From contig JAJRWX010000033.1 in assembly GCA_024276605.1 (NCBI GenBank), positions 19,541 to 83,540 on the forward strand: a stretch of 64,000 bases of DNA, read 5' to 3'. A model generated the notes under the pieces. The model had not been told where the DNA came from and ran no database searches. It saw only the letters and a program-made list of their open reading frames with translations. Positions 1 through 64,000 of this stretch are shown here, in pieces (position 1 is the first letter of the stretch; each line of letters opens with the position of its first letter). This DNA comes from Planctomycetota bacterium (lineage in GTDB: Bacteria > Planctomycetota > Phycisphaerae > UBA1845). The position numbers and the translations under genes are program-made.

Positions 1-355
1 CGCCGCCGCCTTTTTGGTTGCGGTCGAGCATGATGTTTTGCGACTTGACGATTTCATCCATATGCCGCCGCATCATCACCACGCGATAAGCGTATTGGTC
101 GGGCAGATCCATCAGCAATAGATGTACCATTTTAACAACTTTTCCAGGTGCATCTGCTAACCAGGATGCGTCTTGCTTAGTTTTTTTGACAGGCTCAAAT
201 TCGTAATAGCCCTTCGGATTGTCCTCGTCGGCGACGCGTACGTGATCAATCAACGCTTCAATACCACCTTTGTCCAGCATTTGCATCATCATCGATGTGC
301 CGGACCGCGGCAGGCCTGAAACAATGGTTAGAAATTGGCTTCGATCAGTTGTCAT
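1..355 (-). CDS. Sulfotransferase-family protein (partial, runs off the window start)
   Basis: Manual translation from ATG at 355: [31 protein letters not shown]...[20 protein letters not shown] is the PAPS-binding loop. GGAG RBS upstream. Absent from the ORF track. Confidence 0.8.
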
Positions 356-908
356 AGGATTTCATCAACTCCGTTAAGTATTCGACCATGGTGCCCGGAT
401 GAAACTACACCCTAACGCACGATTCTTCTTACTATGTTTGGACAATACACCACCCATCACCATCGTAGGATAGCATGGCAAATACACTAGCAAAACGAGA
501 AAAGTAAAGCAATTATTTTGTACGAGTTTGTCGTTACTATCCGGTTGCATATGGACGAAAAAACATACGAACCCCTCAGATACCGCTGTAATCCGTAATT
601 TTTCATCGTCTCTGATATCCCTGCTGATTGTCAACATTAAGCACAGCGCATTGACAGCGTCGTCGCACCAACGACAAAATGGCTACGGGCCTGATTGATA
701 GGCACTCAATAAACTTAGCGACTAAATGTAGCGAGCCGTATGTTTTTCTTTGCGCAGTGCCTCGAACTAATTGTACACCTTCAGTAATCGGCGACGCTGT
801 GCTTGAACGTTAGCCGCTCTAGCTAACAATACGGTCATTGAGTGACCTCGATAGCAGGTAGAAAATTATATGACAAGAGTAACAGATCAAAACCAGAGAG
901 GATGCCGC

Positions 909-2165
909 ATGAAACACCATATCACAAAACAATTGTCTGCAGGGATAGTCGCCTTGACTGCCTGCATCATGCTATCGGCGTGCGCCGCAAGCCGTACACC
1001 GGAGTGGGGGCAATGGGGTGGACCTAACCGAAATTTCATCGCCGACGGCACCGGCTTGTCCACTTCGTGGCCGGCTTCCGGCCCGAAAAAAATGTGGAGT
1101 CGAAAACTGGGCGACGGCTATGCCACTATCCTAGCCGATCGGGGACGATTGTACACCATGTATCGTGATAAAGAAAACGACGTCATTGTAGCACTCGATG
1201 CAAAGACCGGTAAGACCCTATGGGAAACGCCGGATCAAGCGCCGCCGGTCGAAGGTCAAAGCGTTGCTTTTGGTTCCTGCCCGCGTTCAACACCGCTTAT
1301 CGTCGGCCATCGGTTATTCACTATCGGCGCCTCAGCCAGACTCAACTGTCTGGATAAAAATAGCGGTAACGTTCTATGGACACACGATCTGGTCAAAGAC
1401 TATTCACTAAAAGTTCCGGGACACGGCTACGGCGCTAGCCCGATTGCCTACAAAAACCTCGTCATCCTACCTGTCGGCGGTGAAGGTCATGCCGTTGTCG
1501 CTTTTAACCAAAACGACGGTAGCGTGGCCTGGGAGAGTCAGGACTTTGACTCGGATTACCCCTCTCCCATTCTGATTGATCTTGAAGGTGAAACGCAGCT
1601 CATTATCGCTATGGGAAATAAACGATGTGGATTAAATCCACGTACAGGAGAACTGAAATGGCAAGTGGAATTACCTGAGTCCGCCGGCGCTATGATGAGC
1701 ACACCTGTATGGGGTGACGACGGCATCCTGTTTACCTCCGCCGAATACAGCGACGGTAGCCGAGCCTTTCAGATCACGAAAGAGGACGGTGAGTACAAGG
1801 CTGAGGAACTATGGTATACACGCAAAATGCGCGTGCAACATGGCAGTTATGTACGCGTCGGAGACTATGTGTACGGCTCCAGCGGCAGCTCGACGGCCCT
1901 GCTCACCGGCATCAACGTCAAAACGGGAAAAGTCGCTTGGCGTAAACGCGGTTTCAAGAAGGCAAACTGCCTCTACGCCGACGGTAAGCTCATCATATTA
2001 GACGAAGACGGTACGCTGGCCATCGCCACTGCCACCCCGGATAATCTCGAGATTCACTCGAAGGTAAAAGTGCTGAAAATGCGCGCATGGGCTGCACCCA
2101 CACTGGTCGGCACCAATCTATACATCCGAGACCAAGAAACCATCATGGCCTTGGACCTAAGCTAA
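909..2165 (+). CDS. PQQ-like beta-propeller repeat lipoprotein (BamB-like, planctomycete-expanded family)
   Basis: Lipobox-like LSAC, W..WGGPNRN motif and repeated ALDAKTGKxxW blades. Start chosen at MKHH (909); the ORF extends to 870. Confidence 0.85.
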   Translation: MKHHITKQLSAGIVALTACIMLSACAASRTPEWGQWGGPNRNFIADGTGLSTSWPASGPKKMWSRKLGDGYATILADRGRLYTMYRDKENDVIVALDAKTGKTLWETPDQAPPVEGQSVAFGSCPRSTPLIVGHRLFTIGASARLNCLDKNSGNVLWTHDLVKDYSLKVPGHGYGASPIAYKNLVILPVGGEGHAVVAFNQNDGSVAWESQDFDSDYPSPILIDLEGETQLIIAMGNKRCGLNPRTGELKWQVELPESAGAMMSTPVWGDDGILFTSAEYSDGSRAFQITKEDGEYKAEELWYTRKMRVQHGSYVRVGDYVYGSSGSSTALLTGINVKTGKVAWRKRGFKKANCLYADGKLIILDEDGTLAIATATPDNLEIHSKVKVLKMRAWAAPTLVGTNLYIRDQETIMALDLS

Positions 2166-2305
2166 TGCGCCGACACATGATCCAAACCAACGCTGTAACC
2201 TAATCCGAGCCGATAGCGCCAGCGCCCGGTGTCTTCGGCTGGTTACACACGACGTAAATGTTCTGCGCGATTGCGCTCCTGTAGTGCAGGTCGTTCTTTC
2301 GCAGT

Positions 2306-2439
2306 GGGTGCCCCATCCTTCGGGGTACTCCCCGAAGGGTGGGGGAGGGATCTTGTACCAAAAACTTCGCAAGTGTCACTATTATGGCACGTAACATCCT
2401 TCCCCCATCCTTTGCCAGTAGGCAAAGAATGGGGCACTC
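2306..2439. repeat. REPIN-like doublet: two inverted REP hairpins (GGGTGCCCCATCCTT...AAGGGTGGG family)
   Basis: 2306-2350 and 2396-2439 are inverted copies of the unit also seen at 18069, 27536, 27902 and 28157. Confidence 0.85.
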
Positions 2440-2457
2440 GCCGTAAGCACTATCTCA

Positions 2458-3051
2458 TTAGCGCGTCGATCGACCCCGCTTAATGTTACGTATTTTGGAG
2501 TCATCAACGACTTGGATAGTCACGCCATCGCCGACACCGTAGGTCATTTGCTCACCACTAGCGCGAAGTAACATCGTCTCTTGGCCGGTATCAACCGTGA
2601 CATGCAAACTACCCTGCGCATCTTTGGGCACCTTAAATGTAAACGTAGCCAAATATCGCTGCTCGTCGCCAGGCACACTGACACCCATACCGTAGGTAAT
2701 GACAGCTAATCGCTCACCCTTTTTGTCGATCGCTTCGATAACCTGTTCACTACCGAACAAGAAAGTCTTATGCGCCTTGTTGATCTTCATGGACGACAAG
2801 ACCAGACGTTTGTTGTCGGATGTCTGAGCATTAAGATACAACTGATACGAACCAATATCTTGGACATTCGTGATGAAGGCATCTATCTGCACCGTCGTAC
2901 CCGGCAGCACCTGCATCTGTTGAGATTTAAGTAAGACCGTCGGCAGCGTCTGCCCCGCACCCTTGTTAGCTAGACTACTACCTGCCATGACCAAGAAAGC
3001 GACCGTTGAAGCGGCTACCATATGGTGCGCTATACCTTTTGTTCTATTCAT
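2458..3051 (-). CDS. Secreted cohesin-like (Ig beta-sandwich) protein
   Basis: Signal peptide, then VLPGTTVQIDAFITNV..IGSYQL...YLATFTFKVPKDAQGSL, a pattern typical of cohesin-like domains. GGAG RBS before MNRTKG. Confidence 0.55.
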   Translation of the reverse strand: MNRTKGIAHHMVAASTVAFLVMAGSSLANKGAGQTLPTVLLKSQQMQVLPGTTVQIDAFITNVQDIGSYQLYLNAQTSDNKRLVLSSMKINKAHKTFLFGSEQVIEAIDKKGERLAVITYGMGVSVPGDEQRYLATFTFKVPKDAQGSLHVTVDTGQETMLLRASGEQMTYGVGDGVTIQVVDDSKIRNIKRGRSTR

Positions 3052-3377
3052 TTCTTTTCTCCAAATGCCAGGCCCGCGCCTGTAAACCTTGAATACACAA
3101 GACGTCCTCCAAACATGAATAGAACACATCCTCACAAATTTGACGCGGTAATTTGCATTCTCGATTTTTATGCGACGCCGTACAAACCAAGTAGGCCGCT
3201 AACTCAAATGGGTATCAGCCGCTTATGCACATTAAATGTGTCCTGATCGATTCGCCGATTGGGGATGTAAGTACGTGGGATCCAAGTCTAAAATATAGGA
3301 AAAACGGCAACACTATAAAGTACCAGTGAAATTTATCGCCGATTTTCTGAGACTTTTCCTTGTAATTTTAGCTCGCG

Positions 3378-3995
3378 TTGAGGACAATGGTCTACCTAAT
3401 GGGTACGGCTGAATCCACACACATCACATTGCTACTTCGTCTACGCGACCGCTCCGATTCGATGGGGTGGGCGGAATTCGATGAACGATACGGAGAACTG
3501 CTGTACCGCTATGCGCGTGGGCGAGGGGCCAAGCATGAAACGGCTGAGGATGTCGTTCAGGAAGTCACCATGTACCTCTTCAAGGCGATGGAGGGGTTCG
3601 AGTACGACGCGCGTAAGGGTCGATTCCGCAGTTATTTACGCTCCGCCGTCGTTCACGCATTAGGTCGACGAGCCGTCAAAGAGGCTAAACAGCCCGCCCC
3701 GTTAGATCCACATGCCTTCGACTTTATTCGGGCGGAAAAGGAGTCCAGCGCTGACGCAAAATGGGAACGTGAGTGGCAGATGCACCGACTTCGTTGGGCA
3801 CTAAAATCCGTCGCTGATGAATTTGAAGAAAAAACGCTGAAAGCTTTTGAGGTCCATGCCCTGGGTGGATTGTCCGTGGAAGACACGGCTAAACAGGTCG
3901 GAATCAGTACATCCAGCGTCTATCAAGCAAAGTCACGGGTTCTAAAACGTGTCAAAGCGAAGTTGGATTCGATAGATCCCGATGCAGATGTCTAG
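3378..3995 (+). CDS. ECF-type RNA polymerase sigma-70 factor (planctomycete kinase-associated type)
   Basis: STHITLLLRLRD..WAEF..RY, TAEDVVQE, KGRFRSYL and a region-4 HTH (SVEDTAKQVGISTSSVYQAKSRV). True start may be 3387 or 3399. Confidence 0.92.
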   Translation: MRTMVYLMGTAESTHITLLLRLRDRSDSMGWAEFDERYGELLYRYARGRGAKHETAEDVVQEVTMYLFKAMEGFEYDARKGRFRSYLRSAVVHALGRRAVKEAKQPAPLDPHAFDFIRAEKESSADAKWEREWQMHRLRWALKSVADEFEEKTLKAFEVHALGGLSVEDTAKQVGISTSSVYQAKSRVLKRVKAKLDSIDPDADV

Positions 3996-4132
3996 GAAGC
4001 CGTTTTTCACTATAGCAATCGCCGATAAAGCGTCCGAATACGAGCGCAACATGGCACTACAACAATCTCATATTTTGTGTCAAATATCCTCGACGGTCGT
4101 CTATGTGTTAATGGGTAACTGTCTCTTTCGAA

Positions 4133-6979
4133 TTGGATAAGACCGCCGTGGCTGAATTGTACTGCCCTTCGTGTGAGTCTCGTATCGATATAACCTCCCC
4201 ATCTGCACAAGTTCATTGCTATACGTGTGGCAGTTCGATGCTGCGCTCGGATTCCCAAGAGGCTACAACCGGGCATGTGGGAGATAATCGATTGCTGGAC
4301 GATCTCCGCGAGGCCTTCGGCTATGACGTAACTTTGCGTGATAAAACCCGGCGCGTATCCATAAGTGCTTCATCTGACGATCATGCTTGGACTTCCAGAC
4401 ACACGTTACACGCTCTGTCAGTGGGCAGTAAACTCGGCGATTTTGAAATCATCCGCGAAATCGGGCATGGCGGCATGGGCGTAGTGTATCGCGCCCGTCA
4501 ACTTACACTTAACCGAGAAGTAGCGCTCAAGGTATTGCCCGATTACGCGCGTCACGGACGACAAGCCGTCCGCCGTTTTCGCAATGAAGCACGGGCAGCT
4601 GCCCGACTCAATCATGCCAATGTTGTCCCCGTTTATGCTCAGGGAGATTTCGAAGGACATTATTTTTATGCGATGAAACTTGTTGAAGGCGCAAGCCTGG
4701 ACCAGATCATTAAGGCCCAACCGCAGCGGCTTAGTTCTACACATGCGGCGCAGCATAGCTCATCACTCAATATGTCCCCCTTCGCCATCCCACAACGCAC
4801 GATGAAAGAAGAATTACCCACGGCTGATGCAGCGCATCCGTCCGATGATGACATAAACCATGACGCAGAAATATCGCATCGCACGAAAGAAGATTATCGT
4901 TACATTGCTTCCCTGTTAGCCGGCGTAGCCGATGGGCTGGACCATGCCCATAAACACGGTGTGATACACCGCGACATCAAACCTCACAATATCATCCTTG
5001 GTGACGATCTTCAGATGTACATTACTGACTTCGGCCTGGCACACTTAACCAGTGAACCTCACATGACGCTGTCCGGCGAAATAATGGGGACACCGTCATA
5101 TCTTTCACCGGAGCAGGCCGGCGGATCGACGAGCGAAATTGATCACCGCACGGACATTTACTCACTAGGGGTCACCCTGTTTGAACTGGTCACAGGAGAG
5201 CGACCATTTATCGGAGAGACGCGCGATCAGATCATCCAAGCGGTTTGCCACCAAGAGGCTACCCCACTTCGGCGTAACATCCAAAGCATTCCGCGTGATC
5301 TGGAGACCATTTGCCTGCGCACTATGGAGAAAGATCCTCAACGGCGCTATCCGACCGCGTCGGCGCTGGCGGAAGATTTGCGACGATTCGCTGAAGGTCG
5401 CCCGATACTCAGTAGGCACGTGACCTTCGTCGAACGCGGGGCGAAGTGGATCCGACGACATAAAGCAGCTTCATTGGCTATGGCGGTCAGTGTCGCGCTT
5501 TTAGCTGTAAGCACGGGGTGGGTGGCGAGTTATTCCCTCTCCCAACAGCGCGAAGCTGATCTGATACTCGACGGGGCTTACGATTGGCTCGTCCATTCTA
5601 ATTATCGCAAGCCTGAAGTCGTCCTGGATGATATTCAACAAGCCCAGGACATGGGTGCCTCGATGGCGAAGTTACTATTCGTCCAATCACTGGTCGATGC
5701 AGGGCAAGGTCATCCTGATCGTACCATTGAGAAACTAAACACACTGCTGGATGCGAATCCGGAACATATCGAAGCGCTGTACATGAAGGCTTGGGCTTTG
5801 TGGCAGCAGCGCCAGTTTGATCAGTCCCGGAGCGTGGTTGCCTTCGCTGCCACGCTTGGCGGTCCCATCACACCTGAAGCGTGGTTTTTTCGGGCACTGG
5901 CTATCCACTACGATGATCCTGACAGCGCTGCGCATTCTTATCAGGTCGCGCGAAACATGGCTGGGGCAAACAACCAGTACTTCCCACAGGCCAGCCTTAA
6001 CGTGGCGCGGGCGTATAACCAGATTCTTTTCGCCCGTCGTTCTTTAGATGCCTTCCAGGAAGCAGAGCCCGTATTACTGCAACTGGTAAAGGATAGTTTT
6101 TATGCGGGCACGGCCCATTATCTACTTTCTATTACCTATCGATTAGCCGCGGAAATTTATCGCGACACAGGCAACGCCGATAAAGCGGATGAATACTTCC
6201 AGACTGCACTCTCATGGGCACAACAAGGTGAATTAGCTGCGCCACTGGACAACCGTCCGCCTACGGCGGTCGCTACGTGTTTGGAAAAACTCGGCAAACT
6301 CGAAGACGCTATCGCCGCCAGAGATCGTGCCGAATCTTTGGCCGTACACGACAGACAACGATGCGAGGGGTACTACTATCGCTGGCGCTTACATTATTGG
6401 CTTGGTCACTTGGATGAAGCACTAACAGATATTCAGCAACACGCTGCTTGCGACGCAGAAGATCCATTTTTCACCCATATTTATCCAGCCCTGATCGATG
6501 CCGAACGCGGGGATCTAACAGCCGCGCAAGCTCGCATAGAGGCCTTGGCGAATCGTCAGCCTTATACCGCTTCAGATTCTATCCTGGCAGCCGCGGGATA
6601 TCGGTTACTTGGCATGGAAGACGCGGCGACGACGCTTCTTATAAGCCATCAAAATCAAGTGAGCTTTTTATCAGACCCTTCCATACCAATTTACGACCAA
6701 TGGCAACGTAGTTTATATGACTATTGTGCGGGAACACAGCCATTTGAAGTGTTACTGACCCTGGCACAATCGTCGGAAACCCCCTGGAAGTTCCTTGGTG
6801 AAGCATATTATCACGCAGGATTGAAAGCATTAGCCTCGGGCGATCGAGTTGAGGCCATCAAAAAATTTGAACAAACTCGAAAATCTTTCGACGATACGGC
6901 AGATTTTCGTTATAATGGAGGTCTTGTGCTTCGCAGGCTAAAGGCCGATCCAACCTGGCCGGGATGGATCGCCCCTTAA
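4133..6979 (+). CDS. Hanks-type Ser/Thr protein kinase with N-terminal Zn ribbon, TM helix and TPR-like C-terminal region
   Basis: CPSC..CYTC, GHGGMGVVY, VALK, HRDIKPHN, DFG, GTPSYLSPE, a hydrophobic helix near aa 445-465 and helical repeats after it. Confidence 0.95.
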   Translation: MDKTAVAELYCPSCESRIDITSPSAQVHCYTCGSSMLRSDSQEATTGHVGDNRLLDDLREAFGYDVTLRDKTRRVSISASSDDHAWTSRHTLHALSVGSKLGDFEIIREIGHGGMGVVYRARQLTLNREVALKVLPDYARHGRQAVRRFRNEARAAARLNHANVVPVYAQGDFEGHYFYAMKLVEGASLDQIIKAQPQRLSSTHAAQHSSSLNMSPFAIPQRTMKEELPTADAAHPSDDDINHDAEISHRTKEDYRYIASLLAGVADGLDHAHKHGVIHRDIKPHNIILGDDLQMYITDFGLAHLTSEPHMTLSGEIMGTPSYLSPEQAGGSTSEIDHRTDIYSLGVTLFELVTGERPFIGETRDQIIQAVCHQEATPLRRNIQSIPRDLETICLRTMEKDPQRRYPTASALAEDLRRFAEGRPILSRHVTFVERGAKWIRRHKAASLAMAVSVALLAVSTGWVASYSLSQQREADLILDGAYDWLVHSNYRKPEVVLDDIQQAQDMGASMAKLLFVQSLVDAGQGHPDRTIEKLNTLLDANPEHIEALYMKAWALWQQRQFDQSRSVVAFAATLGGPITPEAWFFRALAIHYDDPDSAAHSYQVARNMAGANNQYFPQASLNVARAYNQILFARRSLDAFQEAEPVLLQLVKDSFYAGTAHYLLSITYRLAAEIYRDTGNADKADEYFQTALSWAQQGELAAPLDNRPPTAVATCLEKLGKLEDAIAARDRAESLAVHDRQRCEGYYYRWRLHYWLGHLDEALTDIQQHAACDAEDPFFTHIYPALIDAERGDLTAAQARIEALANRQPYTASDSILAAAGYRLLGMEDAATTLLISHQNQVSFLSDPSIPIYDQWQRSLYDYCAGTQPFEVLLTLAQSSETPWKFLGEAYYHAGLKALASGDRVEAIKKFEQTRKSFDDTADFRYNGGLVLRRLKADPTWPGWIAP

Positions 6980-7048
6980 GACGGAGTTGCAGCATTGCAC
7001 CAGGTCTAAGTTTGTTCGGCAATGCCATAAGACAGATGGAGGGAAACG

Positions 7049-8290
7049 ATGAACGCTACATATTCAACCATTAACAATCGGCATATCGGCGCGATGCTCT
7101 TACTGATCGTAGGCACTGGGTCCATGCTATTACCAACAGCAAAAGCTGGAGGCCCCGGTGCACCCATTACACCGTTGACCAACCCGTTTTATACCTTTGA
7201 TTTACAATCACCAAATGTCCAAAACGGTACCATAGCTGCTGACGCCATTCTATTTAAGGAGTTTCCCAATCCGGCACCTCCCAGCACGCTATTTCCAGGA
7301 GATCGATTGGGTCTAGGACAAGCAGGTGATGAAATTAATGGGCTATCCATGGCCAATGAAACAATCACCACGAACACACCGTTCATTCTGTTATTCTCCG
7401 TCGATCGTAACACAGTCGGCTCCACACCTCCTGATGCGGCACTAACCGCGTTGAGGGTTCCCTACAATGTGCAGGATCAAGCCTTAAAAGGTCAAGCTTC
7501 CGGTGATCAATTCATGTCGCTTCGTTTGTTTTCGCGCCAAGGGATCATGCCCTTAAATCGTGCAGGAAACAACAACACACAGACACGCAACAATTACAAC
7601 CAAGGTGGCACCGATTTCAACGCTGACCCTCCCGTCGGCTCCGGCTCACCCGCACGTCGCGCTGCCCAAGACAACGTCTCAGGCATGGTTCGCTCGTCCA
7701 TTGACCTAGCAACCGCACCCCTGACCAGCGTATATTTCTCACTAGCCGCTGGTTCGCCATCCCTACAGACGATTCCGGGAGCACCGCCTAGTGGGGCCAA
7801 CATTTATTTCCATCCGAATCCTGCTGACATAGCAGCAGCACCCCGACTTTTCGCCGCAGCTGATAACCTCGGCCTCGTCGCAGGCGATGACATCAACGGC
7901 ATGATTGTTTTTGACGAAAATTCAAACGGTATATTTGACGGTACGGATCAAGTGATCTTTTCCTTAACCGCAGGTTCACCATCGCTAACCACCATAGAAC
8001 CCGGTTTAGTTGGAGCCCCAGCGGATACGTATTCCGTGTTGTCCGCGCCAACGCCGATACTCTCCCTCTTCGCCCCGGCATCGGCTTTGGGCATTGAGGG
8101 CGCAACGGACAATATCGATGCGCTCGATTACTCACCATGTACAAATGTTGATTTTTGTGCAGAACAGCACGGCATTCGCAACGATATTGCTCCAGCCGTA
8201 TCGCAATGGGGCTTGATTGTCATTGCTCTGATGATCCTGTGCGCCGGAACCGTGCTGACCGCTCGAAGGAAGAGCCTGTCTACATCATAA
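7049..8290 (+). CDS. Secreted protein with IPTL-CTERM-like sorting signal
   Basis: Signal peptide, internal repeats (LGL..GDDING / FSLxAGSPSL) and C-terminal PAVSQWGLIVIALMILCAG..RRK. Confidence 0.75.
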   Translation: MNATYSTINNRHIGAMLLLIVGTGSMLLPTAKAGGPGAPITPLTNPFYTFDLQSPNVQNGTIAADAILFKEFPNPAPPSTLFPGDRLGLGQAGDEINGLSMANETITTNTPFILLFSVDRNTVGSTPPDAALTALRVPYNVQDQALKGQASGDQFMSLRLFSRQGIMPLNRAGNNNTQTRNNYNQGGTDFNADPPVGSGSPARRAAQDNVSGMVRSSIDLATAPLTSVYFSLAAGSPSLQTIPGAPPSGANIYFHPNPADIAAAPRLFAAADNLGLVAGDDINGMIVFDENSNGIFDGTDQVIFSLTAGSPSLTTIEPGLVGAPADTYSVLSAPTPILSLFAPASALGIEGATDNIDALDYSPCTNVDFCAEQHGIRNDIAPAVSQWGLIVIALMILCAGTVLTARRKSLSTS

Positions 8291-8371
8291 TACATCCAAT
8301 AGCATTTCCGGTAGAAGTTTCGCGAAGGTGTTTACGATCGGCACGACGCGACAATTAGATAAAGCGTACCG

Positions 8372-8995
8372 TTACTTTGGTTGCTCCGGCGCAAGTAGGA
8401 TAGCTGTGGCTTTGCGCAGGCATTGTTCGATGCGCCTCACTTGATCCACCGGCACGCGAAGGTAGAGTGACGGCTCCCCACCGTCGCGCCGCGTACGTGA
8501 TACAACCGCGCTGATCACCTCATGGTCACCGTCATGCAATGCCTGGAATACACAGGCTAGATCGACTCGGCCTTCCGGCAGTGCAACTTCAATTCGATGC
8601 CCCTTCTCTGTAAGTCCCAACACTTCATGGAACGCACGCAGTACATCATGCGTTGTAATGATTCCGGCCAACGCACCGGCACGCATCACGGGTAGCGATC
8701 CAAATTTTTTTGTAGATAAAACCTCCATCGCTTCTTCGATGGTGTCGTCGGCCTGTATAACAACCGGATCTGAGGTCATAATCTCAGATACGGTAAGTTT
8801 ATCTTCCAATGTACGGTCAAAACCCACAGCTGACCTGACGTCGCGATCGCTAATAATCCCGACTAATCGTCGCCCATTATCCACAACCGACAGGTGATGG
8901 ATATTGTGCTCGTGCATCAATTGGATGGCTACAACCAGCAGCGCATCCTCGCGCACGGTGTAGGCATCATGCTTCATATAATTCGCAACGAACAT
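8372..8995 (-). CDS. CBS-pair + ACT-like domain protein (AcuB-like)
   Basis: MFVANYM..., IHHLSVVD..LVGIISDRD, FGSLPV..GIITTHD, followed by an ACT-like tail. AAGGAG RBS. Confidence 0.85.
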   Translation of the reverse strand: MFVANYMKHDAYTVREDALLVVAIQLMHEHNIHHLSVVDNGRRLVGIISDRDVRSAVGFDRTLEDKLTVSEIMTSDPVVIQADDTIEEAMEVLSTKKFGSLPVMRAGALAGIITTHDVLRAFHEVLGLTEKGHRIEVALPEGRVDLACVFQALHDGDHEVISAVVSRTRRDGGEPSLYLRVPVDQVRRIEQCLRKATAILLAPEQPK

Positions 8996-9002
8996 CCGCC
9001 CC

Positions 9003-9413
9003 TTACTCCTTGCCGGATAACGGCACTTCTTGAAGAAGGAGCTTACGCATTTCGAATAGCTCAAACGGTTTCTCGATGTGTTGTACACAGCTATCCTGCA
9101 CGAGGTCCGATACCGGTTGAGTTACCATACGTACGATGCGACTGCATTTCTTCATTTGTCTAGCCTGCGTCTCCACACGTTGGGCACCATCTCCGGGAAG
9201 CGCGTCGGACAACACTACCGCATCAACATCCCCGTTGGCAAAAACCTGTTCAGCATCTTGAACCGTGGCTACGGCTTTGACATCAAACCACTGACTCAAA
9301 TATCGCGATAACGACCAACGAAGCAACCTGACCGGTTCAACGATCAATAAAATGCCATGCTCGGACGTCAATCGGCCCGATCTCCGGCCATTTGTTGCGT
9401 CCGAATAGCTCAC
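9003..9413 (-). CDS. Stand-alone atypical response regulator receiver protein
   Basis: ILLIVEP..LLRWSL, VVLSDALP, IEKPF. Start set at GTG 9413 (GGAG RBS), downstream of the sigma-54 promoter. Confidence 0.7.
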   Translation of the reverse strand: MSYSDATNGRRSGRLTSEHGILLIVEPVRLLRWSLSRYLSQWFDVKAVATVQDAEQVFANGDVDAVVLSDALPGDGAQRVETQARQMKKCSRIVRMVTQPVSDLVQDSCVQHIEKPFELFEMRKLLLQEVPLSGKE

Positions 9414-9453
9414 AATCTCATCTCCGACTGGCCCATATGCGCGAAAGACCCGT

Positions 9454-9469
9454 TGCAAAATCCATGCCA
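9454..9469 (-). promoter_or_regulatory. Sigma-54 (-24/-12) promoter
   Basis: Minus strand reads TGGCATG-GATT-TTGCA (GG-N10-GC), one mismatch to TGGCACG-N4-TTGCW. Divergent from an NtrC-family activator. Confidence 0.75.
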
Positions 9470-9634
9470 GCCCCATCTTGCCCGCATATCAACAATGTCC
9501 ATTAAGCCTATTATTTCGTCTGTTACGGTGATTTTATAGGCAAATTAAAAGGTTAGAGACACCAACAAAATATCTTCAGGAAACTCATTTGATCTGCAAC
9601 AGTGAAAAATCTCACGAATGGGTATAATAACGGC

Positions 9635-10831
9635 ATGTCAACAGAATTTGAAAACATGAAGGCGTATATTGCGTTTGGCGAAACTGATGTGACGCATATC
9701 CGAGCACTGGCTGAGGAACTAAGTTCCGCCGTACCGGATATTGTGGCACGCTTCTACGAAGCGATCACGCAGCACGATGAACTGAACGCCTTTTTCTCCG
9801 GTGGAGCAACGCAACTGGCACACCAACGAACTTTACTCACCAGTTGGCTTTCAGAACTGTTCAGTGGTCCGTATGACGATTCCTATTACCAAAAAAGACG
9901 TCGAATAGGCGAAGCTCATGTTCGTGTAGGCCTTGAACAACGACACATGTTTCTGGGCATCGAACTCATCTGGCAAGGTATTATTCGCAATCTGATCAGC
10001 CCGGCTTCAACTACCACACGAACTCAACTCACCTCGCTGCACAAACTATTGATGCTTGATCTTTCCGTGATCCTGGAAAGTTACAAGGAGCATTACACCG
10101 CGCGCGTCCAAGAAGATGCACGGGCCACCATAGAAGAAAAACTCACACGGGCTGAGCACTTGGCGGAAATAGGTCAACTGGCAGCCGCCCTGGCCCATGA
10201 AATCAAAAATCCTCTGGCCGGTATTAGTGGTGCCATTCAAATCATTCGAGAGGGCATGGCTGAAAACGACGAACATCGGCCCATTATCACGGAGATCCTC
10301 GGTCAGATTCATCGACTCGACGCCACAGTGAAAGATTTGCTTCAATACGCGCGTCCCGTACCACCCCGATTACATTCCATTCGCTTACACGAAGTTGTCG
10401 ACCGTGTGCTTTCGATCTTGCGGGCCGAGCCTGCGGTTAAACGTGTGCGCATCCGGTATAATCCTCCATCCCAGGGTGTTGTACTACAGGCCGACGAAGC
10501 AAAGATCGAACAATTGTTGATTAACCTTATCTTAAACGCCGCCCACGCCTCCGAAGAGAGTGGTATTGTTGATGTGGAAACCTCCTCGAACAATGGTGAC
10601 GTTTTACTTTGCATTCACGATGTTGGTGAAGGCATGACGGAAGAAGTTCGAAACCGAGCGCTCGAAGCGTTCTATACGACGAAAGCGCGCGGTACGGGAC
10701 TTGGTTTACCGATTTGTCGACGTATCGTTGAACAACACGGCGGCACAATCAGCCTGGATAGTCAAGTAGGTCAAGGCACAACCGTGACAGTCACCCTACC
10801 GGTGACCGCCGGTGACCAAACAAGTACATAA
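9635..10831 (+). CDS. Protoglobin-domain (globin-coupled) sensor histidine kinase
   Basis: N-terminal globin sensor (IVARFY...RRRIGEAHVRVGL), H-box AHEIKNPL, and N, G1 (DVGEG) and G2 (GTGLGL) boxes. No TM segment. Confidence 0.9.
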   Translation: MSTEFENMKAYIAFGETDVTHIRALAEELSSAVPDIVARFYEAITQHDELNAFFSGGATQLAHQRTLLTSWLSELFSGPYDDSYYQKRRRIGEAHVRVGLEQRHMFLGIELIWQGIIRNLISPASTTTRTQLTSLHKLLMLDLSVILESYKEHYTARVQEDARATIEEKLTRAEHLAEIGQLAAALAHEIKNPLAGISGAIQIIREGMAENDEHRPIITEILGQIHRLDATVKDLLQYARPVPPRLHSIRLHEVVDRVLSILRAEPAVKRVRIRYNPPSQGVVLQADEAKIEQLLINLILNAAHASEESGIVDVETSSNNGDVLLCIHDVGEGMTEEVRNRALEAFYTTKARGTGLGLPICRRIVEQHGGTISLDSQVGQGTTVTVTLPVTAGDQTST

Positions 10832-10841
10832 AGGATGATGC

Positions 10842-12203
10842 ATGAGCGTACGTATTCTTATTATCGAAGACGAAAAACTCATTCGTTGGTCTTTGCGACA
10901 AAAATTTGAGGGACGCAAATTCAACGTAACCGAGGTCGAATGTGGCAGCGAGGCTATCGAAGCGCTTGAGCAGGGCATGTTCGACCTGATTATGCTCGAT
11001 TACAAACTGCCGGACATGACCGGATTGGATATTCTTTCAAGCATACGGGAAAACGACAAAGACGTCGTTGTCATCATGATGACTGCGTATTCGAGTATTG
11101 AAAGCGCGGTCGATGCCATGAAGCTCGGCGCGTACGACTACATCACCAAACCATTCGATATGAATCAGCTATTGCGTACCGTCGATAAAGCGTTGGAAAC
11201 AACAAAACTACGACGGGAAGTGCGCGAATTGCGTAGACACGTCGCCCACGATTACGGCGTCGATTGCATTATTGGACAAGACGCATGTATGGTCGAGTTG
11301 TTCGACATCATCCATCGCGTGGCGGAAAGTGGGGCGTCTACGGTATTTTTACGCGGAGAATCCGGAACCGGCAAAGACCTCGTAGCCCGCGTGGTCCATT
11401 ATAGCTCCGACCGCGCACCGAAACCATTCATGAACATCACTTGCACGGCACTATCTGAAACACTGCTTGAGAGTGAACTATTTGGCCATGAACGAGGCGC
11501 GTTCACCGATGCCAAGACCCAAAAGAAAGGATTGTTCGAATTAGCTGACGGCGGCACGATTTTTCTCGATGAGGTCGGCGATATGCCACCCAATTTGCAG
11601 GCCAAATTACTGCGATTTCTTGAAGACCGTATGTTCAGGCGCGTCGGCGGATCGCAGGAAATCACGGTCGATGTACGTATTATCGCCGCGACCAATCGCG
11701 ATATAGAAAAAGCAATCCAAGAAGGTCACTTCCGTAGCGACCTTCTCTTCCGTCTCAACGTCATTTCCATCAACTTACCGCCACTTCGCGAGCGCGGCAA
11801 CGACATCACATTGCTGACACATTACTTCGTGGATCGTTTCGTAAAGGAATTTCGCAAACCCATCACGCAAGTCGCCAAGGAAGCGATAACCAAACTCAAA
11901 GCCTACGCTTGGCCGGGTAACGTGCGCGAACTTCGTAACGTGCTTGAACGAGCCGTTCTGCTTTCCAAAGGAGATTCGATTCAAGCCAATGACATCGTGC
12001 TGGGACGCATCGAAACCCCTAAAACAATAGAGCAAACCGGCATTACACTACCCGACCAAGGTATCGACTTGCACGACTTGGAGAGTCAACTCATACGCCA
12101 AGCCCTCGCTCGCACCAACAACAACCAGACAAAAGCCGCCAAACTTCTGCATTTAAGTCGCGACGCATTCCGCTATCGTCTCGAAAAACTTGGGATTTTG
12201 TAG
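10842..12203 (+). CDS. Sigma-54-dependent response regulator (NtrC/AtoC family)
   Basis: REC domain, GESGTGKD, ESELFGHERGAFTDA, FLDE, WPGNVREL and a Fis-type HTH. Confidence 0.95.
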   Translation: MSVRILIIEDEKLIRWSLRQKFEGRKFNVTEVECGSEAIEALEQGMFDLIMLDYKLPDMTGLDILSSIRENDKDVVVIMMTAYSSIESAVDAMKLGAYDYITKPFDMNQLLRTVDKALETTKLRREVRELRRHVAHDYGVDCIIGQDACMVELFDIIHRVAESGASTVFLRGESGTGKDLVARVVHYSSDRAPKPFMNITCTALSETLLESELFGHERGAFTDAKTQKKGLFELADGGTIFLDEVGDMPPNLQAKLLRFLEDRMFRRVGGSQEITVDVRIIAATNRDIEKAIQEGHFRSDLLFRLNVISINLPPLRERGNDITLLTHYFVDRFVKEFRKPITQVAKEAITKLKAYAWPGNVRELRNVLERAVLLSKGDSIQANDIVLGRIETPKTIEQTGITLPDQGIDLHDLESQLIRQALARTNNNQTKAAKLLHLSRDAFRYRLEKLGIL

Positions 12204-12216
12204 AAAAGTGAAAACA

Positions 12217-13764
12217 TCATGTATCGAACTGCCGGGATACGATCAGCCGCCACGCGCCCAGACCCAACCATTGCGAGGCAACACCATAGACGACCATACC
12301 CACCACAACTTCGACTACCAAACGGAGTATGGGACGCACGCCCGGGGGTTCAATGGGTAGAAGATAATCAGCCAAAAGTACCGCTCCCCCCATCAGCGCA
12401 CTAGCGATAACGACACGCAGAAAAGATGTTAGCAGGCTAAAAAACGACAAGCTCCGGTAGCGCGAGGATAATAGCACGCTCAACCACACAACCTGTCCAG
12501 CGGCACAGACCGCCGTCGATAAAGCAAGACCTCTCTCTTCCAGCGGGAATACGAGTATCAGGTTCAGCGTCAAATTGATAAGAACCATCGTGCCCGCGAT
12601 GCGTGCTGGGGTTCTACTATCGTGAGTCGCATAAAACGCCCTGACTAAAATGTGTTGTGCGAAGTACGGTACCAAGCCAAGGACATAAAACTGCAGCGTT
12701 CCGCCTACACGCAATGTTGCTTGTTCATCAAATTGCTGTCCTTGATATAGCGTAGCTACCAACGGTATCGCCACGAGCCAAAGACCAACCGAGGCTGGGA
12801 TGGCGATGATAAAACCCGCCCGCAACCCGCGCCCTACAAGATGGACAACTTGATCCCATTTTTGTTGGGCGGCATACTTCGACAACGATGGGAACACCGC
12901 CGTGGCAATAGCGATACCAAATACCCCTAGCGGTAACTGGTAAAGGTATTGCGCATAACCCAACACCGCAGGGCCTACCTGCTCACCATCCTGCACAATA
13001 AACAGATAGGCAATGATGTAATCCATCGCCGAATTAATCTGCACGGCGGATAATCCTAAGACCATCGGCGACATCAACGTAAAAACGTTACGGACCTTTG
13101 GGCATAGCAGCGGTCTCTGCACGCGCGGAAAAAAACGTACCCACCACAGGGCCAATCCCATCACCACCAGTTGTGCGAATCCTCCCAGTAGTACGCCATA
13201 ACAAACCACTTTCAACAGCGACGTGCCGGTTAGACCTAAACCGTACCCCCCCCATAGGGTGGCTGTAATGACGAAGACGTTAAGTAATACCGGCACGACA
13301 GCCGGCGCAGCAAAGTAACCCCGAACGTTGAGTACACCCCCGGCTACCGCTACGGTGCAAATGATGGGCATATAGGGGATTAGAAGTATGGCAAAAGGAA
13401 CAGAAGGATCATCCGTTACCTGTTGAACAACCCACAACACCAACCCAATAGCCATCGCTGCCAGAGTCAACCCCATCAACAGAAGACTAAGCACTGAACC
13501 GACAAATCGTCTGGCTGCGACTTCACCCTCCTTCTCAATGGATTCCGTAAGCACGGGAATAGTCGCGGCGGATAGTGCCCCTTCGCCGAATAACCTGCGG
13601 GCGAGGTTGGGCAACATAAACGCGACGCGAAATGCGGAATATTCGCCGGATGTTCCTAATAGCCGACTGAATGCCAGTTCCCGCAATAGACCCATCGCGC
13701 GGGACAGAAGCGTTAACGCAGCTATGGTTCCGGCTGATCTAAGCTCTCGCTGTGCAGGTGGCAT
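12217..13764 (-). CDS. murJ: Lipid II flippase MurJ (MviN)
   Basis: TLLSRAMGLLRE, AFMLPNLARRLFGEGALSAA, YQLPLGVFG, RAFYA..D.RTP; multi-TM. Confidence 0.93.
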   Translation of the reverse strand: MPPAQRELRSAGTIAALTLLSRAMGLLRELAFSRLLGTSGEYSAFRVAFMLPNLARRLFGEGALSAATIPVLTESIEKEGEVAARRFVGSVLSLLLMGLTLAAMAIGLVLWVVQQVTDDPSVPFAILLIPYMPIICTVAVAGGVLNVRGYFAAPAVVPVLLNVFVITATLWGGYGLGLTGTSLLKVVCYGVLLGGFAQLVVMGLALWWVRFFPRVQRPLLCPKVRNVFTLMSPMVLGLSAVQINSAMDYIIAYLFIVQDGEQVGPAVLGYAQYLYQLPLGVFGIAIATAVFPSLSKYAAQQKWDQVVHLVGRGLRAGFIIAIPASVGLWLVAIPLVATLYQGQQFDEQATLRVGGTLQFYVLGLVPYFAQHILVRAFYATHDSRTPARIAGTMVLINLTLNLILVFPLEERGLALSTAVCAAGQVVWLSVLLSSRYRSLSFFSLLTSFLRVVIASALMGGAVLLADYLLPIEPPGVRPILRLVVEVVVGMVVYGVASQWLGLGAWRLIVSRQFDT

Positions 13765-13889
13765 TATCTAAGCACGCTATCCTGCGCTCACCATCCCCGC
13801 AAGGGAATATCATGAGGTGATCGGTCGAATTAAGCCAACATCGCATGAGTGGGGCGGTCTTCAATGCTGTTGACTTAACGCGGTGGGTC

Positions 13890-13951
13890 GTAGCGCAGGC
13901 TTCTAGCCTGCTTTATGATCGCGGACTGAGCAGGCAAGATGCCTGCGGTAC
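13890..13951. repeat. GTAG-type REP doublet
   Basis: GTAGCGCAGGCTTCTAGCCTGC ... GCAGGCAAGATGCCTGCGGTAC: two small hairpins in inverted orientation. Confidence 0.65.
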
Positions 13952-14362
13952 AAACCTAAGTCAACGGCATTGGGGCGGTCTTTGGCCATGTTGGACCCCG
14001 TTCCCAGTTGGTTGCGTTTCGTTTTCTCACGAGGGAGATCTACCGGTTTCACACCGACACCTAAGGGTATGTAGCCGAAGTCCGGGGTTGGATCGCTATA
14101 CTTTTCCTAAATTCGCATAAAAAGTTATTGACAAATGGAGTTAAGAAGTTACCAAAGCTACTGCCTGGGTTGGCAAATGTTGTGCTGGACAGTATGGGAA
14201 TGGTTTTTTGCGGTTTGCGACAAAGACCCATTGTATCTCAAAGCACGTGAACCTGAGGTTTTTTATCGCGAACGCCCGGCTGGTCGGGATTGAAGTCGTT
14301 CGCCGCTCAATTTGATGAGCACAGAAAATGAATGGATCTAAACGAAATGGGAGATTCAGCTG

Positions 14363-14701
14363 ATGGCACATATAGTTGCTGAGCCTTGTATCAATTGCAA
14401 ATACACCGATTGCGTCGCCGTTTGCCCGGTGGACTGCTTTCATGAGGGTGTCAATTTTCTAGCGATCGATCCGGAAACGTGCATCGATTGCGGACTATGT
14501 CCGCCGGAATGTCCAACGACGGCTATTTTCGCAGAAGAAGACCTGCCGGACCAATGGAGTAATTACATCGAACTCAACGCCAAATATGCAAGCGATTGGC
14601 CTGTCATCGACGCGCAAAAAGAGCCTATGACCGGGGCTGATGATGCCGCCAAGGATGAAGACAAGCTCGATCAGTTGGATCAAAACGGCTTCGCCGGCTA
14701 A
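14363..14701 (+). CDS. fdxA: 7Fe/dicluster ferredoxin (FdxA/DUF3470 type)
   Basis: [18 protein letters not shown] and [12 protein letters not shown]. Confidence 0.92.
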
Positions 14702-14936
14702 GAGCGTACCCCACTGTTAGTGTCTGCATGGCTAAGCACCTGTACAGGCATATGCTACCCAATTATGACCACAAGTCGTAACGCGGGGTTACGTTGCGCA
14801 GTCGATATAATCGGACGTGCATATCACTTGACGATGTTCATCTGATAAGCTAAAAGTTCCGCTCTGCGAGTGTGTTTGAGAAGTGCTGGAAGTGTATCAC
14901 AGTTACGTATGGTCAGCATAAGCTGTCTAACAAACT

Positions 14937-15010
<74 letters not shown>

Positions 15011-15296
15011 TTTTCCTCTTTCCACACCGAATATCCCTTCAGGTGTATTATACACTTTCATTGATAACGGGAGGCAGCCTGTCAGCCTGCCGGTGATGGA
15101 TGAAATATAAAACCCCTTAGGGCTAGTCCCTGGTGGTCCAGCAAGATCATGGCCTGCCACACCACGCCATCTTATCACCCGCTCGACGTTGACTACTGGC
15201 CTAGGGACCATTACGTATTGCAAAACGTGCTAACGACGTCTAGTATGGATGTTCAGCGCGTCATTTTGGGTAAGTTTTTGTAACGGGAGGTGAATC

Positions 15297-16544
15297 GTGT
15301 CACAATCGTCGCCGCAGCAATCCTATCTCTTTACGTCTGAGTCCGTATCCATGGGACATCCGGACAAAGTTTCGGACCAGGTGTCCGATGCGATTCTAGA
15401 CAGCCTGCTCGAACACGACCCGCTCGCCCGCGTGGCTGTAGAGACGCTAGTCACGACCGACTATTGCATGGTCGCTGGTGAGGTGACGGTTCACAATGAC
15501 GACGCGAGAAAAGCGCTGGATAACGTAGAACAGACTGCCCGTGAGGCATTGCTTCGTATCGGCTACACATCTGATGATATTGGATTTAATGGTAGCACAT
15601 GCGCATTCGTATCACGTATCCACCCTCAATCTGAGGACATCAGTCTGGGTGTTACCCAAGGTGCAGGTCTGCACGACGAACAGGGGGCTGGCGATCAGGG
15701 CTTGATGTTCGGTTTTGCCTGTGATGAAACCAAACAACTCATGCCCTTACCCATTCACTTGTCCCACCGCCTGGTTGAATACCTGGCGGAAATGCGCGAA
15801 ACGGGTGAAATCAAATGGCTATACCCTGACGCGAAATCGCAGGTAACTGTAGCTTATGAAGGCGGCGTACCTGTTGGGTTGCACACGATTGTCATTTCCA
15901 CCCAGCACTCCGCCGATGTGGTGGACCCGGCAACGAATCACTTAAGTCAACAAGCTCAAAACGAAATCATCAACAAAGTTGTCAAACCCGTGATTCAACG
16001 AGAGTGCCCACAGTTAGGTGATAACAATGTCATTTACCATATCAATCCAACTGGAAAATTCGTCATTGGTGGACCACACGGTGATTGCGGATTAACGGGT
16101 AGAAAAATCATCGTTGACACATACGGCGGTCGTGGTCGTCATGGCGGCGGCGCTTTTTCCGGTAAAGACCCTTCCAAAGTAGATCGCTCTGCTGCCTATA
16201 TGGCCCGCCATGTAGCCAAGAACATCGTCGCCTCGGGATTGGCCAAGGAGTGCGAGGTGCAGCTGGCTTATGCCATCGGTGTGGCTGAGCCGGTGAGCGT
16301 TTTCATCAACACCTTTGGTACCAGCGAACTTAACGAGCAGGATTTGGCAAACATTGTACGAGCCATTTTCCCACTCACGCCGGCTGAAATTATTACCTAT
16401 CTGAACTTACGCCGACCGGTATTCTCTGAAACCGCACGCCATGGTCATTTTGGCCGAGATGGTGCAAACTTTACATGGGAACAAACCAATCGCGTCAATG
16501 AGCTGTGTGAAGCTGCCCGACAACTTCAGGTGGCTCCGTCCTAG
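15297..16544 (+). CDS. metK: S-adenosylmethionine synthetase
   Basis: FTSESVSMGHPDK, GAGDQG, GGPHGDCGLTGRKII, GGGAFSGKDPSKVDRS. Confidence 0.98.
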   Translation: MSQSSPQQSYLFTSESVSMGHPDKVSDQVSDAILDSLLEHDPLARVAVETLVTTDYCMVAGEVTVHNDDARKALDNVEQTAREALLRIGYTSDDIGFNGSTCAFVSRIHPQSEDISLGVTQGAGLHDEQGAGDQGLMFGFACDETKQLMPLPIHLSHRLVEYLAEMRETGEIKWLYPDAKSQVTVAYEGGVPVGLHTIVISTQHSADVVDPATNHLSQQAQNEIINKVVKPVIQRECPQLGDNNVIYHINPTGKFVIGGPHGDCGLTGRKIIVDTYGGRGRHGGGAFSGKDPSKVDRSAAYMARHVAKNIVASGLAKECEVQLAYAIGVAEPVSVFINTFGTSELNEQDLANIVRAIFPLTPAEIITYLNLRRPVFSETARHGHFGRDGANFTWEQTNRVNELCEAARQLQVAPS

Positions 16545-16711
16545 TGTTTTGTCACAGCTAAGAATTCGGGTGGCATGGGTAAGTCCCGATGTATCCCGAT
16601 GTAAAGTCGGGATACATCGGGACTTACCCGTGTAGTTCCGGAGGCCGACACGGGCAAAAAAAAACGTTGCCCATGCCACCCTGGATGAACCCGAACATTA
16701 AGCCGTGACAC
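16541..16711 (+). mobile_element. ~170-bp MITE-like element, copy 1
   Basis: CTAG end, GTCACAGCT...AGCCGTGAC subterminal inverted repeats and a central 23-bp-arm palindrome. Inverted copy at 23254-23422. Confidence 0.75.
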
Positions 16712-16737
16712 TTCCGGCGGCTTCAGGACCATCCCTC

Positions 16738-16987
16738 GTTGCAGCCTGAAGGGCTGATCGATAGTAGCCGTGGGCAAGTCCACCGCAGGCGGACGCCGCC
16801 CACGGTAAACCCAACATGCGTTCCATTCGACCCTGCAGGGGTCGCACAAGCGCCACGTCGCGCACCTCTCGCGGAATAGACGACCCATTCAGGGTCGAGC
16901 GTCTTGGTGTTGGAGCAATCCGGTGGCGGCGTCCACCTGAGGCGGGCTTGCCACCGGCTACTCCAGAGCAGGCCTTCAGCCTGCAAC
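16738..16987. repeat. ~250-bp nested inverted-repeat element (REPIN-like)
   Basis: GTTGCAGCCTGAAGGGCTG..GTAGCCGTGGGCAAG arm mirrored by CTTGCCACCGGCTAC..CAGGCCTTCAGCCTGCAAC. Two internal CGACCC-N5/6-GGGTCG hairpins. Confidence 0.75.
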
Positions 16988-17173
16988 AACTGCCACCGAT
17001 TCCGTCACGGACCCGACAAGCACAACCCATACCTGGCCTACTGGGCGACACACAGCACCTAGTATATCATACGGTACGATCGGGCGATAACATAAGACTC
17101 CGGCTAAGGGTGCTAATAAAGCCGGTGATTGGCAGATGGAATTGATGAGCTATATAGAATACGGAGAACGGAC

Positions 17174-17932
17174 ATGCAGATTATGAGTAGAACCATCCTC
17201 GTTGCTTCGCTTGTAACAAGTGTTATGTGTGGTAGCACTAACGCAACGCCGGTACCGACATTTTCCTTGGAAGCGGCGGCCATAAACGACGTGCCCCTTC
17301 CGCAGGGCACTGCCACTTCCATAGAAGTTCTGCCTGGTGATCGATTAATGCTTGAAGTGTACATCCGCGATTGGTCGCCGAACGGTCAAAAGCTCATCGC
17401 CTGTCAGGCACAAATCAATCCAGCTAGTTTTAGCAGTGGAAAGAAGGGTTTTATCGAGCCTTTCGGGTATAATGCCGCCAGGTTAGCAGGCACGGACAAC
17501 CCGACACAGTGCTTTATTGATCAGAAACACCCCAAATATATTTTCCAAGACAAGGTCACCATCCCCGTTACGGATACACGATCGGAAGGATACCGCTGGC
17601 TAAGTGCACTCATCAACATGCAAGGCCCCCAATCAAAACAGGACGGGGCCAAGTATTACATGGGATCTATACACATGCTGGTATCGGGGAATGCCCAAGG
17701 ACAATTTGCACTATCACTGATTGACAGCAAGGACTCTTGTCAAATTTTAGAAACTAGCGGTGCGCAAATTATGCCGTTTCATGTTGAATCGTTGCAAGTG
17801 TCTGTACGAAAAGCGTCTCGTGTACAAGCGATGCGCCGTCTGATCGACCTATCCAATCAACCAGTGGGTAGCCTCGACCTGTTGCCGGGAGAAGGAAGCG
17901 TGACCAATCTGTTGGCACGCAGCTCACCATAG
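17174..17932 (+). CDS. Secreted cohesin-like protein
   Basis: Signal peptide; IEVLPGDRLMLEVYIRDW..LIACQAQI...YYMGSIHMLVSGNAQGQF resembles the 2458-3051 product. GGAG RBS. Confidence 0.55.
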   Translation: MQIMSRTILVASLVTSVMCGSTNATPVPTFSLEAAAINDVPLPQGTATSIEVLPGDRLMLEVYIRDWSPNGQKLIACQAQINPASFSSGKKGFIEPFGYNAARLAGTDNPTQCFIDQKHPKYIFQDKVTIPVTDTRSEGYRWLSALINMQGPQSKQDGAKYYMGSIHMLVSGNAQGQFALSLIDSKDSCQILETSGAQIMPFHVESLQVSVRKASRVQAMRRLIDLSNQPVGSLDLLPGEGSVTNLLARSSP

Positions 17933-17960
17933 CCCCCCACATGCAAGCATCCAGCCCTCT

Positions 17961-18112
17961 GTCGTTCCCGCAAAGGCGGGAACCCAGTGCCATTGAGTAT
18001 GCACACCACGCCGCTACCGGATCTTGTCTCGATAAAACAACGCAAGTGTCACTGTCATAGCACACAATATCCGTCCCCCACCCTTTGCCAGTAGGCAAAG
18101 GATGGGGCACCC
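17961..18112. repeat. REP elements: GTCGTTCCCGCAAAGGCGGGAACCCAG hairpin plus a GGGTGCCCCATCC-family REP with the shared spacer
   Basis: Hairpin near 17961-17987. 18069-18112 matches the REP family, and the spacer CGCAAGTGTCACT is shared with 2368-2380. Confidence 0.75.
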
Positions 18113-18166
18113 GCGCCTATCTCGTTTCGAGGCGCGTGATACGATCATACGCTCAATAAAAACCGG

Positions 18167-21100
18167 CTATGGGCACGGCAGCGAACATTCACTATTTGCA
18201 ACTTCATCCAAATAGGTTAACAACTGAAACGACCTGACTGTAGCCGTGATGTCAGCCACGTTAACTAATGGCGGCACAGCAATACTACACACATTAGCGC
18301 TGCCTCGATGATCCACGGTCACGGTCAAAGTACCATTGGGATCACCAAGCGGTAAGTGATAAAACAATTGAAAACCTAATACAACCAAGGTGATGTCGCC
18401 GGCGTTGATGACGCCACTGCCGTCGGTATCGCCAAATAACTGCATCTGAACGGTTTGAGGCTGTGTTTGTACACCACCACAATCCGCCTGCACACGATAC
18501 TGCACGGGTGCGGCATTACGATCACTGGGGGTAATATCGGGGCCTGTGACGTATAGCTTACCAGGTATGCACGTTTCACCCACCACCGGGCAATCCGCAT
18601 CAATGGCACACGGTTCCAAGGATTCGCTGCAACGCATAATGGGAAGACAACTACCACCTGCACCGCAATCAGCATCCACGCTACATGTCGGCGAAAGATT
18701 GTCACAAGCCAAACCGGTCCACTGCGTCGGCGTCAACTCGCCGGCGTTAACGAAATTATCGACCAATGTCGCAGCCATGCCGTCAATCGTCCCATTAGCA
18801 TCTAAATCCACCGGGACGGGATCACCCACAAACTTAGCCAGACAAGGCCAAGTGGGAGACGTGATAAAGAAGCGGGTGGGTACCGTCCCATCAATAGGCA
18901 ACGGCTCGATGGAAAAATAACGTGATCCAACAGTAGAAACAATCGGCGGATCGCACGTGACCGCTATAATACAACCCAATTCGGCATCGCAAATTTCATT
19001 CGGTGCGCACAACGCATCGTTTGGAATACCTGTACATAATAATGGAAGCCAATTCTCATCGCAGAAATCGTTGATGGTACAGGCTATACCATCGCTGCTA
19101 CAATCCACAGGTGTACCATTCTGGCATACGCCCCCAAGACAAGTTTCATCCCCATTACACAATAAACCGTCCGGACAAGCTGTTCCTGTAGCCGCGTCAT
19201 TAGCAAGGCATGCGCCATTGCCATCACAGCTATCCGGGTTTGTGCATGCGGTATTACTCGTATCGCCACAAGTTGTACCTGTAGGTTGTTGACGATCCAC
19301 ACAGGTTACCGCACCATCACAGGTGTCCTGTGCGTCGCACTCACTAGCCGCAGGATTGCCACAAGATTGGCCACTAGGTGAGAACGGATGTGTTACGACT
19401 CCCGTCAGCGCATCACAAACGTCATCCGTACATACATTAGCGTCGAAAATTTGTGTCACTGATCCGTCACTAGGATTGCAGCATTCCGTTGCCACATTAT
19501 ACGTAGGTGTATTAGAGCAAGATTGATCAATCTCACATACATCTGTCGTACATGCATTATTGTCATCACAATCTGCCGCGATCTGACATCCAATAACAAT
19601 CGTTTCCGAGAATAGCTGACCTGTTCGATCAAATACACCCGATGTTACACGAGAATTTGAACCCTCATTGCCATTAGTACTACCAACGCACGCCGTCAAT
19701 GAAATGTTAGTGCCCGCGCCACCTGTTCCCGCAACAGCGATAAATTTAAATGTAGTAACCCACAGATCTTGTGTCACGGAGACTGTGGGCATAGGATCCC
19801 CAAGCCCAACACCGGCAAAATACAACGCATCGCCGTCAATCAGATTGAGATTGAGGTCGGCACCATCACTAATAACACCGAATGCACTCATATCCCAGTC
19901 ATACTGTCCGACAGGACAATCATTGAGTGGATCGATTGTCCCTGTGCACGGATCGTTAATCGTTGGCGCAACTGCTCCACCAATAACTGATGGATCCCAT
20001 AACAACGCTGCCTCCACAGTACTGATATTTCGACTCGACGTACTCACCAGCGCATCGATAGATAATTCCAAGCGAATGTCGATTGTCTCACCTACAGCAT
20101 AAAAACTACCGCCGCTTTGTGGAGGATTCGCAATTAAGCGCATTTCAACGTTTTCATTCAATTGGCGATTGCCACCCAGACAAGTACCGTTTACACACTG
20201 ATCGAACTGCGTACACCCATTTCCATCGGAACACGGATCACTCCTAAAGCAAACACCCGACTGCGTATTGCATTGAAAACCTAGGGGACAAGAACCCGGC
20301 GTACAAACAACTTGCTCAGGAATTTTAAATTCGCACAATCCACTAGTTGGATTACAGACGTTGATAAGGCACTCTTGAATTTGTGGACAAGTTACAGGTG
20401 TATCAAACTCGCATACACCGCTATTACACGCGATGGGATTGCATAAATCGAACTGTGGAACACAGGTCTCCCCACTTGGACAATCCGCGGTGTCGAGGCA
20501 TATCGTACCGGATACGTCGCAGGCCTTACAATCAGAGCTAACGTTACAATCAACACAGACATTGTTACCTTCGTCGCATATCCCACCTGTCAAACACGGC
20601 GAACCACTATTCGTACATGTGCCATCCTGTTCACAATTATCCACAGCCGTACAAAAAAGGTTATCATCACATAAGACATCGTTTTGAGTCGAGGCGCAAA
20701 TATGAAAGACAGAAAGGCAGTCCCAGGTAATACATCCGAAATCGCCGGGACATTCGAAACGATTCGTACAATTACCGCAGATAAAGCCACCCGGATTTTC
20801 AAAACAGATGGGTAGCACTCCTGAGCATGGGCTAGTACCACCACACACACCACCGGTACACACACCCGGCTCTATTACCGCATTGACCAGCGCCTCCGTG
20901 CAATACAGACCATCGTCACAGACTGTGCCATCCGGGGAGAAAGCTGTGGGGTTGCTACAGACACCGCCCAGGCACGTACCAGCGTCGATACATTGATTCA
21001 CTTCTGCGCACGGTATGCCATCGGTTTGGTTATTAGTCAAACAAACACCATTGCCATCGCACGTGTCAGGTGTAGTACAACTTGAGCTGCTTGGATCACC

Positions 21101-21892
21101 ACACGCAACGCCAAAATTCTCATTCGGGTGAGTGACCTGACCGGTTACCAAATCACATATATCGCGCGTACAGTCATTACCATCGGAGAGGACAATCGTG
21201 CCACCGAGAACTGGATCGCAACACTGCGTTGCGGGATCATAATTATCCGGATTTGAACAGACACCGGCCGTACACAAATCATCCGTACACGCCGTACCAT
21301 CATTACAATCACTTGCGATACTACACGCTACAACGTTCAAAACAGCTGCAGGACCGCGAGTAATAGGATAAGGTACTCCCGGACACGAGAGCGCGGTCTG
21401 GGCATCATACACGGCTGTAGTATCCGTACCCAAGCTGGCTGGCAATGCAACGGTCGTGGAACCTAGTATTGAGCCTACATCAAATTGAAACGTTGTAACC
21501 AGCAAACCAGCCGGTGTGGCGACCTCGGGTGTACCACAAGGGCCGGGCGTGAGACCAATCGTTGCCTTAAAGAAGGCATCGCCGTCCGTCCAGTCAGGAT
21601 TTAGCGGAGAGAAGGAACTAAAACCAGCGGAACCCCAAGCAGGCGCCCCTGTTAGATCGTGCCCCAATAACGTCATCTTGTTCGGGTCAAACAGTAAGAC
21701 AGCATCTACTCTGCCCACAGGCTCACCGGCAGGAAGATCTGAAACGACGTACAGCCCGACGCTTGCCGATGAACCGGCGATCACCGTTTGCGACGAAGGG
21801 CGCAGTTCTAGAGTGATGGCCGCAAAAGTGTGCTGTGCAAATAAGAGTATCGCGCAGCCAATGGTGAATAAACGGACCCCTGACGTAAACAT
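18167..21892 (-). CDS. Large secreted Cys-rich protein with two cohesin-like domains, CxDxxxCTxDxC repeats and a C-terminal dockerin-like motif
   Basis: Signal peptide after MFTSGVRL. Two similar domains (..VDAVLLFDP..DGDAFF..LLVTTFQF and ..VEAALLWDP..DGDALY..LWVTTFKF). Many CDD/NDGxxCTxDxC repeats. FGDTDGSGVINAGDI. Confidence 0.8.
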   Translation of the reverse strand: MFTSGVRLFTIGCAILLFAQHTFAAITLELRPSSQTVIAGSSASVGLYVVSDLPAGEPVGRVDAVLLFDPNKMTLLGHDLTGAPAWGSAGFSSFSPLNPDWTDGDAFFKATIGLTPGPCGTPEVATPAGLLVTTFQFDVGSILGSTTVALPASLGTDTTAVYDAQTALSCPGVPYPITRGPAAVLNVVACSIASDCNDGTACTDDLCTAGVCSNPDNYDPATQCCDPVLGGTIVLSDGNDCTRDICDLVTGQVTHPNENFGVACGDPSSSSCTTPDTCDGNGVCLTNNQTDGIPCAEVNQCIDAGTCLGGVCSNPTAFSPDGTVCDDGLYCTEALVNAVIEPGVCTGGVCGGTSPCSGVLPICFENPGGFICGNCTNRFECPGDFGCITWDCLSVFHICASTQNDVLCDDNLFCTAVDNCEQDGTCTNSGSPCLTGGICDEGNNVCVDCNVSSDCKACDVSGTICLDTADCPSGETCVPQFDLCNPIACNSGVCEFDTPVTCPQIQECLINVCNPTSGLCEFKIPEQVVCTPGSCPLGFQCNTQSGVCFRSDPCSDGNGCTQFDQCVNGTCLGGNRQLNENVEMRLIANPPQSGGSFYAVGETIDIRLELSIDALVSTSSRNISTVEAALLWDPSVIGGAVAPTINDPCTGTIDPLNDCPVGQYDWDMSAFGVISDGADLNLNLIDGDALYFAGVGLGDPMPTVSVTQDLWVTTFKFIAVAGTGGAGTNISLTACVGSTNGNEGSNSRVTSGVFDRTGQLFSETIVIGCQIAADCDDNNACTTDVCEIDQSCSNTPTYNVATECCNPSDGSVTQIFDANVCTDDVCDALTGVVTHPFSPSGQSCGNPAASECDAQDTCDGAVTCVDRQQPTGTTCGDTSNTACTNPDSCDGNGACLANDAATGTACPDGLLCNGDETCLGGVCQNGTPVDCSSDGIACTINDFCDENWLPLLCTGIPNDALCAPNEICDAELGCIIAVTCDPPIVSTVGSRYFSIEPLPIDGTVPTRFFITSPTWPCLAKFVGDPVPVDLDANGTIDGMAATLVDNFVNAGELTPTQWTGLACDNLSPTCSVDADCGAGGSCLPIMRCSESLEPCAIDADCPVVGETCIPGKLYVTGPDITPSDRNAAPVQYRVQADCGGVQTQPQTVQMQLFGDTDGSGVINAGDITLVVLGFQLFYHLPLGDPNGTLTVTVDHRGSANVCSIAVPPLVNVADITATVRSFQLLTYLDEVANSECSLPCP

Positions 21893-22572
21893 AGTTGCTT
21901 CTCCCTCAAAAACTGTGCCGCACGCTGCACTACCACGCCACAGCCTCTCCCTCAGAGACTGCACTACACGGGCACCGTCGCACAGTAAGTACGGACCCAT
22001 CCTTAGTACGAATGAACAGAGCCAAAAGGCTCAATTATTTGGGTACGGACTAACTACAATCACGACGACGTAGACACGTTCATTGTACCAACCTCGTTGT
22101 CTAAAAACAACACAAATCATTCATTGCATCCGGTAACGATCTAAAGTAGCGAACCGACATACCAGCCACATGACGACATTTTCGGATCGTAGTTATTGTG
22201 ACGAAATCACGTACAGTACGTCCTATAACCAAATCAACTACTATAATCGTGGTAAATTTGGGATAATGGGATGAATTATAGTTGAAGTAATATGGCAATG
22301 TTGTTACCCTGGGTGGTTGTGGAGAAATCGGCAAAATCACATCGAATACGGGGGATTTTGCATTGTTTACACCACCTCTCAGACAATCGTCAAGGAGGGG
22401 CGTATCGACATTGATACTGTTTGGTACACGTACGCAGAAAGACGTGAGCACTTATCTGTTAATAGTTGTTGAAATCGTATTGGCCGGGAGGCAATAATCG
22501 ATATAGGAGGTGCGGGGGAAGGTACTGACCTACCAGTGTACTTAACCTGCCTTTGATTGAGGTTCTGGAAAG

Positions 22573-23208
22573 ATGCGACAACCGGCTGCTCTACGCATAC
22601 ATTGGCTGCTCACCGTTATTTGCGCAACAGTTGCCGGTACTCAAACTACGGCTGCTACTATCGATTTTGACAATTTAGCCGTGGGCATCACCTACGGCGA
22701 AGCAGTGCCCAACGTTGAAGGCCAGGAAGTACTGGTTGAAAACGGCATCAGCATGTCCGTCGAGCGATTCAATTTTGGCAATTTTTCTGATTTTTTTGAA
22801 GCAACTGTCATCGGACCTGACCTCGTAGCGTTTCCGACCAACTCGTTGTCGCTTAACAATATCAACGTCGCGTTTGATTTCACGCAATTGGGTTTTACAC
22901 CCAACATGGTTTCTATCGAGTTTCGTGATCTTGGGGGTACCTCATCGATCAATAATTTTTCGGTGAATGGGATCGTACCCATTGAATTGGCGTCGCTGAC
23001 GGATATCCCAGCGGTACCGGTCAGCGGAATCACGGCAACGGTAAGCAATAACCAGATTATCCTGAACGGTGACGTTGAGCAGATACTCATCGGTGGCCAG
23101 GAGCTTATCATTGACAATTTGTTCGTTGTTCCTGAACCAGCCTCGGTACTACTACTGGCTATGGGCAGCTGTGTGCTTATCCGCCGTCGTTATTTCATGC
23201 AACGCTAA
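22573..23208 (+). CDS. PEP-CTERM sorting domain protein
   Basis: Signal peptide; C-terminal VPEPASVLLLAMGSCVLIRRR. Confidence 0.92.
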   Translation: MRQPAALRIHWLLTVICATVAGTQTTAATIDFDNLAVGITYGEAVPNVEGQEVLVENGISMSVERFNFGNFSDFFEATVIGPDLVAFPTNSLSLNNINVAFDFTQLGFTPNMVSIEFRDLGGTSSINNFSVNGIVPIELASLTDIPAVPVSGITATVSNNQIILNGDVEQILIGGQELIIDNLFVVPEPASVLLLAMGSCVLIRRRYFMQR

Positions 23209-23253
23209 TTATTACAATCTCCCCCGTGTTGACAAATCGAATACGCAAGCGCC

Positions 23254-23422
23254 GTGTCACAGCTTATTTTTGGGGTTCCTCAAGGGCGGCATGGGCAAGG
23301 CTTTTTTTGCCCGTTTTGGCTCCCGAAGCTACACGGGTAAGTCCCGATGTATCTCGACTTTACGTCGAGATACATCGGGACTTACCCATGCCACCCGAAA
23401 TGTTAGCTGTAACAAACACTAG
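23254..23422 (-). mobile_element. ~170-bp MITE-like element, copy 2 (inverted)
   Basis: Reverse complement aligns with 16541-16711, including the palindrome and the CTAG end. Confidence 0.75.
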
Positions 23423-23449
23423 GTTGTTGAATGAAGATTTTGAGCCAGG

Positions 23450-24097
23450 GTGGACGACACTAATGTCTGTACGTACATTCTGCCTCGAAGGAGTATGATA
23501 CGAGGGCTTGTTCTGGCTAGCGATCACAGTGACATCCCGATCCAACCCCCCACCACTTCCGGGACGCCCTCGTCGCGAGGCATCTTTTTATGGATAGTCT
23601 TGGTCGTGCTTTCCATCACACAGGTGGCGATGGCTACACCGACGGTGACTATCGAGGGCGGCGTGGATACCGCCGGGCGGATGTATACATGGATTGTATC
23701 GCACGATTACACTTCACCGATCGTCAGTCTCCAATTCCCTCAAGACCGGGCCAATGGCCTGACTGCACCACCCGGCTGGGAGGGCAAACTTCAACAAGCT
23801 GATGACAACCTACATCAGAGTGGTTTCGTACACTTCAGGTGTATCGATGAGTCACGCGCTATCAGGTCTGATCGACCGGCTACGTTCAAACTGAATTTGG
23901 TTTGGAGAGGCGCATCGCGCGGTGTTGGTGATGTGATAGTCCGGTTCGCCGACGGTACCCAGACCACAGCATTAGCCTCAATACCTATCAAAGAACCGGC
24001 TAGCGATCGAAATGTATCGCTGATCGGACTAGGTTCATTCTTCGCTATATTTCTTATTGTTCAAGCCATACGAAAACGTAGGCAACGATTGGCTTGA
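23450..24097 (+). CDS. Exported beta-rich protein with C-terminal membrane anchor
   Basis: Hydrophobic signal ending AMA and a C-terminal TM followed by RKRRQR. Start uncertain. Confidence 0.65.
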   Translation: MDDTNVCTYILPRRSMIRGLVLASDHSDIPIQPPTTSGTPSSRGIFLWIVLVVLSITQVAMATPTVTIEGGVDTAGRMYTWIVSHDYTSPIVSLQFPQDRANGLTAPPGWEGKLQQADDNLHQSGFVHFRCIDESRAIRSDRPATFKLNLVWRGASRGVGDVIVRFADGTQTTALASIPIKEPASDRNVSLIGLGSFFAIFLIVQAIRKRRQRLA

Positions 24098-24134
24098 TAA
24101 CCTTGTCCACGGACGAGGGAGACCTCGCGTCAAC

Positions 24135-25127
24135 TTATTTTCGCAGGTTTCCTATATCAATCTGCCGGGTGACGGCTTGTGGGAAAAGGTAGTTCTCTCC
24201 GTTAAAAAGCGTTAACTGACCCGATACTAAAAAGACGACACCCTCCGCACCGTGAGAAATGGTTTCGATCATCAGTTCGACATTGCGATTGGGCAATAAC
24301 TTTAGGGGAAGCTGTTCTTGCTTGTGACTACTCGTTTCGAGAACGAACGTCCACCACGGAGACTCTTCGATCAATCTACCCGGACGGCGTATCACAGGCG
24401 TACCTTCCGGGCGAACCGATGGCAATGACGTGGCGGCGAACGGAGGCATCGACGGTAATGGGGGGGAAGGTGGCGTAAGCAACTGCTCCTGTGGATTGAC
24501 ATTTCTCAGCACGGCTACGACATCGTCGAGAGGTGCGTTGATCTGAACATCAGCCTTGCTTGGTACAGTGGCTTGGTCAGGCTGCTGCGGTTCGATGCGT
24601 AACACAGAGCGCACCAGGACATAATTGTGTCCTGAAAATTCAGTTATCTCTACGGAAATGCTGAACAACAACGGCTCGGCTGAGCCTTGGCCGGAACGAA
24701 TCATGACTTCCAACCATTCGCATGGAAGAACCCGCAATGCCTGCCCCTGGTCATTATCTCGCGGCTGAAAAATCCACCACCGGCCATCTTGCTGAATTGA
24801 CCCTACGCTGTTCACTACGCGCGTCCCCTCGGGCAGAAGTTGAGGTGGAACCCCCTTGGCTTGTAATTCACGCGAACGCCTTGATGAAATGACCGCATTG
24901 AAAGGTCTGGTTTCTTGCAGCCTTTTCAATAACATCGCCGAGGTCGTGTCACTACGCTGGTCGGTCGGTTTGTCGAGCCATTCGTGTTGTGGCTTATCCG
25001 ATACAACTTTTTCTTCAGATTGAACGGCGAAAGCAACCGTCGAGAAACAATACCAAACGACAAGGCCCATGACCAACATAAAACTCTTGGACCTGATCGA
25101 GCGGGTTTTTCGATGGAGGGTTATCAT
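24135..25127 (-). CDS. Exported hypothetical protein with a duplicated domain
   Basis: Signal peptide; two copies of PEGT.V....G......WW.F...L..LP....E.MI....F..S...T.F.G.NY. Confidence 0.75.
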   Translation of the reverse strand: MITLHRKTRSIRSKSFMLVMGLVVWYCFSTVAFAVQSEEKVVSDKPQHEWLDKPTDQRSDTTSAMLLKRLQETRPFNAVISSRRSRELQAKGVPPQLLPEGTRVVNSVGSIQQDGRWWIFQPRDNDQGQALRVLPCEWLEVMIRSGQGSAEPLLFSISVEITEFSGHNYVLVRSVLRIEPQQPDQATVPSKADVQINAPLDDVVAVLRNVNPQEQLLTPPSPPLPSMPPFAATSLPSVRPEGTPVIRRPGRLIEESPWWTFVLETSSHKQEQLPLKLLPNRNVELMIETISHGAEGVVFLVSGQLTLFNGENYLFPQAVTRQIDIGNLRK

Positions 25128-25208
25128 GGGCTAAGCCTCTAAAGAGGATACTGGCCGTACTACGGAACTATCCACAATCATTCACTTTTTGCAACCCACA
25201 AAGGCCGT

Positions 25209-27446
25209 TTACTTTTTGGCAGTAAGTTGACCGGCTAAGTCGTGCGGCGTGGTTACCGGTAATTTGCAGGTATATTTTTCGCACACATAGGCCGTGGGTT
25301 TTCCACCCCTCATCTGCTTGCCCTTAAGCAAGGGCAGGTCTGAATCAGGGTCAGGTTTGGCGACGGCCACGACGACCTTGTTGGGTAAGTAAGTACTGTA
25401 CACCGTACGCAGTAAGGCTTTAGTAGCCTCATCGCCAGGGTCGCCGATGATGACGATTTCCTTGACCCTGTCATGGTAGAAATCCACCGCGCATAACAAT
25501 CGCTCAGACGAAATCGTGGAGCGACCATCGGCACCGCCTTGATCTCTGAAAATGGACTCGGCCCTTTCGCGGAAATCCTTACGGTCGAGAAGCACAGCCA
25601 AGCGGAGTAGATTCATTGCATGTACGGAATTTCCGGCGGGGATGGCCCCGTCGCGCGAGTTCTTGGATCGTGCAATGAGCGTCTCGGCGTCGTGAGCAGT
25701 GAAGAAAAAGCCGCCGCTACCTTCGTCGAAATAATACTTAATCGACGTTTCAGTTAATTCAATGGCGGCGTCGAGCCACTTCCGCTGTCCGGTCGCTTCA
25801 TAAAGATTGATCAGACCGTCGATGAAAAAAGCGTAGTCGCTTAGATAGGCCGTGAGCCTGGCTTGCCCCATTCTATAGGTACGTAGTAGTCGCCCATCTT
25901 TACGCATGTGATCGAGAATGAACTGCGCTGCCTTAGCAGCTGCGGCTGCGTACTTCGGTTCACCGAGCACGCGAGCGCCCTTAGCCATGCTAGCTATCAT
26001 CAACCCATTCCAACCGGTCAACACCTTATCGTCCAAAGGAGGTGGCACACGCATGGATCGCACCTGCATCAACTTAGAGCGCCAGGTTTTAAGTTTTTGT
26101 TTGAACTGCCCCACATCGAGTTTATGTTTTTTTGCGAAAAGGTCCGGCGGCGTGGTGATATGCAAAATGTTCTTCGCCCCGGCTGGGGCATGACCACGAT
26201 ATTCGATCCAGTTACCTTCGGGGGTTACGTCGTAGTATGCACAAAAGAGCTTGCCCTCGTCGGGGCCTAGTATTTGATTGATTTGCTCCACGGTCCAGAT
26301 GTAGAATTTACCCTCCAAGCCTTCGCTGTCAGCGTCCCGGCTGGAATAAAAACCACCCTTGGGGTCTTGCATGTCCGTTATGACATAATCGAAAATATCG
26401 GCTGCGATGTAGGCGTATAGTGGGTCTTTGGAAACCTGATAGGCATCTAGATAAATAGCGCTGACCATGCCCTGGTCGTAAAGCATTTTCTCGAAGTGGG
26501 GCACCAGCCAATTCACATCCGTACTATACCGGCAGATGCCGCCGCCAAGATGGTCGTAAATGCCGCCACGGGCCATGTGATCCAGTGTCAACTTAACGGC
26601 ATCGAAAAGATCACCGTTGCCATTTCTTTTATATACCCGCAACATCAGATCCATAGCCATGCTGGGTGGGAATTTGTTGGTTCCGCCACCGGACATCCCA
26701 CCCGTATTTTTATCGAAATAACGAGCGTAGTTATTAGCGGCGCTGTCTACCATTTTTCTAGGCGTCACATTCGTGGCCGGTGTCGTCGAAACGGACCAGT
26801 CTGCAAAAAACTGTTGGGCATCATCGGCACTATTAAAAATTTTCTGGCGGTCTGATATCCAACTATCGCTCACCTGATTCAACGTGGCCATGAACCGGGC
26901 CTTTGGGAAATAGGTGCCGGCAAGAAATGGCTGACCATCCGGCAATAGCCAAACACTCATGGGCCAACCGCCGTGTCCCGTGGATGCCTGGGTGTAGGCC
27001 ATGTAAATCTCGTCGATGTCCGGTCGCTCTTCGCGGTCGACTTTGATACTAATGAAGTGCTCGTTGAGAATCGCAGCCACGTCTTCCTGCTCGAAGCTCT
27101 CATGCTCCATGACGTGACACCAATGGCAAGCGGCGTAACCGATACTCAGGAAGATCAGCTTATCCTCTTTCTTGGCTTTCTTCAGCGCCTCCTCGCCCCA
27201 TTCGTGCCAGTTCACGGGATTGTGGGCGTGTTGCAAAAGGTAGGGACTGGTGGCGTTGATGAGGGAATTGGTATGCTTGTGTTGCGTTTGCGTAGTCACT
27301 TTGGACTCCCCTAATTGAGCTTTGTTTGGTGGTGAGGCTAGGACCGGCGTAGTGGTTGCGATAATCATAGACGCAATTAGCCCGGTGGTTATCGTCGAAC
27401 GCCAACTCGCGCCTACTCTCGAACATTTCCCAACGTGTATGCACAT
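25209..27446 (-). CDS. Thioredoxin-domain protein, YyaL/SSP411 (DUF255) family
   Basis: [64 protein letters not shown]. Confidence 0.95.
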
Positions 27447-27582
27447 AACATAGCCTTTGTTGCCGGTGATTCTTTTTGCCCAATTAAGGATTGTAGTGCA
27501 AGCGTGATTATCGTCAAAGAATGGGGAGACGCGCGGGGTGCCTCATCCTTTGCCTACTGGCATAGGGTGGGGGACGGATCAG

Positions 27583-27878
27583 TTAGCGCATTGGCCACGA
27601 ACCATCCCAGTCCATAGCCAACATGGAATCATCATTATATTCGTAATACCGATAGCTACTCCACATCCATAATTCGGCATGATCGACAAGCCCTCGCGTG
27701 ATCGAGTTCTTGTGGATGTAGTCCAGCTTCGTGTGCAATGTTCTTTCGGGGGTCACGTTGAAGTCGTAAGCGCGAGTTTTCCAGAATCATGCGGGAAGAA
27801 CTGCAGCCTACGATAGCAGGAGATTGTTAGGCAATGGACATGGCCATATTCATCGTATCGACGGAGATTACTGGGCAT
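27583..27878 (-). pseudogene. Internally deleted REP-associated tyrosine transposase (RAYT), flanked by inverted REPs at 27536-27579 and 27902-27945
   Basis: Manual translation: N-terminus MPSNLRRYDEYGHVHCLTISCYRRLQFF joined out of frame to FWKTRAYDFNV..KLDYIHKNSITRGLV..ELWMWSSYRYY. The HUH core is missing. Confidence 0.85.
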
Positions 27879-28112
27879 GACGTAAGTCTAACAGACTTCG
27901 TATCCTTCCTCCACCCTTTGCCAGTAGGCAAAGGATGGGGCACCCGCAGCCTTATCGAGCTAACGTAAGCGAAGTCCGATCGTGTTCACGGATTTCCTTG
28001 CCTATTGGGATTCTCGATAGATTCGTCATGCATATATAGTGTCTTAAACTTGTCACAATCTACCTATCATCGGCTCCCCCATGTCCAAAAGGAAGGACAT
28101 GGGCCACCCCGA

Positions 28113-28199
28113 TCGACGGAGATTACTGGGCATGGCGTAAGTCTAACATACTTCGTATCCTTCCCCCACCCTTTGCCAGTAGGCAAAGGATGGGGCACC
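28113..28199 (-). repeat. Second copy of the RAYT 5' end plus REP
   Basis: TCGACGGAGATTACTGGGCAT..CGTAAGTCTAACA..CTTCGTATCCTTCC..CACCCTTTGCCAGTAGGCAAAGGATGGGGCACC duplicates about 27858-27944. Confidence 0.85.
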
Positions 28200-28212
28200 G
28201 GATTGGTTATGA

Positions 28213-29496
28213 TTATTCACTCCTCTCCAAGGCGACCAGGTCTTCGTATGTTTCTCTTCGACGTATCAGTTTGACCTTGTCACCATGCACCAATACTTCG
28301 GCGGCTCTTGGTCTGGAGTTGTATTGATTGCTCATAGAAAAACCGTAGGCACCAGATGAGAATATGCAAAGCAAATCACCGCGTACCACCGGCGGTAGCC
28401 AACGATCCTTGGCTAGGAAGTCACCGGTTTCGCATACCGGCCCTACGATGTCAACGCGTTCCGTGCCTTCGAGTTGTAAATCATGTTTGCGCTGAGGTGG
28501 AACCATCTCCTTCACTGGGGCGACCGGCCAAGCGAAGTGAAAGGCATCGTAGAGCGCGGGGCGAATTAAATCGGTCATAGCTGCATCTACAATGACAAAT
28601 TGTTTTTCACCGGAAGATTTCTTAAAAATCGTTCGCGCAATCAGCACCCCGGCATTGGCTGTGATACTGCGTCCCGGCTCGAGCATCACGGTCAACTTCG
28701 TACCCTGCAACAAGGGTACGATGTTAGCCGCGTAGTCAGCAGCCGTGGGCGCTTCCTCGCCTGTGTAGTGGGCGCCGTATCCGCCACCGACATTGATCGA
28801 CGTGATAGTATGCCCACCGGCTCTTAACCGGGCAATTAAATCCAACGTTCGTTTGATCGAATCCACATAGGCTTCGATGTGATGAACTGGAGATCCAATG
28901 TGAACGTGAACGCCGGCTAAGTTGATCGATGGCGTTTTGGCGAATGCCTCAAAGACGCGCTGCGCGAGCGGAAGGTCCACACCGAATTTTGTCTCGCGTT
29001 TGCCTGTCGTAGTATGGTGGTGTGTTTGTGGATCAACGTCAGGATTCACACGTAATGCTACTTGCGCAATCGTGCCCCGCTGTGACGCAAGATGAGCCAG
29101 GATTTCCAGCTCTTGTTCAGATTCGGCGTTGAACCAACCGATACCCGCATCCAAGGCGGCGATCATCTCCAGGTCCGTTTTGCCCACCCCTGCAAAAACA
29201 ACACGTTTAGGATCAACACCAACCTCTAACACGCGAGCCAGTTCACCGCCACTGACGACGTCAAAGCATGCACCACAGGTATTGAGTAACGCTAGGATAG
29301 ACAAATTCGAACAACTCTTCACGGAATAGCACATGTTCGCGGATAGAGATTCAAACGCCGTAACCATGCGGTTGTAATGATCGACGATGGTTTGCTGTGA
29401 ATATACATACAACGGCGTACCGAACCTCGAGGCCAAAGCTGTTACATCCACGGATTCGCAGTGCAAAACGCCGTGCTTAAAGGAAAAGTGATCCAC
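28213..29496 (-). CDS. lysA: Diaminopimelate decarboxylase
   Basis: GTPLYVYS, YSVKS, DVVSGGEL, KFG, HIGS, EPGR, GPVCETGD, GAYG..M..YNSRPR. Confidence 0.97.
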   Translation of the reverse strand: MDHFSFKHGVLHCESVDVTALASRFGTPLYVYSQQTIVDHYNRMVTAFESLSANMCYSVKSCSNLSILALLNTCGACFDVVSGGELARVLEVGVDPKRVVFAGVGKTDLEMIAALDAGIGWFNAESEQELEILAHLASQRGTIAQVALRVNPDVDPQTHHHTTTGKRETKFGVDLPLAQRVFEAFAKTPSINLAGVHVHIGSPVHHIEAYVDSIKRTLDLIARLRAGGHTITSINVGGGYGAHYTGEEAPTAADYAANIVPLLQGTKLTVMLEPGRSITANAGVLIARTIFKKSSGEKQFVIVDAAMTDLIRPALYDAFHFAWPVAPVKEMVPPQRKHDLQLEGTERVDIVGPVCETGDFLAKDRWLPPVVRGDLLCIFSSGAYGFSMSNQYNSRPRAAEVLVHGDKVKLIRRRETYEDLVALERSE

Positions 29497-29661
29497 GTCG
29501 AATATCCCTCGTTTGTGGGTGATGGTTTTTAGTACTTACACGTCTCACCTATTGTGCACGCGCGGTGCGCATTCGCCTAATTTCCTCAGACACGAGACTC
29601 AAATGCCTTGACCACTGGTATCGCTATCGGTTATGTCGTGTTTTTGAAATGGATGAAATCT

Positions 29662-30147
29662 ATGGGAAAAAGTAACCTAGCAGCGGAAATCTTACTCTTC
29701 ACCGATGGCGCGTGCAGTGGAAATCCAGGTCCGGGAGGCTGGGCGGCGATACTCCGGCATGTCGAATCTGATAAAGAAAAAAAAATCTCCGGCAGCGAAG
29801 CGAGGACTACAAATAACCGCATGGAATTGATGGCTGCGATCGAAGGGTTGCGGGCTATCAATGCGGATAGACGACATCGCGTTTGCTTAATCAGCGACAG
29901 TCAGTACGTCATTTTTGGATTGACGCAGTGGATTAAGGGATGGATTGCCAACGATTGGCGACGTGGGAAAAAGTCTAACGCCCCCCCCGTGCTCAACGTG
30001 GACCTCTGGAAAACGTTGTATGAATTATCTCAACAACATGATATGACCTACGAACACGTTCGAGGCCATAGTGGACATCTAGAGAATGAGGAATGCGATA
30101 GAATGGCTGTCGCGGCTATAAAAGACCTAAAGCGCGGGAATGATTAA
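29662..30147 (+). CDS. rnhA: Ribonuclease HI
   Basis: FTDGACSGNPGPGGW, TTNNRMEL, DSQY, NVDLW, HVRGHSG..ENEECD. Confidence 0.97.
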   Translation: MGKSNLAAEILLFTDGACSGNPGPGGWAAILRHVESDKEKKISGSEARTTNNRMELMAAIEGLRAINADRRHRVCLISDSQYVIFGLTQWIKGWIANDWRRGKKSNAPPVLNVDLWKTLYELSQQHDMTYEHVRGHSGHLENEECDRMAVAAIKDLKRGND

Positions 30148-30241
30148 CCCCCTTAGTATCGTGTTTCTTTGCGGCGTCCATACGTACGACAATAGCAACG
30201 GTAGGTAAAACACCTGCCCAACCGACGGAGAGAAGTACCCG

Positions 30242-31750
30242 ATGAATAGATGGCCAGGTCCCACATCACTTGCGTTATGTCTAATCATAACACCGCACTT
30301 TCTTTTGACGGCATACGCGGAGGAAAGTCCTGACTCTTGGTACGCGCAAGGGCGTGCTGTCGTAGCTAAAGCAAAGAAGATGAAACCCATGACCCATAAA
30401 GCCAGGAATGTGATTCTGTTTTTGGGAGATGGCATGGGTATCTCTACAGTGACGGCTGCCAGAATTCTCGATGGCCAGTTACGCGGCGAAAAAGGTGAAG
30501 AAAATCTTCTCAGTTTTGAATACTTTCCATACACGGCCTTGATCAAAACATACAACACGAATCAGCAAGTAGCCGACTCCGCCGGCACGATGAGCGCCAT
30601 CATAACCGGTATTAAAACCAAAGCCGGTGTGTTGTCCGTCAACCAACGGGTTGAACGAGGTAAGTATGAATCCGCAAAAGGCAACCGGGCGAAAACTATG
30701 CTTGAGTTAGCGGAACAGAAAGGAATAGCTACAGGTGTTGTCTCAACAGCCGCCATCACACACGCTACGCCCGCAGCCTGTTATGCCCACTCTCCCGATC
30801 GTGATTGGGAGAGTGATGCGCAACTCACCCACGAAGCACGTCAAGCCGGGTTTCCGGACATCGCTCGACAGTTGATCGAGTTTCCGTATGGCAACGGGCT
30901 TGAGGTAGTCTTGGGAGGTGGACGGCGACATTTTCTCCCTCAGTCTGAACAAGACCCGGAGCACCCGGCTATATTCGGCGCGCGGCTTGACAGAAGAAAT
31001 CTCACCGACGAATGGCTCACAAAACCACGATCAAGTTATGTTTGGAATGCTAAACAGCTCGATATCTTGGACATATCCCAAGTCGATCATGTATTGGGTT
31101 TGTTCGAGCCTGAGCATATGCAATTTGCATGTGAACGATCCGCTGATCCTGCCGGCGAGCCTTCGTTATCAGACATGACGGCCAAGGCGATCGACCTATT
31201 GCAACGGTTCCCCAAAGGCTATCTATTGATTGTCGAAGCAGGAAGAATCGATCATGCCCATCATGCCACAAACGCCTATCGGGCTTTGACCGACACGATC
31301 GAGTTATCCCATGCCGTCGCCATAGCCAGAAAAAAAACAGATCGTAACGATACGCTTATTGTGGTCACAGCGGACCATAGCCATGTGTTCACCATGGGAG
31401 GATATCCCATACGCGGTAATCCCATTTTGGGAAAAGTGACGGAGCATCATCCTCGTGGCATGCACCAAACTCGTCTTGCGAAGGACTTGGACAATCACCC
31501 GTATACAACACTGGGCTATCATAATGGTCCGATCACGCGTCAATCCGCGGCCAATGGCGATCTAACTTATGTCGATACGACGGATACTTCCTATCGCCAG
31601 GAAACCGCCGTTCACTTATGGTCTGAAACACATGGAGGTGAAGATGTCCCGCTTTATGCGGACGGTCCACAAGCACATTTGTTTCACGGCGTACTCGATC
31701 AACATGTCATCTTCCACGTTGTGGTCGAAGCATTAGGCTGGAACGAATAG
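30242..31750 (+). CDS. phoA: Alkaline phosphatase (PhoA/TNAP-like family)
   Basis: Signal peptide; NVILFLGDGMG, DSA active-site Ser, THATPA, VEAGRIDHAHH, TADHSH, THGGEDV. Confidence 0.93.
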   Translation: MNRWPGPTSLALCLIITPHFLLTAYAEESPDSWYAQGRAVVAKAKKMKPMTHKARNVILFLGDGMGISTVTAARILDGQLRGEKGEENLLSFEYFPYTALIKTYNTNQQVADSAGTMSAIITGIKTKAGVLSVNQRVERGKYESAKGNRAKTMLELAEQKGIATGVVSTAAITHATPAACYAHSPDRDWESDAQLTHEARQAGFPDIARQLIEFPYGNGLEVVLGGGRRHFLPQSEQDPEHPAIFGARLDRRNLTDEWLTKPRSSYVWNAKQLDILDISQVDHVLGLFEPEHMQFACERSADPAGEPSLSDMTAKAIDLLQRFPKGYLLIVEAGRIDHAHHATNAYRALTDTIELSHAVAIARKKTDRNDTLIVVTADHSHVFTMGGYPIRGNPILGKVTEHHPRGMHQTRLAKDLDNHPYTTLGYHNGPITRQSAANGDLTYVDTTDTSYRQETAVHLWSETHGGEDVPLYADGPQAHLFHGVLDQHVIFHVVVEALGWNE

Positions 31751-32025
31751 CCTGGAATCAACAGCTCAGCATTCGTCTTTTTAAGTTCGCAGATCAAAGA
31801 CCTATATTCCTAACAGTGCGTTACCTTCAAATCAATGCTGCCAGCTTCGCCATAATCCTTCGCTTATTATTTTGAACATTTATATTTGCTTCTCCAACCA
31901 GTGAATTTTACATTGAAGTCATACTGGTAGAGTGCCCAATAGCGTCTTCCTCCTGAGGAGCCGGCGTCGAATTTTATATTGGCTAATCTACATTCTACTA
32001 AGCTACAAAAGGGAGGGAAGCAAAT

Positions 32026-33276
32026 ATGTCGCAAAGAGAGTACCAAGCACAACGCAAGCGTCGTGCAGCCACGGCTATACAAGTCTTAATTTTATTGCCG
32101 GTCCTGATGGGGTTCGCTACGTTAACCGTAGACGTGGGGACTATATACAACGCTAAATCCGATATGCAGGATATCGTTGACGCTGCAGCGCTGGCGGCTA
32201 TTGGTGTGATAGCATACGCAGACCCCGACGATGGCAACTTGCTTTCCAATGCAGCCGATGCCGCTATGGAATACGCCGCGCGAAACAGCGTCTTATCCGG
32301 CTCGGTTGAACTTGATCCGGTCGATGATATCATATTCGGACATGCGTACTTCAACGATGTAGCTAATAGCTACAACTTCGTCCCAGGTGATACACCGACT
32401 AACGCGGTGCGTATCCGAATTCGACACACCGAGGATTCACCTAATGGAAGGCTTCCTCTTTTTCTAGCCGGCGCCTTTGGAAGCAATCTCGCAGACGTCT
32501 CCGCCGACGCTACCGCCATCTATACCGGAACGTGGTACGAGAAGGCCGATTGCTTTGATACTGTGCCCGCAGGCAGCGTTATGATGTGCCTGCACGGCGA
32601 CAGCGATGACAGTGATGATAGCGAAGCCGGTGATAGTGATGACAGTGATGACAGCGATACCGGTGATAGCGATGGTAGCGCAAACGGTGACCCTGACGAC
32701 AGTGATGACAGCGCCGCCGGTGATAGCGACGACAGCGATGATAGTAATCCATTTGATAGTGATTCGGATAGTCATACGGATAGTGATATCGGTGACAGCG
32801 AGAGCCATGACAGCAGCGGCGATAGCGACGCGGGTACCACGATCATCCTCCTAGAAACAGCTACACCTATTTACTTAAAGAAAGGTGCCACGATGGGACC
32901 ATGTAACTGTGACCCGGGTGATAGCGACGACAGTGACGACAGCGCCGCCGGCGATAGCGGCGATAGCGACGACAGTGACCCCGGCGATAGCGATGGCTCC
33001 ACCAACGGTGACAGCGATGACAGCGACGACAGCGAAGCTGGGGATAGCGACGATAGCGACGACAGCTCTCCCGGTGCCATCGATAGCGATAGCGATAGCG
33101 GTGTCGACAGTGTCGATCCACCGGCTAAAGTGACGATATGTCACATTCCGCCAGGCAACCCGGCAAATGCCCATACGATCACCATTAGTGCGAATGCATT
33201 GGCAGCGCACATGGCGCACGGCGACACGACGGGGATTTGTACCCCGAAGAAAAAAATCCGTGTTTTCCTAATCTAA
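32026..33276 (+). CDS. TadG/Flp-pilus-assembly-like protein with long Asp-Ser repeats and C-terminal Cys/His mini-domains
   Basis: RRAATAI..LPVLMGFATLTVDVG..MQDIVDAAALAA Tad N-terminus, two blocks of GDSDDSDDSxx, and KVTICHIPPGNPANAHTITI..AHMAHGD. Confidence 0.8.
   Translation: MSQREYQAQRKRRAATAIQVLILLPVLMGFATLTVDVGTIYNAKSDMQDIVDAAALAAIGVIAYADPDDGNLLSNAADAAMEYAARNSVLSGSVELDPVDDIIFGHAYFNDVANSYNFVPGDTPTNAVRIRIRHTEDSPNGRLPLFLAGAFGSNLADVSADATAIYTGTWYEKADCFDTVPAGSVMMCLHGDSDDSDDSEAGDSDDSDDSDTGDSDGSANGDPDDSDDSAAGDSDDSDDSNPFDSDSDSHTDSDIGDSESHDSSGDSDAGTTIILLETATPIYLKKGATMGPCNCDPGDSDDSDDSAAGDSGDSDDSDPGDSDGSTNGDSDDSDDSEAGDSDDSDDSSPGAIDSDSDSGVDSVDPPAKVTICHIPPGNPANAHTITISANALAAHMAHGDTTGICTPKKKIRVFLI
32596..33117 (+). 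repeat. Coding tandem repeat (33-nt GDSDDSDDSxx units) in two duplicated blocks
   Basis: Blocks starting at 32596 and 32917 share the unit order 11,11,8,11,11 aa with heavy synonymous variation. Confidence 0.9.
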
Positions 33277-33563
33277 TAAGGGATCGCCGAAAGAAATGTT
33301 CTCTTGACGAGGGCCACGTACAAACGTGGTCCTCGTTGTTTTTTAGGACCGACACCATTGTCCACACAATCATATACTGAAGTGTGAAAGAGGATATCAC
33401 TGCCCAGTATATCGAGCTGCATGCTTCAGCTTACGCTGCGTTTCGAAGCTTGTACTGTATCCAGTGAATAATGTAGCGACCTCTAACTGTTGAACGCGAT
33501 GGAATACCGGTTGTCCCAGCGTCATCGAACAATCAATAACCTGAGCTTGTTGGCCAATGTGAG

Positions 33564-35333
33564 ATGGATATGCCTGCTTTGTCGCCAGAAACTCCCGCGC
33601 GAGTAGACCAGGGTGATTCATATACGGATAGCCCGCACCTTGTAGTAGAACCCGAGTCATCCGAGACGCTGGTTGTTGGTCGTAATTCTCAAGACCATCT
33701 TACACACGAATATGCAGATCACAGCCGTGAAGATCGTGAATTAGGGCGTGGGCGCTCAGGCGTTGTTTTCCTGAGTCGTGACGCATTTGGCCGCAGTACG
33801 GCCCGTAAAGTCTTCGGTGCCTCGGGACTCACTAAAGCCGTTCAATATGCTTTCCTCGGCGCCCCCAACCCCTACATGTGGTGCGAGCCGGCTGCCAAGG
33901 CTGCTTTTTTGCGGCGAAGGATACTATCTGAGTTGGTTCACTATTGGTTTGGTGACAAATTGCGCGTCGCACATGCTTACGATTACGGTTGGAACGATCG
34001 TTATCGCGCTTTTGAAATGCGATGCGAACTCATCACCGGTCGACATGTCGCGTTGCATCATGGCCAACATCCGACAGAAACAAAAGAGCTGCCCGAGATT
34101 ACAAAACAAATCATGGAACCGCTTCAGCAGCGTCTGACTGAATCAGGATTTGATGGATTAGTATGGCAAGCAGGCCTTGGCAACCCCGTAGCACTGAATA
34201 ACTTCATGCGCTATACCTCTCCCAACAGTCGTTCACATCAGTGGGCGTGGATCGATTTGGAATCCGGCGTACCGGCACTTATTCCCATGAACCCGTTGGA
34301 TTTACTTTCTTATTACCTGCCTAAATCGTTTCACCATCGCCGCCCGCTCTTTGACGATGTGGATGTGGACAAATTGAAACGCTATGTCAAATGCCAATCC
34401 AACGCGCTGATCGAACATCTTGGTGAATCGGCTGTGCGCCAGTTGGAGACTGATGTTGATAGGCTTGCTTCCTGCCAGGAAAAATGGAAAGGTTTATCCC
34501 GGCTCGAAGGGAGTATCGGTTACCAAGTGTCACGCGGGTCCATCAATCGGACTCAAGCTCAGTGGTATGCACAACATCCCTGGTCATGGTACAAACGAGA
34601 GTTGGGACGAGTAGTCCGATCGATTCCATCACGTATTACCCATAGTGCACCGCGCCTCATCACCTATCTCGCAAACATCCGGATAGGACGACTATTGAAA
34701 ACATCATGGATGGCCATGCGTTCCCAGACCTATAGAGAATTTCTCACCCGTGAGTATGTTTCGACGAGAATCGATATCTGGACGGCCCGTGAACAATTGT
34801 CGGACCAACAAGCTCAACAACTTCGCAGCCACCTTGATGCGGAAGAAACTAATTCGTACATGACCGATTTCAGCGTCCAACTAGCGACCAAACCACTAGT
34901 CAAGTTGCTTCAATTCTGGATCATGCCCATCATATGGATGGCGGGTATCATCGATCCCACGCTACTCGCTGCATTTCTAGTGGCTGGTGGGTCTATGGTA
35001 CGTACCGCTTATACGCTCATGCGTATCGCACAAAATTCGTTGGCTGATCGTGAGAAACCCTGGGTTGCGCTACTTGTTGGTACGATTCCGGTTATCGGTA
35101 ATCTAGCCTTCCCTGCACAGATCGTCGCCAGTGGAAATAAAGAAGATCGTAAACTGGCACGCTTCATTATGCACGATACATTTAGCCGATTGGGGCAATG
35201 GCTACCGATTTGGGGAGGTCAAGATACACTGACCGAACACGTGATGAACCGTCTGCCCAATATATTTCTTCGCCCCATGAGGTCGGATGATAGTCCCCTA
35301 CATCTATCGCACCCTGATACGTCAACGATCTAA
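33564..35333 (+). CDS. Hypothetical protein: divergent kinase-like N-terminal domain plus C-terminal membrane segments
   Basis: ELGRGRSGVVF (Gly loop), ARKVF, ALNNF, WIDLESG; hydrophobic helices around aa 445-520. Confidence 0.6.
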   Translation: MDMPALSPETPARVDQGDSYTDSPHLVVEPESSETLVVGRNSQDHLTHEYADHSREDRELGRGRSGVVFLSRDAFGRSTARKVFGASGLTKAVQYAFLGAPNPYMWCEPAAKAAFLRRRILSELVHYWFGDKLRVAHAYDYGWNDRYRAFEMRCELITGRHVALHHGQHPTETKELPEITKQIMEPLQQRLTESGFDGLVWQAGLGNPVALNNFMRYTSPNSRSHQWAWIDLESGVPALIPMNPLDLLSYYLPKSFHHRRPLFDDVDVDKLKRYVKCQSNALIEHLGESAVRQLETDVDRLASCQEKWKGLSRLEGSIGYQVSRGSINRTQAQWYAQHPWSWYKRELGRVVRSIPSRITHSAPRLITYLANIRIGRLLKTSWMAMRSQTYREFLTREYVSTRIDIWTAREQLSDQQAQQLRSHLDAEETNSYMTDFSVQLATKPLVKLLQFWIMPIIWMAGIIDPTLLAAFLVAGGSMVRTAYTLMRIAQNSLADREKPWVALLVGTIPVIGNLAFPAQIVASGNKEDRKLARFIMHDTFSRLGQWLPIWGGQDTLTEHVMNRLPNIFLRPMRSDDSPLHLSHPDTSTI

Positions 35334-35511
35334 ACAACAACCATCCATAACCGTGTCGTATACTTATCTTATCGGGTGTGCGCTTTCGCTATCGGTCATA
35401 GGATGGTAAAGAGGTATTGTATATTCATGCTAGGGGATGTTGCATGATAGCATCATTTGGGTCTCCCCATGATTGGATTTGGATAATGCCCTAGGAGAGA
35501 GTTTGTAAGCC

Positions 35512-36831
35512 ATGCCTGACCATACATCATCTTCACGCCAGTATGTTGTGCCTTGTCTGCTCTTCGCAGCCATTTCGATTTTCTACACCATAGCCGCCTG
35601 TTTTTTTCCTATGGTCTATATTTGGGCTACCTATGAAGACCTGTTTGGCGAGTGGGTCCAATTTTGGTCCGTGATGATTGCCATGGCTGTGGCCGTTCGC
35701 CTGGTATTCATACGATCACGATTTCGCTGGTTTTTCGGCTTATTAGCGCTAAGTTGCCTGTACGTAGGCATGGAGGAAATCTCATGGGGTCAACGTATTT
35801 TCGGCTTCTCCTCCCCGACCTACTTCCGAGCCAATAACCTCCAAGGTGAAACCAATCTACATAATTTTTTCACCGGGCCGTATGGCACTACATTAAAAAG
35901 AATAACTACCTACGTGTTAGCTTTAGCATTAGCGAGTTACGGTCTTGTCTATCCCGCAGCCATACGTCTGAAAATCAGAATGGCCTGTTGGTTTGAAAAA
36001 CGTGGCGTCGCTGCCCCGCCTTTATATCTTTGGCCATTTTTTGCAGGTGCCGCACTATTGGAGCTGGGCTTTTTTCAGTTTAACGAAGCTGAGGTCGCTG
36101 AAGTAATGGTAGGCATAGGCTTGGCGTTAACTACTGTTCACTACATGTACATACTTGGTAGCCATAACAAACAGTCTACTTTTACTGATACGGCAACAGC
36201 AACCGTACCAAGTAACACGCGTAGCCTGCTAAAATATCAGGGTGCCGTCGTTGTACTCACCCTCATGTTCAGCGCCGGGACGACAATGGCTATTTACTCT
36301 TCTTCCAGAGGCGCAGCCATCGATCGTCGAATTGAAAATGGCGTGAAGAAATTCGCCGGTCGATACGCACGCCATCATGCCTGGGAAACCGCCATTACGT
36401 TGTACAAACGGGTTCAAAAAAATAATCCGCAGAGCGTAACAGTTTTACGCCAGCTAGCAGAGTGTTACATGGAGCTTGGCGAACATGAAACATTTCTCAT
36501 GTATTTGAATCAGGCCTTAGACATTGACCTTCAGCGATATAAAGAAAAACCTCGACGGGCATCGGTAAACCGTTCACTCACACGAACCTATCGTTTGCTA
36601 GGTGATGAGGAACGTGCACAGAAACATTTACAACGTGCACTTCGTATCGGTGTGAAACGGGTTAACAAGCAACCATCCAGCGCACCAGCTGCGTACTCGC
36701 TCGGAAAAACCTACTCGTTGGCAGCTCGATATAGTGAAGCCTTGCAACATCTCTCACGCGCATACAAAATGAATCCCACGTCTAAGAAATACCGTAAGGC
36801 CTATTACGCCGCCTTGAGAAAAGTGTCCTAA
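35512..36831 (+). CDS. Multi-TM membrane protein with C-terminal TPRs
   Basis: YED..GEW.Q, MEEISWGQRIFG, NLQGETNLHN family motifs, then TPR-like helices. Confidence 0.8.
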   Translation: MPDHTSSSRQYVVPCLLFAAISIFYTIAACFFPMVYIWATYEDLFGEWVQFWSVMIAMAVAVRLVFIRSRFRWFFGLLALSCLYVGMEEISWGQRIFGFSSPTYFRANNLQGETNLHNFFTGPYGTTLKRITTYVLALALASYGLVYPAAIRLKIRMACWFEKRGVAAPPLYLWPFFAGAALLELGFFQFNEAEVAEVMVGIGLALTTVHYMYILGSHNKQSTFTDTATATVPSNTRSLLKYQGAVVVLTLMFSAGTTMAIYSSSRGAAIDRRIENGVKKFAGRYARHHAWETAITLYKRVQKNNPQSVTVLRQLAECYMELGEHETFLMYLNQALDIDLQRYKEKPRRASVNRSLTRTYRLLGDEERAQKHLQRALRIGVKRVNKQPSSAPAAYSLGKTYSLAARYSEALQHLSRAYKMNPTSKKYRKAYYAALRKVS

Positions 36832-36838
36832 CTACTTT

Positions 36839-37786
36839 CTATGTCGGTTCGTGACTTTGTAACCGATCGATTTCATGCAAAATCGACTCCCAGTTCGGCC
36901 TCATATGGATCAACATGGGAAAAATTTGTCGGACGATGCCCTGCTTGTCGATGTAGTAGATCGTCGTGCGCTCGTATCGTGGGGTTTTCTCTTTGTTCAC
37001 ATCTGCAACAATATCAAAAGGCGGTGACTTCTTAAAATGCTTCAGTATCAGCTTAGCCGATTCCCATGCCTTGTCTTCCTGAGAAACCGCAATAACGACG
37101 GTATCACGCTTGGTGAATTCATCATACATACTCTGCAACTGAACCAGTTGCGTAGCACAAAACGGTCACCAGTAAGCACGATAGGTAGATACGATAACGT
37201 TCTTCTTCCCCAAGTAATGACTTAACGTCACCGAACGATCCTGAAAGCTTGTTATCTTGAAATCGTCGGCCTTGTCGCCAATATTCAAAACGTCTAGCGT
37301 ACCCCACGTTGAATCCGTGGCTGCCACCTCTCGCGCTCGCGCGTCAGGCTTAAGAGGGAGTGCCAATCTTTTGCGGAAAAAATATCCCGTATTATCACCC
37401 TTCCTATTCACATATCCTAATACGGTCAGACCGAACTCCTCAGCCATATTCGGCCATTGTTCAATCACAAATGATAAGCGTGTACGCGACTCCTTGAGAA
37501 GTTTCTCATAAGGAGAATGGATATATTCATTGTTCTTCAGGTCGGTCATGGATGTGAGTACTTTTCCAAGAAGCTTCACGTTGGGAGGGGCATGGATTTG
37601 CAATAGCGGCGCAGATAGCCCGGTTTCAGTTGTCGACCACCCGTCACCAGTAATTACCTCGATTACGATTTGTCCACGCTGTCCGGCTCCCCAATCTCTT
37701 GATATGATCTTGGCAGATACCTGAACGGCGTTATCCGGCACCCCCGCACCCAACACTACAGCCAATGTAATCATGGATGAAATCAT
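36839..37786 (-). CDS. Exported AhpC/TSA (peroxiredoxin-like) selenoprotein with UxxC and an N-terminal DsbD-N-like domain
   Basis: ORFs 37166-37786 and 36839-37138 are in frame across a single TGA (37166-37168), reading YRAYW-U-PFC. SECIS-like hairpin immediately 3'. Confidence 0.85.
37135..37151 (-). promoter_or_regulatory. Candidate bacterial SECIS hairpin
   Basis: GCAACTG-GTT-CAGTTGC perfect stem beginning 14 nt after the UGA, with G in the apical loop. Confidence 0.7.
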
Positions 37787-38149
37787 TTGTCCTCCAGTTC
37801 CTCAAAGACGCCAAGTCCACAAACTCATTCGATCACTACCCTCTATATCACCATGTTTCTTCGACACAATGCACAGTCATGTCACATGTCCACTCTAAAG
37901 CACCACAAGCAAGATAATATGGCCTGCTGACCCAGAATACGACGGCAAGCAAAGTATATCTCATCCCCATTCACACTATAACCTATTATTATACAAGTAC
38001 TTATACGATCACAAAAACAGGCAATACTATCTGATCTCAATTGTCGTCAACAGTCATGACACCGTTTACCTAAGTATCAGCATCATAGTCTGATGAAGAA
38101 TCTGCTATCAAAGCTCCGATAATAACCCGCAGAGTCTAGTGCCCCAAGA

Positions 38150-38800
38150 ATGGAGTCAAGGGACATGGGATCAGAAGATCCATCTCAGTTGCGTGCTCGG
38201 ACAGAGGAAAGTCGCCGACGCCCCTATGTGATTAGTGAGATACACGTCTGTTTTGACGGTGTGGGTGAGATCAAGGAGACTAAATCCACCGGCCCTGTGC
38301 ACCTTTACATCGAAGCGACGGATCAACACGGAGACATAGCCCCTTAGTTTGATGATTTTTGGTGGACAGGTCTTCTACAACGTTGGATCAATCGCATGGT
38401 TACGATCTACATCGAGGCCACTCCGCACGCCGTACTTCATCCTGTCGTATTGTATCATATGGATATGCTCGATCGTGTGGCTCCCCGTTGGCGTATGATC
38501 GCGTTAACGTATAGTAGTGACTTTGTGAACGATGATGCCGTCGATGCGATCGCTCAAGCCAGCTACCATGAAGTACGCTTTATGGATGGTTCTCGACCGA
38601 TTACTAACAATCTAGATCATCGCATATCCCATAAAGTCCAACTGGACGTGCTATTCGGCGATATTCGTCGTATACAGGCGCGTATCGGCGCCACGCGTCC
38701 TATTTTGACTCGGCTACCATCATCAGTTACGACTGCACGAGATTCTCAATTCAACGACAGTCGAACACACAAAAACGCGACCTCGCAGCAGACGCGCTAG
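38150..38800 (+). pseudogene. Hypothetical gene interrupted by an in-frame TAG at 38345-38347
   Basis: ORFs 38150-38347 and 38396-38800 share a frame. The linker reads ..GDIAP*FDDFWWTGLLQRWINRM.. with no further stop. Confidence 0.6.
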
Positions 38801-38949
38801 TGCCTTTCCACGCCAAGTGTCGTCTCGAATAGTCAAGGATCTTCGCAAGACGCACAGGCCCTGGCTATCCTGCTACGTATCGTTTGCTCTCGTTGGTCAC
38901 TCCTTTTTTACCATCGCCAGCAAGCACGTGTAAGGTTACTATACGCATC

Positions 38950-40203
38950 ATGCGTTTAGTCGTTCAAAAATTCGGTGGTACCAGCTTATCGTCAGCCGAG
39001 AAAATCCACCGGGCGGCGCGGCGAGCTATTCGTGCCAAGCTTGACGGATACCGTGTGGTGCTCGTGGTATCAGCTATGGGACATGCCACAAATGACTTGC
39101 TCGCTTTATCCAACGAAATATGCACCGAGCCTCCAAAACGCGAACTGGATATGCTACTGACAACAGGCGAACAGGTATCCATCGCTCTTACGGCTATGGC
39201 CATTCACGCAGCCGGCCATGAAGCGATTAGCCTGACGGCTGCTCAACTGGGATTGTATACGGACAGCGTCCACTTACGTGCGCGCATCAAGAACATCAAT
39301 CGGAACAGACTCGATCAAGAGCTGTCTAGTAATCGAATTGTCATCATCGCAGGTTTCCAGGGTATCGACATGAGTGGAGAAATCACTACTTTAGGTCGAG
39401 GCGCTTCGGATACAACCGCAGCGGCGTTGGCGGCGGTGCTTCACGCCCATCAATGCGAAATTTATACGGATGTCGACGGCGTATACACCACAGACCCGCG
39501 CATCGTACCGCAAGCGAAGAAAATTGATGAAATCAGCTACGATGTCATGTTGGAAATGGCGGCGGCCGGTGCTTCGGTGATGCACTCGAGAGCTATCGTC
39601 TTCGGCAAAAAGTTCGGTGTCCCCATACATGTAAGAAGTTCGATGACGGACGGAAAGGGAACGATGATTATGAACGAAACTTCTAGCATGGAAGAAGTGG
39701 TCGTCGAAGGTGTGACGCTCAAGGAAGATTTAGCGGTCATCTCACTCCACGGTGTACCTCATCAGGCCGGGTTGGCGGCGCGCATCTTTGCGGAACTAGG
39801 CCATCACCATATTTTGGTAGATGATATTGTGCAAAACATCTACGATGATGGAAAGTATGCCAATATCAGCTTTTCCATCAACACATCGGATGCCTCTACA
39901 GCGCACAACCTGTGTCAGCAATTGGCTCGTGACATGATCATCGAGAACGTCACCTTGGAACAGGGTGTGTCGAAAGTTAGCGCGGTAGGGGTAGGTATGC
40001 GTACGCATACCGGTACCGCTTCGACGATGTTCGAAGCGCTAGCTCAAGCCCAAATCAATATCAAAAATATCTCTACCAGCGAAATTGTCATTAGCTGTAT
40101 CGTCAACAGTACCGATGGTGTGCGTGCGCTGCGTAGTATCCACAACGCCTTCGGCTTGGACAATCACGATTCGCCATCCGACCAAATCAACCCGGCAAGA
40201 TAG
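38950..40203 (+). CDS. lysC: Aspartate kinase
   Basis: VVQKFGGTS, VVSAMG, TTLGRGASDTTA, IYTDVDG and two ACT domains. Confidence 0.96.
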   Translation: MRLVVQKFGGTSLSSAEKIHRAARRAIRAKLDGYRVVLVVSAMGHATNDLLALSNEICTEPPKRELDMLLTTGEQVSIALTAMAIHAAGHEAISLTAAQLGLYTDSVHLRARIKNINRNRLDQELSSNRIVIIAGFQGIDMSGEITTLGRGASDTTAAALAAVLHAHQCEIYTDVDGVYTTDPRIVPQAKKIDEISYDVMLEMAAAGASVMHSRAIVFGKKFGVPIHVRSSMTDGKGTMIMNETSSMEEVVVEGVTLKEDLAVISLHGVPHQAGLAARIFAELGHHHILVDDIVQNIYDDGKYANISFSINTSDASTAHNLCQQLARDMIIENVTLEQGVSKVSAVGVGMRTHTGTASTMFEALAQAQINIKNISTSEIVISCIVNSTDGVRALRSIHNAFGLDNHDSPSDQINPAR

Positions 40204-40205
40204 GC

Positions 40206-40838
40206 ATGGCTAGCCGAGCGCCATTACCGGATTCGATAGAGATGCCACCTGCATGGCGTCGGCACATGATCGTATGCCTACTGATCGGCTTGGGCGGTCT
40301 AACGGTCGTCTGTAATCGCACCGCTGTTGTCACACCCTCCGAAAACGATTGGGAACGTTATCATAACCAATCGTTTCGCGTCATGCGCGTTGTGGACGGC
40401 GATACGCTGGACATCGACGCCCCAGACGGTGTCAAACCAACGACACGCATACGTTTGTGGGGCGTAGACACGCCGGAGATAGCTAGAGGAAAAAAAGCCG
40501 GCATGTATTTCGGTGAGCAAGCATCAACTTTCGCCAAAAGCGTACTAGATAATCGCAGCGTGCATGTTGTCCTTTCCCCAAAAAACACGCGCGGCAGATA
40601 TGGGCGACTGCTCGCATACGTATTCCTTGAGCGCGGCGGCGACATGTTCAATGAAATGCTCATTTCGAAAGGATACGCCTACGCGGACCTACGTTATAAA
40701 CACCATTACTACAACCAATTTCGCGATCTCGAAAAGCGTGCCCGCCGAAGCGGCGTTGGCTTGTGGTCTCACGTGACGCTCGAGAAAATGCCAAAGTGTA
40801 AACAGCGGTATGAACGCAAACACAATAAGCATGAATAG
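40206..40838 (+). CDS. Thermonuclease (SNase) family protein, membrane-anchored
   Basis: RVVDGDT, IRLWGVDTPE, RYGRLLAYV, EKRARRSGVGLW. Confidence 0.93.
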   Translation: MASRAPLPDSIEMPPAWRRHMIVCLLIGLGGLTVVCNRTAVVTPSENDWERYHNQSFRVMRVVDGDTLDIDAPDGVKPTTRIRLWGVDTPEIARGKKAGMYFGEQASTFAKSVLDNRSVHVVLSPKNTRGRYGRLLAYVFLERGGDMFNEMLISKGYAYADLRYKHHYYNQFRDLEKRARRSGVGLWSHVTLEKMPKCKQRYERKHNKHE

Positions 40839-41092
40839 GGTAGACTTTACACTTTATTCGTCGGAAAGATGATCCACTAAGGGAAAAACCGCCCCCATAT
40901 CCTGCGAGGCTACCTTCACCACGAGGGCTGTCTATCGCTTCAATGACGACTAGACTGCTCTGGAGGAGGTAAGAAACCCTTAAATAATGCTAAAAGTAGC
41001 TAATTGAATGCAGTTGCGGACTACTCACTTATTAATGTATACTTGTCCTTGGTTTATGTCGCGGCATCGAGAAGACCTGTGGAGGGTGGAGT

Positions 41093-41905
41093 ATGCAGCG
41101 CGCATGTTGGGTTCATATCATTAGCGGGACTTTCCTGATCTCCACACCCCAAGTCGTGTTCGGATCGAGGATTACAGTTGACGTACAATTATCGCCGGAC
41201 ATTATCGTGGATTCGGTTACGCGGTGTATCTGCTTCCGTCTTTTTGATTGTTTCCAAAATTACACGGAACAATGTTTGGAAATTACGTTTATTGATGGCA
41301 TCGCGCAAGGCGTTTCTTTTTATGCCGAATCCCGCACCTACGAGTGCATAGAAGCAAGAGACCCGCTGCATACATTACGATCGTTGTCGGAAGTGGTGTG
41401 CGTAGATGATCGATGTTCGGCCAACTTCATCGATGATCCGGATTCCGGCGGTAACTGGCTCATCAATGGAAATATGAATGATGATTTCGTTATCGATATC
41501 CGTGATGTGGCCGTGTACAAATCTGAAATTCTTCGCGGCGCTGATTACCCCAATGGTGATACGACTTGCTCTACTCAATCACCCCACGGAGATGTTAATG
41601 GGGACGGTCGTGTTGATATTTTGGATCACGACATCATAGCCTTTGAACACTTTCTGTCTGAACAGAAAGCGGGATGCTGGAGGACAGTCTGCGACTGTCT
41701 AAATCCCGAACTTGACAGCGACGGTGACAATGTCCCGGACTGCGTCGACTTATGTCCCGACGTAGACGACACGATATTCGCCCCACAATGCGCCGATGCC
41801 GTTCCAACGATTTCTGAATGGGGTGTTCTCGTTCTAGCGCTGTTGCTTTTGATTACCGGTAAGATTTATTTCGGACAAGGGCTTCTATACAAACCTTCGG
41901 TGTAA
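41093..41905 (+). CDS. Secreted dockerin-like/EF-hand protein with TSP3-like motif and IPTL-CTERM signal
   Basis: GNMNDDFVIDIRD and GDVNGDGRVDILD, DSDGDNVPDCVDLCP, VPTISEWGVLVLALLLL. Confidence 0.8.
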   Translation: MQRACWVHIISGTFLISTPQVVFGSRITVDVQLSPDIIVDSVTRCICFRLFDCFQNYTEQCLEITFIDGIAQGVSFYAESRTYECIEARDPLHTLRSLSEVVCVDDRCSANFIDDPDSGGNWLINGNMNDDFVIDIRDVAVYKSEILRGADYPNGDTTCSTQSPHGDVNGDGRVDILDHDIIAFEHFLSEQKAGCWRTVCDCLNPELDSDGDNVPDCVDLCPDVDDTIFAPQCADAVPTISEWGVLVLALLLLITGKIYFGQGLLYKPSV

Positions 41906-42030
41906 GCACCATGACTACAACCAATTTCGCTATTTCGAAAAGCATGCACGCCGAAGCGGTGTTGGCTTGTGGTCTCATGTCACGCCAGAAAAACGCCTTA
42001 ACGGAATCTGAGGTTTGAACGGAAAAGAAG
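41868..42030 (+). repeat. Degenerate direct duplicate of the thermonuclease 3' end (about 40662-40830)
   Basis: CACCAT.ACTACAACCAATTTCGC.AT.TCGAAAAGC.TGC.CGCCGAAGCGG.GTTGGCTTGTGGTCTCA.GT.ACGC occurs at both 40701 and 41907. Confidence 0.88.
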
Positions 42031-42103
42031 CACGTCCTAATATACCGAACTGTATTTAATCAAATTATTGTTTAGACATCAGATTGTCTGAACACTCATT
42101 TGA

Positions 42104-44047
42104 TTAATCATTTTTTTTCTTTTTTCCAAATAAGCTTTTACCCAAGCCTTTAATCTGATTGCCAATATCATCGCCCTTCTTGTTATCTTTGTCGCTTTTT
42201 TGCGGTGCTTTCTTTTTATCCGGCGATTCCTTTCGGCTACCTAAACCCGGCAACACCTTTTTTAGATCCATCCCAGGCAGCCCCTTCTTTATATCTATGT
42301 CTGACACAGCCCCTTCAATTAATTCGTCAGCCCGACCGCGCACTTCTTTAGCAAGTATCCCGGCACCGGCGGCGACCAACGCATCAGCTAATTGAGTGTC
42401 ATCGAGAAAAATGCGCGGATTATCAATCGGCCCGCGAAGGCCTAGTGGAATCGTCAGTTCACTGACAGGTGATGACCCGGCCCCGGATATCGCAATCGTC
42501 GTGTTATGCAGTGTTACCTGCATAGGCAAATCGATATAGGTACCGCCACTTGTACGAATCGTTCCTTTCATAGCCAAGTCCATCGTACCGCCGGAAATTG
42601 GCTTATTACCTTTGCTTAAACTATTTGCTATGCTGTCTACATCCAAACCCCGATAGTTAAAATCTACCACACTATCTCCACCACGGGCAGAAACCCCAGC
42701 CATCCCCAGCTTGACTGACAACGTCTTTGCACTCGATTCAATACTTATGGTAGGTTCTTCTTCCAACAGTGAGGGATGCGTCGAGATGAAACTGGCATGG
42801 ATCACCAACGATTCTCCAGGCAACGCATCCGTCTTCACATTCACCGCATCCATCTGATCTATGACAAACCTAGGTGCACCATCAATAAGATGACTGGCTA
42901 TGACTTGAGCATATCCCAATGCCTGGGCTTGTCGCTGGAGTCGCTCGCGGAGCGTTTCACCTCCTGCTATCTCCTCAGTTTCAGCATCAGACGCTTCCGC
43001 CGAACCGGAAATTGTCTCAATCCATTGTCGTATCTGAGTAAGTTGTTGTTGCCATTGGCGAGGATCCTGGAGATAGTCCCCTAAATTTTTCTCCCCTTGC
43101 TTTGCGGCCACTGATTTTACCGGCGTGGGTTTATGACCGATGAGTTTTCCCGGCGACGAACGCTTGGCGCCGTGTGCAGCGCCACTGATCACCACCCGGT
43201 CGAGTCTGAGCTGTTTTCGAAGCAGAGATGTGGTACTTACATCGGCCTCTATTTTTCCCGCACGGAACAAATCAACGTTTAGGTTATTCGGGTCCGCCAT
43301 CGCTAAGCCCGTAAGGGTCATGCGTCCCCCAGCTAGGTCGACGTCGGCACCTGCCAACTCTACGGTAGCGCCGTTGGCTTGTTCCAAGCCACGCCTTAGC
43401 GCAGACACAATAAACGGGCCGGAGAAAAACATCTGCACAACAATCAACAATACAACCACCAGGCCACAAACCGCTACACCAACCGGACGAATCAATTTTC
43501 CTTTTTTCTCAAGCAAGTCGGCGTAGCTATCTTTTGCACCTCCTCCTACAAACACTTTAAGTAGAAGTTTGACCCACCATTTCCCCATCAACTGCTTGTA
43601 CAAATCGGAGCCTTGTTCCAGGGATGACATTTTTGTTCGGATTCCACGGACGAGCTTTATCAAGGCCAACCCAGCCACAATGCCAATCGTCGCACCTAGT
43701 ATCAGTCCACCCGTGGTCACGTAGTACTCAAAGCCAAAAAGTGCTAAAACCGGGGCGTTAATCATCGCCTTAAATAACGATTGCGTCGGGCCATCAAGAA
43801 GCATACGGCCACCCGCAAAAGAAATCGGCAACAACACAAGCGATAGTAATTTAGCAAATCCAGCAATAATGACGGCCAACGTGATATTTACATTCATGAC
43901 GAGCAAAGCAAGTGCCAATGAAATGACCAACCCAGGTGCCTGTACGAAGCCGGGCATAAAGCCGAGTATCGCCCCCAACACACACGAAACCATTAATTGA
44001 GCCGGCGTAGCACCGCCACGCAAAATCTTGGCCACCTTCTTAAACAT
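42104..44047 (-). CDS. Membrane protein, probable TIGR03546-like N-terminus fused to an AsmA-like domain
   Basis: ATPAQL..SCVLG..LGFMP N-terminal TM region, followed by LEQANGATVE..LTGLAMADP beta-rich region. Confidence 0.65.
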   Translation of the reverse strand: MFKKVAKILRGGATPAQLMVSCVLGAILGFMPGFVQAPGLVISLALALLVMNVNITLAVIIAGFAKLLSLVLLPISFAGGRMLLDGPTQSLFKAMINAPVLALFGFEYYVTTGGLILGATIGIVAGLALIKLVRGIRTKMSSLEQGSDLYKQLMGKWWVKLLLKVFVGGGAKDSYADLLEKKGKLIRPVGVAVCGLVVVLLIVVQMFFSGPFIVSALRRGLEQANGATVELAGADVDLAGGRMTLTGLAMADPNNLNVDLFRAGKIEADVSTTSLLRKQLRLDRVVISGAAHGAKRSSPGKLIGHKPTPVKSVAAKQGEKNLGDYLQDPRQWQQQLTQIRQWIETISGSAEASDAETEEIAGGETLRERLQRQAQALGYAQVIASHLIDGAPRFVIDQMDAVNVKTDALPGESLVIHASFISTHPSLLEEEPTISIESSAKTLSVKLGMAGVSARGGDSVVDFNYRGLDVDSIANSLSKGNKPISGGTMDLAMKGTIRTSGGTYIDLPMQVTLHNTTIAISGAGSSPVSELTIPLGLRGPIDNPRIFLDDTQLADALVAAGAGILAKEVRGRADELIEGAVSDIDIKKGLPGMDLKKVLPGLGSRKESPDKKKAPQKSDKDNKKGDDIGNQIKGLGKSLFGKKKKND

Positions 44048-44313
44048 GGTCATGTCCCTTTCGAGTAGATTCCGCCGCAAGAGGCGTCCAACCGTACACC
44101 GTCTGTGTTCACCGTCCACAACGCAACTCTGTCAGGCCGGTAACTTACTCCATACTTGTGTCTTCGTGAAGGAGATTTGATGAAACAGGTTCAAATGTTC
44201 ATATAGCTGAGTGCGGGCAGAATATGATCCAGACTTGTCGGGAACCGTGCATATTTACCTGGAAAGAACGGTATTCATGCAGATGATTACCGTTACTCGA
44301 AAACATTTATTTC

Positions 44314-45132
44314 CTAAGCTGCACTGGAAGTCGGTGTCGCCGAACGTTTTTGATAACGGGTTAATCCCAAAATAGCCGCGCCGTAGGCTACCACGTGGGC
44401 GGGATGCTTGGGAAGGAATATTGACCCACCGAATTCCTGCCGACAGGCCTCGATCATGCCTTCCTGACGTACAACCCCACCGATGAAAACCACATCACTT
44501 TCAAAACCAACCATTCTTAGTTGGCTCAGTGCCCGTCCAGCCAGCGATTGATGCGCACCGCAAATGATATCAGCCACCGTTTTTCCTTCCGACACGTGGT
44601 TGATGATTTCCGACTCCGCCAGCACGGCACAAACGCTACTAATGGGCTGCGGGTTCTCAGCCGTCAAAGACAACTTACCGATTTCGTTAACATCGACTTC
44701 AAGATAACGGCAAATCCGTTCCAGAAATCCACCACTACCAGCCGCACACTTTTCGTTCGTCCGGAACGATTTTACTTTCCCGTTGTCTCGAAGCTCAACC
44801 GCACGCGTGCACTGCGCTCCCATATCCAACACATAGCGGGCTTGAGGAAACAGCGTAAACGCCCCACGGGCACCACACGTCAGATCCGTGATCTGAATAT
44901 CGCGCATATTCAGACTGTATCGCCCCAGGCCAGTAGAAGCGATGTAATCGACGTCACCGGTATCAATGCCCGCTTAATCACACGCCTGCTGAAGTGAGCT
45001 TTGTGCTACGGCGTCAAAGTTAGCCTGCGTTCGGGTGATACCGCGCCCAACCACTTCGCGTTGCTCGTTAATAATAACTGTTTTCGAAGCACCCGCACCA
45101 AGATCTATACCTGCTATATAAGCCACACTCAT
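44314..45132 (-). pseudogene. bzdP: Benzoyl-CoA reductase ATPase subunit (BzdP/BcrD-like) with in-frame TAA at codon 53
   Basis: From ATG 45132 (AGGAGG RBS): [17 protein letters not shown]...QQACD*AGID..STGLGRY..QITDLTCGARGA..DMGAQ..NEKCAAGSG. Stop at 44974-44976. Confidence 0.8.
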
Positions 45133-45248
45133 CTCCTCCTATGGCCGGCTTTCACGGCAACACTGATCCATTGGCCACCGTCATCGTAACCGATGGTTGT
45201 CATCTCCATGGCCTCGTCATACTGAAAGTATACGTATTCATTATTCAT
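45129..45248 (-). CDS. Small 39-aa ORF overlapping both neighbours
   Basis: [39 protein letters not shown]. Its start overlaps the upstream stop, and its TGA overlaps the next ATG (ATGA). Confidence 0.45.
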
Positions 45249-46077
45249 CAACCCAAACGGCAGGTTCCGTACCAACCGTCGCATCAGGTGAGCATTCTGC
45301 CATCACATGATCCATCGCGAACAGTGCCGCACCCAAGGCACCACAGAAATGCGCATCCGGGCTGATGTTAAGCGATTGTCCCAGCTTGGCTTCCAAGGCT
45401 CGAATCATGCCGATATTTCGGGCTACACCACCGGTAAATGTCATCTCCGGGTCAAGCCCTACGCGGCGTACCAAACCAATCGTCCGTGTAGCGATGGCTT
45501 CGTGTACACCAGCTAAGATATCTTCCACTTTCTTCTTTTGGGCAAGGTGGCTTAAAATGTCCGACTCAACGAACACCGTACACACGCTGGTCAGACGAAT
45601 CGGCTTGGTTCCTCTCAGAGAAATCTCACCAATTTCATCCAGCGTTAATCCAAGCACATCTGCCGCACCGGCAAGAAACCGCCCCGTTCCAGCTGCGCAT
45701 TTGTCGTTCATGCAAAAGTCGAGTACGTCGCCGTCGGAGCTGACTTTAATCGCCTTGGTGTCCTGTCCACCCATGTCAATCACGGTACGTGTGCCAGGAA
45801 AGAGCAGGTGTGCGCCACGGGCGTGGCAGGATATTTCCGTCACCTGCGTGTCACCCGCTTCGATTTTGTAACGACCGTAACCCGTACCCACGACAAACTT
45901 AATATCATCGCGCTGTATGCCAGCCTTGGCGACGAGTTCATCCAGCACACGTTGCCCCGCCCGCTTTACATTGGCGCCGGTATCGATCAAGAACCGCTCC
46001 ACAATACCACGAGAGCTGTCAATGACCACTGCCTTGGCCTGGGTACTTCCAACATCTATTCCGGCTGCATATTGCAT
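45241..46077 (-). CDS. bzdQ: Benzoyl-CoA reductase ATPase subunit (BzdQ/BcrA-like; ASKHA activase)
   Basis: [47 protein letters not shown]. Confidence 0.82.
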
Positions 46078-47390
46078 TATGTAGAACCTTTCATACCAGC
46101 GCCGCGTTTTCCCATCTCTACCTGTTCTCCTTTACGTAACCGTTTGTATTGGAGCGACTCAAAGAACGCATCGATGCGGTTCTTCATTTGGGCTTCGGCG
46201 TAATACCTTGGATCTTCGAGGTCGGACTCAACCATAAGCGTTGGCACGCCAAGCTCTTTGGTGAAATACTCCCGCATATCTCCCTGCCCCGCAGAAAAAA
46301 GTCGGCAGCTCTTTATACTGTGAATGACCAGCGCGTCGGCATTCCAGTCATCGACGTATGTTTTTATTTGTTTGTATCGCTCAATCATGGATCGATTGCA
46401 GAGATTGTGCACAATCATTTGCTCGGCGATGCTTTCGAGTGGATTGTCGGGGTCGTGCCGGAAACCAAATTCCCAAGTACCTCCGACGGTAGAATATGTA
46501 CTTTGTACAGCTACCGCCCCCCACGCCTCAAACAAGTTACGAAAGTTTCGATAGTACGGATAAGGCGGCGGACCTTCGAACACGACGCGAAATCGCTCCT
46601 CGTCCAAGACACCCATACCGTCAGCAATCATGTTTTCATATTCTTTGATCGTAGCGTCGAAGAAATCGGCGGCTTCTTTCGTTCCACGCAGGGCATTGAT
46701 AGGCCCCATCATGTTGATGCTGTCAAAATATGCATCAAACGGGGCAGGATGATTTTTACATAATTCCTTGGCTCGACTCCAACCCGCTTCGGCACGGACG
46801 GAATATTTCAGAATCTCTCTTAACTTGTCAATGTCAAACTTCTTGCCGGTCAGCTCTTCACACTTGGTGATAAGCTCCTTGAGTTGACATATGACATAGG
46901 CTACGTCTTCTTTAGTTGGCGCTTCTTCACGGAGGAAGGGAATGTCCAGCATGACCATCGGAACATTCAACATTTGAGAACAATGCTCAAACCACTTGAT
47001 GTACACGTTGCAACCGACAAAGTTGCACACAATCATCGATGGTTTTGGTATAGTGCCGTTCTCACCGACCCCACCACACATCGTAAACCCGATATCCGCC
47101 TTCACATAGGCACAGTTGTCAGATGCATAGCCAATCTCTTCGCTCTTGATAATATAAGGCAATGAGTTTTTGCGTATGGCAAGTTGCAGTGCATTGATCT
47201 CGGGAAACACCGGTAATATGTCGAAGCATCGCATGATCTCGACACAATTTCCGCTAATCATGAGATAGGCGGAAGGTACGGGATTTGTTGTGGCAGCCTT
47301 CAACTGCGACATCCAACCCGTCATGATATCGCGCGATAACTTATGTATTTTCCCGCGATAATCTTTTTCATCTGATACCGTCGTTCGCAT
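46077..47390 (-). CDS. bzdO: Benzoyl-CoA reductase subunit B (BzdO/BcrB-like)
   Basis: [64 protein letters not shown]. Confidence 0.82.
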
Positions 47391-47523
47391 TGTGCTTACT
47401 CCAAACCCTTCACCTTGTTAGACAACGTCGGCGGCGTGCCCGCCCAAACTCACCATTGTCAACAAAGCCTGGATTGATGTTGTCTCACTTTATTCCCATT
47501 CTTCTCTCGGCTATCCCGAATCA

Positions 47524-48678
47524 CTAATCAAACAACATAGATTCCGCGAACGTTTCTATCTCCGTGCGCGTACTTTCGAACGTCCACATTTTCTCTTCAA
47601 ATTCTATTTTTAGATGAGGCACATCTGCTTCTTCCAATTTTTGGCGAAACAACACATAGTCCAACAGGGCCGGCTCGCAGAATTTTGCCGGTGCAAAGAG
47701 GACGGCCTCAGCGCCGGAACGCTTCATCCGATCAATCAGCCCGTCAGTTCGCGGTTTTTTATAGTCATGTCGAACCGACGTATAGACACTGCTCGCTAAG
47801 TATGCGTTGGACAGCGCTGCCAGCGGATCGCCATTTGAAACCACATCATCATCGAAAAGGCGCCAACCAATGATCATATCGTCGTCTTGCACCAGACAAC
47901 CGCTGGCTTCGATGACCTCGACCAATCCGATCGGCGGCTGTTCGCAAAAAGCACCCTCCACAACTACCCGCACCCCGTCTCGCGGTTTGACATCCGAAGC
48001 CTCAACAGCATCGCAAAGCTCACGCAGCATGGGCACAAAATCCTCCGGCATCATGCGCGTACTTGCCTGCACCACAGCGTACAAATCCGCAGCGGCAATC
48101 GACGAAGGATGAGCTTTTCGATGAGCATAGAGACGTCGGGTGTGGTGGCGCACTTCATTGTAAAGTTTAAGGCTGTCTCGAATCGCCTCGTCGGGAATAG
48201 GTCGATTCAATTGTTTCGATAGATTGGTACGAAAGCGTTCAAATTCCGATCGCGCGTAGTTAGCCGATTCCGCGCTGTACATGTTCTGCGGCATATGAAG
48301 ATATTCGACGTAAAGCTCGGGGCAATTACGCTTGACCAAACTCGAAAGATTGCGCGCGACATCGCAAATGGAACTGAACACGACCCCCTCGAATTCCTTC
48401 ATTTCATCACGAAGAAACAGCTCAAGGGTGCTCTTGGCTATGGAACAAATGAAAGACTGAAACCGCGCATCCGCGTGAGACAACTCAATCTTGTCTCCCG
48501 CACCGAACATCCCAACCGGAAGCAGCCCGGCTGCGTGGATAATCTCTACCGGCGCATAAACCGGAAAAACCCCAAAACCCCCTACATCGGGATGTTTCTC
48601 CCTCGCCAGTGCAAGAATCTGAGCCGGTAGTAGGTCGAGTAGATCACGACATTCCTGAATGATTTTTTCGCCAGTCAC
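47524..48678 (-). CDS. bzdN: Benzoyl-CoA reductase subunit C (BzdN/BcrC-like)
   Basis: PVYAPVEIIHAAG, FQSFICSI, SICDVARNL, GAFCEQPP, KFCEPALLD, ETFAES. GTG start with GGAGG RBS. Confidence 0.85.
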   Translation of the reverse strand: MTGEKIIQECRDLLDLLPAQILALAREKHPDVGGFGVFPVYAPVEIIHAAGLLPVGMFGAGDKIELSHADARFQSFICSIAKSTLELFLRDEMKEFEGVVFSSICDVARNLSSLVKRNCPELYVEYLHMPQNMYSAESANYARSEFERFRTNLSKQLNRPIPDEAIRDSLKLYNEVRHHTRRLYAHRKAHPSSIAAADLYAVVQASTRMMPEDFVPMLRELCDAVEASDVKPRDGVRVVVEGAFCEQPPIGLVEVIEASGCLVQDDDMIIGWRLFDDDVVSNGDPLAALSNAYLASSVYTSVRHDYKKPRTDGLIDRMKRSGAEAVLFAPAKFCEPALLDYVLFRQKLEEADVPHLKIEFEEKMWTFESTRTEIETFAESMLFD

Positions 48679-48719
48679 ACAAACCTCCAATACGATGTCG
48701 ATGCACTCACCGAATTCGT

Positions 48720-51212
48720 TTACGAATTCGCCGAGGCTCCATCCAACTCTTGTTCTCCAGAAAATTCCGCCATCCCGTTCTCGGACGGGTAACGCCAACC
48801 CGGTAGCTCAACTTGATCGCACGAGTAATTCATGGCGGGAGGACGCTTCCCTCGATCGAGCAGTGCAAGCAACCCAACACTGATGAACGGATTCTTTTTC
48901 GGGTTGAAAATTTCCCCGGTTTCAGTAGCTAATGCCGCATCGTTTGCACCGCGCGCCAGTTCTTTTTTGAACAGTGCCCTTGAATAAGGCGCATCCTTAG
49001 CCATCTGTCGGGCGCGCTCGAATCCACGCTGCAACGCTTCCAACTCGTTATCAAAAACGCCGTTACAAAGCCCAACCTGAAAAGCACGATCAGCGGTAAG
49101 CCCCTGATCGAACAATTCGAAGATCACTGAGTCACCCATACCCAACCGTTTCAACTCACCAGCCGCCCCAAACCCGGGCAAAATCGCATAATCCAATTCC
49201 GGTTGGTTGTAGTTACACTTCAGGCCCCACTGCGATTGTCTCTTGAGCGAATCAAACGTGAAGCCAAACGACCGAATGTCGTAGCGTAGATCAAGAAAGT
49301 ATGTGAACTCCGCCCCTCCGCCCCATTTTTCACCAAAGACGCCGATACTGGCTACCGGACTCTGCTGAATCAACCGGAATAGCCCAACACCGTTACGACT
49401 TGACGCCGCCGCTTCGGATTCACTCAATGGCGCATAACCCTTGTCGCGCTCAAACCAACCTCGATTGAATTCACGGGCATCGGCACCGAACATTCTCAAA
49501 CCGGTGCCGGCTGCGGTAAACAACACGGCACCGCACGCGCCTTTCGCATGAAGCTTTAGAACACGGCTATAAGCATGACCAAGCTGATCGATGACTGCCT
49601 TGTTAAAGACATTACCCCGCAACGGACTGTTAAAAATAATGCTTGCGACGCGCCCCTTAGTCGATGGTTCGCCAAATTTAAGATCGAGATAACAACCTCG
49701 GTAATCGCCCGAATCGAGACAAAGCTCGGCGACCGGCGTTCGATAATACTTGCCGTATCCAAGTAAGCGCGAAAGATTTCTTCGCTTCATTTCCAAAAGT
49801 AAGCAGGGACGGTTGATGCGCGGTCCGGTCGTTCCGTCTACATCCAACATGTCAACCATATAGGGATCGTCGGCGTTTTCATCTTGGGCACGTCGAACCA
49901 ATTGGATGAGTCCATCAATGGTTAAGCTGCCAATGAGCGCGTCGATCAACTCGATCAATCCCACTTTGAACCTTAACCCGGCCCGCGTAGCTATGTTAAT
50001 CTGCCCCGGCGTGGCAATTCGATCTTGAATCATATCGAGCGCATACAAACACAATGGCAAGGCATACCGACGAAAAGCTCGACCACCGGCGTCACTCGCA
50101 CAGGCCACATGAACCAACGACGCTGTGCTTTTAATCTTTCCGGCTAGACGATCCTTTTCCGTCGCTTCGTAATAGGACCAGTAATCCTTGCGTGAAATTT
50201 CCCCCATGGGCACATAATCACCCGACTTGGGATCGTACACAGCCGAAGGCTTGGACTTACTCCAAGCATAAAAACCCCGACGCTTGGATGAATTGATTCC
50301 CGTATCCCCACTAATCTCCAGCCGTGCTATCCATTCCGGATAGTAGGCACCATCGCGGTTGTATAGGCCACGTAACCGATCAGTGGCAGGAAGCGCTTCC
50401 CCGAGATGACGAGACGATTCCGTGTACGGCATGTGCCCGGTTTGATCGAGCACGACAAACGGGTTAGCCGTGAACAAATCCCAAAGACCGCCCCGCTCGA
50501 CGATATCTTGCGGACCATCCACATCCCACGAGACGATAGCCCCCATAGCCTGAAACAAGGGATCAGTAATGTAACCGTGATGATCGACCGGCAACGAGAT
50601 GACTGTTTTCTCTAGAATCTGATCCGCAAAAACCGTGCCAATCTTAAATGTCTCGTTCGATGCGTACTTTCCCTTCATGACATCAATCAGGCGGTTGGAT
50701 TCGAACGGAAAGTAACCGTGTACGGTAAGAAATTTCTCGCGAAAGGCCCCGGATGCAAATAAAGCGGCGAGTTCTTCCGTGGTGTGTGAGGATGTATTCG
50801 AAAATATCGCGGCGATGCTAACCGGATCAACCGCTTCTTCGATCAATCGAAAGATGCTCGCTTTTATTTCACTTCGTTCCGTAGCTACTTCCCATATAAT
50901 ATCGGCACGGCTGAGGGCATCATATTCCTGCGTATAGGTTACGCGCGAGGACAGGCGTTCTCGATCCTCTTCTCGTAAACGAAACGCCGACACATCTCGC
51001 TTCCATAAACCTTCAAATCGATCGCGCGCCGCTTGAAGTGCTTCTTGCTTGACATCCAGCAACAATATCTCGTAAGGTGACTTTCGCAGTAAATCAATGA
51101 CGATTCCCTGCCCCATCGTACCGGCGCCGATGATAGCCACACATTGTATCTCATTGACACGCGAGACTGCAGCTTCCAGAGACTTGTCGCCGTATGCAAA
51201 TGCGCAATTCAT
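48720..51212 (-). CDS. 3-hydroxyacyl-CoA dehydrogenase / crotonase-like fusion (divergent, dehydrogenase first)
   Basis: IIGAGTMGQG, WEVATE..IK, SNTSS; C-terminal crotonase fold (GNVFN, GADARE, WGGGAE, QPE..ILPGFGA). Confidence 0.8.
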   Translation of the reverse strand: MNCAFAYGDKSLEAAVSRVNEIQCVAIIGAGTMGQGIVIDLLRKSPYEILLLDVKQEALQAARDRFEGLWKRDVSAFRLREEDRERLSSRVTYTQEYDALSRADIIWEVATERSEIKASIFRLIEEAVDPVSIAAIFSNTSSHTTEELAALFASGAFREKFLTVHGYFPFESNRLIDVMKGKYASNETFKIGTVFADQILEKTVISLPVDHHGYITDPLFQAMGAIVSWDVDGPQDIVERGGLWDLFTANPFVVLDQTGHMPYTESSRHLGEALPATDRLRGLYNRDGAYYPEWIARLEISGDTGINSSKRRGFYAWSKSKPSAVYDPKSGDYVPMGEISRKDYWSYYEATEKDRLAGKIKSTASLVHVACASDAGGRAFRRYALPLCLYALDMIQDRIATPGQINIATRAGLRFKVGLIELIDALIGSLTIDGLIQLVRRAQDENADDPYMVDMLDVDGTTGPRINRPCLLLEMKRRNLSRLLGYGKYYRTPVAELCLDSGDYRGCYLDLKFGEPSTKGRVASIIFNSPLRGNVFNKAVIDQLGHAYSRVLKLHAKGACGAVLFTAAGTGLRMFGADAREFNRGWFERDKGYAPLSESEAAASSRNGVGLFRLIQQSPVASIGVFGEKWGGGAEFTYFLDLRYDIRSFGFTFDSLKRQSQWGLKCNYNQPELDYAILPGFGAAGELKRLGMGDSVIFELFDQGLTADRAFQVGLCNGVFDNELEALQRGFERARQMAKDAPYSRALFKKELARGANDAALATETGEIFNPKKNPFISVGLLALLDRGKRPPAMNYSCDQVELPGWRYPSENGMAEFSGEQELDGASANS

Positions 51213-51240
51213 GACAATCTTCCGTTACCAAAGATAGAAT

Positions 51241-52488
51241 TCATTTCGTTTCCGTATTTCGTATAACAATGGCTACGCCCTGCCCGCCGCCAATGCATGC
51301 GGAGCAAATACCATACGCCACACTACGTCGCTTCATTTCGTACATCATGTCAACGATGATCCGAACACCCGTCGCGGCCAGGGGATGACCAATCGCAATG
51401 GCCCCACCGTTCACATTCACATTTTCGCGCGGCAAACCCAGCTCTTTTTCAACGCCCAGGTATTGAGCGGCAAAGGCCTCATTGATTTCCCATAGTCCGA
51501 CATCTTGTTGACTGATCCCGGCGCGTTGGAGCGCTAGATTGATCGAAGGCACCGGCCCGCGGCCCATCACCCGAGGGTCAACACCGCAAACACCATAACT
51601 CACTACCTCGAACTGTGTTGACCACCCGTTTCGCTCTGCTTCTGCTCGATCAGCCAGAATCACCGCGCCAGCGCCGTCACTTAGTTCGCTCGCATTCCCG
51701 GCTGAGACTAATCCGTTCGGTGTCATGCCTGGTATCTTGGCAAGCACTTCGAGGGAAGTGTTTCGAACACACTCATCACGAGCTAGATGCACCGGTTCAC
51801 CGCGCAAGTCCGTCGCATCGATCGCCAACATACCGCAAAGGGCGTCACCACCGTTGAAATGGCTGGATCGGTAAGCGTCCCGTGCGCGCTGGTGGGATTG
51901 TACGGCAAACTCATCGCATGCATTGCGAGTGACGCCGACCTGACTCCCATATTCATCAGCCGTTAACATCATGCTAGTATGTGCCAGATCATGATTCAGC
52001 CCGGCAAGCAGCGTATCTTCTTTTTTGCCACCTTCTTGAAATTCCCAAAAACTGGAGGCACGACGAGGCGAGCGAATGACCTGGGGCGTTCGTGTCATGT
52101 TCTCGGCACCAAAACACAAGGCCGTCTTGGCATCATCCATTTCCGATGGCACAGCGATTTGCTGCATCGCACTGACAACCGTTTGCAGTCCCGAACCGCA
52201 AATGCGTTGCACCATGAGCGCCGGAACGTCCACGTTCAAGTGACAGCGTAATGCCACATTTCTGGGAAAATAAATATCCTGCGATGCCGGTGCCGTGGTT
52301 TGATACACATTGGCACCAATAGCCGTATCTATTTGTTCGCGAGGTACACCGCTTCGTTTGATCGCCTCTTCACACGCGAAGAAGGCCAAATCTTCAGGCG
52401 CAAAATTAGACAGCGTACCACACTTTACGCCAATCGGCGTTCGTGCCCCATCCACAATCACGATATCGGAATGCTCGTTACGTGCCAC
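51241..52488 (-). CDS. Acetyl-CoA acyltransferase (thiolase)
   Basis: GARTPIG, RICGSG, GNAS..SDGA, EINEAFA, NGGAIAIGHP, CIGGGQG. Confidence 0.95.
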   Translation of the reverse strand: MARNEHSDIVIVDGARTPIGVKCGTLSNFAPEDLAFFACEEAIKRSGVPREQIDTAIGANVYQTTAPASQDIYFPRNVALRCHLNVDVPALMVQRICGSGLQTVVSAMQQIAVPSEMDDAKTALCFGAENMTRTPQVIRSPRRASSFWEFQEGGKKEDTLLAGLNHDLAHTSMMLTADEYGSQVGVTRNACDEFAVQSHQRARDAYRSSHFNGGDALCGMLAIDATDLRGEPVHLARDECVRNTSLEVLAKIPGMTPNGLVSAGNASELSDGAGAVILADRAEAERNGWSTQFEVVSYGVCGVDPRVMGRGPVPSINLALQRAGISQQDVGLWEINEAFAAQYLGVEKELGLPRENVNVNGGAIAIGHPLAATGVRIIVDMMYEMKRRSVAYGICSACIGGGQGVAIVIRNTETK

Positions 52489-52491
52489 AAC

Positions 52492-55400
52492 TCATACCCC
52501 TTGCAACTGTTGTTTACGAATGACAATGACATCTTCGCCCGGTTCATTGGAAAACATATCATCAAGGAGATGTTTATGATTGGCGATGACGGTCTTGCGC
52601 ACCATCTTGCCGGAAGACGTAAGTTCTCCGTTGACTAGCGTCGGTGTTCGGTCCGTTAAAACAAAACGCTGAATCCGATGGAATTTTACTTCGATCAACT
52701 CATTCAATCGTTCGACTTCTTGAGTGAGTAAAGCACGGACGCCGGGATGTGTAAGAAGTTCTTTCTGTTCGACTCGTTGTTCTTTAGCCCACGCAGCAAG
52801 CTCGACCATATCCGGATAGATCAGGGCCGATACGAAATCCTCTCCACTACCGAGTACGATGGCCTGTGCTATATAACGCGATTCATTCACCAGTATCGTT
52901 TCGATACGCTGGGGATGAACTTTCTCGCCGGTGGTCAGTTTGAAGGCACCGTCTTTCCTTCCGAATATGCGCAGGCCTTTCTTCGTAAACTCTCCAAGGT
53001 CGCCGGTTCGAAACCAACCATCAGCACTGAGCACATGGCTCGTCGCTTCCTCATCATCGAGATAGCCCCCCATCACATTGGGGCCTTTGACGAGAATTTC
53101 CTGATCGTCGTTGATCCGAATGGAGACGCCGGGAATGGGATACCCCACATACCCGCTATTCCATTGGCCATCGAGAGTCGTGAGTGTGACACTCGGTGAG
53201 GTTTCAGTCAAACCCCAACCCTCCAAGACGGGGATCTGATGCTCGCTGTATATACGTGCTACCGGCGCGGGCAGCGAAGCACCGGCAGTGAATACAAAAC
53301 GAAGGCGACCACCAAAGATCACGCGCTCGATCGATGTATCCGTCCGACAACGTGATAGAAGCATGTCATGAACACGGGGAACGCTGAAAAATAGCGTGGG
53401 ATCAAACGCCCCCCAATTGGCAATCATACGATCGATATCACGCCCGCGCGAGTCGTCTAAGCACAACTCGCAGCCATGGTACAATGCGAGTGTTCGTTCA
53501 AAAATACCCCCGAAACTATGATGCCAGGGCAAATAACTGAATAGGACATCCTTCTCGGACACATCCCAAATCAACTCAACGGCCTTTTGTTGAGAAATGA
53601 TGTTGCGATGGGAAAGGCGTACACCCTTGGGAGGCCCGGTCGTACCAGAGGTATACATGATTAAGCACAGGTCGTCCGATTGAACGGCGCTGATTCGCTG
53701 GTCCAGCGCCTCCTGACTTGCCCCCCCCTGAATTAGTAAATCGTCGAAGTTTTTCGCGCCCCAAGCTTCGCAGTCAGCATCGAAATCCATGGAAAAATAT
53801 TGTTGGATCCACGGGTGACGATCGGCTTCGATTTTCTCAAGCTGATGTTTTCCAGAGACGATCACAAATTTTGGCTTGGCGTGGCCCAATACGTACGCAA
53901 TGGAACCCGCCGGATACCCGGCAAATACCGGCACAGTCACCGCACCGATGGCCATGACGGCTAAGTCCGTCATGAACATCTCCGGTCTATTTTCGGAAAT
54001 CATACTGATGCGATCACCGGGACGTATACCCATGTCTATCAGACGCCGAGCAATGTTATGGACGTTTTGGGTAAATTGAGACCAAGTGATCGAAGATTCA
54101 TCTTCACCTGCTCGCGTGCGAATGAACACTTTTTCACCAAAGCGCTCTGCGCGACTGGTTAATACTTGCCCAAGTGATGATTCATAATCACCCAGCGGGA
54201 TCTTGTTGGCATGAACTTCCGCGATCCGCTGAATGCCGATTTCCTCATCCAGTCCCTGTGGGGTGGTCTGACAATACGCCAAACAAGTATCGCGTAGGAG
54301 TTCTTTCGTAAGCACAAAACGCTCTTCAGGTGTTTTGGGAGAGAAATCCACGCTAACCGGATCAAGTCCCGCCCGGCGACGCACCAGATCAGACGCTACG
54401 AAATCAACAATGTTGGTAGCCAGTTCTTTAATATGCGAGCAACCAACACGACCGCCGACACGTCGCACAATCTCCAACAACACACCACGCTCAATGCGTA
54501 AACCCACCAGCCGCTCCGCCACAGCTTCAACCTCACGACAAACAGGGAACGGAACGCGAATCATCTTCAAACGACTGCTGACAATTTGCTCATCCGGTAA
54601 ATATATCTTGACTTCGAGTTTGATCAGATGCTCGTTGTCGAGCAACGTACCAACCACCACCACGTTGTCTGAGCCGGCGTCAAACAACTCAATCGAAATA
54701 TTTCTCTGGGCTGAAAGTTCCATACCTGTACCTCCCGACTGGTCGCCATGCTCGGCGTTATCTCGAAATCGAATCGCCCGCGCCATCGACGCCTTAATAT
54801 CGTATTTGAGCGATTTGAATAAATCGGCCTCTTCCTGCAAACCTGCCCGTGCGGCGTACTGCGAAAGTGGCGACAGAATCCATTCTTCATTTGAAAAAAG
54901 CTCTACCCGGTCCAAGCCATTCACCAACGCATCACGAAACGTCTTAAGCGAACTGGTCATGTGCCCAGCGAAAGACATGATCGTCGCTCGATGCTTGGCC
55001 CAAATGTCCTCATAACACGCATCTTGCGGATAGGCACCAGATGATAGACCGACGTTAAACACCGCCCGAGTTACACGTTCGACGAATGCCGCTTTGGTCT
55101 CATCTTGGCAAAGATCACCCATGCGCAGATCGTTCAGTTCCCCACTGGGTTCAACCGTATGAATAAGACCACCCACGTTCAACACGATCGAAATCATGGC
55201 TTTGTCAAATTCAACCCGCGTTCCGGGAACGCCTTTGGTATGATGAAACGGATAACGATGGGCGTTGAGAATCGATTCGATGCGAGCCTGCTCGGCTTCA
55301 CCACCGCCGGCAAACACCAACGACCCCTTGCGCTCCAATATGTAAACCGTCTCTTTTCCCATACCACGACGACCGCCCGCCTGGAGTGAAATACCCCGCA

Positions 55401-55899
55401 CGATCCGATCAATGATCGCTTGGACCATAGCGTCATCCACACCAACCAACCGCCCCATCAACACAGACTCGTGAATCTGCTCTTCAAAATTAGAAACGGT
55501 ATGCTCCATCAGGATACCATTAGGTAGCACCAACATGATGGGCACGCGTCGTTGAATATCCTCGATCGACTGGAGGCGTTTCCGCTCACAGAGGTTTTCC
55601 AAGAACCTGGTAAGCTCCGCAGTAAACAAAATAAGCTGGTTCGGATTACAACAAACGAACAATAGCTCCGGCATGCGATCAAGCGCCTCAGCTTCCAGAA
55701 GATTAGCCAAAATCCTACCTTCTAGCGAAGCCCATCGCTGATTTTCACCTTCCAGTAGATTAAGAGAACCACTCTCCTTTAACGGCTGTGTGATGCCATC
55801 ACCACCACGACCGATTAAATACTCCGCGTCGGTATGCACGAAGAAAGCCACCCCCAGCGCACCGGGAGGATGAATGCCAAGTTCACCGGTGCGTAACAT
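52492..55899 (-). CDS. Three-domain fusion: ketopantoate-reductase-like + DUF2889-like + AMP-dependent acyl-CoA ligase
   Basis: N-terminal GALG, LPNGI, FDKA..N, TSSL motifs. Middle D.EH..PFPVC..LVGLRI..GGRVGCSHI. C-terminal YTSGTTGPPKG, GWGLTE, GWFRTGDLG. Confidence 0.8.
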   Translation of the reverse strand: MLRTGELGIHPPGALGVAFFVHTDAEYLIGRGGDGITQPLKESGSLNLLEGENQRWASLEGRILANLLEAEALDRMPELLFVCCNPNQLILFTAELTRFLENLCERKRLQSIEDIQRRVPIMLVLPNGILMEHTVSNFEEQIHESVLMGRLVGVDDAMVQAIIDRIVRGISLQAGGRRGMGKETVYILERKGSLVFAGGGEAEQARIESILNAHRYPFHHTKGVPGTRVEFDKAMISIVLNVGGLIHTVEPSGELNDLRMGDLCQDETKAAFVERVTRAVFNVGLSSGAYPQDACYEDIWAKHRATIMSFAGHMTSSLKTFRDALVNGLDRVELFSNEEWILSPLSQYAARAGLQEEADLFKSLKYDIKASMARAIRFRDNAEHGDQSGGTGMELSAQRNISIELFDAGSDNVVVVGTLLDNEHLIKLEVKIYLPDEQIVSSRLKMIRVPFPVCREVEAVAERLVGLRIERGVLLEIVRRVGGRVGCSHIKELATNIVDFVASDLVRRRAGLDPVSVDFSPKTPEERFVLTKELLRDTCLAYCQTTPQGLDEEIGIQRIAEVHANKIPLGDYESSLGQVLTSRAERFGEKVFIRTRAGEDESSITWSQFTQNVHNIARRLIDMGIRPGDRISMISENRPEMFMTDLAVMAIGAVTVPVFAGYPAGSIAYVLGHAKPKFVIVSGKHQLEKIEADRHPWIQQYFSMDFDADCEAWGAKNFDDLLIQGGASQEALDQRISAVQSDDLCLIMYTSGTTGPPKGVRLSHRNIISQQKAVELIWDVSEKDVLFSYLPWHHSFGGIFERTLALYHGCELCLDDSRGRDIDRMIANWGAFDPTLFFSVPRVHDMLLSRCRTDTSIERVIFGGRLRFVFTAGASLPAPVARIYSEHQIPVLEGWGLTETSPSVTLTTLDGQWNSGYVGYPIPGVSIRINDDQEILVKGPNVMGGYLDDEEATSHVLSADGWFRTGDLGEFTKKGLRIFGRKDGAFKLTTGEKVHPQRIETILVNESRYIAQAIVLGSGEDFVSALIYPDMVELAAWAKEQRVEQKELLTHPGVRALLTQEVERLNELIEVKFHRIQRFVLTDRTPTLVNGELTSSGKMVRKTVIANHKHLLDDMFSNEPGEDVIVIRKQQLQGV

Positions 55900-56701
55900 G
55901 ACTGGTCGATCTCCTCTGAGTATCTTCTTGACTAGCAGCTAGCAATGCTGCGCCATAAGCACCGGCATGTTGCGGCATGGGTGGCAGCCACACTTCGGTT
56001 TCAAGCATTTCTTCTAGAGCCTTCACCATCGCTCGACAATGCGCGGCTACACCGCCGGTGACGGCCACCGCATCGCTACGCGCCGACAGCATCTCACTAA
56101 TCCGCGCGGCGATGGACCGGAACAACCCCATCGATATATCCTCCCGCCGCTGACCTGCTTTAATTCGCTCGATCACTTCCGTTCCGGCAAACACGGTACA
56201 ATAACTGTTCAGTACGGCTTGTTCCGATGATGCCATCGCCAGCTCATCCAAGGCTGATAGTGACAACCCCAGCTTAAATGCCGTCGATTCAAGAAAAGTG
56301 CCCGTACCCGCCGCACACTTCGCGTTCATGCGGTAATCAACCATGCGCCCCTCTTCACTTAGGCGGATGACTTTCGTATCCTGACCGCCAATATCAATAA
56401 TGGTGCGCACCTGGGGATACCATTCTCTAGCGCCGCGAGCATGACATGTAATTTCCGTCACCTGACGATCCGCCATTTTCACATGCTCACGACCATAACC
56501 TGTAGCTACGCACCGCGTAATATCTTCCAGGGTGCCTTCAGCCTGTCTCAGGGCACGACGAATGGACATGTCCACGGCATCCGCATAATCGAACCCGGAA
56601 TGGTTCACATGGTGCCCGACCAATGTCGCCGTCTCATCAATGATGACACATTTGGTTGCCGAGGAACCGACATCAACACCTACATAGAGCGCTTCGCTCA
56701 T
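55883..56701 (-). CDS. 2-hydroxyacyl-CoA dehydratase activase (HgdC/BadFG family)
   Basis: GVDVGSSATK, ATGYGR, TEITCHARG, DIGGQDTK, KCAAGTG, SYCTVFA. Confidence 0.92.
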   Translation of the reverse strand: MSEALYVGVDVGSSATKCVIIDETATLVGHHVNHSGFDYADAVDMSIRRALRQAEGTLEDITRCVATGYGREHVKMADRQVTEITCHARGAREWYPQVRTIIDIGGQDTKVIRLSEEGRMVDYRMNAKCAAGTGTFLESTAFKLGLSLSALDELAMASSEQAVLNSYCTVFAGTEVIERIKAGQRREDISMGLFRSIAARISEMLSARSDAVAVTGGVAAHCRAMVKALEEMLETEVWLPPMPQHAGAYGAALLAASQEDTQRRSTSHVTHR

Positions 56702-57939
56702 CGTTGCAGCTCCTCGATTTGCTCTATAAAGGCCTCAATGTTCGTCATGGTCTGTGCGGTGGAAAAAAATCGTACATCGCTGAGATCACCGTCGATCACA
56801 AGAACAGGGATGGATAGCTCTTCGCGCAGTCGTTCACTCATGCCAAAACGAGAATTTGTATTGTTGGGGCATGTTCGAGCGTTGTGAAAAATCACACCGT
56901 CAATAGCGAACTTATCGAACATCTCGATTAGAAACCGTTGCTTAACCGGCTCGTCTCGGTTGATGAAAATCTCAATGCTTGTACGCGCCATCCACTCAAG
57001 CGGATCGTCGCCGTCAAACTCATCGAAGGCCCAAGAGTTACAGTATGTACTGGCGGCCACGATCGCGCGCAGATCGTAGAATTTTTCAGATAGTTCTCGC
57101 AGTTTCGGCCAAATCGGCATCCCTTCCCAATAGATACGATGAAGTTCATCCGGCACGGCGCCTGTGCCTTTTTCTACTCGGCGGTTCAGTTCATTCAACA
57201 GTGTTTCATAGTAATCGATCGCCTTTTGCGTCCCGCGCATGAGAATCACGGGGGCCATGTGTATGACACCATCGAAGAACGATAGCGCAGCCGGGTGAGC
57301 CGTTGCCGTATCCAACACCTGTCGCCATAAAGTGCTGGCCCGGCTCGATAACGTAACAACTTCACGAAGACGATCGTAGTCCAGTTTTAGCGAAAATTGC
57401 TGCTCAATCCGTTCGATCAATTGCTCAAGCTGCCCGCGCACAAAGGCCACCTGCTCGGGCGTCACTTCACCCAGATGGGTCGGGGGACACACGCCCATGA
57501 CGGGAGCGCCGTCACGCTGACCGTAAAAACTCCACCAATCCTGCACCTCCCGACATTGGTTGGTGCTATAGACCAGCAAATCAGGCTTGGGCGGACCGGC
57601 AATACCGAATACATCCTGTAGCGGACTATGCCCCATTAGTGTCGAACCTATGTCGCTATTCATGTACGAACAGGACTCAGCTCCGTATCCAATGCTGACT
57701 GCCCGTGGGATGAACTCATGACTGAGCCGACGCGCGCCAAGAAGCGCGCCATGATTTTCCGGAAAATAGACCTCAAAGCCCATAGCCGAGAGAATTTCGC
57801 ACGGACCGACCGACGTACACCAAGCCACCTTCCGCTGTGAATCTCGCGCAGCGGCATCGAGGCTTAAGAATTGGTCGCGCATGAGTTCGCTCAGTTCGCG
57901 ACGCGACTCAATCTCAACTCGTTTGATCGTCGTAGCCAT
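56698..57939 (-). CDS. 2-hydroxyacyl-CoA dehydratase-family Fe-S subunit (HgdA/FldB-like)
   Basis: VAWCTS, FPENHGA, CSY..SDIG, NQC, HNARTC, IDGDL.D.R..TNIEAF. Confidence 0.88.
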   Translation of the reverse strand: MATTIKRVEIESRRELSELMRDQFLSLDAAARDSQRKVAWCTSVGPCEILSAMGFEVYFPENHGALLGARRLSHEFIPRAVSIGYGAESCSYMNSDIGSTLMGHSPLQDVFGIAGPPKPDLLVYSTNQCREVQDWWSFYGQRDGAPVMGVCPPTHLGEVTPEQVAFVRGQLEQLIERIEQQFSLKLDYDRLREVVTLSSRASTLWRQVLDTATAHPAALSFFDGVIHMAPVILMRGTQKAIDYYETLLNELNRRVEKGTGAVPDELHRIYWEGMPIWPKLRELSEKFYDLRAIVAASTYCNSWAFDEFDGDDPLEWMARTSIEIFINRDEPVKQRFLIEMFDKFAIDGVIFHNARTCPNNTNSRFGMSERLREELSIPVLVIDGDLSDVRFFSTAQTMTNIEAFIEQIEELQR

Positions 57940-57951
57940 ACGTCCTCTTCC

Positions 57952-58977
57952 TTACGGCACAACTATGGACCGAAGCGACACGCCCTCTTTCATCACGGCA
58001 AAGGCTTGTTCTAATTCGTCCAGTGCAAATCGATGCGTCACTTGACGCTTTACGTCAATCACACCGGACTCCACCATCCGAATCAACGGTTTGTAATCGA
58101 GCGGACGACACCCGAGTGAACCAACCACTTCGATCTCTTTGAACATAATTTTTCCGGCCACGATCGATATCTTTTCATGCGTATAACCAACCACGCACAA
58201 TCGACCGCCCATACGTACGCACTCGAATGCCTCTTCAATGGTTCGCGGATTCCCGATGACTTCCATGGCGATATCCGCCCCACCACCCGTCAACTTTTTT
58301 ACCTCTTTGCTTACGCGCTCAACCTTGGAAGCGTTGATGGTGTGTACGGCGCCGTATTCCCGCGCCCATTCGAGCTTTTTCTCATTCATATCGACAGCGA
58401 TAACGCAGCCGCCGCTCGCCGTGGCTAACTGCACGGCGTTAATACCCACGCCGCCGCATCCAAAAACAACCACCGTATCACCGGGTCTCACCTTGGCGCG
58501 ATTCTTGACCGCGTGATAGGGCGTGGAGATCGCGTCGGCGATAATCGACGCTTCCTGGAGAGGGATGGACTCCGGAAGATGAAGAACATCTTTCGCCGGT
58601 ACAGCTACATACTCAGCGTAAGCCCCGTCAAAGTGATTCCCCAGCATGGTCATGCTGCTGCAAATGTTCTCTCGCCCCATACGACAGAACATACATTTTC
58701 CGCACGTGAGCACCGCCGGGATCAAGACGCGTTGCCCTTTGGCAAAGTCTTCAACTCGATCTCCAACCTGATCCACGATTCCCGACGCCTCATGCCCGAG
58801 CACAATCGGAGGCTTCTTAAACGTGGGCACGCCGTGCTCGATATAATGCAAATCCGTATGACAGACCCCGCACGCGGCCACTTTCACGAGCATGTCATCG
58901 GGGCCGATCTTGGGGATCGGTATATCTTCGACGCTCAATCCAGTGTCGCTACCGTGAAATACTACTGCTTTCATCAC
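57952..58977 (-). CDS. had: Zn-dependent dehydrogenase, probable 6-hydroxycyclohex-1-ene-1-carbonyl-CoA dehydrogenase
   Basis: CGVCHTDLHY..GVPT..PIVLGHE, IPAV..CGKC..C..C, ADAISTPY; operon context with dch, oah and the reductase. Confidence 0.8.
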   Translation of the reverse strand: MMKAVVFHGSDTGLSVEDIPIPKIGPDDMLVKVAACGVCHTDLHYIEHGVPTFKKPPIVLGHEASGIVDQVGDRVEDFAKGQRVLIPAVLTCGKCMFCRMGRENICSSMTMLGNHFDGAYAEYVAVPAKDVLHLPESIPLQEASIIADAISTPYHAVKNRAKVRPGDTVVVFGCGGVGINAVQLATASGGCVIAVDMNEKKLEWAREYGAVHTINASKVERVSKEVKKLTGGGADIAMEVIGNPRTIEEAFECVRMGGRLCVVGYTHEKISIVAGKIMFKEIEVVGSLGCRPLDYKPLIRMVESGVIDVKRQVTHRFALDELEQAFAVMKEGVSLRSIVVP

Positions 58978-59017
58978 TAACTATCCTCTTGTGCCATTGA
59001 TTGATTGCCACCTGTGC

Positions 59018-59788
59018 CTACGCATGTTGCCAGGCCGGCTTTCGCTTCTCCAAAAACGCTGCGATGCCCTCATGCGCATCCGCGATAGCCATTAGCTCGC
59101 CCAGATAAAGGGCTTCGGTTTTATCCAACTGATTGAGCATCTGTTCACGTACGGCCATACACGTGGCACGTTTCGCCATGCGCACAATCGGACACGACAG
59201 TTTCTTGATACCCTCCAGATAATCATGCACGCTTTGATCAAACGTATCGGTTGGGTAAACGGCGTTGACCATGCCAATGCGATGAGCTTCCTTGGCATCG
59301 ATGGTTTGCCCCAATGCGTTGAACTCAATCGCTTTCTTGATCCCTATCTGCATAGGCAACACACAAGCCGCCACCGGTGGAAATACACCCACCTGCACCT
59401 CCGGCTGACCGAACTTGGCCCGTTCGGATGCCAATACGATGTCACAATAACAGGCTAATTCACATCCCCCACCCAGCGCCGCACCTTGAACAGCTGCGAT
59501 GGTCAGAGCATCGGTCGAAGCCAGCTTTCTGAAGATGCCGTGGAACTGATGAATCATGTCGCCTACTTGATCGGCGGAGTGGTCGCTTACATCCACACCT
59601 GCGCTAAACACCTTTCCGCTTGCACCGATCACAATGGCTGATAGTTCATCTCCCGAAAGAATAGATTCCAGCAGCGCGTTGAACTCTGCCATCATGGGAT
59701 TATGCAACACGTTGAGCGGTTCACGGTTCATCGTGATCCGTGCAATACGTTCGTCGATGTTCAGATCAAAATAACGGTAATCACTCAT
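59018..59788 (-). CDS. dch: Enoyl-CoA hydratase, probable cyclohexa-1,5-diene-1-carbonyl-CoA hydratase
   Basis: PLNVL, FSAGVDVSDH, LGGGCELA, GQPEVQVGVFPP, EALYLGELM..DAHEGIAAF. Start at MSDYRYF. Confidence 0.82.
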   Translation of the reverse strand: MSDYRYFDLNIDERIARITMNREPLNVLHNPMMAEFNALLESILSGDELSAIVIGASGKVFSAGVDVSDHSADQVGDMIHQFHGIFRKLASTDALTIAAVQGAALGGGCELACYCDIVLASERAKFGQPEVQVGVFPPVAACVLPMQIGIKKAIEFNALGQTIDAKEAHRIGMVNAVYPTDTFDQSVHDYLEGIKKLSCPIVRMAKRATCMAVREQMLNQLDKTEALYLGELMAIADAHEGIAAFLEKRKPAWQHA

Positions 59789-59801
59789 AGTCACGTAACC
59801 C

Positions 59802-60542
59802 TCAGATGTACTGTCCACCATCCACGCGAAGCACTTCGCCGGTGATGAAACGAGCGCGGTCGCTACACAAAAAAACCACCGATTCACCAACATCCTCAAC
59901 CGTGCCGATTCGACCGAGCAGAATCTCGCCGACCGCATCGCGCTTAGCATCCTCCGACATGGTCTTGACGATATCCGTTTCGATAAAACCCGGCGCGACG
60001 GCATTGACGGTGATGTTGAATCGGGCCACTTCCTTCGCTAACGTCTTGGTCAGTCCAATCACACCCGCCTTGGCTGCGGCATAATTAGCCTGTCCAAACT
60101 TACCCCGCATCCCGTTGATGCTAGCCATGTTGACGATGGCCCCGCCGCCGGACTGACGCAGATAGGGAATCGTAGCACGACACACGTTAAACACGCCGGT
60201 TAAATTGACATCGATAACATCTTGCCACATATCATCAGTCATTTTCCAGCTTACTTGATCGCGTACGATGCCGGCATTATTGACGATAACATCAAGCCCA
60301 TCCCAACGACCAGCGACCGATTCGAGCGCATCGCCTACAGCACGAGCATCGCGCACATCGCCAACGACTTGGCAGCATTGACGATCAAGTGATTCGATTT
60401 GACGAACGAAGTCTGAGCTGCCGGAGAAATCCTCCTGATCGAAGATACAGACATCATATCCATCACGCGCGAGCATCTGTACAATGCACCGGCCTATGCC
60501 TCGACCGCCGCCGGTTACAAACGCTCGTCGCCTGTCTGACAT
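59802..60542 (-). CDS. SDR oxidoreductase (FabG/PhaB-like)
   Basis: TGGGRGIG, NNAG, YAAAK, NAVAPG. Confidence 0.92.
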   Translation of the reverse strand: MSDRRRAFVTGGGRGIGRCIVQMLARDGYDVCIFDQEDFSGSSDFVRQIESLDRQCCQVVGDVRDARAVGDALESVAGRWDGLDVIVNNAGIVRDQVSWKMTDDMWQDVIDVNLTGVFNVCRATIPYLRQSGGGAIVNMASINGMRGKFGQANYAAAKAGVIGLTKTLAKEVARFNITVNAVAPGFIETDIVKTMSEDAKRDAVGEILLGRIGTVEDVGESVVFLCSDRARFITGEVLRVDGGQYI

Positions 60543-60560
60543 GCCCGGTTTCCTCTCCCG

Positions 60561-61697
60561 CTACGTCGCCACCGCCGCTTTCAATGCCGCTCCACACTTT
60601 CCGCAGAACTCGAAGTTGCGTGGAATCCCCTTCGCACCGCACTCCTGACAAGTTTGTGCGTAAGGCCCCCACAAAAACTCACTCGATCCGTCCGGATCAG
60701 CCGCCCGCTCACGCATACCGACGTAGTCCGCCTTACGTTTTTCAACGAAGGCCGTCATTCCTTCGTGAGGCTCAAGACTGGTATAATGCACGGATAACCA
60801 ATCACGCGCATGCCCCACCGTCGAATGCCAAGCCGCATCCTTCCAGAAGTTGACCTGTGTCTTGGTGTAACGCGTGCATTCTGCAAATTTGTGAACGATC
60901 TGATCACAAAGATCGGACATCACTTCGTCCATACGTGAAAAGTCTATGGAGAATCCGTCCTGTTTCTTCTGCGCTTTCTTGATCTGCTCCGGCGTCGCAC
61001 GCATGTCAAAAGGTTGCTCCCATGGATCGGTATTCCAATCTGCCAGATATGTTCGACCGTTCGTGAACTGAGTGACGAACGCGCCGCCTGAATCCTTTAC
61101 AGTAGGCACAACGACATTGACCAACCCCATCGAAAGCGAAGTAAATGGACCGTATCGTTGATTGAGAAACAAGATACCGCGTGCCTTACGATCGCCGACG
61201 TGCAAGGGAAGCCATTGGGTCGAACCACCACAGGCTACCGAACCAACGCCGGTACCCACTTGCGCGATAAATGCGTGTTCACCCATCACGGAAAGATCGC
61301 AGGCCAACTGGCTTTCGTTCCCTCCGCCGACAGCCATCCCGTTCAAACGAGCAATGACAGGTTTCGAGCAATTCGTGATCGACTCAATATACGCCTTGAA
61401 GCAAGACATGTACTTCCAATAGTCGCGCGGCTTTTGCGTGTAGGACTCCTGGTATTCCTTCACATCTCCGCCCGTGCAAAAAGCACGGTCGCCGGTGCCG
61501 GTAAACACAACGACAGCAATGCGATCATCCCAGGAAGCATCCTGTAAAGCCGCGGCAAGCTCCGTGAGCGCAGGTGTGCTGTAGGCGTTGTAGTTGTGGG
61601 GACGGTCGATCGCTATGTGTGCGACCCACCCCTTCTTCTCGTAGCGAACCTCGTGCAAATCCAGCGACTCAGGCCGCTTCTGCGGGAACATGGACAT
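60561..61697 (-). CDS. oah: Crotonase-family ring hydrolase, probable 6-oxocyclohex-1-ene-1-carbonyl-CoA hydrolase, with C-terminal Zn ribbon
   Basis: YNAYST, AFCTGGDVKEY, KPVIARLNGMAVGGG, GS..GGST, KFAEC..TK..W; tail CQECG..FCGKCG. Confidence 0.8.
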   Translation of the reverse strand: MSMFPQKRPESLDLHEVRYEKKGWVAHIAIDRPHNYNAYSTPALTELAAALQDASWDDRIAVVVFTGTGDRAFCTGGDVKEYQESYTQKPRDYWKYMSCFKAYIESITNCSKPVIARLNGMAVGGGNESQLACDLSVMGEHAFIAQVGTGVGSVACGGSTQWLPLHVGDRKARGILFLNQRYGPFTSLSMGLVNVVVPTVKDSGGAFVTQFTNGRTYLADWNTDPWEQPFDMRATPEQIKKAQKKQDGFSIDFSRMDEVMSDLCDQIVHKFAECTRYTKTQVNFWKDAAWHSTVGHARDWLSVHYTSLEPHEGMTAFVEKRKADYVGMRERAADPDGSSEFLWGPYAQTCQECGAKGIPRNFEFCGKCGAALKAAVAT

Positions 61698-61733
61698 CTC
61701 GGGGCCTCCTTACTGACCAGTAGATGTATACTA

Positions 61734-61749
61734 GAACGAACGTTCGTTC
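61734..61749. promoter_or_regulatory. Perfect 16-bp palindrome, candidate TetR operator
   Basis: GAACGAAC|GTTCGTTC lies about 37 nt upstream of oah, between the operon and the divergent tetR gene. Confidence 0.7.
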
Positions 61750-61818
61750 GACAATATCAACAAAAAGCTCAAGCAGCTTAAACCATAATCAGCTACCTAA
61801 TCTATATCAATATATATA

Positions 61819-61846
61819 ATTATCGTCCTAAAATCTAGTGTGTCAA
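61819..61846 (-). promoter_or_regulatory. Candidate sigma-70 promoter for the catabolic operon
   Basis: Minus strand TTGACA-N16-GATAAT. Confidence 0.5.
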
Positions 61847-61890
61847 GTACATTATTGTACATTATTTGAGCCGTTTACGTGTATTTATGC

Positions 61891-61919
61891 TTGACAGGAT
61901 CACAGGGATGGACGATACT
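61891..61919 (+). promoter_or_regulatory. Candidate sigma-70 promoter for tetR
   Basis: TTGACA-N17-GATACT. Confidence 0.6.
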
Positions 61920-61969
61920 TAAATACACTGTCTTCTGTTCGTTTATTTGAGTTAGGCTGCGTATCTAAT

Positions 61970-62638
61970 ATGAGCGTTTCCGAACAATCGTTCGAAGCCG
62001 AGGCTACCCCGTCGCCGCCCGCCGTAACTTTCGAGGGACGCGGCACTTACGACGAAAGGCTAAATCAAATCCTCGCCGCAGCAACAGCCACATTCGCCCG
62101 GCTGGGCTATGAAAAAGCGTCCATGAGAGAGGTGGCCAAGGCCGCAGGGGTGAGCTTGGCTGGTTTGTACCACTATTTTGATGGCAAAGAAAAAATCCTA
62201 TTTTTGATCCAATTCCGTGCCTTCGGTTCTCTACAGAATAATCTAAGGGAAAAACTTCACGGCATTGATGATCCTGAATTGCAATTGCGAGCCATGATTC
62301 GCGCCCATCTCACCTACTTTGCGGCGAACATGGAGGCACTGAAAGTCTGTTCGCACGAATTGGATTCCTTAACCGGTTCCGCCTACAGCGAAACGCGACA
62401 AATTCGTCATGCCTACTACGAAATCACACGCGGCATCATTGAACGATTGATCCATACACACAACACGAACGGCAACATTGACTTACATGTCGCAACAATG
62501 GCACTCTTCGGCACGCTTAACTGGCTATATCGTTGGTATGACCCTCAACGAGGTCCGGCCGTCACAACCGTGGCTAACCAGATTGCCGATCAGTGTTTGC
62601 ACGGTTTGATTGGAACGACGAAAACCGGGGACCAATAA
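61970..62638 (+). CDS. TetR/AcrR-family regulator (KstR2/PaaR-like, CoA-ester sensing type)
   Basis: ILAAA..FARLGYEKASMREVAKAAGVSLAGLYHYF..KE; FGTLNWLYRWY. Confidence 0.93.
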   Translation: MSVSEQSFEAEATPSPPAVTFEGRGTYDERLNQILAAATATFARLGYEKASMREVAKAAGVSLAGLYHYFDGKEKILFLIQFRAFGSLQNNLREKLHGIDDPELQLRAMIRAHLTYFAANMEALKVCSHELDSLTGSAYSETRQIRHAYYEITRGIIERLIHTHNTNGNIDLHVATMALFGTLNWLYRWYDPQRGPAVTTVANQIADQCLHGLIGTTKTGDQ

Positions 62639-62721
62639 CTGTCACAGGTAGCTATTAACATAAATACGAATGTAACGACGGTATTGTTCGTAGTCGAACC
62701 CGTCGTTTGAGAGAATCGAAT

Positions 62722-63603
62722 ATGTATATTCCTTCCGTCAATTTTCATCGAACACGATCGCTTGCCGAGGCATCCGTACTACTGGAGTTCTACGGCTCCC
62801 AAAGCCGGATACTTGCCGGTGGTACTGACCTGCTCGTAGACCTTAAAGCGAAGCGAATTTCAACCGACCACCTCATCTCCATCAACCACATAGCATCACT
62901 CAAAACAATCACGGAAGAAAACGACGCGCTACGCATCGGCGCATTAACCACGATAACACAACTGGATGAATCTCAGCTTGTGCGTGATCGTTTTCCTTCC
63001 ATTGTAGACGCCACGCGCGTCATGGCTGTCCGACAGGTGCGCAACTTAGCCACCGTAGGCGGAAATATCGCCAGCGCAGTCCCTTGTGCTGATCTGCCCC
63101 CCATCCTCACGGCACTCAATGGATCAGTCGTGCTCTGGTCAAACAAAGGTGAGCGCATCGTGCCATTACGTAATTTCTTTTTGGGGCCTCGACGTACCGA
63201 CATTCACGAAGCGGAAATTCTCTCGGGCGTCATCATTCCAAACAGTGGTAGAAACTTTGGAGCTGCTTATGCCCGGTTCGGACTGCGCGAAGGTAACGCC
63301 ATCGCAGTAGCCGCCGTAGCTGCTTCGTTGACGCTATCCGCAAACGGAACCATTAACAGCGCTTGCATCACGCTCGGCGCCGTCGCCCCGATACCCAAAG
63401 TCGTCGAAGAAGCATCGAATGTGCTGTGCGGAGAAAAGCCAAGCGATGCCCTCTTCGCCAAAGCTGCCGACGCCACAGTCGCCGCTGCCGATCCGATTTC
63501 AGACGTTCGAGGTTCAGCCGCATATCGTCGTGAATTGGTCGCGGTATTAGCTCAACGGGCGTTATCAAAAGCATTACAACGAGCCGAGGAGGACGCCCAA
63601 TGA
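62722..63603 (+). CDS. Xanthine dehydrogenase family FAD-binding subunit (CoxM/CutM-like)
   Basis: LAGGTDL, IGALTT, VRNLATVGGN, ADLPP, PISDVRGSAAYR. Confidence 0.93.
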   Translation: MYIPSVNFHRTRSLAEASVLLEFYGSQSRILAGGTDLLVDLKAKRISTDHLISINHIASLKTITEENDALRIGALTTITQLDESQLVRDRFPSIVDATRVMAVRQVRNLATVGGNIASAVPCADLPPILTALNGSVVLWSNKGERIVPLRNFFLGPRRTDIHEAEILSGVIIPNSGRNFGAAYARFGLREGNAIAVAAVAASLTLSANGTINSACITLGAVAPIPKVVEEASNVLCGEKPSDALFAKAADATVAAADPISDVRGSAAYRRELVAVLAQRALSKALQRAEEDAQ

Positions 63604-64000
63604 GTGAGATCATCACATTTTGTGTAAACGGTGAACATCACACGAAACTCGTAGAGCCTCACGACACACTCGTAGACGTCCTGCGAGATGGTATGCGATT
63701 GACGGGAACCAAAAAAGGTTGCAGTGTCGGCGATTGCGGGGTGTGCACGGTGCTCATTGAGGGGCAGCCGGTCAACAGTTGCCTCGTGTTGGCTGCCGAT
63801 GTTGGCCATCAAGCCATCACGACCATTGAAGGACTAGCCACAAACTCAGAGCTAACTCCCATCCAAAAGGCTTTTGTCCACGAAGGCGGCGTTCAATGCG
63901 GATTTTGCACGCCGGGCATGGTACTCTCCGCTACCGCTCTGCTGGACAAGAACGCCACACCTACAACCGAAGAAATCAAGGACGCACTAGCCGGCAATCT
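63600..64000 (+). CDS. Xanthine dehydrogenase family 2x[2Fe-2S] subunit (partial)
   Basis: Manual translation: MSEII..LTGTKKGCSVGDCGVCTV..SCL..QCGFCTPG..LAGN. ATGA overlap with the FAD subunit stop. Confidence 0.93.
   Translation, partial: MSEIITFCVNGEHHTKLVEPHDTLVDVLRDGMRLTGTKKGCSVGDCGVCTVLIEGQPVNSCLVLAADVGHQAITTIEGLATNSELTPIQKAFVHEGGVQCGFCTPGMVLSATALLDKNATPTTEEIKDALAGN

Follow-up and report, generated by a model that had tools for sequence, protein, structure and literature searches.

A predicted two-domain UxxC selenoprotein of Phycisphaerae whose gene is divided at an in-frame UGA codon by standard gene calling

The gene, its reading frame and its conservation

The gene described here is located on the minus strand at positions 36839..37786 of the window, i.e. 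the whole 64-kb stretch of DNA that was analysed, and it consists of 315 codons, a single one of which is a selenocysteine (Sec) codon, followed by a TAG stop. Under translation table 11 the region appears as two ORFs, one of 206 aa (37166..37786) and one of 99 aa (36839..37138), and reading the TGA as Sec joins them into a single 315-residue product. The only recoded codon is a UGA at 37166..37168 (minus strand), which would specify residue 207 in the context ...STYRAYW-U-PFCATQL..., where a UxxC motif begins. The second residue of this motif, Cys210, is encoded by a TGT codon at 37157..37159 (minus strand); it is invariant among the orthologues and probably acts as the resolving cysteine. 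An earlier note on this DNA had proposed a lone in-frame TGA at the first UxxC position, in a WUPFC context, and a read-through product of 315 aa; the TGA is indeed present at 37168..37166, and translation with TGA as Sec reproduces the length. The ATG start codon (37786..37784) is preceded at a distance of 3 nt by a Shine-Dalgarno-like GGAGGA (37790..37795, minus strand), and most orthologues have a similar purine-rich box before the aligned start. A longer N-terminus is impossible because an in-frame stop lies five codons upstream of this ATG. A scan of 36500..38500 for promoters and terminators was uninformative (four promoter-like sites against 3.6 expected, and no terminators). Of the sequencing runs listed as containing part of this stretch, all three are DNA runs from one study and none is an RNA run. 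Elsewhere in the window, a crude scan picked up 11 other TGA-interrupted frames, all of them without a supporting motif.

Full-length orthologues, aligning over the entire coding sequence, are found in 15 of 41 related genomes (34-100% identity), and in every one of them a single TGA falls within the aligned W-U-P-[FSY]-C. The TGA also occupies the same codon in all 49 loci that we recovered from species-representative Planctomycetota/Phycisphaerae MAGs by querying genome contigs with an alignment; a single-protein query had confirmed no relative. The codon is shared by 53 distinct sequences from different species, with protein identities down to 33%. Mean pairwise identity amounts to 57.7% downstream of the TGA and 58.7% immediately upstream, compared with 38.7% for the N-terminal domain, and both sides of the TGA are under purifying selection, with no further stops or frameshifts.

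The public databases show the same division at the TGA. The 206-aa piece and C-terminal pieces of ~100 aa are stored as separate proteins in public gene calls, and among the best 150 matches in a database of 1.84 billion representatives, 114 stop at the Trp that precedes the TGA (profile position 205), while nine more are C-terminal pieces starting at profile positions 211-229. Similarly, 76 of 80 aligned homologues terminate in ..RAxW. The earlier note had named two kinds of observation that would speak against a selenoprotein, namely pieces that are genuinely two genes and homologues with some other residue at the TGA position. The pieces never occur as separate genes and always share one conserved frame, and other residues were seen in just three distant full-length homologues (Ser, Ser and Glu), a small minority. 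It had also suggested a search for homologues with Cys at this position. Such forms exist among single-domain relatives with signal peptides (P0150, RAHWCPFC; P0006, RGYWCPFC), but none was found among the two-domain relatives, comprising the 53 genomic loci and the full-length proteins among the best 150 matches.

In the locus search the two-domain family was nearly confined to Planctomycetota/Phycisphaerae MAGs. Clustering of the ORFs from 50 loci (the gene's own and the 49 others) yielded no cluster present in more than 11 loci except for the gene's own pieces and antisense frames; the 11-locus cluster and one 8-locus cluster consist of frames that overlap the gene itself. Across these 50 loci no conserved gene neighbourhood hints at what the substrate or partner might be. 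The same genomes also contain paralogues whose N-terminal parts differ. One of these paralogues, in genome G017, has a ..RAHWUPPC.. domain with the same SECIS spacing, combined with a CxxCH motif and a classical signal peptide.

The SECIS hairpin, the Sec machinery and the decoding of UGA

A predicted bacterial SECIS element covers 37128..37158 on the minus strand, with an apical hairpin at 37151..37135 and, in the predicted fold, a 5-bp lower stem, within codons 211-221. The perfect GCAACTG-GTT-CAGTTGC hairpin that had been pointed out 14 nt past the TGA holds in both coordinates and pairing: a spacer of 14 nt (37165..37152) leads to GCAACTG (37151..37145), GTT (37144..37142) and CAGTTGC (37141..37135), forming a perfect 7-bp stem with a 3-nt GUU loop that lies 21 nt after the UGA. 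For a 63-nt stretch the folding energy is -22.7 kcal/mol (z = -3.48), a value matched by none of 200 shuffles. Perfect 7-bp hairpins with loops of 3-9 nt occur 53 times in the 64-kb window, a frequency at which ~0.02 would be expected by chance within the 22 nt in which a SECIS has to start. The bSECIS consensus given in PMC13188914 comprises a loop of 3-9 nt, a stem of 4-16 bp, a G in loop positions 1-2, a spacing of 16-37 nt and an MFE of -7.5 kcal/mol or lower. The hairpin agrees with every one of these values, having a 7-bp stem, a GUU loop that begins with G and then U, a spacing of 21 nt and an energy of -13.3 to -14.6 kcal/mol for the 45-50 nt that include the lower stem.

The pairing is also conserved. 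Over the 53 distinct sequences, 96.0% of 371 cells are paired, against 7.5-39.9% when the partners are slid. Compensatory changes on both sides are seen in four of the seven stem pairs (37 cells), and the covariation score was reached by none of 500 shuffles; these counts come from related sequences and the shuffle control overstates their significance, a weakness from which the slid-partner control is free. The main exchange, A-U for G-C, divides the sequences 30 to 23 with none unpaired, and it connects the third base of Gln213 with the first base of Leu217, both changes being synonymous. The two arms of the SECIS are formed by codons Gln213-Leu214 and Gln216-Leu217, which co-vary through synonymous substitutions, and the element is a clear case of codons that are constrained both as RNA and as protein. 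A hairpin conserved with compensatory changes across these sequences fits the established rule, cited in the earlier note, that bacterial Sec insertion relies on a SECIS just 3' of the UGA. The SECIS hairpin inside the coding sequence would then recruit SelB carrying Sec-tRNA(Sec), and UGA 207 would be read as selenocysteine.

The search for Sec machinery recommended in the same note found tRNA-Sec, SelA, SelB and SelD all encoded in the genome. The tRNA-Sec, which ARAGORN calls SeC(tca), reaches 64.8 bits (cut-off 47), and selB (309.9 bits), selA (568.8 bits) and selD (367.5 bits) all exceed their curated cut-offs; selD of this genome carries an in-frame TGA of its own. Among the 41 related genomes, selA is over its cut-off in all 15 carriers of the gene, and the gene is carried by none of the six genomes in which selA does not reach the cut-off.

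Three other readings of the TGA have to be weighed. If it were a true stop, the protein encoded by the locus would be 206 residues long, with either a separate small gene or no gene at all behind it, in line with the two ORFs of table 11 and with the separate listing of the pieces in public gene calls. However, a stop at this point would break off the thioredoxin fold right at the active site, after strand 1 and before helix 1. Moreover, the downstream piece continues in the same frame at 15 of 15 and 49 of 49 loci and is as well conserved as the upstream piece, whereas the 99-aa ORF has its earliest possible start at a TTG nine codons past the TGA, inside helix 1. A true stop would also leave the hairpin and the Sec machinery unexplained, and we consider it highly improbable. 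The same codon could alternatively mark a pseudogene inactivated by a nonsense mutation, since an in-frame stop is found where the domain normally has Cys. This is scarcely credible, as the same 'mutation' would have to recur at the same codon in all 53 distinct sequences of different species, however divergent, with purifying selection on both sides and no other stop or frameshift. The conservation rules out a pseudogene, and the divergence of the MAG sequences excludes a common assembly artefact.

The UGA might also be read as Trp, Gly or Cys, either by a changed code or by near-cognate read-through. Any code that assigns a residue to TGA keeps the frame open, and Cys would chemically suit the motif, but TGA closes 7 of the window's 32 long frames and is the final stop codon in 4 of the 14 complete orthologues, indicating that the standard genetic code is in use. 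In addition, the genome has a dedicated tRNA-Sec together with SelA, SelB and SelD, and a hairpin conserved through compensatory changes stands at SECIS distance, all of which makes non-Sec decoding very unlikely. We conclude instead, judging from sequence evidence, that UGA 207 is very probably decoded by Sec insertion. The earlier proposal of one UxxC thioredoxin-fold selenoprotein gene split by the ORF caller is upheld by the Sec genes, the conserved TGA, the conserved SECIS, the Cys forms among single-domain relatives and the single conserved frame. The best explanation for 36839..37786 as a whole is thus one gene of Phycisphaerae (Planctomycetota) for a 315-residue selenoprotein, to which we assign a probability of about 0.88.

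Domain architecture, predicted chemistry and location

The C-terminal domain (~residues 166-311; 36854..37291, minus strand) has a thioredoxin fold of the AhpC/TSA, TlpA/ResA/Bcp-like type, as indicated by Pfam, a PDB profile search, Foldseek and invariant columns. Residues 169-287 score 68 bits (E 9.6e-19) with the Pfam AhpC-TSA model (PF00578), whose cut-off is 26, which bears out this part of the signal peptide, DsbD-N-like and AhpC/TSA layout given in the earlier note. In the full predicted model (pLDDT 85.2, pTM 0.84) a strand at 196-202 is followed by a helix at 208-226, and the active site W206-U207-P208-F209-C210 is placed at the N-terminus of this helix; Pro290 is invariant. The sequence profile finds Bcp1 (3drn, 1.2e-14), 3hdc (2.3e-13) and ResA (1.7e-12) in the PDB, and by sequence profile and Foldseek the best PDB matches include Bcp1, a thioredoxin-family protein with the motif WCPYC, and ResA. 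Likewise, the best NCBIfam match is ResA (NF002854; 40.3 bits against a cut-off of 170), and peroxiredoxin models including PrxU follow at E ~3e-8. The PDB and NCBIfam matches thus mix Bcp/peroxiredoxins and ResA/TlpA-type reductases at similar scores.

The active site of peroxiredoxins has the motif PxxxT/SxxC, in which the peroxidatic Cys or Sec comes last, and Sec is known to react well with peroxides. A selenium-dependent, peroxiredoxin-like peroxidase would be compatible with AhpC-TSA being the best Pfam model, with solved relatives that include Bcp1, Bcp4, AhpE and 1-Cys/2-Cys peroxiredoxins, with the matches to PrxU and other NCBIfam peroxiredoxin models, and with the peroxide reactivity of Sec itself. 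The canonical motif with Cys or Sec in last position is nevertheless absent. When aligned by HMM to Bcp1 (3drn), the protein has Arg203 in place of the Pro, Sec207 on the Thr of T-x-x-C and Cys210 on the peroxidatic position, and W-U-x-x-C is a motif of the thioredoxin/TlpA type. ResA, moreover, is the top NCBIfam match, and known selenoperoxiredoxins are listed in PMC13188914 as TxxU rather than UxxC. We regard the peroxidase as the less likely choice and favour, with modest confidence, the chemistry of a thiol:disulfide reductase. As a reductase, the protein would use the selenolate of U207 to attack a substrate disulfide (or a sulfenate or peroxide), and Cys210 would resolve the intermediate into a selenenylsulfide. 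Re-reduction of the latter would fall to a membrane electron shuttle of the CcdA/DsbD type and would probably take place outside the cytoplasm. The genome encodes one DsbD_TM homologue, i.e. a CcdA/DsbD-type membrane protein, and such a shuttle is a possible electron donor that we propose tentatively.

The N-terminal domain (~residues 20-160; 37307..37729, minus strand) is predicted to form a Cys-free Ig-like beta-sandwich (AlphaFold pLDDT 93) and corresponds to no Pfam family. Residues 1-206 of this gene contain no Cys at all, and the alignment of 81 sequences has no conserved Cys column. None of the 81 members has a Pfam match over this domain at E up to 1, DsbD_N not being listed, and the N-domains of five orthologues, searched on their own with E values of up to 10 allowed, yielded chance-level matches only, again without DsbD_N. 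No NCBIfam model exceeds its cut-off, for the N-domain or elsewhere in the protein, and the ESM Atlas offers only unnamed clusters at 0.86-0.87, below the level that counts as more than a lead. In a Foldseek search of the N-domain against the PDB no structure reached E <= 1e-3; the best, at 1.1e-3, was a Bacteroides conjugative-transposon lipoprotein, and nDsbD structures appeared as weak rows only (E 4e-3 to 2e-2, TM 0.33-0.39). A wide fold search (VIA) with a second look gave Z scores of up to 8.4, spread over macroglobulin, cohesin, pilin and adaptin-ear domains, and the arrangement is rated as a widespread one. The second look is headed by macroglobulin, pilin and cohesin domains (Z 7.6-8.1), and nDsbD is outside the top 50 by Z.

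These results qualify the description of the domain as DsbD-N-like. Both it and nDsbD are Ig-like beta-sandwiches of ~120-140 residues that adjoin a thioredoxin-fold domain, and the weak Foldseek rows support a generic resemblance of fold. However, the function of nDsbD requires a Cys pair, whereas the domain found here lacks Cys as well as a DsbD_N match (0 of 81 members), and membership of that family is not supported. As modelled, the N-domain is a generic Ig-like beta-sandwich of no named family. It probably serves for binding a substrate or partner instead of redox chemistry.

The first 19 residues (MISSMITLAVVLGAGVPDN; 37730..37786, minus strand) form a hydrophobic leader with a hydropathy maximum of 2.39 and pLDDT <50 for residues 1-13. 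It resembles a signal peptide but has no basic n-region, as the hydrophobic core of this gene's product is not preceded by any Lys or Arg. The claim that the protein is exported is accordingly supported by one feature of the family and weakened by another, since 76 of 81 members have a hydrophobic stretch at the N-terminus but only 11 have a basic n-region. The selenoprotein could thus stay in the cytoplasm, or be held in the membrane by an uncleaved N-terminal anchor without periplasmic release, as might be expected from a missing n-region (here and in 70 of 81 members), from the lack of a clear AxA cleavage site in this gene's sequence and from a hydrophobic run of only ~15 residues. We find this less likely given the hydrophobic stretch of most members and the canonical leaders at the N-termini of the distant members P0084, P0076, P0068 and P0056. 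Classical signal peptides are also found on the single-domain Cys relatives and the CxxCH-domain paralogue, and the nearest folds of the N-domain are mostly extracellular proteins. Export of the selenoprotein is accordingly the likely, or at least plausible, outcome predicted from the sequences.

Significance and comparison with known systems

The two-domain form of marine Phycisphaerae has no family name as yet, while the enzyme type itself is well known, and the finding does not change what is known about how selenoproteins are made. More than 100 database relatives, as well as this gene, are stored as truncated 200-aa 'hypothetical proteins' and orphan 100-aa pieces, and a family model in which TGA is read as Sec would mend the annotation across Phycisphaerae. 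The family is also further evidence of an investment of marine Planctomycetota in selenoproteins with a thioredoxin fold. As a two-domain Cys form was not found, it may be taken as a test case for when Cys cannot replace Sec. The non-Sec forms have only Ser or Glu and none has Cys, which suggests that Cys is perhaps unable to do the job and that these forms have changed or lost the chemistry. Quite speculatively, this could be a Sec-obligate, lineage-wide Phycisphaerae family in which an undescribed Cys-free Ig-like domain aims the Sec centre at a specific extracytoplasmic substrate. The helix-1 peptide Q-L-[VG]-[QE]-L and its SECIS hairpin, locked together, may moreover constitute a module that is reused on different N-terminal domains, because the same peptide and SECIS also occur on the CxxCH-domain paralogue.

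Several known systems resemble the protein in part. With the extracytoplasmic reductases of the TlpA/ResA/CcmG type it shares a WCxxC-type motif at the start of helix 1, a similar domain size and a Pro conserved in the loop that faces the active site. ResA is also its top NCBIfam match, ResA structures are among its best PDB sequence matches, and the genome encodes a membrane protein of the CcdA/DsbD type. The differences are a Sec in place of the nucleophilic Cys, the added N-terminal domain, a score of 40 versus 170 bits at the ResA model and no link to cytochrome c maturation genes. Redoxin-type selenoprotein candidates, i.e. thiol-disulfide isomerase-like thioredoxins and a peroxiredoxin, have been described in Planctomycetes from Porphyra and thus in the same phylum. 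Compared by description only, these belong to other Planctomycetes lineages, their closest matches have Cys, two of the three come without a reported SECIS, and a two-domain architecture is unmentioned in the description available. In the selenoprotein literature searched, as far as its accessible parts go, no description of the two-domain family was found.

Domain fusions of thioredoxin-fold selenoproteins are documented in the GOS metagenome, for instance Unknown_2/Prx-like 2 and Prx-like 3/Unknown_3 (PMC2398784). As in our case, an uncharacterised domain is joined to a Prx-like UxxC selenoprotein, but the fused domains are described there with conserved Cys, whereas the N-domain found here has none; this comparison is by description only.

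The closest counterparts are the Prx-like thiol:disulfide oxidoreductase selenoproteins (PF00578, UxxC), which are predicted in Geobacter, Syntrophus and Desulfotalea and, as 'Prx-like 1', in marine metagenomes (PMC1794560, PMC2398784, PMC13188914). The tables of these papers confirm the earlier remark that UxxC Prx-like selenoproteins were already known. The likeness extends to the AhpC/TSA-type thioredoxin fold with Sec first in UxxC, to the SECIS directly downstream inside the coding region and to the usual mis-annotation as two ORFs. For Prx-like 1, the GOS data contain 2,740 Cys homologues for 225 Sec forms (PMC2398784), whereas no Cys orthologue was found for the two-domain form. The present family further differs, as far as the published descriptions set the two apart, in an extra N-terminal Cys-free beta-sandwich of ~140 residues that matches no Pfam or NCBIfam model, and in its occurrence almost only in Planctomycetota/Phycisphaerae MAGs. 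With both the PF00578 domain and the UxxC motif in its predicted sequence, the protein belongs to this known kind of Prx-like UxxC selenoprotein.

Reading frame, Sec machinery and orthologues

The gene under study extends on the minus strand from an ATG at 37786 to 36839 (TAG included), with an in-frame TGA at 37168..37166. Translation table 11 gives two ORFs of 206 aa (37166..37786) and 99 aa (36839..37138), and reading the TGA as Sec gives a single 315-residue product with one recoded codon, U207, in the context ...VSTYRAYW-U-PFCATQLVQLQ.... The start codon is well defined: GGAGGA precedes the ATG by 3 nt, and a stop occurs in frame five codons upstream. The TGA, the hairpin 14 nt past it and the 315-aa read-through frame described in the earlier note were recovered in every detail, and the gene is a real, mis-annotated selenoprotein gene.

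The organism's own genome (4.5 Mb, 110 contigs, 96% complete) possesses tRNA-Sec (64.8 bits against a cut-off of 47; ARAGORN: SeC, anticodon tca), selA (568.8 bits), selB (309.9 bits) and selD (367.5 bits; G000:C110:14656-15579, locus L018), the Sec machinery that the earlier note had proposed to look for. The selD frame contains one TGA, and the selenophosphate synthetase is probably a selenoprotein itself. Otherwise TGA acts as an ordinary stop: of 32 long frames in the window, 7 end with it, and it is the terminal stop in 4 of 14 complete orthologues.

When 41 related genomes, the own one included, were searched in six frames, 15 gave full-length matches (identity 34-100%), each with one in-frame TGA that aligns at W-U-P-[FSY]-C (15/15). 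selA was above the cut-off in all 15 and the gene was absent from the six genomes without selA over the cut-off, but this association is a weak test with little power because 35 of the 41 genomes have selA. A second search, limited to a single genome for each species, gave 49 loci, all with TGA at the aligned codon; the two sets overlap (common species collection) and together with the window comprise 53 distinct 48-nt sequences. The claim of one continuous frame is strengthened by the mean pairwise identity, which is 57.7% past the TGA versus 58.7% in the part of the C-domain preceding it; the N-domain, at 38.7%, falls below both. Nearly all 49 loci are in records labelled Phycisphaerae, Phycisphaeraceae or Planctomycetota MAGs. 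One member (L082) is in a MAG with a gammaproteobacterial label, Pseudohongiellaceae, which could be due to a binning error or gene transfer; 44 of the other 48 are labelled Planctomycetota or a subgroup, and three or four only 'bacterium'. One orthologue (L030, G014:C473, ~905-910, minus strand) opens right after a TAA with CCG CTG ATC, an AAGGAG box just 5' and no ATG, GTG or TTG; CTG or ATC may serve as its start.

The gene under study stands by itself: a convergent membrane TPR protein gene ends 7 nt away at 36831, and on the 5' side about 600 nt without a gene are followed by a divergent 134-aa ORF (38396..38800, plus strand; no Pfam match) and an aspartokinase gene. Over 50 loci no conserved neighbour was found, and of the 49 other loci only 4 have a relative of the 134-aa ORF upstream of the gene. 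A promoter and terminator scan of 36500..38500 gave no informative signal, with promoter-like sites close to the chance number (4 against 3.6) and 0 terminators. Also in the window are a 589-aa ORF without a Pfam match (33564..35333, plus strand) and a staphylococcal-nuclease-like protein (40206..40838, plus strand) adjoining a 270-aa protein that matches Dockerin_1 and bears an IPTL-CTERM sorting motif (41093..41905, plus strand).

The hairpin downstream of the TGA

The hairpin (arms GCAACTG at 37151..37145 and CAGTTGC at 37141..37135, minus strand; loop GTT) starts exactly 14 nt after the TGA. The 63-nt stretch containing it has a fold energy of -22.7 kcal/mol (z = -3.48), equalled by none of 200 shuffles, and the hairpin with its lower stem reaches -13.3 to -14.6 kcal/mol (45-50 nt). 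The window holds 53 perfect 7-bp hairpins with loops of 3-9 nt, and about 0.02 are expected by chance within the 22-nt range where a SECIS must start. The bSECIS model quoted in a 2026 review (PMC13188914) has an apical loop of 3-9 nt, a stem of 4-16 bp, G within the first two loop positions, mostly followed by G or U, a UGA-to-loop spacing of 16-37 nt and an MFE no higher than -7.5. With its GUU loop, 7-bp stem and 21-nt spacing the hairpin fits this model as there described, in agreement with the proposed SECIS.

Pairing was analysed in a smaller set of 15 sequences as well as in all 53, where it is kept in 96.0% of 371 cells (seven pairs); sliding the 3' partners by 1-3 columns lowers this to 7.5-39.9%. 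Four of the seven pairs show changes on both sides (37 cells), and the covariation score was matched by 0 of 500 shuffles, a significance that is overstated because the sequences share kinship; the slid-partner control is free of this weakness. Most telling among the pairs, the third base of Gln213 (CAA/CAG) and the first base of Leu217 (TTG/CTG) form 30 A-U and 23 G-C pairs with none unpaired, and since the swaps are synonymous on both sides, selection on the protein cannot account for this coupling. At the closing pair 28 sequences have G-C and 11 have C-G; the other 14 are open there, giving a 5-nt loop starting GG. The gene clearly exemplifies how RNA and protein constraints can share codons.

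Domains, export and probable activity

The AhpC/TSA domain named in the earlier note is confirmed by Pfam (AhpC-TSA, residues 169-287, E = 9.6e-19; Redoxin weaker). By family profile the best solved relatives are Bcp1 (3drn, 1.2e-14), a WCPYC thioredoxin-family protein (3hdc, 2.3e-13) and ResA (1.7e-12); all PDB matches displayed fall on positions 150-311, and Foldseek concurs. The product reaches no NCBIfam model, the best being ResA with 40 bits, where the cut-off is 170. In the full-length model (pLDDT 85.2, pTM 0.84) strand 196-202 leads into helix 208-226, which places Sec207 at the helix N-terminus, where a CxxC motif has its first Cys. Residues invariant among the 15 orthologues include Y202, R203, A204, W206, U207, P208, C210, Q213, L214, L217, E237, D262, P290 and R296, and P290 is presumably the cis-proline of the thioredoxin fold.

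The N-domain (residues 20-160), modelled alone with 81 sequences, is predicted to be an all-beta sandwich (pLDDT 93). The description 'DsbD-N-like' holds in that an Ig-like sandwich adjoins a thioredoxin fold, as in nDsbD, but it is reduced to this likeness because no Pfam family matched any of the 81 members, their alignment contains no conserved N-domain Cys and nDsbD is absent from the top 50 of two Z-score fold searches. These placed macroglobulin, cohesin, pilin and adaptin-ear on top (Z 7.6-8.4, a level that the tool rates as a common arrangement). Foldseek returned nothing at E = 1e-3 or better, nDsbD domains appearing with numerous other weak matches (E 4e-3 to 2e-2, TM 0.33-0.39).

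The leader (residues 1-19, MISSMITLAVVLGAGVPDN) forms a hydrophobic run of 15 residues that lacks Lys and Arg. Such an N-terminal run is present in 76 of 81 members, and a basic residue at positions 2-8 in only 11. Export nevertheless seems likely on three indirect grounds: the canonical leaders on more distant members, the signal peptides on single-domain Cys relatives and that of a paralogue in related genome G017. This paralogue (L036, G017:C74, ~560-1390, plus strand, TGA at 1118), a candidate selenoprotein, combines a classical signal peptide, a ~170-residue domain with CLDCH (CxxCH, haem-c type) and then a thioredoxin-fold domain with FSRAHWUPPC; its hairpin GCAGCUC-GGU-GGGCUGC begins 14 nt past the UGA, just as that of the window gene does. 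A second candidate (L025, G019:C6, 498-1416, minus strand), divergent from the G019 orthologue, has hydrophobic membrane-type segments, FYRGFWUPFC in a thioredoxin-like domain and, unlike the window gene, a G+C-rich stem after the UGA.

Starting from the observed cis elements, machinery genes and conserved codon, hairpin and frame, we propose that SelB and Sec-tRNA(Sec) would bind the hairpin and insert Sec at codon 207, and that the protein would be exported. The U207 selenolate would then attack a disulfide, or else a sulfenate or peroxide, and Cys210 would resolve the resulting intermediate into a selenenylsulfide, which would be re-reduced by a membrane thiol shuttle; the Cys-free sandwich would bind substrate or partner. 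The single DsbD_TM-family gene of the genome, located elsewhere and with no link found to the gene under study, is a possible electron donor. Aligned with Bcp1, the product has Sec at the Thr of the peroxiredoxin T-x-x-C motif, Cys210 at the peroxidatic position and Arg203 in place of the motif's Pro; its active site is therefore of the thioredoxin/TlpA kind and not a canonical peroxiredoxin one. A disulfide reductase, with a probability of about 0.6, is preferred over a peroxidase, the less likely alternative.

Database relatives and known selenoproteins

The 15-orthologue profile was scored against 1.84 billion representative proteins (one per 50% identity cluster), giving 134 matches at E = 1e-30 or better. 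The split gene call is borne out here: 114 of the best 150 matches end at profile position 205, their last residue, nine are C-terminal pieces of 88-112 aa starting at positions 211-229, and three (P0008, P0016 and P0068) are full-length two-domain proteins. In an alignment of 80 hand-picked from these 150 (N-domain forms of ~197-216 aa, the three full-length forms and P0113), 76 show the terminus [TMY][YF]RAxW, indicating that the split call is the rule for the family. The finding is of value for repairing annotation throughout a class of marine bacteria, for a possible Sec-only family, and for the shared RNA and protein constraint described above.

The expected homologues with Cys at the TGA were seen only as single-domain relatives with classical signal peptides (P0150, RAHWCPFC; P0006, RGYWCPFC). 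Among the best 150 matches no full-length two-domain form has Cys there; P0008 (L-S-V-P-C), P0016 (T-S-P-P-C) and P0068 (D-E-T-F-C) carry Ser, Ser and Glu and retain the second Cys. The two-domain family is possibly Sec-only, but a Cys form may be hidden inside a 50% identity cluster or beyond the best 150, as each cluster has one representative and these matches alone were considered.

As the earlier note held, UxxC Prx-like selenoproteins are a known kind: the available portions of PMC1794560, PMC13188914 and PMC2398784 catalogue Prx-like thiol:disulfide oxidoreductases (PF00578) since 2005-2008, abundant in marine metagenomes. Redoxin-type candidates annotated as two genes also appear, in the literature available, in other Planctomycetes. 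We found no description of the two-domain family in the accessible selenoprotein literature, including for Phycisphaerae, and an earlier listing among the fusion proteins of the GOS marine metagenome survey is possible. As far as the available text of PMC2398784 describes them, Trx-fold selenoproteins fused to unknown domains have conserved Cys in the fused domain, and by this description the Cys-free N-domain sets the window gene apart. The family likewise differs from known Prx-like UxxC selenoproteins in this N-domain, in its restriction to Phycisphaerae and other Planctomycetota MAGs (save three or four 'bacterium' records and one Pseudohongiellaceae record) and in having no Cys two-domain form among the best 150 matches. 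Because its mechanism and enzyme class are ordinary among bacterial selenoproteins, we place the gene within the known kind, with an accessory domain that has no name.

Follow-up and report, generated by a model that had tools for sequence, protein, structure and literature searches.

A probable TetR-controlled operon for anaerobic aromatic-acid degradation via (4-hydroxy)benzoyl-CoA in an uncultured marine Phycisphaerae bacterium

Among described aroyl-CoA reductases, BcrCBAD (BadDEFG) of Thauera aromatica and Rhodopseudomonas palustris is a four-subunit enzyme encoded in the order C-B-A-D, and MbdONQP is the 3-methylbenzoyl-CoA reductase (MBR type; PDB 9g87). The mbd cluster of Azoarcus sp. 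CIB is TetR-regulated, through MbdR, a precedent for TetR control of such clusters. HcrABC, the 4-hydroxybenzoyl-CoA reductase of T. aromatica (PDB 1rm6), is a molybdenum enzyme whose HcrB subunit typically carries an extra Fe-S loop. HadBC with HadI (PDB 3o3m) is a clostridial 2-hydroxyacyl-CoA dehydratase system, as are Fld and Hgd; to our knowledge, known 2-hydroxyacyl-CoA dehydratases are alpha/beta heterodimers. The window analyzed here, a 64,000-nucleotide stretch of DNA from an uncultured marine bacterium of the class Phycisphaerae, probably carries a TetR-controlled operon through which aromatic acids are degraded anaerobically via (4-hydroxy)benzoyl-CoA. The core steps, namely ring reduction, ring opening, shortening and removal of a 4-hydroxyl, are well supported by sequence comparison.

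Layout and regulation of the locus

Positions 44314–61697 of the minus strand hold a 13-gene operon, as read from the open reading frames and from Pfam and NCBIfam profile searches, in the order oah-like, SDR, dch-like, had-like, HGDa (a stand-alone HGD-D alpha-type subunit), activase, ligase fusion, thiolase, HADH/enoyl-CoA hydratase fusion and BcrC-, BcrB-, BcrA- and BcrD-like subunits; every gene named in the original prediction is there. Intergenic spacing runs from -17 to 133 nt, a listed gap of -79 nt vanishing once bcrC is given its proposed GTG start. On the plus strand lie the gene for a TetR-family regulator (61970–62638) and molybdenum-hydroxylase genes (62707–63603, and from 63600 past the window end), the locus extending beyond the window through the fused molybdenum subunit and then maturation genes. 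The arrangement recurs, with the genes in line, in at least eight other genomes, as a synteny check proposed at the outset now shows, and is not due to chance. GC content is flat throughout the window (0.47–0.53), so there is no compositional mark of an island, and the earlier term island, if taken to mean foreign DNA, is not supported. The host assembly, a metagenome bin of 110 contigs, belongs to a GTDB family in which the other genomes are titled ‘Phycisphaerae bacterium’ and ‘uncultured Phycisphaera sp.’; no cultured degrader occurs among the 80 best genome matches, an outcome in favour of the original prediction, against which a contig from a known degrader lineage with this same cluster would have told.

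The TetR gene (PF00440, PF17932), already recognized as lying opposite the operon, is kept at this place in relatives with 55–78% identity. An inverted repeat at 61727–61756, with the core GAACGAACGTTCGTTC at 61734–61749, is a candidate TetR operator; the palindrome with this core occurs once in the window, and a CGAACGnACGTTCGnTCG-like motif is found in the same spacer of all six genomes aligned. Divergent promoter-like sites span 61819–61919, one on the minus strand (61846–61819, 11/12 consensus) and one on the plus strand (61891–61919, 10/12), with TTGACA boxes conserved in the spacer alignment. A promoter scan of the region returned 12 sites versus 16.6 expected, so that the case for these sites comes from where they lie and how well they are conserved, and not from the scan.

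The ring reductase and the ring-opening genes

The BcrC-like subunit (47524–48678, minus strand) has a probable GTG start at 48678, preceded by GGAGG, in a frame open to 48798. It scores 292.1 bits on TIGR02263 (cut-off 421.15) versus 193.8 on HadC, its PDB matches are MbdN (243.3 bits), HadC (160.6) and BzdN (90.7), and five of five aligned cysteines are common with MbdN versus three of five with HadC. The BcrB-like subunit (46077–47390, minus strand), the putative catalytic subunit of a class I aroyl-CoA reductase that we call type 1, reaches 328 bits on TIGR02260 (cut-off 486.55), with 202.3 and 121.1 bits on the HadB and BzdO models of NCBIfam and 298.1, 164.8 and 104.5 bits to the structures of MbdO, HadB and BzdO. 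Its Cys93, Cys127 and Cys362 align with the cluster cysteines of BzdO, whose role has been described (PMC11971306). In the tree, type 1 B joins the orthologues of MBR-type reductases with 100/99 support, apart from dehydratase-like references; this phylogeny had been named as a test of the original prediction. Scores and tree support grouping B and C with aroyl-CoA reductases rather than dehydratases, and the four-subunit class I reductase first proposed is upheld. Two ATPase subunits adjoin CB, as in four-subunit reductases; the BcrA-like one (45241–46077, minus strand; PF01869, 222.3 bits) is a short form of 278 aa, with 269 bits on TIGR00241 and 199.4 on TIGR02259 (cut-off 578). Among the best 80 genome matches, the B/C clade is seen only in uncultured Phycisphaerae, Methylomirabilota/Rokubacteria, Acidobacteriota and a few others. 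The type 1 reductase would represent, with good support, an undescribed clade of ATP-driven class I aroyl-CoA reductase.

The BcrD-like ATPase subunit had been read as a 197-aa ORF. The real gene has 272 codons (45132–44314, minus strand), is preceded by the ribosome-binding site AGGAGG at 45140–45135, and is interrupted by an in-frame TAA at 44976–44974 (codon 53) that the earlier reading missed. The PF01869 match includes this one TAA, and the 197-aa part scores 134.4 bits on TIGR02261. The TAA reflects a lesion or else an error of the assembly; the reductase is therefore inactive in this population unless its sequence was misread.

The ring-opening and beta-oxidation genes, all on the minus strand, begin with an oah-like ring-hydrolysing crotonase (60561–61697; best match TIGR03200, 210 bits, cut-off 464.45; BadI, 158.6), whose C-terminal tail has a CxxC...CxxC pattern reading CQEC...CGKC; Pfam zinc-ribbon matches in this tail stay under their cut-offs. 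The FabG-like SDR (59802–60542) matches PF13561 (209.7 bits) and NF009466 (269.6). The dch-like enoyl-CoA hydratase (59018–59788, its start set at the ATG at 59788) and the had-like Zn-dependent alcohol dehydrogenase (57952–58977) best match TIGR03189 (170.9 bits, cut-off 292.5) and TIGR03201 (253.1 bits, cut-off 338.65), respectively. The thiolase (51241–52488) is above the cut-off of TIGR01930 (339.1 versus 240.55 bits), and the 830-aa HADH/enoyl-CoA hydratase fusion (48720–51212) contains PF02737 (107.9 bits, residues 25–206) and PF00378 (residues 519–761). For each core gene the best NCBIfam match is a benzoyl-CoA pathway model, and all pathway-specific matches, such as those of BcrB and oah given above, are under the equivalog cut-off; the substrates may therefore be compounds other than benzoyl-CoA. 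Neither a ferredoxin gene nor a benzoate-CoA ligase is part of the operon, as originally stated, and in the whole genome no member of the ligase family is above its cut-off (best 221.6 versus 375.25) and no glutaryl-CoA dehydrogenase can be named (best 341.4, cut-off 470).

By sequence, sister genomes swap the ring reductase at the same slot for a putative MBR-type or BamB-type class II enzyme. In G002, G014 and G022 the accessory genes are retained with 60–80% identity, and the CB subunits are just 39–41% identical; the B subunit of G002, which belongs to the same genus, has 568.8 bits to MbdO and is 41% identical to that of the window. In G019, 96% complete, the slot holds a BamB orthologue (997.8 bits to 4z3w_A over the full length) accompanied by HdrD- and HdrA-like genes, and no BcrB-type gene was found in that genome; in G133, which belongs to a different class of the phylum, the ligase fusion and a BamB orthologue share one contig. 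The ring-opening genes stay orthologous whichever reductase fills the slot. Because relatives place an MBR-type or BamB-type reductase there, the comparison is a strong argument for a dearomatising benzoyl-CoA reductase in this slot; from its position in G019 and G133, BamB would therefore be interchangeable in function with the window's reductase.

The molybdenum enzyme, HGDa and the ligase fusion

Molybdenum-hydroxylase subunits had been noted opposite the operon and are present, but the gene taken for a 2Fe-2S subunit encodes the N-terminal part of a fused molybdenum subunit of 979 aa, of which the window holds the start (63600–64000, plus strand) and which runs 2539 nt past the window (ORF C10:83140-86079). 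With 892.5 bits on TIGR03194 (cut-off 994.55) versus 601.8 on XdhA, and 537.7 bits to 1rm6_A with the next PDB match at 334.2, it is closest to the alpha subunit of 4-hydroxybenzoyl-CoA reductase. The FAD subunit (62707–63603, plus strand) is CoxM/XdhB-like, scoring 203.6 bits on NF043083 versus 101.4 on the HcrB model and 148.1 bits to CutM versus 52.5 to 1rm6_B; it has three cysteines in 298 aa and is without the extra Fe-S loop. The molybdenum enzyme beside TetR is kept in six relatives (G017, G002, G041, G042, G019 and G024).

What had been called an extra dehydratase/activase pair stands only in part. The activase, an HgdC/HadI-type ATPase (55883–56701, minus strand), is present (TIGR00241, 235.5 bits, above the cut-off of 125.4), but HGDa (56698–57939, minus strand) is one subunit only, not a normal alpha/beta dehydratase; no beta partner was found among the HGD-D genes, of which there are three in the window's genome (G000) and one in G019. 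HGDa scores higher on the HadB model (191.7 bits) than on BcrB (144) or the double-cubane model (67.2), is closer to the HadB structure (153.8 bits) than to MbdO (103.3), and forms its own clade in the tree (100/100). It is predicted to form a homodimer, with a score of 0.71 versus 0.00 for the best control, a mark reached by 20 of 30 proteins solved as same-chain pairs and 1 of 23 single chains; three runs agree in all contacts, with partner pLDDT of at least 91. Resemblance to the solved dimers of HadBC, BzdNO and DCCP may be all that lies behind this pass.

Start and stop codons overlap between HGDa and activase and between activase and ligase fusion. The latter (1135 aa, 52492–55899, minus strand), noticed as a fusion from the start, has three parts, its ligase being joined to a D-mandelate-dehydrogenase-like reductase and DUF2889. 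The N-domain (residues 1–392, 54724–55899) has no Pfam match; its model (pLDDT 94.1) is ketopantoate-reductase/D-mandelate-dehydrogenase-like, the best Foldseek matches in the PDB being D-mandelate dehydrogenase and PanE/ApbA reductases (E 2.4e-12 and weaker, TMt at most 0.80), and it has a conserved EFDKAxVNLxxN motif. The DUF2889 domain (residues 393–570, 54190–54723; PF11136, 50.6 bits) shows an Asp/His/Cys3 pattern in which D29, H32, C62, C95 and C147 are invariant and H97 nearly so across 30 sequences; a structural search with its model (pLDDT 89.9) gave no clear fold match. The acyl-CoA synthetase domain (residues 571–1135, 52492–54189) has 261 bits on PF00501 and 271.2 on NF009232 (cut-off 777), and no informative characterized relative, all PDB scores being at most 122.3 bits. 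Beside its known enzyme types, the operon thus has three add-ons that are unstudied.

Proposed pathway, alternatives and known counterparts

In the proposed pathway, the divergently encoded HcrA-like molybdenum enzyme would strip the 4-hydroxyl prior to ring reduction, the ATP-driven BcrCBAD-like reductase would dearomatise benzoyl-CoA, the dch-, had- and oah-like enzymes would carry out hydration, oxidation and ring opening, and the HADH/hydratase fusion and thiolase would shorten the ring-opened product. The substrates are likely 4-hydroxylated or side-chain-bearing aromatic acids; the HcrA-like enzyme and the beta-oxidation genes speak for the substituted aromatic or aryl-alkanoate originally suggested, which stays a suggestion. 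Counted against the pathway as worded are the sub-cut-off scores, the bcrD TAA, the lack of a ferredoxin, of a named benzoate-CoA ligase and of a named glutaryl-CoA dehydrogenase, and the missing FAD loop. A feeding module is a tentative and, as worded, rather doubtful addition: HGDa, activase, ligase fusion and thiolase may act together on an aromatic 2-oxo acid, which would be reduced to the 2-hydroxy acid, converted to its CoA ester, dehydrated to the enoyl-CoA by a single-subunit ketyl-radical enzyme, and cleaved by side-chain beta-oxidation into (4-hydroxy)benzoyl-CoA and acetyl-CoA. In its favour are the tight coupling of these genes with their overlapping start and stop codons, the reductase-like model of the N-domain, the closeness of HGDa to HadB next to an activase, and the homodimer prediction. 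Counted against it are HGDa without a beta partner, its position away from the fusion in G019 and G024, the uninformative ligase relatives and the unexplained DUF2889.

The lone HGDa also admits an improbable alternative, in which it and the activase, instead of acting as a dehydratase, catalyse a further ATP-driven reduction, such as a reductive dehydroxylation or another low-potential step alongside the molybdenum enzyme. A missing beta subunit is what homodimeric double-cubane reductases would show (the double-cubane protein, DCCP, is described in PMC11971306), and HGDa directly follows the molybdenum-enzyme genes in G019 and G024 and is retained with any ring reductase; however, the model scores rank HadB over BcrB and both over the double-cubane model, and seven cysteines, three of them aligned with cluster ligands, are too few for a double cubane. 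It is far less probable, and already disfavoured, that the BcrCB-like subunits and HGDa are all amino-acid-fermentation dehydratases of a Stickland-type operon that reduces no ring. All three are Pfam HGD-D proteins with HadB and HadC as second-best matches, yet bit scores and tree put B and C with the reductases, two ATPase subunits stand beside CB, Stickland fermentation has no use for the dch/had/oah-like and HcrA-like genes, and BamB replaces CBAD in G019.

If ring reduction is accepted, the substrate of the type 1 reductase might be some other aroyl-CoA, substituted or different, instead of benzoyl-CoA itself. Methyl-, hydroxy- and halobenzoyl-CoA are candidates, as is a bicyclic ester that is already partly reduced, and the operon would then serve that compound. 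All four subunits are well under the BcrCBAD equivalog cut-offs, and the type 1 clade is separate from the MBR type, at about 40% identity, and known here from uncultured lineages only; we nevertheless consider this unlikely, given the BamB or MBR-type enzymes in the slot of relatives, the orthologous ring-opening genes, and an HcrA-like enzyme that would yield plain benzoyl-CoA. The pathway could also be dead in this organism, the bcrD TAA being a real nonsense mutation in a decaying operon. The codon is E or Q in the orthologues of four relatives, TAA serves as the normal stop in this operon, and no BamB-type substitute was found in the window's genome. Against decay, the 12 other operon genes are open and conserved, the assembly is a metagenome bin, and the sole public contig covering the site has a depth of 3.7 and three differences whose positions were not located; decay is possible but doubtful.

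The locus shares with the Thauera/Rhodopseudomonas system the C-B-A-D order, best matches of B and C to TIGR02260 and TIGR02263, and dch-, had- and oah-like genes in the same operon; it differs in its sub-cut-off scores, the short A subunit, the absence of a ferredoxin from the operon and a clade found here only in the lineages listed above. Among solved structures, B and C have their best relatives in MbdO and MbdN, the aligned cysteines of C are all common with MbdN, and both clusters have a TetR-type regulator; in contrast, the window's B is no MBR orthologue, the true MBR-type B being that of the same-genus relative. BamB-I of Geobacter metallireducens (PDB 4z3w), whose orthologues fill the slot in G019 and share the contig of the fusion in G133, contains tungsten, uses no ATP and is unrelated to the window's putatively ATP-driven reductase. 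HcrABC provides by a wide margin the best match of the molybdenum subunit, which differs in its sub-cut-off score and fused 2Fe-2S part, next to a CoxM/XdhB-like FAD subunit. Relative to clostridial HadBC and HadI, HGDa is closest to HadB, an activase adjoins it, and the same set of functions is present, including a 2-oxo-acid-reductase-like domain and a CoA-activating enzyme nearby; here, however, HGDa has no beta subunit, an AMP-forming ligase takes the place of a CoA-transferase, and the reductase, of ketopantoate-reductase fold, is joined to the ligase by way of DUF2889.

The operon and its four reductase-like genes

The benzoyl-CoA gene cluster of the original prediction is real, and its pathway interpretation is supported: ORF listing, Pfam and NCBIfam searches confirm a run of 13 minus-strand genes (window 61697 to 44314), with intergenic gaps of -17 to 133 nt if bcrC takes its probable GTG start behind GGAGG. 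In transcription order, the run opens with an oah-like crotonase carrying a C-terminal CQEC...CGKC tail, a FabG-like SDR, a dch-like crotonase and a had-like Zn-dehydrogenase. These are followed by HGDa, a subunit of the HGD-D family; an activase (TIGR00241, 235.5 bits, above the cut-off of 125.4); a 1135-aa fusion protein ending in an acyl-CoA synthetase; a thiolase; and an 830-aa 3-hydroxyacyl-CoA dehydrogenase/hydratase (hadh). BcrC-, B-, A- and D-like genes close the run at 44314. The dch-, had- and oah-like proteins score below the equivalog cut-offs (170.9 vs 292.5 bits for TIGR03189, 253.1 vs 338.65 for TIGR03201 and 210 vs 464.45 for TIGR03200, respectively), and these models are nonetheless the top NCBIfam match of each. 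An island in the sense of foreign DNA is not supported: GC content is 0.47–0.53 over the entire window, with no step at the cluster, and nothing marks it as foreign. The remainder of the window holds ordinary genes, e.g. SAM synthetase, MurJ, aspartate kinase and a Ser/Thr kinase. The host genome, a 4.5-Mb bin in 110 contigs, is 96% complete; its placement in the Phycisphaerae stands, the named B-subunit homologues at 79–84% identity being Phycisphaerae or Planctomycetota MAGs. The operon has no ferredoxin gene, and no glutaryl-CoA dehydrogenase was identifiable, none of the five acyl-CoA dehydrogenases elsewhere in the genome exceeding a specific cut-off.

Several other features of the window were recorded. 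Directly downstream of the operon, positions 42104–44119 encode a 671-aa protein with weak matches to DUF748, TIGR03545 and TIGR03546, all below cut-offs. A protoglobin-coupled histidine kinase immediately precedes a sigma-54 response-regulator activator at 9602–12203, possibly a gas- or redox-sensing pair. A 1277-aa ORF at 18167–22000 has no Pfam match at E 1e-6, and the same holds for ORFs at 22573–25127, 33564–35333 and 7049–8290; two overlapping minus-strand ORFs at 8372–9476 (238 aa with CBS domains; 157 aa with no match) may be one frameshifted gene.

The last four genes (44314–48798) encode two HGD-D proteins and two BcrAD-type ATPases (PF06050 twice, PF01869 twice), a set termed type 1 here. 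All four subunits score below their NCBIfam equivalog cut-offs: B at 328 bits (BcrB model TIGR02260, cut-off 486.55), C at 292.1 bits (BcrC model TIGR02263, 421.15), A at 199.4 bits (TIGR02259, 578) and D at 134.4 bits (TIGR02261, 312.85), the last scored on a 197-aa part. Whether such subunits cluster with reductases or with dehydratases of amino-acid fermentation is answered in the same direction by both catalytic subunits, which lie nearer the reductases. On the reductase side, B gives 298.1 bits to the solved MbdO, 121.1 to the BzdO model and 104.5 to the solved BzdO, besides its BcrB score, against 202.3 and 164.8 bits for the HadB model and the solved HadB. C gives 243.3 bits to the solved MbdN, besides its BcrC score, against 193.8 and 160.6 bits for the HadC model and the solved HadC. 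According to PMC11971306, the catalytic [4Fe-4S] cluster of BzdO is held by three cysteines; in the HMMER alignment, Cys93 and Cys362 of B align with BzdO Cys95 and Cys380, and Cys127 falls one column off Cys128. The three cluster cysteines are retained in HadB too and hence do not discriminate between reductase and dehydratase. Five of five aligned cysteines of C are shared with MbdN, three of five with HadC.

A maximum-likelihood tree of 28 alpha-type subunits comprised 15 type 1 proteins, three orthologues of the 3-methylbenzoyl-CoA reductase (MBR) type, seven HGDa proteins and three references, one protein each from Fusobacterium, Proteus and Azoarcus KH32C; four over-long ORF calls were trimmed, and one row (T1_G041) was poorly filled. 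The type 1 and MBR-type clades are joined at 100/99, apart from HGDa (100/100) and the references. In this tree, the MBR-type orthologues stand in for the reductases in place of Thauera BcrB, so that it places type 1 relative to the MBR type and not to the Bcr type proper; a search for Thauera BcrB in the plasmid collection returned matches at no more than 30% identity, and the control genomes included no degrader. A scan of one genome per species found 564 stretches encoding relatives. The best 80 of these (54–86% identity) are all metagenome bins, from Phycisphaerae/Planctomycetota, Rokubacteria/Methylomirabilota and Acidobacteriota, with a few Elusimicrobia, WOR-3 and others. As judged from sequence, type 1 is a putative reductase clade, with no cultured or characterized member among these best 80 of 564 relatives. 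In two Methylomirabilota/Rokubacteria loci, approximately 4 kb between bcrB and bcrA (L102:16820-21050 and L104:17224-21530) is matched by no window protein.

The D subunit named in the original prediction is present, with a correction: it is a 272-codon gene with an in-frame stop. The gene starts at an ATG at 45132 behind AGGAGG and is interrupted by TAA at 44976-44974, a codon that is Glu or Gln in four orthologues; the whole-genome Pfam search also reports one TAA inside the bcrD match. TAA terminates had, hadh, bcrB and bcrA and is therefore a true stop in this genome. Public reads over the locus comprised Logan contigs from four DNA runs of one marine metagenome study, covering parts of the stretch, with no RNA run. 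The sole Logan contig across the TAA (214 nt, depth 3.7, covering 44832-45045) has three differences, whose positions were not located. The TAA may be a mutation or a consensus error. Genome-wide, same-frame ORF pairs are separated by TAA in 168 cases, TAG in 117 and TGA in 104, against 1014, 904 and 912 ORF-end stops, respectively; this count includes neighbouring genes in a shared frame, so nothing firm is drawn from it, and any TAA excess is mild at most. Another interrupted gene of the same bin lies past the window at L016:7419-9308 (contig positions 90419-92308), where a butyryl-CoA:acetate CoA-transferase-like gene is cut by an in-frame TAG into two same-frame ORFs of 302 and 324 aa, the second also with an acetyltransferase-like part.

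Exchange of reductases within one operon slot

All window proteins were compared with the fetched loci by tblastn. The full arrangement is collinear in G017, divergent TetR and Mo genes included, and in G023, where the fetched stretch ends at TetR; it is collinear up to the contig ends in G009 and G010, and also in G041 and G042, Planctomycetota genomes of other studies. Three further genomes, G002 (of the same genus), G014 and G022, have orthologues of the accessory genes at 60–80% identity, with C and B subunits at only 39–41%. The G002 B protein gives 568.8 bits to MbdO, and the slot in these three genomes is occupied by an MBR-type reductase. In G019 (96% complete), which has no BcrB-type gene, the slot after hadh holds a 667-aa protein matching Geobacter BamB (4z3w_A), a class II benzoyl-CoA reductase, over its full length at 997.8 bits. 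A small Fe-S protein and HdrD-like and HdrA-like proteins come after it, and the set bears the signature of a class II reductase by homology.

Among the 41 genomes compared, type 1 occurs in seven (G000, the window's genome, G007, G008, G009, G010, G017 and G023), the type at 39–42% identity in four (G002, G014, G021 and G022) and a BamB orthologue in one (G019), four other matches being AOR-family proteins at 30–38% identity. The fusion protein was found in three of 301 evenly sampled genomes of the phylum: the window's genome and two of another family and class. Both of these carry BamB orthologues at 65–67% identity, one on the same contig as the fusion. Three unrelated or distantly related dearomatizing enzymes are thus swapped within a conserved operon, which argues that the task of the slot is benzoyl-CoA ring reduction and is the strongest evidence for it. 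As a rule stated in PMC11971306, facultative anaerobes have ATP-dependent class I reductases and strict anaerobes have class II enzymes; the presence of both classes in the same slot of closely related genomes blurs this division. The Acidobacteriota and Methylomirabilota/Rokubacteria loci share with the window only TetR, the C, B, A and D subunits and a dch-like gene or SDR. In G023, G019 and G024, an extra thiolase-like gene lies between SDR and dch (L010:2743-3843, L111:16662-17756 and L113:7969-9075, respectively), 32–33% identical to the operon thiolase and lacking in the window.

Accessory proteins and the divergent Mo genes

HGDa has no beta partner: one HGD-D gene adjoins the activase, and the three HGD-D genes of the genome are the BcrC-like gene, the BcrB-like gene and HGDa, which in G019 is the only one. 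By score, HGDa lies nearer to HadB than to reductase subunits, with 191.7 bits to the HadB model (equivalog cut-off 750) against 144 to the BcrB model, and 153.8 bits to the solved HadB against 103.3 to MbdO; it keeps three aligned cysteines. HGDa and its activase are retained with every reductase type in the slot; in G019 and G024, they follow the Mo genes instead of preceding the fusion, and they are absent from the Acidobacteriota and Methylomirabilota/Rokubacteria loci. At least 120 HGDa homologues exist at 69% identity or more, and all names among the matches listed belong to MAGs of Planctomycetota or Phycisphaerae and come with generic family annotations. A two-copy prediction of HGDa scored 0.71 (best control 0.00), with the same contacts in all runs and pLDDT of at least 91; among proteins of solved structure, 20 of 30 one-chain pairs and one of 23 single chains attained this mark. 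The predicted homodimer interface adjoins the cluster cysteines, and the score may reflect merely a resemblance to the solved dimers of the family.

The fusion protein joins three parts. Its N-terminal residues 1–392 match no Pfam family up to E 10, ApbA and ApbA_C included; in a library of 1.84 billion representatives, they have 279 relatives at E 0.001 or better, many of them stand-alone proteins of 385–400 aa at 25–32% identity. A model built on 24 relatives (pLDDT 94.1) has D-mandelate dehydrogenase and PanE/ketopantoate reductases as its top Foldseek matches (E 2.4e-12 and weaker, TMt 0.59–0.80), and an Atlas search agrees with this direction. The predicted fold is that of ketopantoate reductase and D-2-hydroxyacid dehydrogenase, a two-domain Rossmann plus helical architecture. 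An invariant Lys lies inside the motif EFDKAxVNLxxN, and we take it to be a possible equivalent of the catalytic Lys of ketopantoate reductase.

Residues 393–570 form DUF2889, with an invariant Asp, His and three Cys. Foldseek found no PDB match to its fold at E 0.001 or better, with IscU entries at E 0.1–0.3, and a wide VIA-align search peaked at Z 8.1, IscU being level with RnfG/NqrC and flavoprotein domains at 7.2, which is within noise. Among the 41 relatives, DUF2889 occurs exclusively inside the fusion, in 12 genomes of one family. As a stand-alone protein on proteobacterial plasmids and chromids, it lies in acyl-CoA clusters in four of five neighbourhoods, with HGD genes in one of those four. 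A role for DUF2889 as an electron carrier linked to HGD-family enzymes was considered but is weakened by the finding that, of 33 plasmid or chromid records containing a homologue, most are from aerobic Burkholderia, Cupriavidus and Variovorax. Plasmid pAZKH of Azoarcus sp. KH32C (L110:3109-12547) has a stand-alone DUF2889 gene in the neighbourhood of two HGD-D genes and an activase, in a cluster that also encodes a CaiB-type CoA-transferase, two acyl-CoA dehydrogenases, an SDR and a TetR regulator. As an uncharacterized HGD-family cluster of a cultured denitrifier, it could be used as a model system.

The Mo-hydroxylase subunits divergent from the operon are present as originally described, within a locus that extends past the window end: read beyond it, the 2Fe-2S ORF proves to be the N-terminal part of a protein of 979 aa. 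Its Mo domain gives 892.5 bits to the 4-hydroxybenzoyl-CoA reductase alpha model (cut-off 994.55), a lead of approximately 290 over XdhA (601.8), and 537.7 bits to Thauera HcrA (1rm6_A), the next PDB match being at 334.2. Downstream lie a HemN-like radical SAM gene, an XdhC-type maturation factor and a MocA cytidylyltransferase. The HemN-like gene (L016:3060-4415, past the window) shares 20 nt with the 3' end of the HcrA-like gene and was not found by tblastn after the Mo gene of G041 or G042. The FAD subunit is CoxM/XdhB-like (298 aa) and gives 52.5 bits to 1rm6_B over residues 12–128; its three cysteines are scattered, none clustered, and thus it lacks an extra Fe-S loop. Between the divergent TetR gene and the operon, a palindrome, CGAACGnACGTTCGnTCG, accompanies a divergent promoter-like pair, and its motif is kept in this spacer in six of six aligned genomes. 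The exact core of this candidate operator, GAACGAACGTTCGTTC, occurs in none of 114 fetched loci; the degenerate motif alone is conserved.

Proposed route and comparison with known systems

By comparison with known enzymes, the type 1 CBAD-like enzyme would reduce benzoyl-CoA to the dienoyl-CoA in an ATP-dependent manner; the dch-, had- and oah-like enzymes would carry out ring hydration, oxidation and hydrolysis; the HADH/hydratase fusion and thiolase would shorten the product; and the HcrA-like enzyme would remove the 4-hydroxyl group. Control may be exerted through the divergent promoter pair and the conserved candidate operator palindrome. Clostridial 2-hydroxyacyl-CoA dehydratase operons encode a 2-oxo-acid reductase, CoA activation, the dehydratase and its activator. 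We infer an equivalent set of functions for the translationally coupled HGDa, activase, fusion and thiolase genes. As a tentative proposal, arylpyruvate or aryl-lactate could then be converted to cinnamoyl- or p-coumaroyl-CoA and, by beta-oxidation, to benzoyl- or 4-hydroxybenzoyl-CoA. This route fits the original guess of an aryl-alkanoate or substituted aromatic as substrate.

Two rival explanations bear on this route: HGDa could be a second reductase, or the ligase domain could simply activate phenylpropanoids or benzoate. The ligase domain has no informative characterized relative and no PDB match above 122.3 bits. No member of the benzoate-CoA ligase family above cut-off was found in the genome. 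The wider reading, which we consider unlikely, is that, in one uncultured Phycisphaerae family, dearomatization is an interchangeable cassette, filled by a class I clade not yet described, by an MBR-type enzyme or by BamB. The cassette would be fed by a new route in which a homodimeric, single-subunit ketyl-radical enzyme and a reductase–DUF2889–ligase fusion convert aromatic 2-oxo or 2-hydroxy acids, from phenylalanine, tyrosine or lignin-type phenylpropanoids, to (4-hydroxy)benzoyl-CoA. If true, this would link Stickland-type chemistry with the benzoyl-CoA pathway in planctomycetes that are abundant in sediments.

In anoxic marine sediments, Phycisphaerae are a common group, generally portrayed as degraders of polysaccharides. 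With an operon, conserved and regulated, that oxidizes aromatic acids completely without oxygen, they would take part in the turnover of lignin- and amino-acid-derived aromatics. JGI already annotates the homologues as 'benzoyl-CoA reductase subunit B'. In the accessible text of the literature on Planctomycetota and benzoyl-CoA, pathway genes are placed in archaea, Acidobacteriota, Binatota, Methylomirabilota and others, without the present locus, and the text available on Phycisphaerae does not assign them the reductase. The searchable literature held no description of the operon, its add-ons or the slot exchange, and survey supplementary tables may list such genes. Thus, the gene family is already annotated, and the operon, add-ons and slot exchange appear undescribed in that literature. 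What makes the locus of interest is the interchange of reductases, the uncharacterized clade of them, the HGD enzyme without a beta partner and the fusion of three domains. Three tractable unknowns stand out: a reductase clade with no characterized member, an HGD-family enzyme that has a dedicated activase and no beta subunit, and DUF2889, which recurs across acyl-CoA gene clusters.

The locus differs from each of the known systems it resembles. In 2-hydroxyacyl-CoA dehydratases (HadBC/HgdAB), the alpha/beta pair comes from two adjacent HGD-D genes, whereas HGDa lacks the second; a dedicated adjacent activase is common to both, here with a 4-nt gene overlap. The beta (FAD) subunit of Thauera HcrABC carries an inserted [4Fe-4S] loop, which is not present in the window FAD subunit. 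Compared with the Bzd type (BzdNOPQ), the scores are low (BzdO 104.5 and BzdN 90.7 bits; TIGR03191 121.1 bits against a cut-off of 448.6), and BzdO His131, beside the second cluster cysteine, has no His counterpart in the window B protein. Nor is this B protein an orthologue of MbdO of the MBR type (MbdONQP): it gives 298.1 bits, the same-locus protein of G002 gives 568.8, and the two fall in separate clades.

Follow-up and report, generated by a model that had tools for sequence, protein, structure and literature searches.

A ketopantoate-reductase-like, DUF2889 and acyl-CoA ligase fusion with a putative nested start in uncultured Phycisphaerae

The fusion gene analysed here, which lies within a 64,000-nucleotide stretch of a Planctomycetota contig (the window), is best explained as one real and old gene for a three-domain enzyme that is conserved in uncultured Phycisphaerae/Planctomycetota. 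It belongs to a TetR-flanked operon that would serve anaerobic breakdown of aromatic acids via the benzoyl-CoA route. We give this explanation as a whole a probability of about 0.6. Pfam domains together with the fold match of the N-terminal part bear out the three-part architecture read by the first-pass annotation; coordinates are collected in Table 1.

Table 1. Position of the fusion gene, its parts and its neighbours in the window
Feature	Coordinates	Strand	Basis or remark
Fusion gene	52492..55899	-	ORF listing: 1135 aa + stop, ATG start, no internal stop on translation
N-domain, aa 1-392	54724..55899	-	KPR/ApbA fold; Foldseek, structural alignment, hhalign to E. coli PanE
DUF2889 domain + tail, aa 393-560	54220..54723	-	Pfam PF11136; AF2 model; invariant residues
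AMP-forming acyl-CoA synthetase domain, aa 561-1135	52495..54219	-	Pfam AMP-binding, AMP-binding_C_3; invariant motifs
Internal in-frame ATG (Met393)	54721..54723	-	Proposed nested start, 743-aa DUF2889-ligase form
Shine-Dalgarno-like GGGAGGT	54730..54736	-	6-nt spacer (ACAGGT) to internal ATG
Activase-type ATPase (BcrAD_BadFG)	55883..56701	-	3' end overlaps fusion start by 17 nt
Single HGD-D subunit	56698..57939	-	Best match HadB alpha-like, below every cut-off
Had-like Zn-ADH, Dch-like crotonase, FabG-like SDR, Oah-like crotonase with Zn-ribbon tail	57952..61697	-	NCBIfam; syntenic in related loci
Thiolase, 3-hydroxyacyl-CoA dehydrogenase/crotonase fusion, BcrC-, BcrB-, BcrA-, BcrD-like subunits	44314..52488	-	
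Divergent TetR regulator + molybdenum hydroxylase FAD subunit	61970..63603	+	

The suggestion that the fusion is recent does not hold. Because the same three domains are joined in all 120 protein clusters listed (62-82% identity) and at 30 of 30 GTDB species loci (27 with the full-length frame and 3 truncated where their contig stops), the fusion is, by its distribution, old. It would have arisen by joining of a reductase gene to a DUF2889 or DUF2889-ligase gene. Two of the loci, L011 and L029, retain the fusion within a reduced gene context.

Three domains on one polypeptide

The N-terminal 392 residues gave no Pfam match even at E ≤ 10, ApbA and ApbA_C included, and a sequence search of the PDB with them returned nothing meaningful. 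Their AF2 model (pLDDT 95.9) matched PanE and D-mandelate dehydrogenase in Foldseek at E 1e-12, and structural alignment with VIA-align gave Z 26.3 for PanE 3ego (rmsd 2.8 Å, 286 of its 291 residues) and Z 25.9 for D-mandelate dehydrogenase 5x20, scores that exceed those of opine dehydrogenases by 5 Z units. For these PanE and D-mandelate dehydrogenase matches, rmsd ranged from 2.8 to 3.6 Å across 286-298 residues. The KPR/ApbA-like character claimed for this part is thus confirmed at the level of the two-domain fold, a Rossmann domain with a helical C-domain, which it shares with PanE/ApbA and with D-mandelate dehydrogenase over some 290 aligned residues (Z 26).

The likeness to PanE extends to the active site. 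In PanE, Lys176, Glu256, Asn98 and Ser244 are catalytic and substrate residues, according to PMC3478992. We placed K233, S316, E338 and N241 of the N-domain on K176, S244, E256 and N184 of E. coli PanE by hhalign, in a weak sequence alignment with a probability of only 3%, while N127 was assigned to N98 by motif. None of these five residues varies among 26 full-length orthologs, and K240, N134, N244, N248, S322 and E344 (A3 numbering) are invariant as well in 20 stand-alone relatives of the domain. Since the KPR fold is kept along with counterparts of its catalytic residues (Lys, Glu, Asn, Ser), the N-domain is probably a NAD(P)H-type carbonyl reductase, whose putative substrate, a keto acid of the 2-oxo or another type, would be related to that of the ligase.

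It differs from PanE/ApbA in being about 90 residues longer and in its dinucleotide motif, PPGALG (PxGxxG) in place of GCGALG of E. coli PanE, with the first Gly of GxGxxG changed to Pro; this P11 is found in at least 90% of 54 N-domain family sequences. The equivalent of KPR Lys72 is lost, its position being held by Asn85, and Arg31 is not invariant. Given these changes, the missing Pfam ApbA match and the 3% hhalign probability, we treat cofactor binding as putative. The family-wide Pro and the missing Lys72 would also suit a non-enzymatic role, in which the N-domain senses a nucleotide or CoA and regulates the ligase accordingly, with DUF2889 as a structural linker. The structural matches include an archaeal KPR solved with coenzyme A bound (5ayv), NDP-forming CoA-ligase domains are joined to distant N-domain relatives (P0202, P0203, P0207), and at 26 of 39 loci a stand-alone relative has a small ACT protein, a ligand-sensing type, next to it, all of which would be in line with sensing. 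The catalytic-residue equivalents, however, are invariant in the 26 orthologs together with many other polar residues, and the same positions are invariant in the 20 stand-alone relatives, as one sees in active enzymes; in addition, the invariant Cys3His2 site described below speaks against DUF2889 as a mere linker. We hold a purely regulatory N-domain to be unlikely and favour the reductase. The family to which it belongs (97 clusters at 50% identity) carries no name, and the domain marks out a branch of the ketopantoate-reductase fold that lies outside Pfam.

The middle domain matches Pfam DUF2889 (PF11136) at aa 424-499, over profile positions 45-119 of 123, with 46.7 bits in the whole protein and 50.7 bits for the domain alone against a cut-off of 25. 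In the Cys/His motifs that had been proposed to bind metal, C454 (PFPVC), C487 and H489 (GCSH) and C539 (TC..YC, first Cys) do not vary among 26 full-length orthologs, nor does H424, but the second Cys of TC..YC (C543) is not conserved and drops out. The site reaches beyond the fusion, with H32, C62, C95, H97 and C147 invariant in 8 sequences at 19-37% identity that include stand-alone DUF2889 proteins. In the AF2 model (core pLDDT >85) DUF2889 forms an alpha+beta unit of its own, and its invariant Cys3His2 site probably binds a metal or a cluster. Foldseek with the model gave no match at E ≤ 0.001. Structural alignment reached a best Z of 8.3 (C-domain of LplA), a middling value within a range called common; an IscU/NifU/SufE-like scaffold fold was considered, but the scores for IscU (1q48, Z 7.0; 4eb5, Z 6.5) are level with those for the LplA C-domain and RnfG/NqrC (7-7.8). 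A literature search found no functional treatment of DUF2889 in the portions of the sources that were accessible. All four annotated betaproteobacterial DUF2889 contexts examined are CoA-thioester clusters, and the fusion gives the domain a biochemical context of the same kind, CoA-thioester metabolism, along with its invariant Cys3His2 site.

Judged by its motifs, the ligase at the C-terminus is intact and belongs to the AMP-forming carboxylate-CoA type. Pfam AMP-binding covers aa 582-947 (E 2e-77, 261 bits versus a cut-off of 29.9) and AMP-binding_C_3 aa 987-1118. The P-loop YTSGTTGPPKG, the hinge GRKDG and the C-terminal SGK lysine are present, and 26 orthologs share T750-K758, R981, D983 and K1098 without exception; we take [ST]SG[ST]TGxPKG, GRxxD and the C-terminal catalytic Lys to be the core motifs of ANL enzymes. 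Domain pair, P-loop, hinge and lysine are those of FadD and PRK12582-type ANL synthetases, to which the fusion adds 560 N-terminal residues in two domains, uncovered by the PDB matches listed, whose best-matching stretches fall inside the ligase. The best PDB sequence match reaches only 122 bits. Among NCBIfam models PRK12582 scores best (273 bits, where 777 is the cut-off), and none reaches its cut-off. We also tried the benzoate-CoA ligase family (TIGR02262) and rejected it: the domain scores 116.5 bits where the cut-off is 375.25, three other ligase genes of the genome outscore it, and no gene of the genome reaches the cut-off. The ligase would most likely activate the acid that enters the aromatic-acid pathway; as it falls below all NCBIfam cut-offs and outside the benzoate-CoA ligase family, the assignment to aromatic acids comes from its context alone.

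A putative nested start at Met393

The border between the first two domains carries a second candidate start. On the minus strand GGGAGGT, which contains the GGAGGT reported by the first-pass annotation, stands 6 nt upstream of the ATG at 54723, as had been claimed, and the 3' end of the host 16S rRNA (CACCTCCTTTCT) carries the anti-SD CCTCC. Met393 is invariant in 31 of 31 orthologs, and the SD core lies upstream of it in every one of them with the residues encoded there alternating between Gly and Arg, counts that overstate independence since the orthologs are mutually related. We scanned 1118 codon positions of these 31 orthologs for GGAG/GAGG in a window from -20 to -5. Codons 392-395 are the only site with the motif in every ortholog; the mean fraction over all scanned positions is 0.11, and at the 9 further Met columns that are conserved it occurs in 0-12 of about 30 orthologs. 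In the host genome it precedes only 4.6% of 14604 internal in-frame ATGs, and it is 4.6-fold enriched at ORF starts. In 29 of 31 orthologs the mRNA at the Met393 site has less structure than the gene has on average, with codons 395-402 taking 8 of the 12 least structured places among 1090 positions, and Lys follows Met393 at +2 in 20 of 31. Finally, Met1 of a stand-alone 151-aa DUF2889 gene aligns exactly with Met393.

Because Met393 and its SD site are conserved, the stand-alone DUF2889 start aligns with it and the mRNA is weakly structured, we regard a nested start that yields the 743-aa DUF2889-ligase form as a fairly likely prediction. It would be the start codon and Shine-Dalgarno site of the DUF2889 gene, retained after fusion and now under selection. 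Such a retained and selected site would make two products probable, the 1135-aa form and the 743-aa one; the earlier proposal of two isoforms gains support from the invariant Met393, the SD core in 31 of 31 orthologs and the low mRNA structure.

Alternatively, there may be a single product, the ATG and SD-like motif being a relic of the fusion or a ribosome pause site for stepwise domain folding. We consider this the less probable option, though one to be taken seriously. Met393 may persist for structural reasons, linkers rich in Gly and Arg use GGA and AGG codons that give SD-like strings, and with related orthologs 31 of 31 is not 31 independent events. A relic would, on the other hand, be expected to decay over 57-82% identity, and this motif alone is fully conserved among the 1118 positions even as the encoded residues vary. 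Nor do the remaining conserved Met codons have an SD motif, and the first codons past Met393 are the least structured in the mRNA and often bring Lys at +2, as at true starts. Two products, from the outer start and from Met393, thus remain our preferred outcome.

In-frame internal starts that give two proteoforms in bacteria (bioRxiv 10.1101/520783 and PMC13515050) likewise consist of an ATG with its own SD at a domain border. The Met393 start differs from those systems in being predicted from conservation in 31 orthologs and as the retained start of a once-separate gene. It makes the site a conservation-backed candidate for two proteoforms in Planctomycetota, a phylum whose translation signals are little studied.

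Operon context and possible pathway

Benzoyl-CoA pathway clusters are known from Thauera (bcrCBAD, dch, had, oah) and Azoarcus (bzdNOPQ). The operon is similar to them in its BcrCBAD-like, Dch-, Had- and Oah-like genes, in the BzdN and BzdO found at another locus, and in its 4-hydroxybenzoyl-CoA-reductase-like molybdenum enzyme, whose large alpha-like subunit lies just past the window (TIGR03194, 892.5 bits versus a cut-off of 994.55). It differs in its planctomycetal host, in that the copies of the window itself score below equivalog cut-offs (dearomat_had 253 bits, dienoyl_CoA_hyt 171 bits and dearomat_oah 210 bits in NCBIfam), and in that the three-domain fusion replaces the 520-aa benzoate-CoA ligase.

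The genes linked to the fusion in most loci are those of the benzoyl-CoA pathway and of beta-oxidation. Thiolase follows it in 22 of 30 loci and BCR-like genes lie downstream in 18 of 30, most of the others being cut by contig ends; at one locus checked in detail BzdN and BzdO score above their cut-offs and identify a Bzd-type benzoyl-CoA reductase. The activase is seen in 18 of 30 loci, together with HGD-D in 14 and alone in 4 cut ones, and the pair is absent in 12. A literature search found no study that ties Phycisphaerae to benzoyl-CoA breakdown. The operon points to a capacity for anaerobic breakdown of aromatics, with an unusual entry enzyme, among uncultured Phycisphaerae from sediments and the subsurface.

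From the neighbouring dehydratase-like genes the first-pass annotation had read a funnel from keto acid to enoyl-CoA. Arylpyruvate would be reduced to aryllactate by the N-domain, converted to aryllactyl-CoA by the ligase and to cinnamoyl-CoA by HGD-D and activase, and would end as (4-hydroxy)benzoyl-CoA. For this last step, the downstream hydratase/dehydrogenase and thiolase would shorten cinnamoyl-CoA and the product would go to the reductases. Such a route would agree with the contiguous order of activase, fusion, thiolase and dehydrogenase/crotonase, with D-mandelate dehydrogenase, a 2-oxo-acid reductase for aromatic substrates, among the nearest N-domain structures, and with the upstream HGD-D, which scores 192 bits against the 2-hydroxyisocaproyl-CoA dehydratase alpha and 144 against BcrB. 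A 4-HBCR-like enzyme would suit tyrosine-derived substrates. Characterized 2-hydroxyacyl-CoA dehydratases, however, need two HGD-D subunits and the upstream one is a single subunit; all scores are under family cut-offs; and thiolase and dehydrogenase are also required for breakdown of 3-hydroxypimelyl-CoA, so they are not specific to side-chain shortening. At one locus without the pair, the downstream HGD-D genes are those of a Bzd-type benzoyl-CoA reductase and not of a dehydratase. Because the pair is missing at 12 of 30 loci, where the fusion is kept at 62-69% identity, we treat the funnel as a minority reading and an unlikely one, for which the pair in 18 loci, the 4 cut ones included, leaves room. 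A 2-hydroxyacyl-CoA dehydratase as fixed co-inherited partner of the fusion, with one HGD-D gene and the pair missing at these 12 loci, was rejected. Entry of an acid into the benzoyl-CoA route by way of the fusion ligase stays the preferred role.

A precedent for the chemistry is found in beauvericin/enniatin synthesis, where, according to PMC3478992, a KPR-family 2-oxo-acid reductase (ketoisovalerate reductase) supplies the 2-hydroxy acid to an adenylating enzyme of the ANL type for activation. That system is fungal and biosynthetic, with separate proteins and the acyl group passed to a carrier protein. In the bacterial fusion the two are parts of a single polypeptide encoded in a catabolic operon, and coupling of its reductase to its ligase is inferred.

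The boldest version of this scheme, which we rate as more doubtful still than the funnel, makes the fusion a channeling enzyme. An aromatic 2-oxo acid would be reduced, the 2-hydroxy acid ligated to CoA without a CoA transferase and passed on to an ATP-driven, single-subunit HGD-type dehydratase. If true, Planctomycetota would have an undescribed way of turning aromatic amino acids into benzoyl-CoA. The hand-over would then depend on DUF2889 as a metal or cluster domain of a new kind, and the nested start would determine how much of the ligase carries the reductase and how much lacks it.

Among the benzoyl-CoA reductase-like genes of the host genome, the BcrD-like one is interrupted by an in-frame TAA at 44974-44976.

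The fusion gene and its ligase domain

The open reading frame of the fusion is real: it encodes 1135 aa, starts with ATG and has no internal stop. A search with the whole protein returned 312 clusters at E <= 0.001, and among the matches listed all three Pfam domains were present in 120 of 120, at lengths of 1120–1173 aa and identities of 62–82%; the sources, where named, are Planctomycetota/Phycisphaerae metagenome genomes. When one genome per GTDB species was scanned, 30 fusion loci were found, with a complete reading frame in 27 and a contig end cutting the other three. In 301 sampled genomes of the phylum DUF2889 occurs in four, within a frame of ∼1134–1164 aa in three of them and stand-alone in one. 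The fusion is old and its distribution patchy, and the listed clusters and species loci that carry it contradict the suggestion of a recent fusion made in the first-pass annotation. Two of the loci (L011 and L029; N-domain identity 64–66%) are in genomes labelled Acidobacteriota and show a reduced context without the Had-like gene and without the downstream thiolase or reductase; mis-binning or gene transfer could account for these cases. Public records name the protein 'AMP-binding protein' or 'long-chain acyl-CoA synthetase', and no paper on it was found in the literature on DUF2889 and on Phycisphaerae and benzoyl-CoA (reductase), as far as these sources were accessible. Among the sequencing runs listed, none of RNA contains the gene, and DNA runs contain only small shares, in a single marine study.

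We put at about 60% the probability that the fusion is the CoA ligase of the benzoyl-CoA pathway, which would carry a probably active reductase of the ketopantoate reductase (KPR) fold and a Cys3His2 domain and be made as two proteoforms. The ligase domain has its P-loop, hinge and C-terminal lysine motifs, which do not vary among 26 full-length orthologs. Of the family models PRK12582 scores best, its 273 bits falling short of the cut-off of 777, and the best PDB sequence match scores 122 bits. Benzoate-CoA ligase was rejected by its model (116 bits versus a cut-off of 375), and no gene of the 96%-complete genome reaches that cut-off.

Coordinates of the features discussed (nt in the window unless stated otherwise)
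Feature	Position	Strand	Remark
Fusion gene	52492–55899	–	
AMP-binding domain of the fusion	aa 582–947		Pfam, E 2e-77
AMP-binding_C_3 domain of the fusion	aa 987–1118		Pfam
DUF2889 domain of the fusion	aa 424–499		Pfam, 46.7 bits, cut-off 25
Met393 codon (ATG)	54723–54721	–	GGGAGGT at 54736–54730
Oah-like crotonase, SDR, Dch-like crotonase, Had-like dehydrogenase		–	first in gene order
Oah-like ring-hydrolase crotonase	60561–61697	–	
Overlap of SDR and Dch-like longest ORFs	59802–60004	–	
Single HGD-D protein, then activase	55883–57939	–	activase overlaps fusion start by 17 nt
Thiolase, dehydrogenase/crotonase fusion, BcrC-, BcrB-, BcrA-, BcrD-like subunits		–	after the fusion
BcrD-like ATPase subunit gene	44314–45138	–	in-frame TAA at 44974–44976
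Divergent TetR gene, then molybdenum hydroxylase		opposite to operon	
Molybdenum hydroxylase locus	L117 (G000:C10:81000-99000), 1248–8324	+	begins in window at 62707
Tandem-ACT example	L047:5587-5997 and 6001-7149		upstream ACT gene, then N-domain relative

The N-terminal domain

Sequence searches place the N-domain (aa 1–392) in a small and unnamed group. It has no Pfam match even at E <= 10, no Pfam family covers the corresponding part in any of 29 relatives scanned, and PDB searches, run from the single sequence as well as from a profile, gave nothing meaningful. Among 1.84 billion cluster representatives just 97 clusters were recovered at E <= 0.001, many of them stand-alone proteins of ∼390 aa with 25–32% identity and a few domains of large proteins. 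An AlphaFold2 model built from a 54-member alignment is of high quality (mean pLDDT 95.9, pTM 0.92). Foldseek matches to ketopantoate reductases and D-mandelate dehydrogenases reach an E of about 1e-12, and VIA-align gave Z 26.3 with Bacillus subtilis PanE 3ego (rmsd 2.8 Å, 286/291 residues), Z 25.9 with D-mandelate dehydrogenase 5x20, 18–21 with opine dehydrogenases and about 16 with glycerol-3-phosphate dehydrogenases. Since ketopantoate reductase and D-mandelate dehydrogenase rank highest, the label 'KPR-like' is right at the level of fold.

The window's own genome holds no clear PanE (best ApbA match 31.8 bits), therefore the Escherichia coli enzyme served as reference. A profile-to-sequence alignment with it scores low (probability 3%, E 0.015) yet is consistent, pairing K233, S316, E338 and N241 with Lys176, Ser244, Glu256 and Asn184; N127 matches Asn98 by motif. 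Catalytic and substrate roles of these PanE residues are described in the accessible part of PMC3478992. None of the five varies among 26 full-length orthologs, nor do their equivalents vary among 20 stand-alone relatives. The domain departs from KPR in three points: Pro replaces the first Gly of GxGxxG throughout the family (PPGALG), Asn takes the place of Lys72, and Arg31, present in the window protein, is not invariant among orthologs. Taken with the model, the invariant residues suggest that the domain is probably an active carbonyl reductase with putative cofactor binding; that it is non-catalytic and acts as a sensor, as departures from KPR of this kind might be read, seems unlikely.

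The stand-alone relatives (metagenome loci L041–L116; proteins of ∼390 aa with a PxGALG motif and without a Pfam family) are preceded directly, on the same strand, by a tandem-ACT protein of ∼136 aa in 26 of 39 loci examined; this KPR-fold family is unnamed, and its small partner is conserved. In more distant relatives (P0202, P0203, P0207, P0161 and P0162) the domain is joined to NDP-forming CoA-ligase domains (three proteins of ∼1060 aa), to a radical SAM domain or to adenylate-kinase-like domains.

The probable nested start at Met393 and the DUF2889 domain

An internal ribosome-binding site had been proposed before Met393, and a sequence that would serve as one is present: GGGAGGT precedes the ATG with a 6-nt spacer, and a Shine–Dalgarno (SD) core is found in 31 of 31 orthologs. 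In the same set, whose members are related so that the counts are not independent, Met393 is invariant and GGAG, GAGG or longer lies at about –15 to –7 while Gly and Arg interchange in the encoded residues; in four sequences counted by eye the core ends 7–9 nt before the ATG. Across 1118 codon positions scanned, codon positions 392–395 (one site) are the only place where every ortholog has the motif (mean motif fraction 0.11; second-best site 23/28), and at nine other conserved Met columns it occurs in 0–12 orthologs. The 3′ end of the genome's 16S rRNA is the usual anti-SD, and the motif stands upstream of 21% of 2671 longest-ORF starts versus 4.6% of 14604 internal in-frame ATGs. Folding of the 40-nt segment around Met393 is weaker than the average over the gene in 29 of the 31 orthologs, codons 395–402 make up 8 of the 12 least structured positions out of 1090, and Lys follows Met393 in 20 of 31. 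In a stand-alone DUF2889 gene of 151 aa, carried by a different genome of the phylum (L032), Met1 aligns with Met393 at 37% identity. Because of this conservation, SD sequence, low structure and match to a free gene start, it is fairly likely, on sequence grounds, that the start is retained and works, giving a DUF2889-ligase form of 743 aa. The same ATG and SD could also be a relic or a pause site in a gene with a single product, which we regard as somewhat unlikely.

Cys/His motifs that might bind metal had also been pointed out in the DUF2889 domain. In an alignment of eight sequences, four of them betaproteobacterial, R7, D29, H32, P58, C62, G74, G80, R88, C95, H97 and C147 (Met393 = 1) are invariant down to 19% identity, the Cys and His being H424, C454, C487, H489 and C539 of the full-length protein. 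PFPVC and GCSH thus hold up, as does the first Cys of TC..YC, but the last Cys is not conserved; being invariant across stand-alone and fused DUF2889, the motifs form a real conserved site. The AlphaFold2 model (mean pLDDT 77, core above 85) has a sheet of four strands with helices packed on it. An immunoglobulin-like fold, assigned at lowest confidence in the accessible part of a de-DUFing paper's supplement, was set aside because the model differs in this way. Foldseek gave no match with E <= 0.001, and VIA-align scores are middling (LplA C-domain 8.3, RnfG/NqrC 7–7.8, IscU 7.0 and 6.5). A word-based search for homologs of the domain returned only seven fragments, all of the same fusion, and the ESM Atlas no usable match; the literature, so far as accessible, merely lists DUF2889 and no functional account was found. 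Complex prediction with the ligase domain scored 0.00, which is no answer, neither for nor against binding.

Free-standing DUF2889 genes were examined in five betaproteobacterial records, one of which lacks annotation. In the other four, plasmids or chromids (L118, L119, L121 and L122), the gene belongs to a CoA-thioester catabolic cluster, with CoA transferases, crotonases, acyl-CoA dehydrogenases, AMP-binding proteins and carboxylate-binding proteins encoded around it. Two HGD-type (2-hydroxyacyl-CoA-dehydratase-family) genes and an activase are close by in Azoarcus sp. KH32C.

Operon context

The gene order is kept in related loci: in 30 loci, the thiolase immediately follows the fusion in 22 and BCR-like genes lie downstream in 18, most remaining loci being cut. 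The HGD-D/activase pair is found in 18 loci and missing from 12. One locus without it scores 476 bits for BzdN (cut-off 454) and 693 bits for BzdO (cut-off 449), and its downstream genes are a true benzoyl-CoA reductase. Because of these counts, and of BzdN and BzdO where the pair is missing, the fusion travels with the benzoyl-CoA pathway and not with the dehydratase-like pair. This weighs against the funnel proposed in the first-pass annotation, from keto acid through hydroxy acid and CoA ester to enoyl-CoA. Feeding of an adenylating enzyme by a KPR-type ketoisovalerate reductase is a precedent (PMC3478992, accessible part), and an arylpyruvate to enoyl-CoA route is conceivable where the pair exists; however, with the pair absent from many loci and the fusion following the benzoyl-CoA pathway instead, we consider it unlikely.

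The HGD-D protein has no second HGD-D partner beside it, and the pair might work as an ATP-driven homodimer, either a reductase or a dehydratase. Where the BcrD-like gene has its in-frame TAA, the residue in orthologs is E, Q, A, S or R; the gene is either a pseudogene here or affected by a sequencing or assembly error. The Oah-like crotonase has a zinc-ribbon-like C-terminal tail, with weak DZR and Zn_Ribbon matches at aa 348–372. If the longest ORFs are taken, the SDR and the Dch-like crotonase share ∼200 nt, and the true start of the latter is probably later than listed since its profile match starts at residue 84. For the large subunit of the molybdenum hydroxylase the nearest family is 4-hydroxybenzoyl-CoA reductase alpha (892.5 bits, cut-off 994.55); the protein has 979 aa, with 2Fe-2S and Mo subunits fused. 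Maturation genes lie behind it, in a run of HemN-like radical SAM, XdhC and MobA genes.
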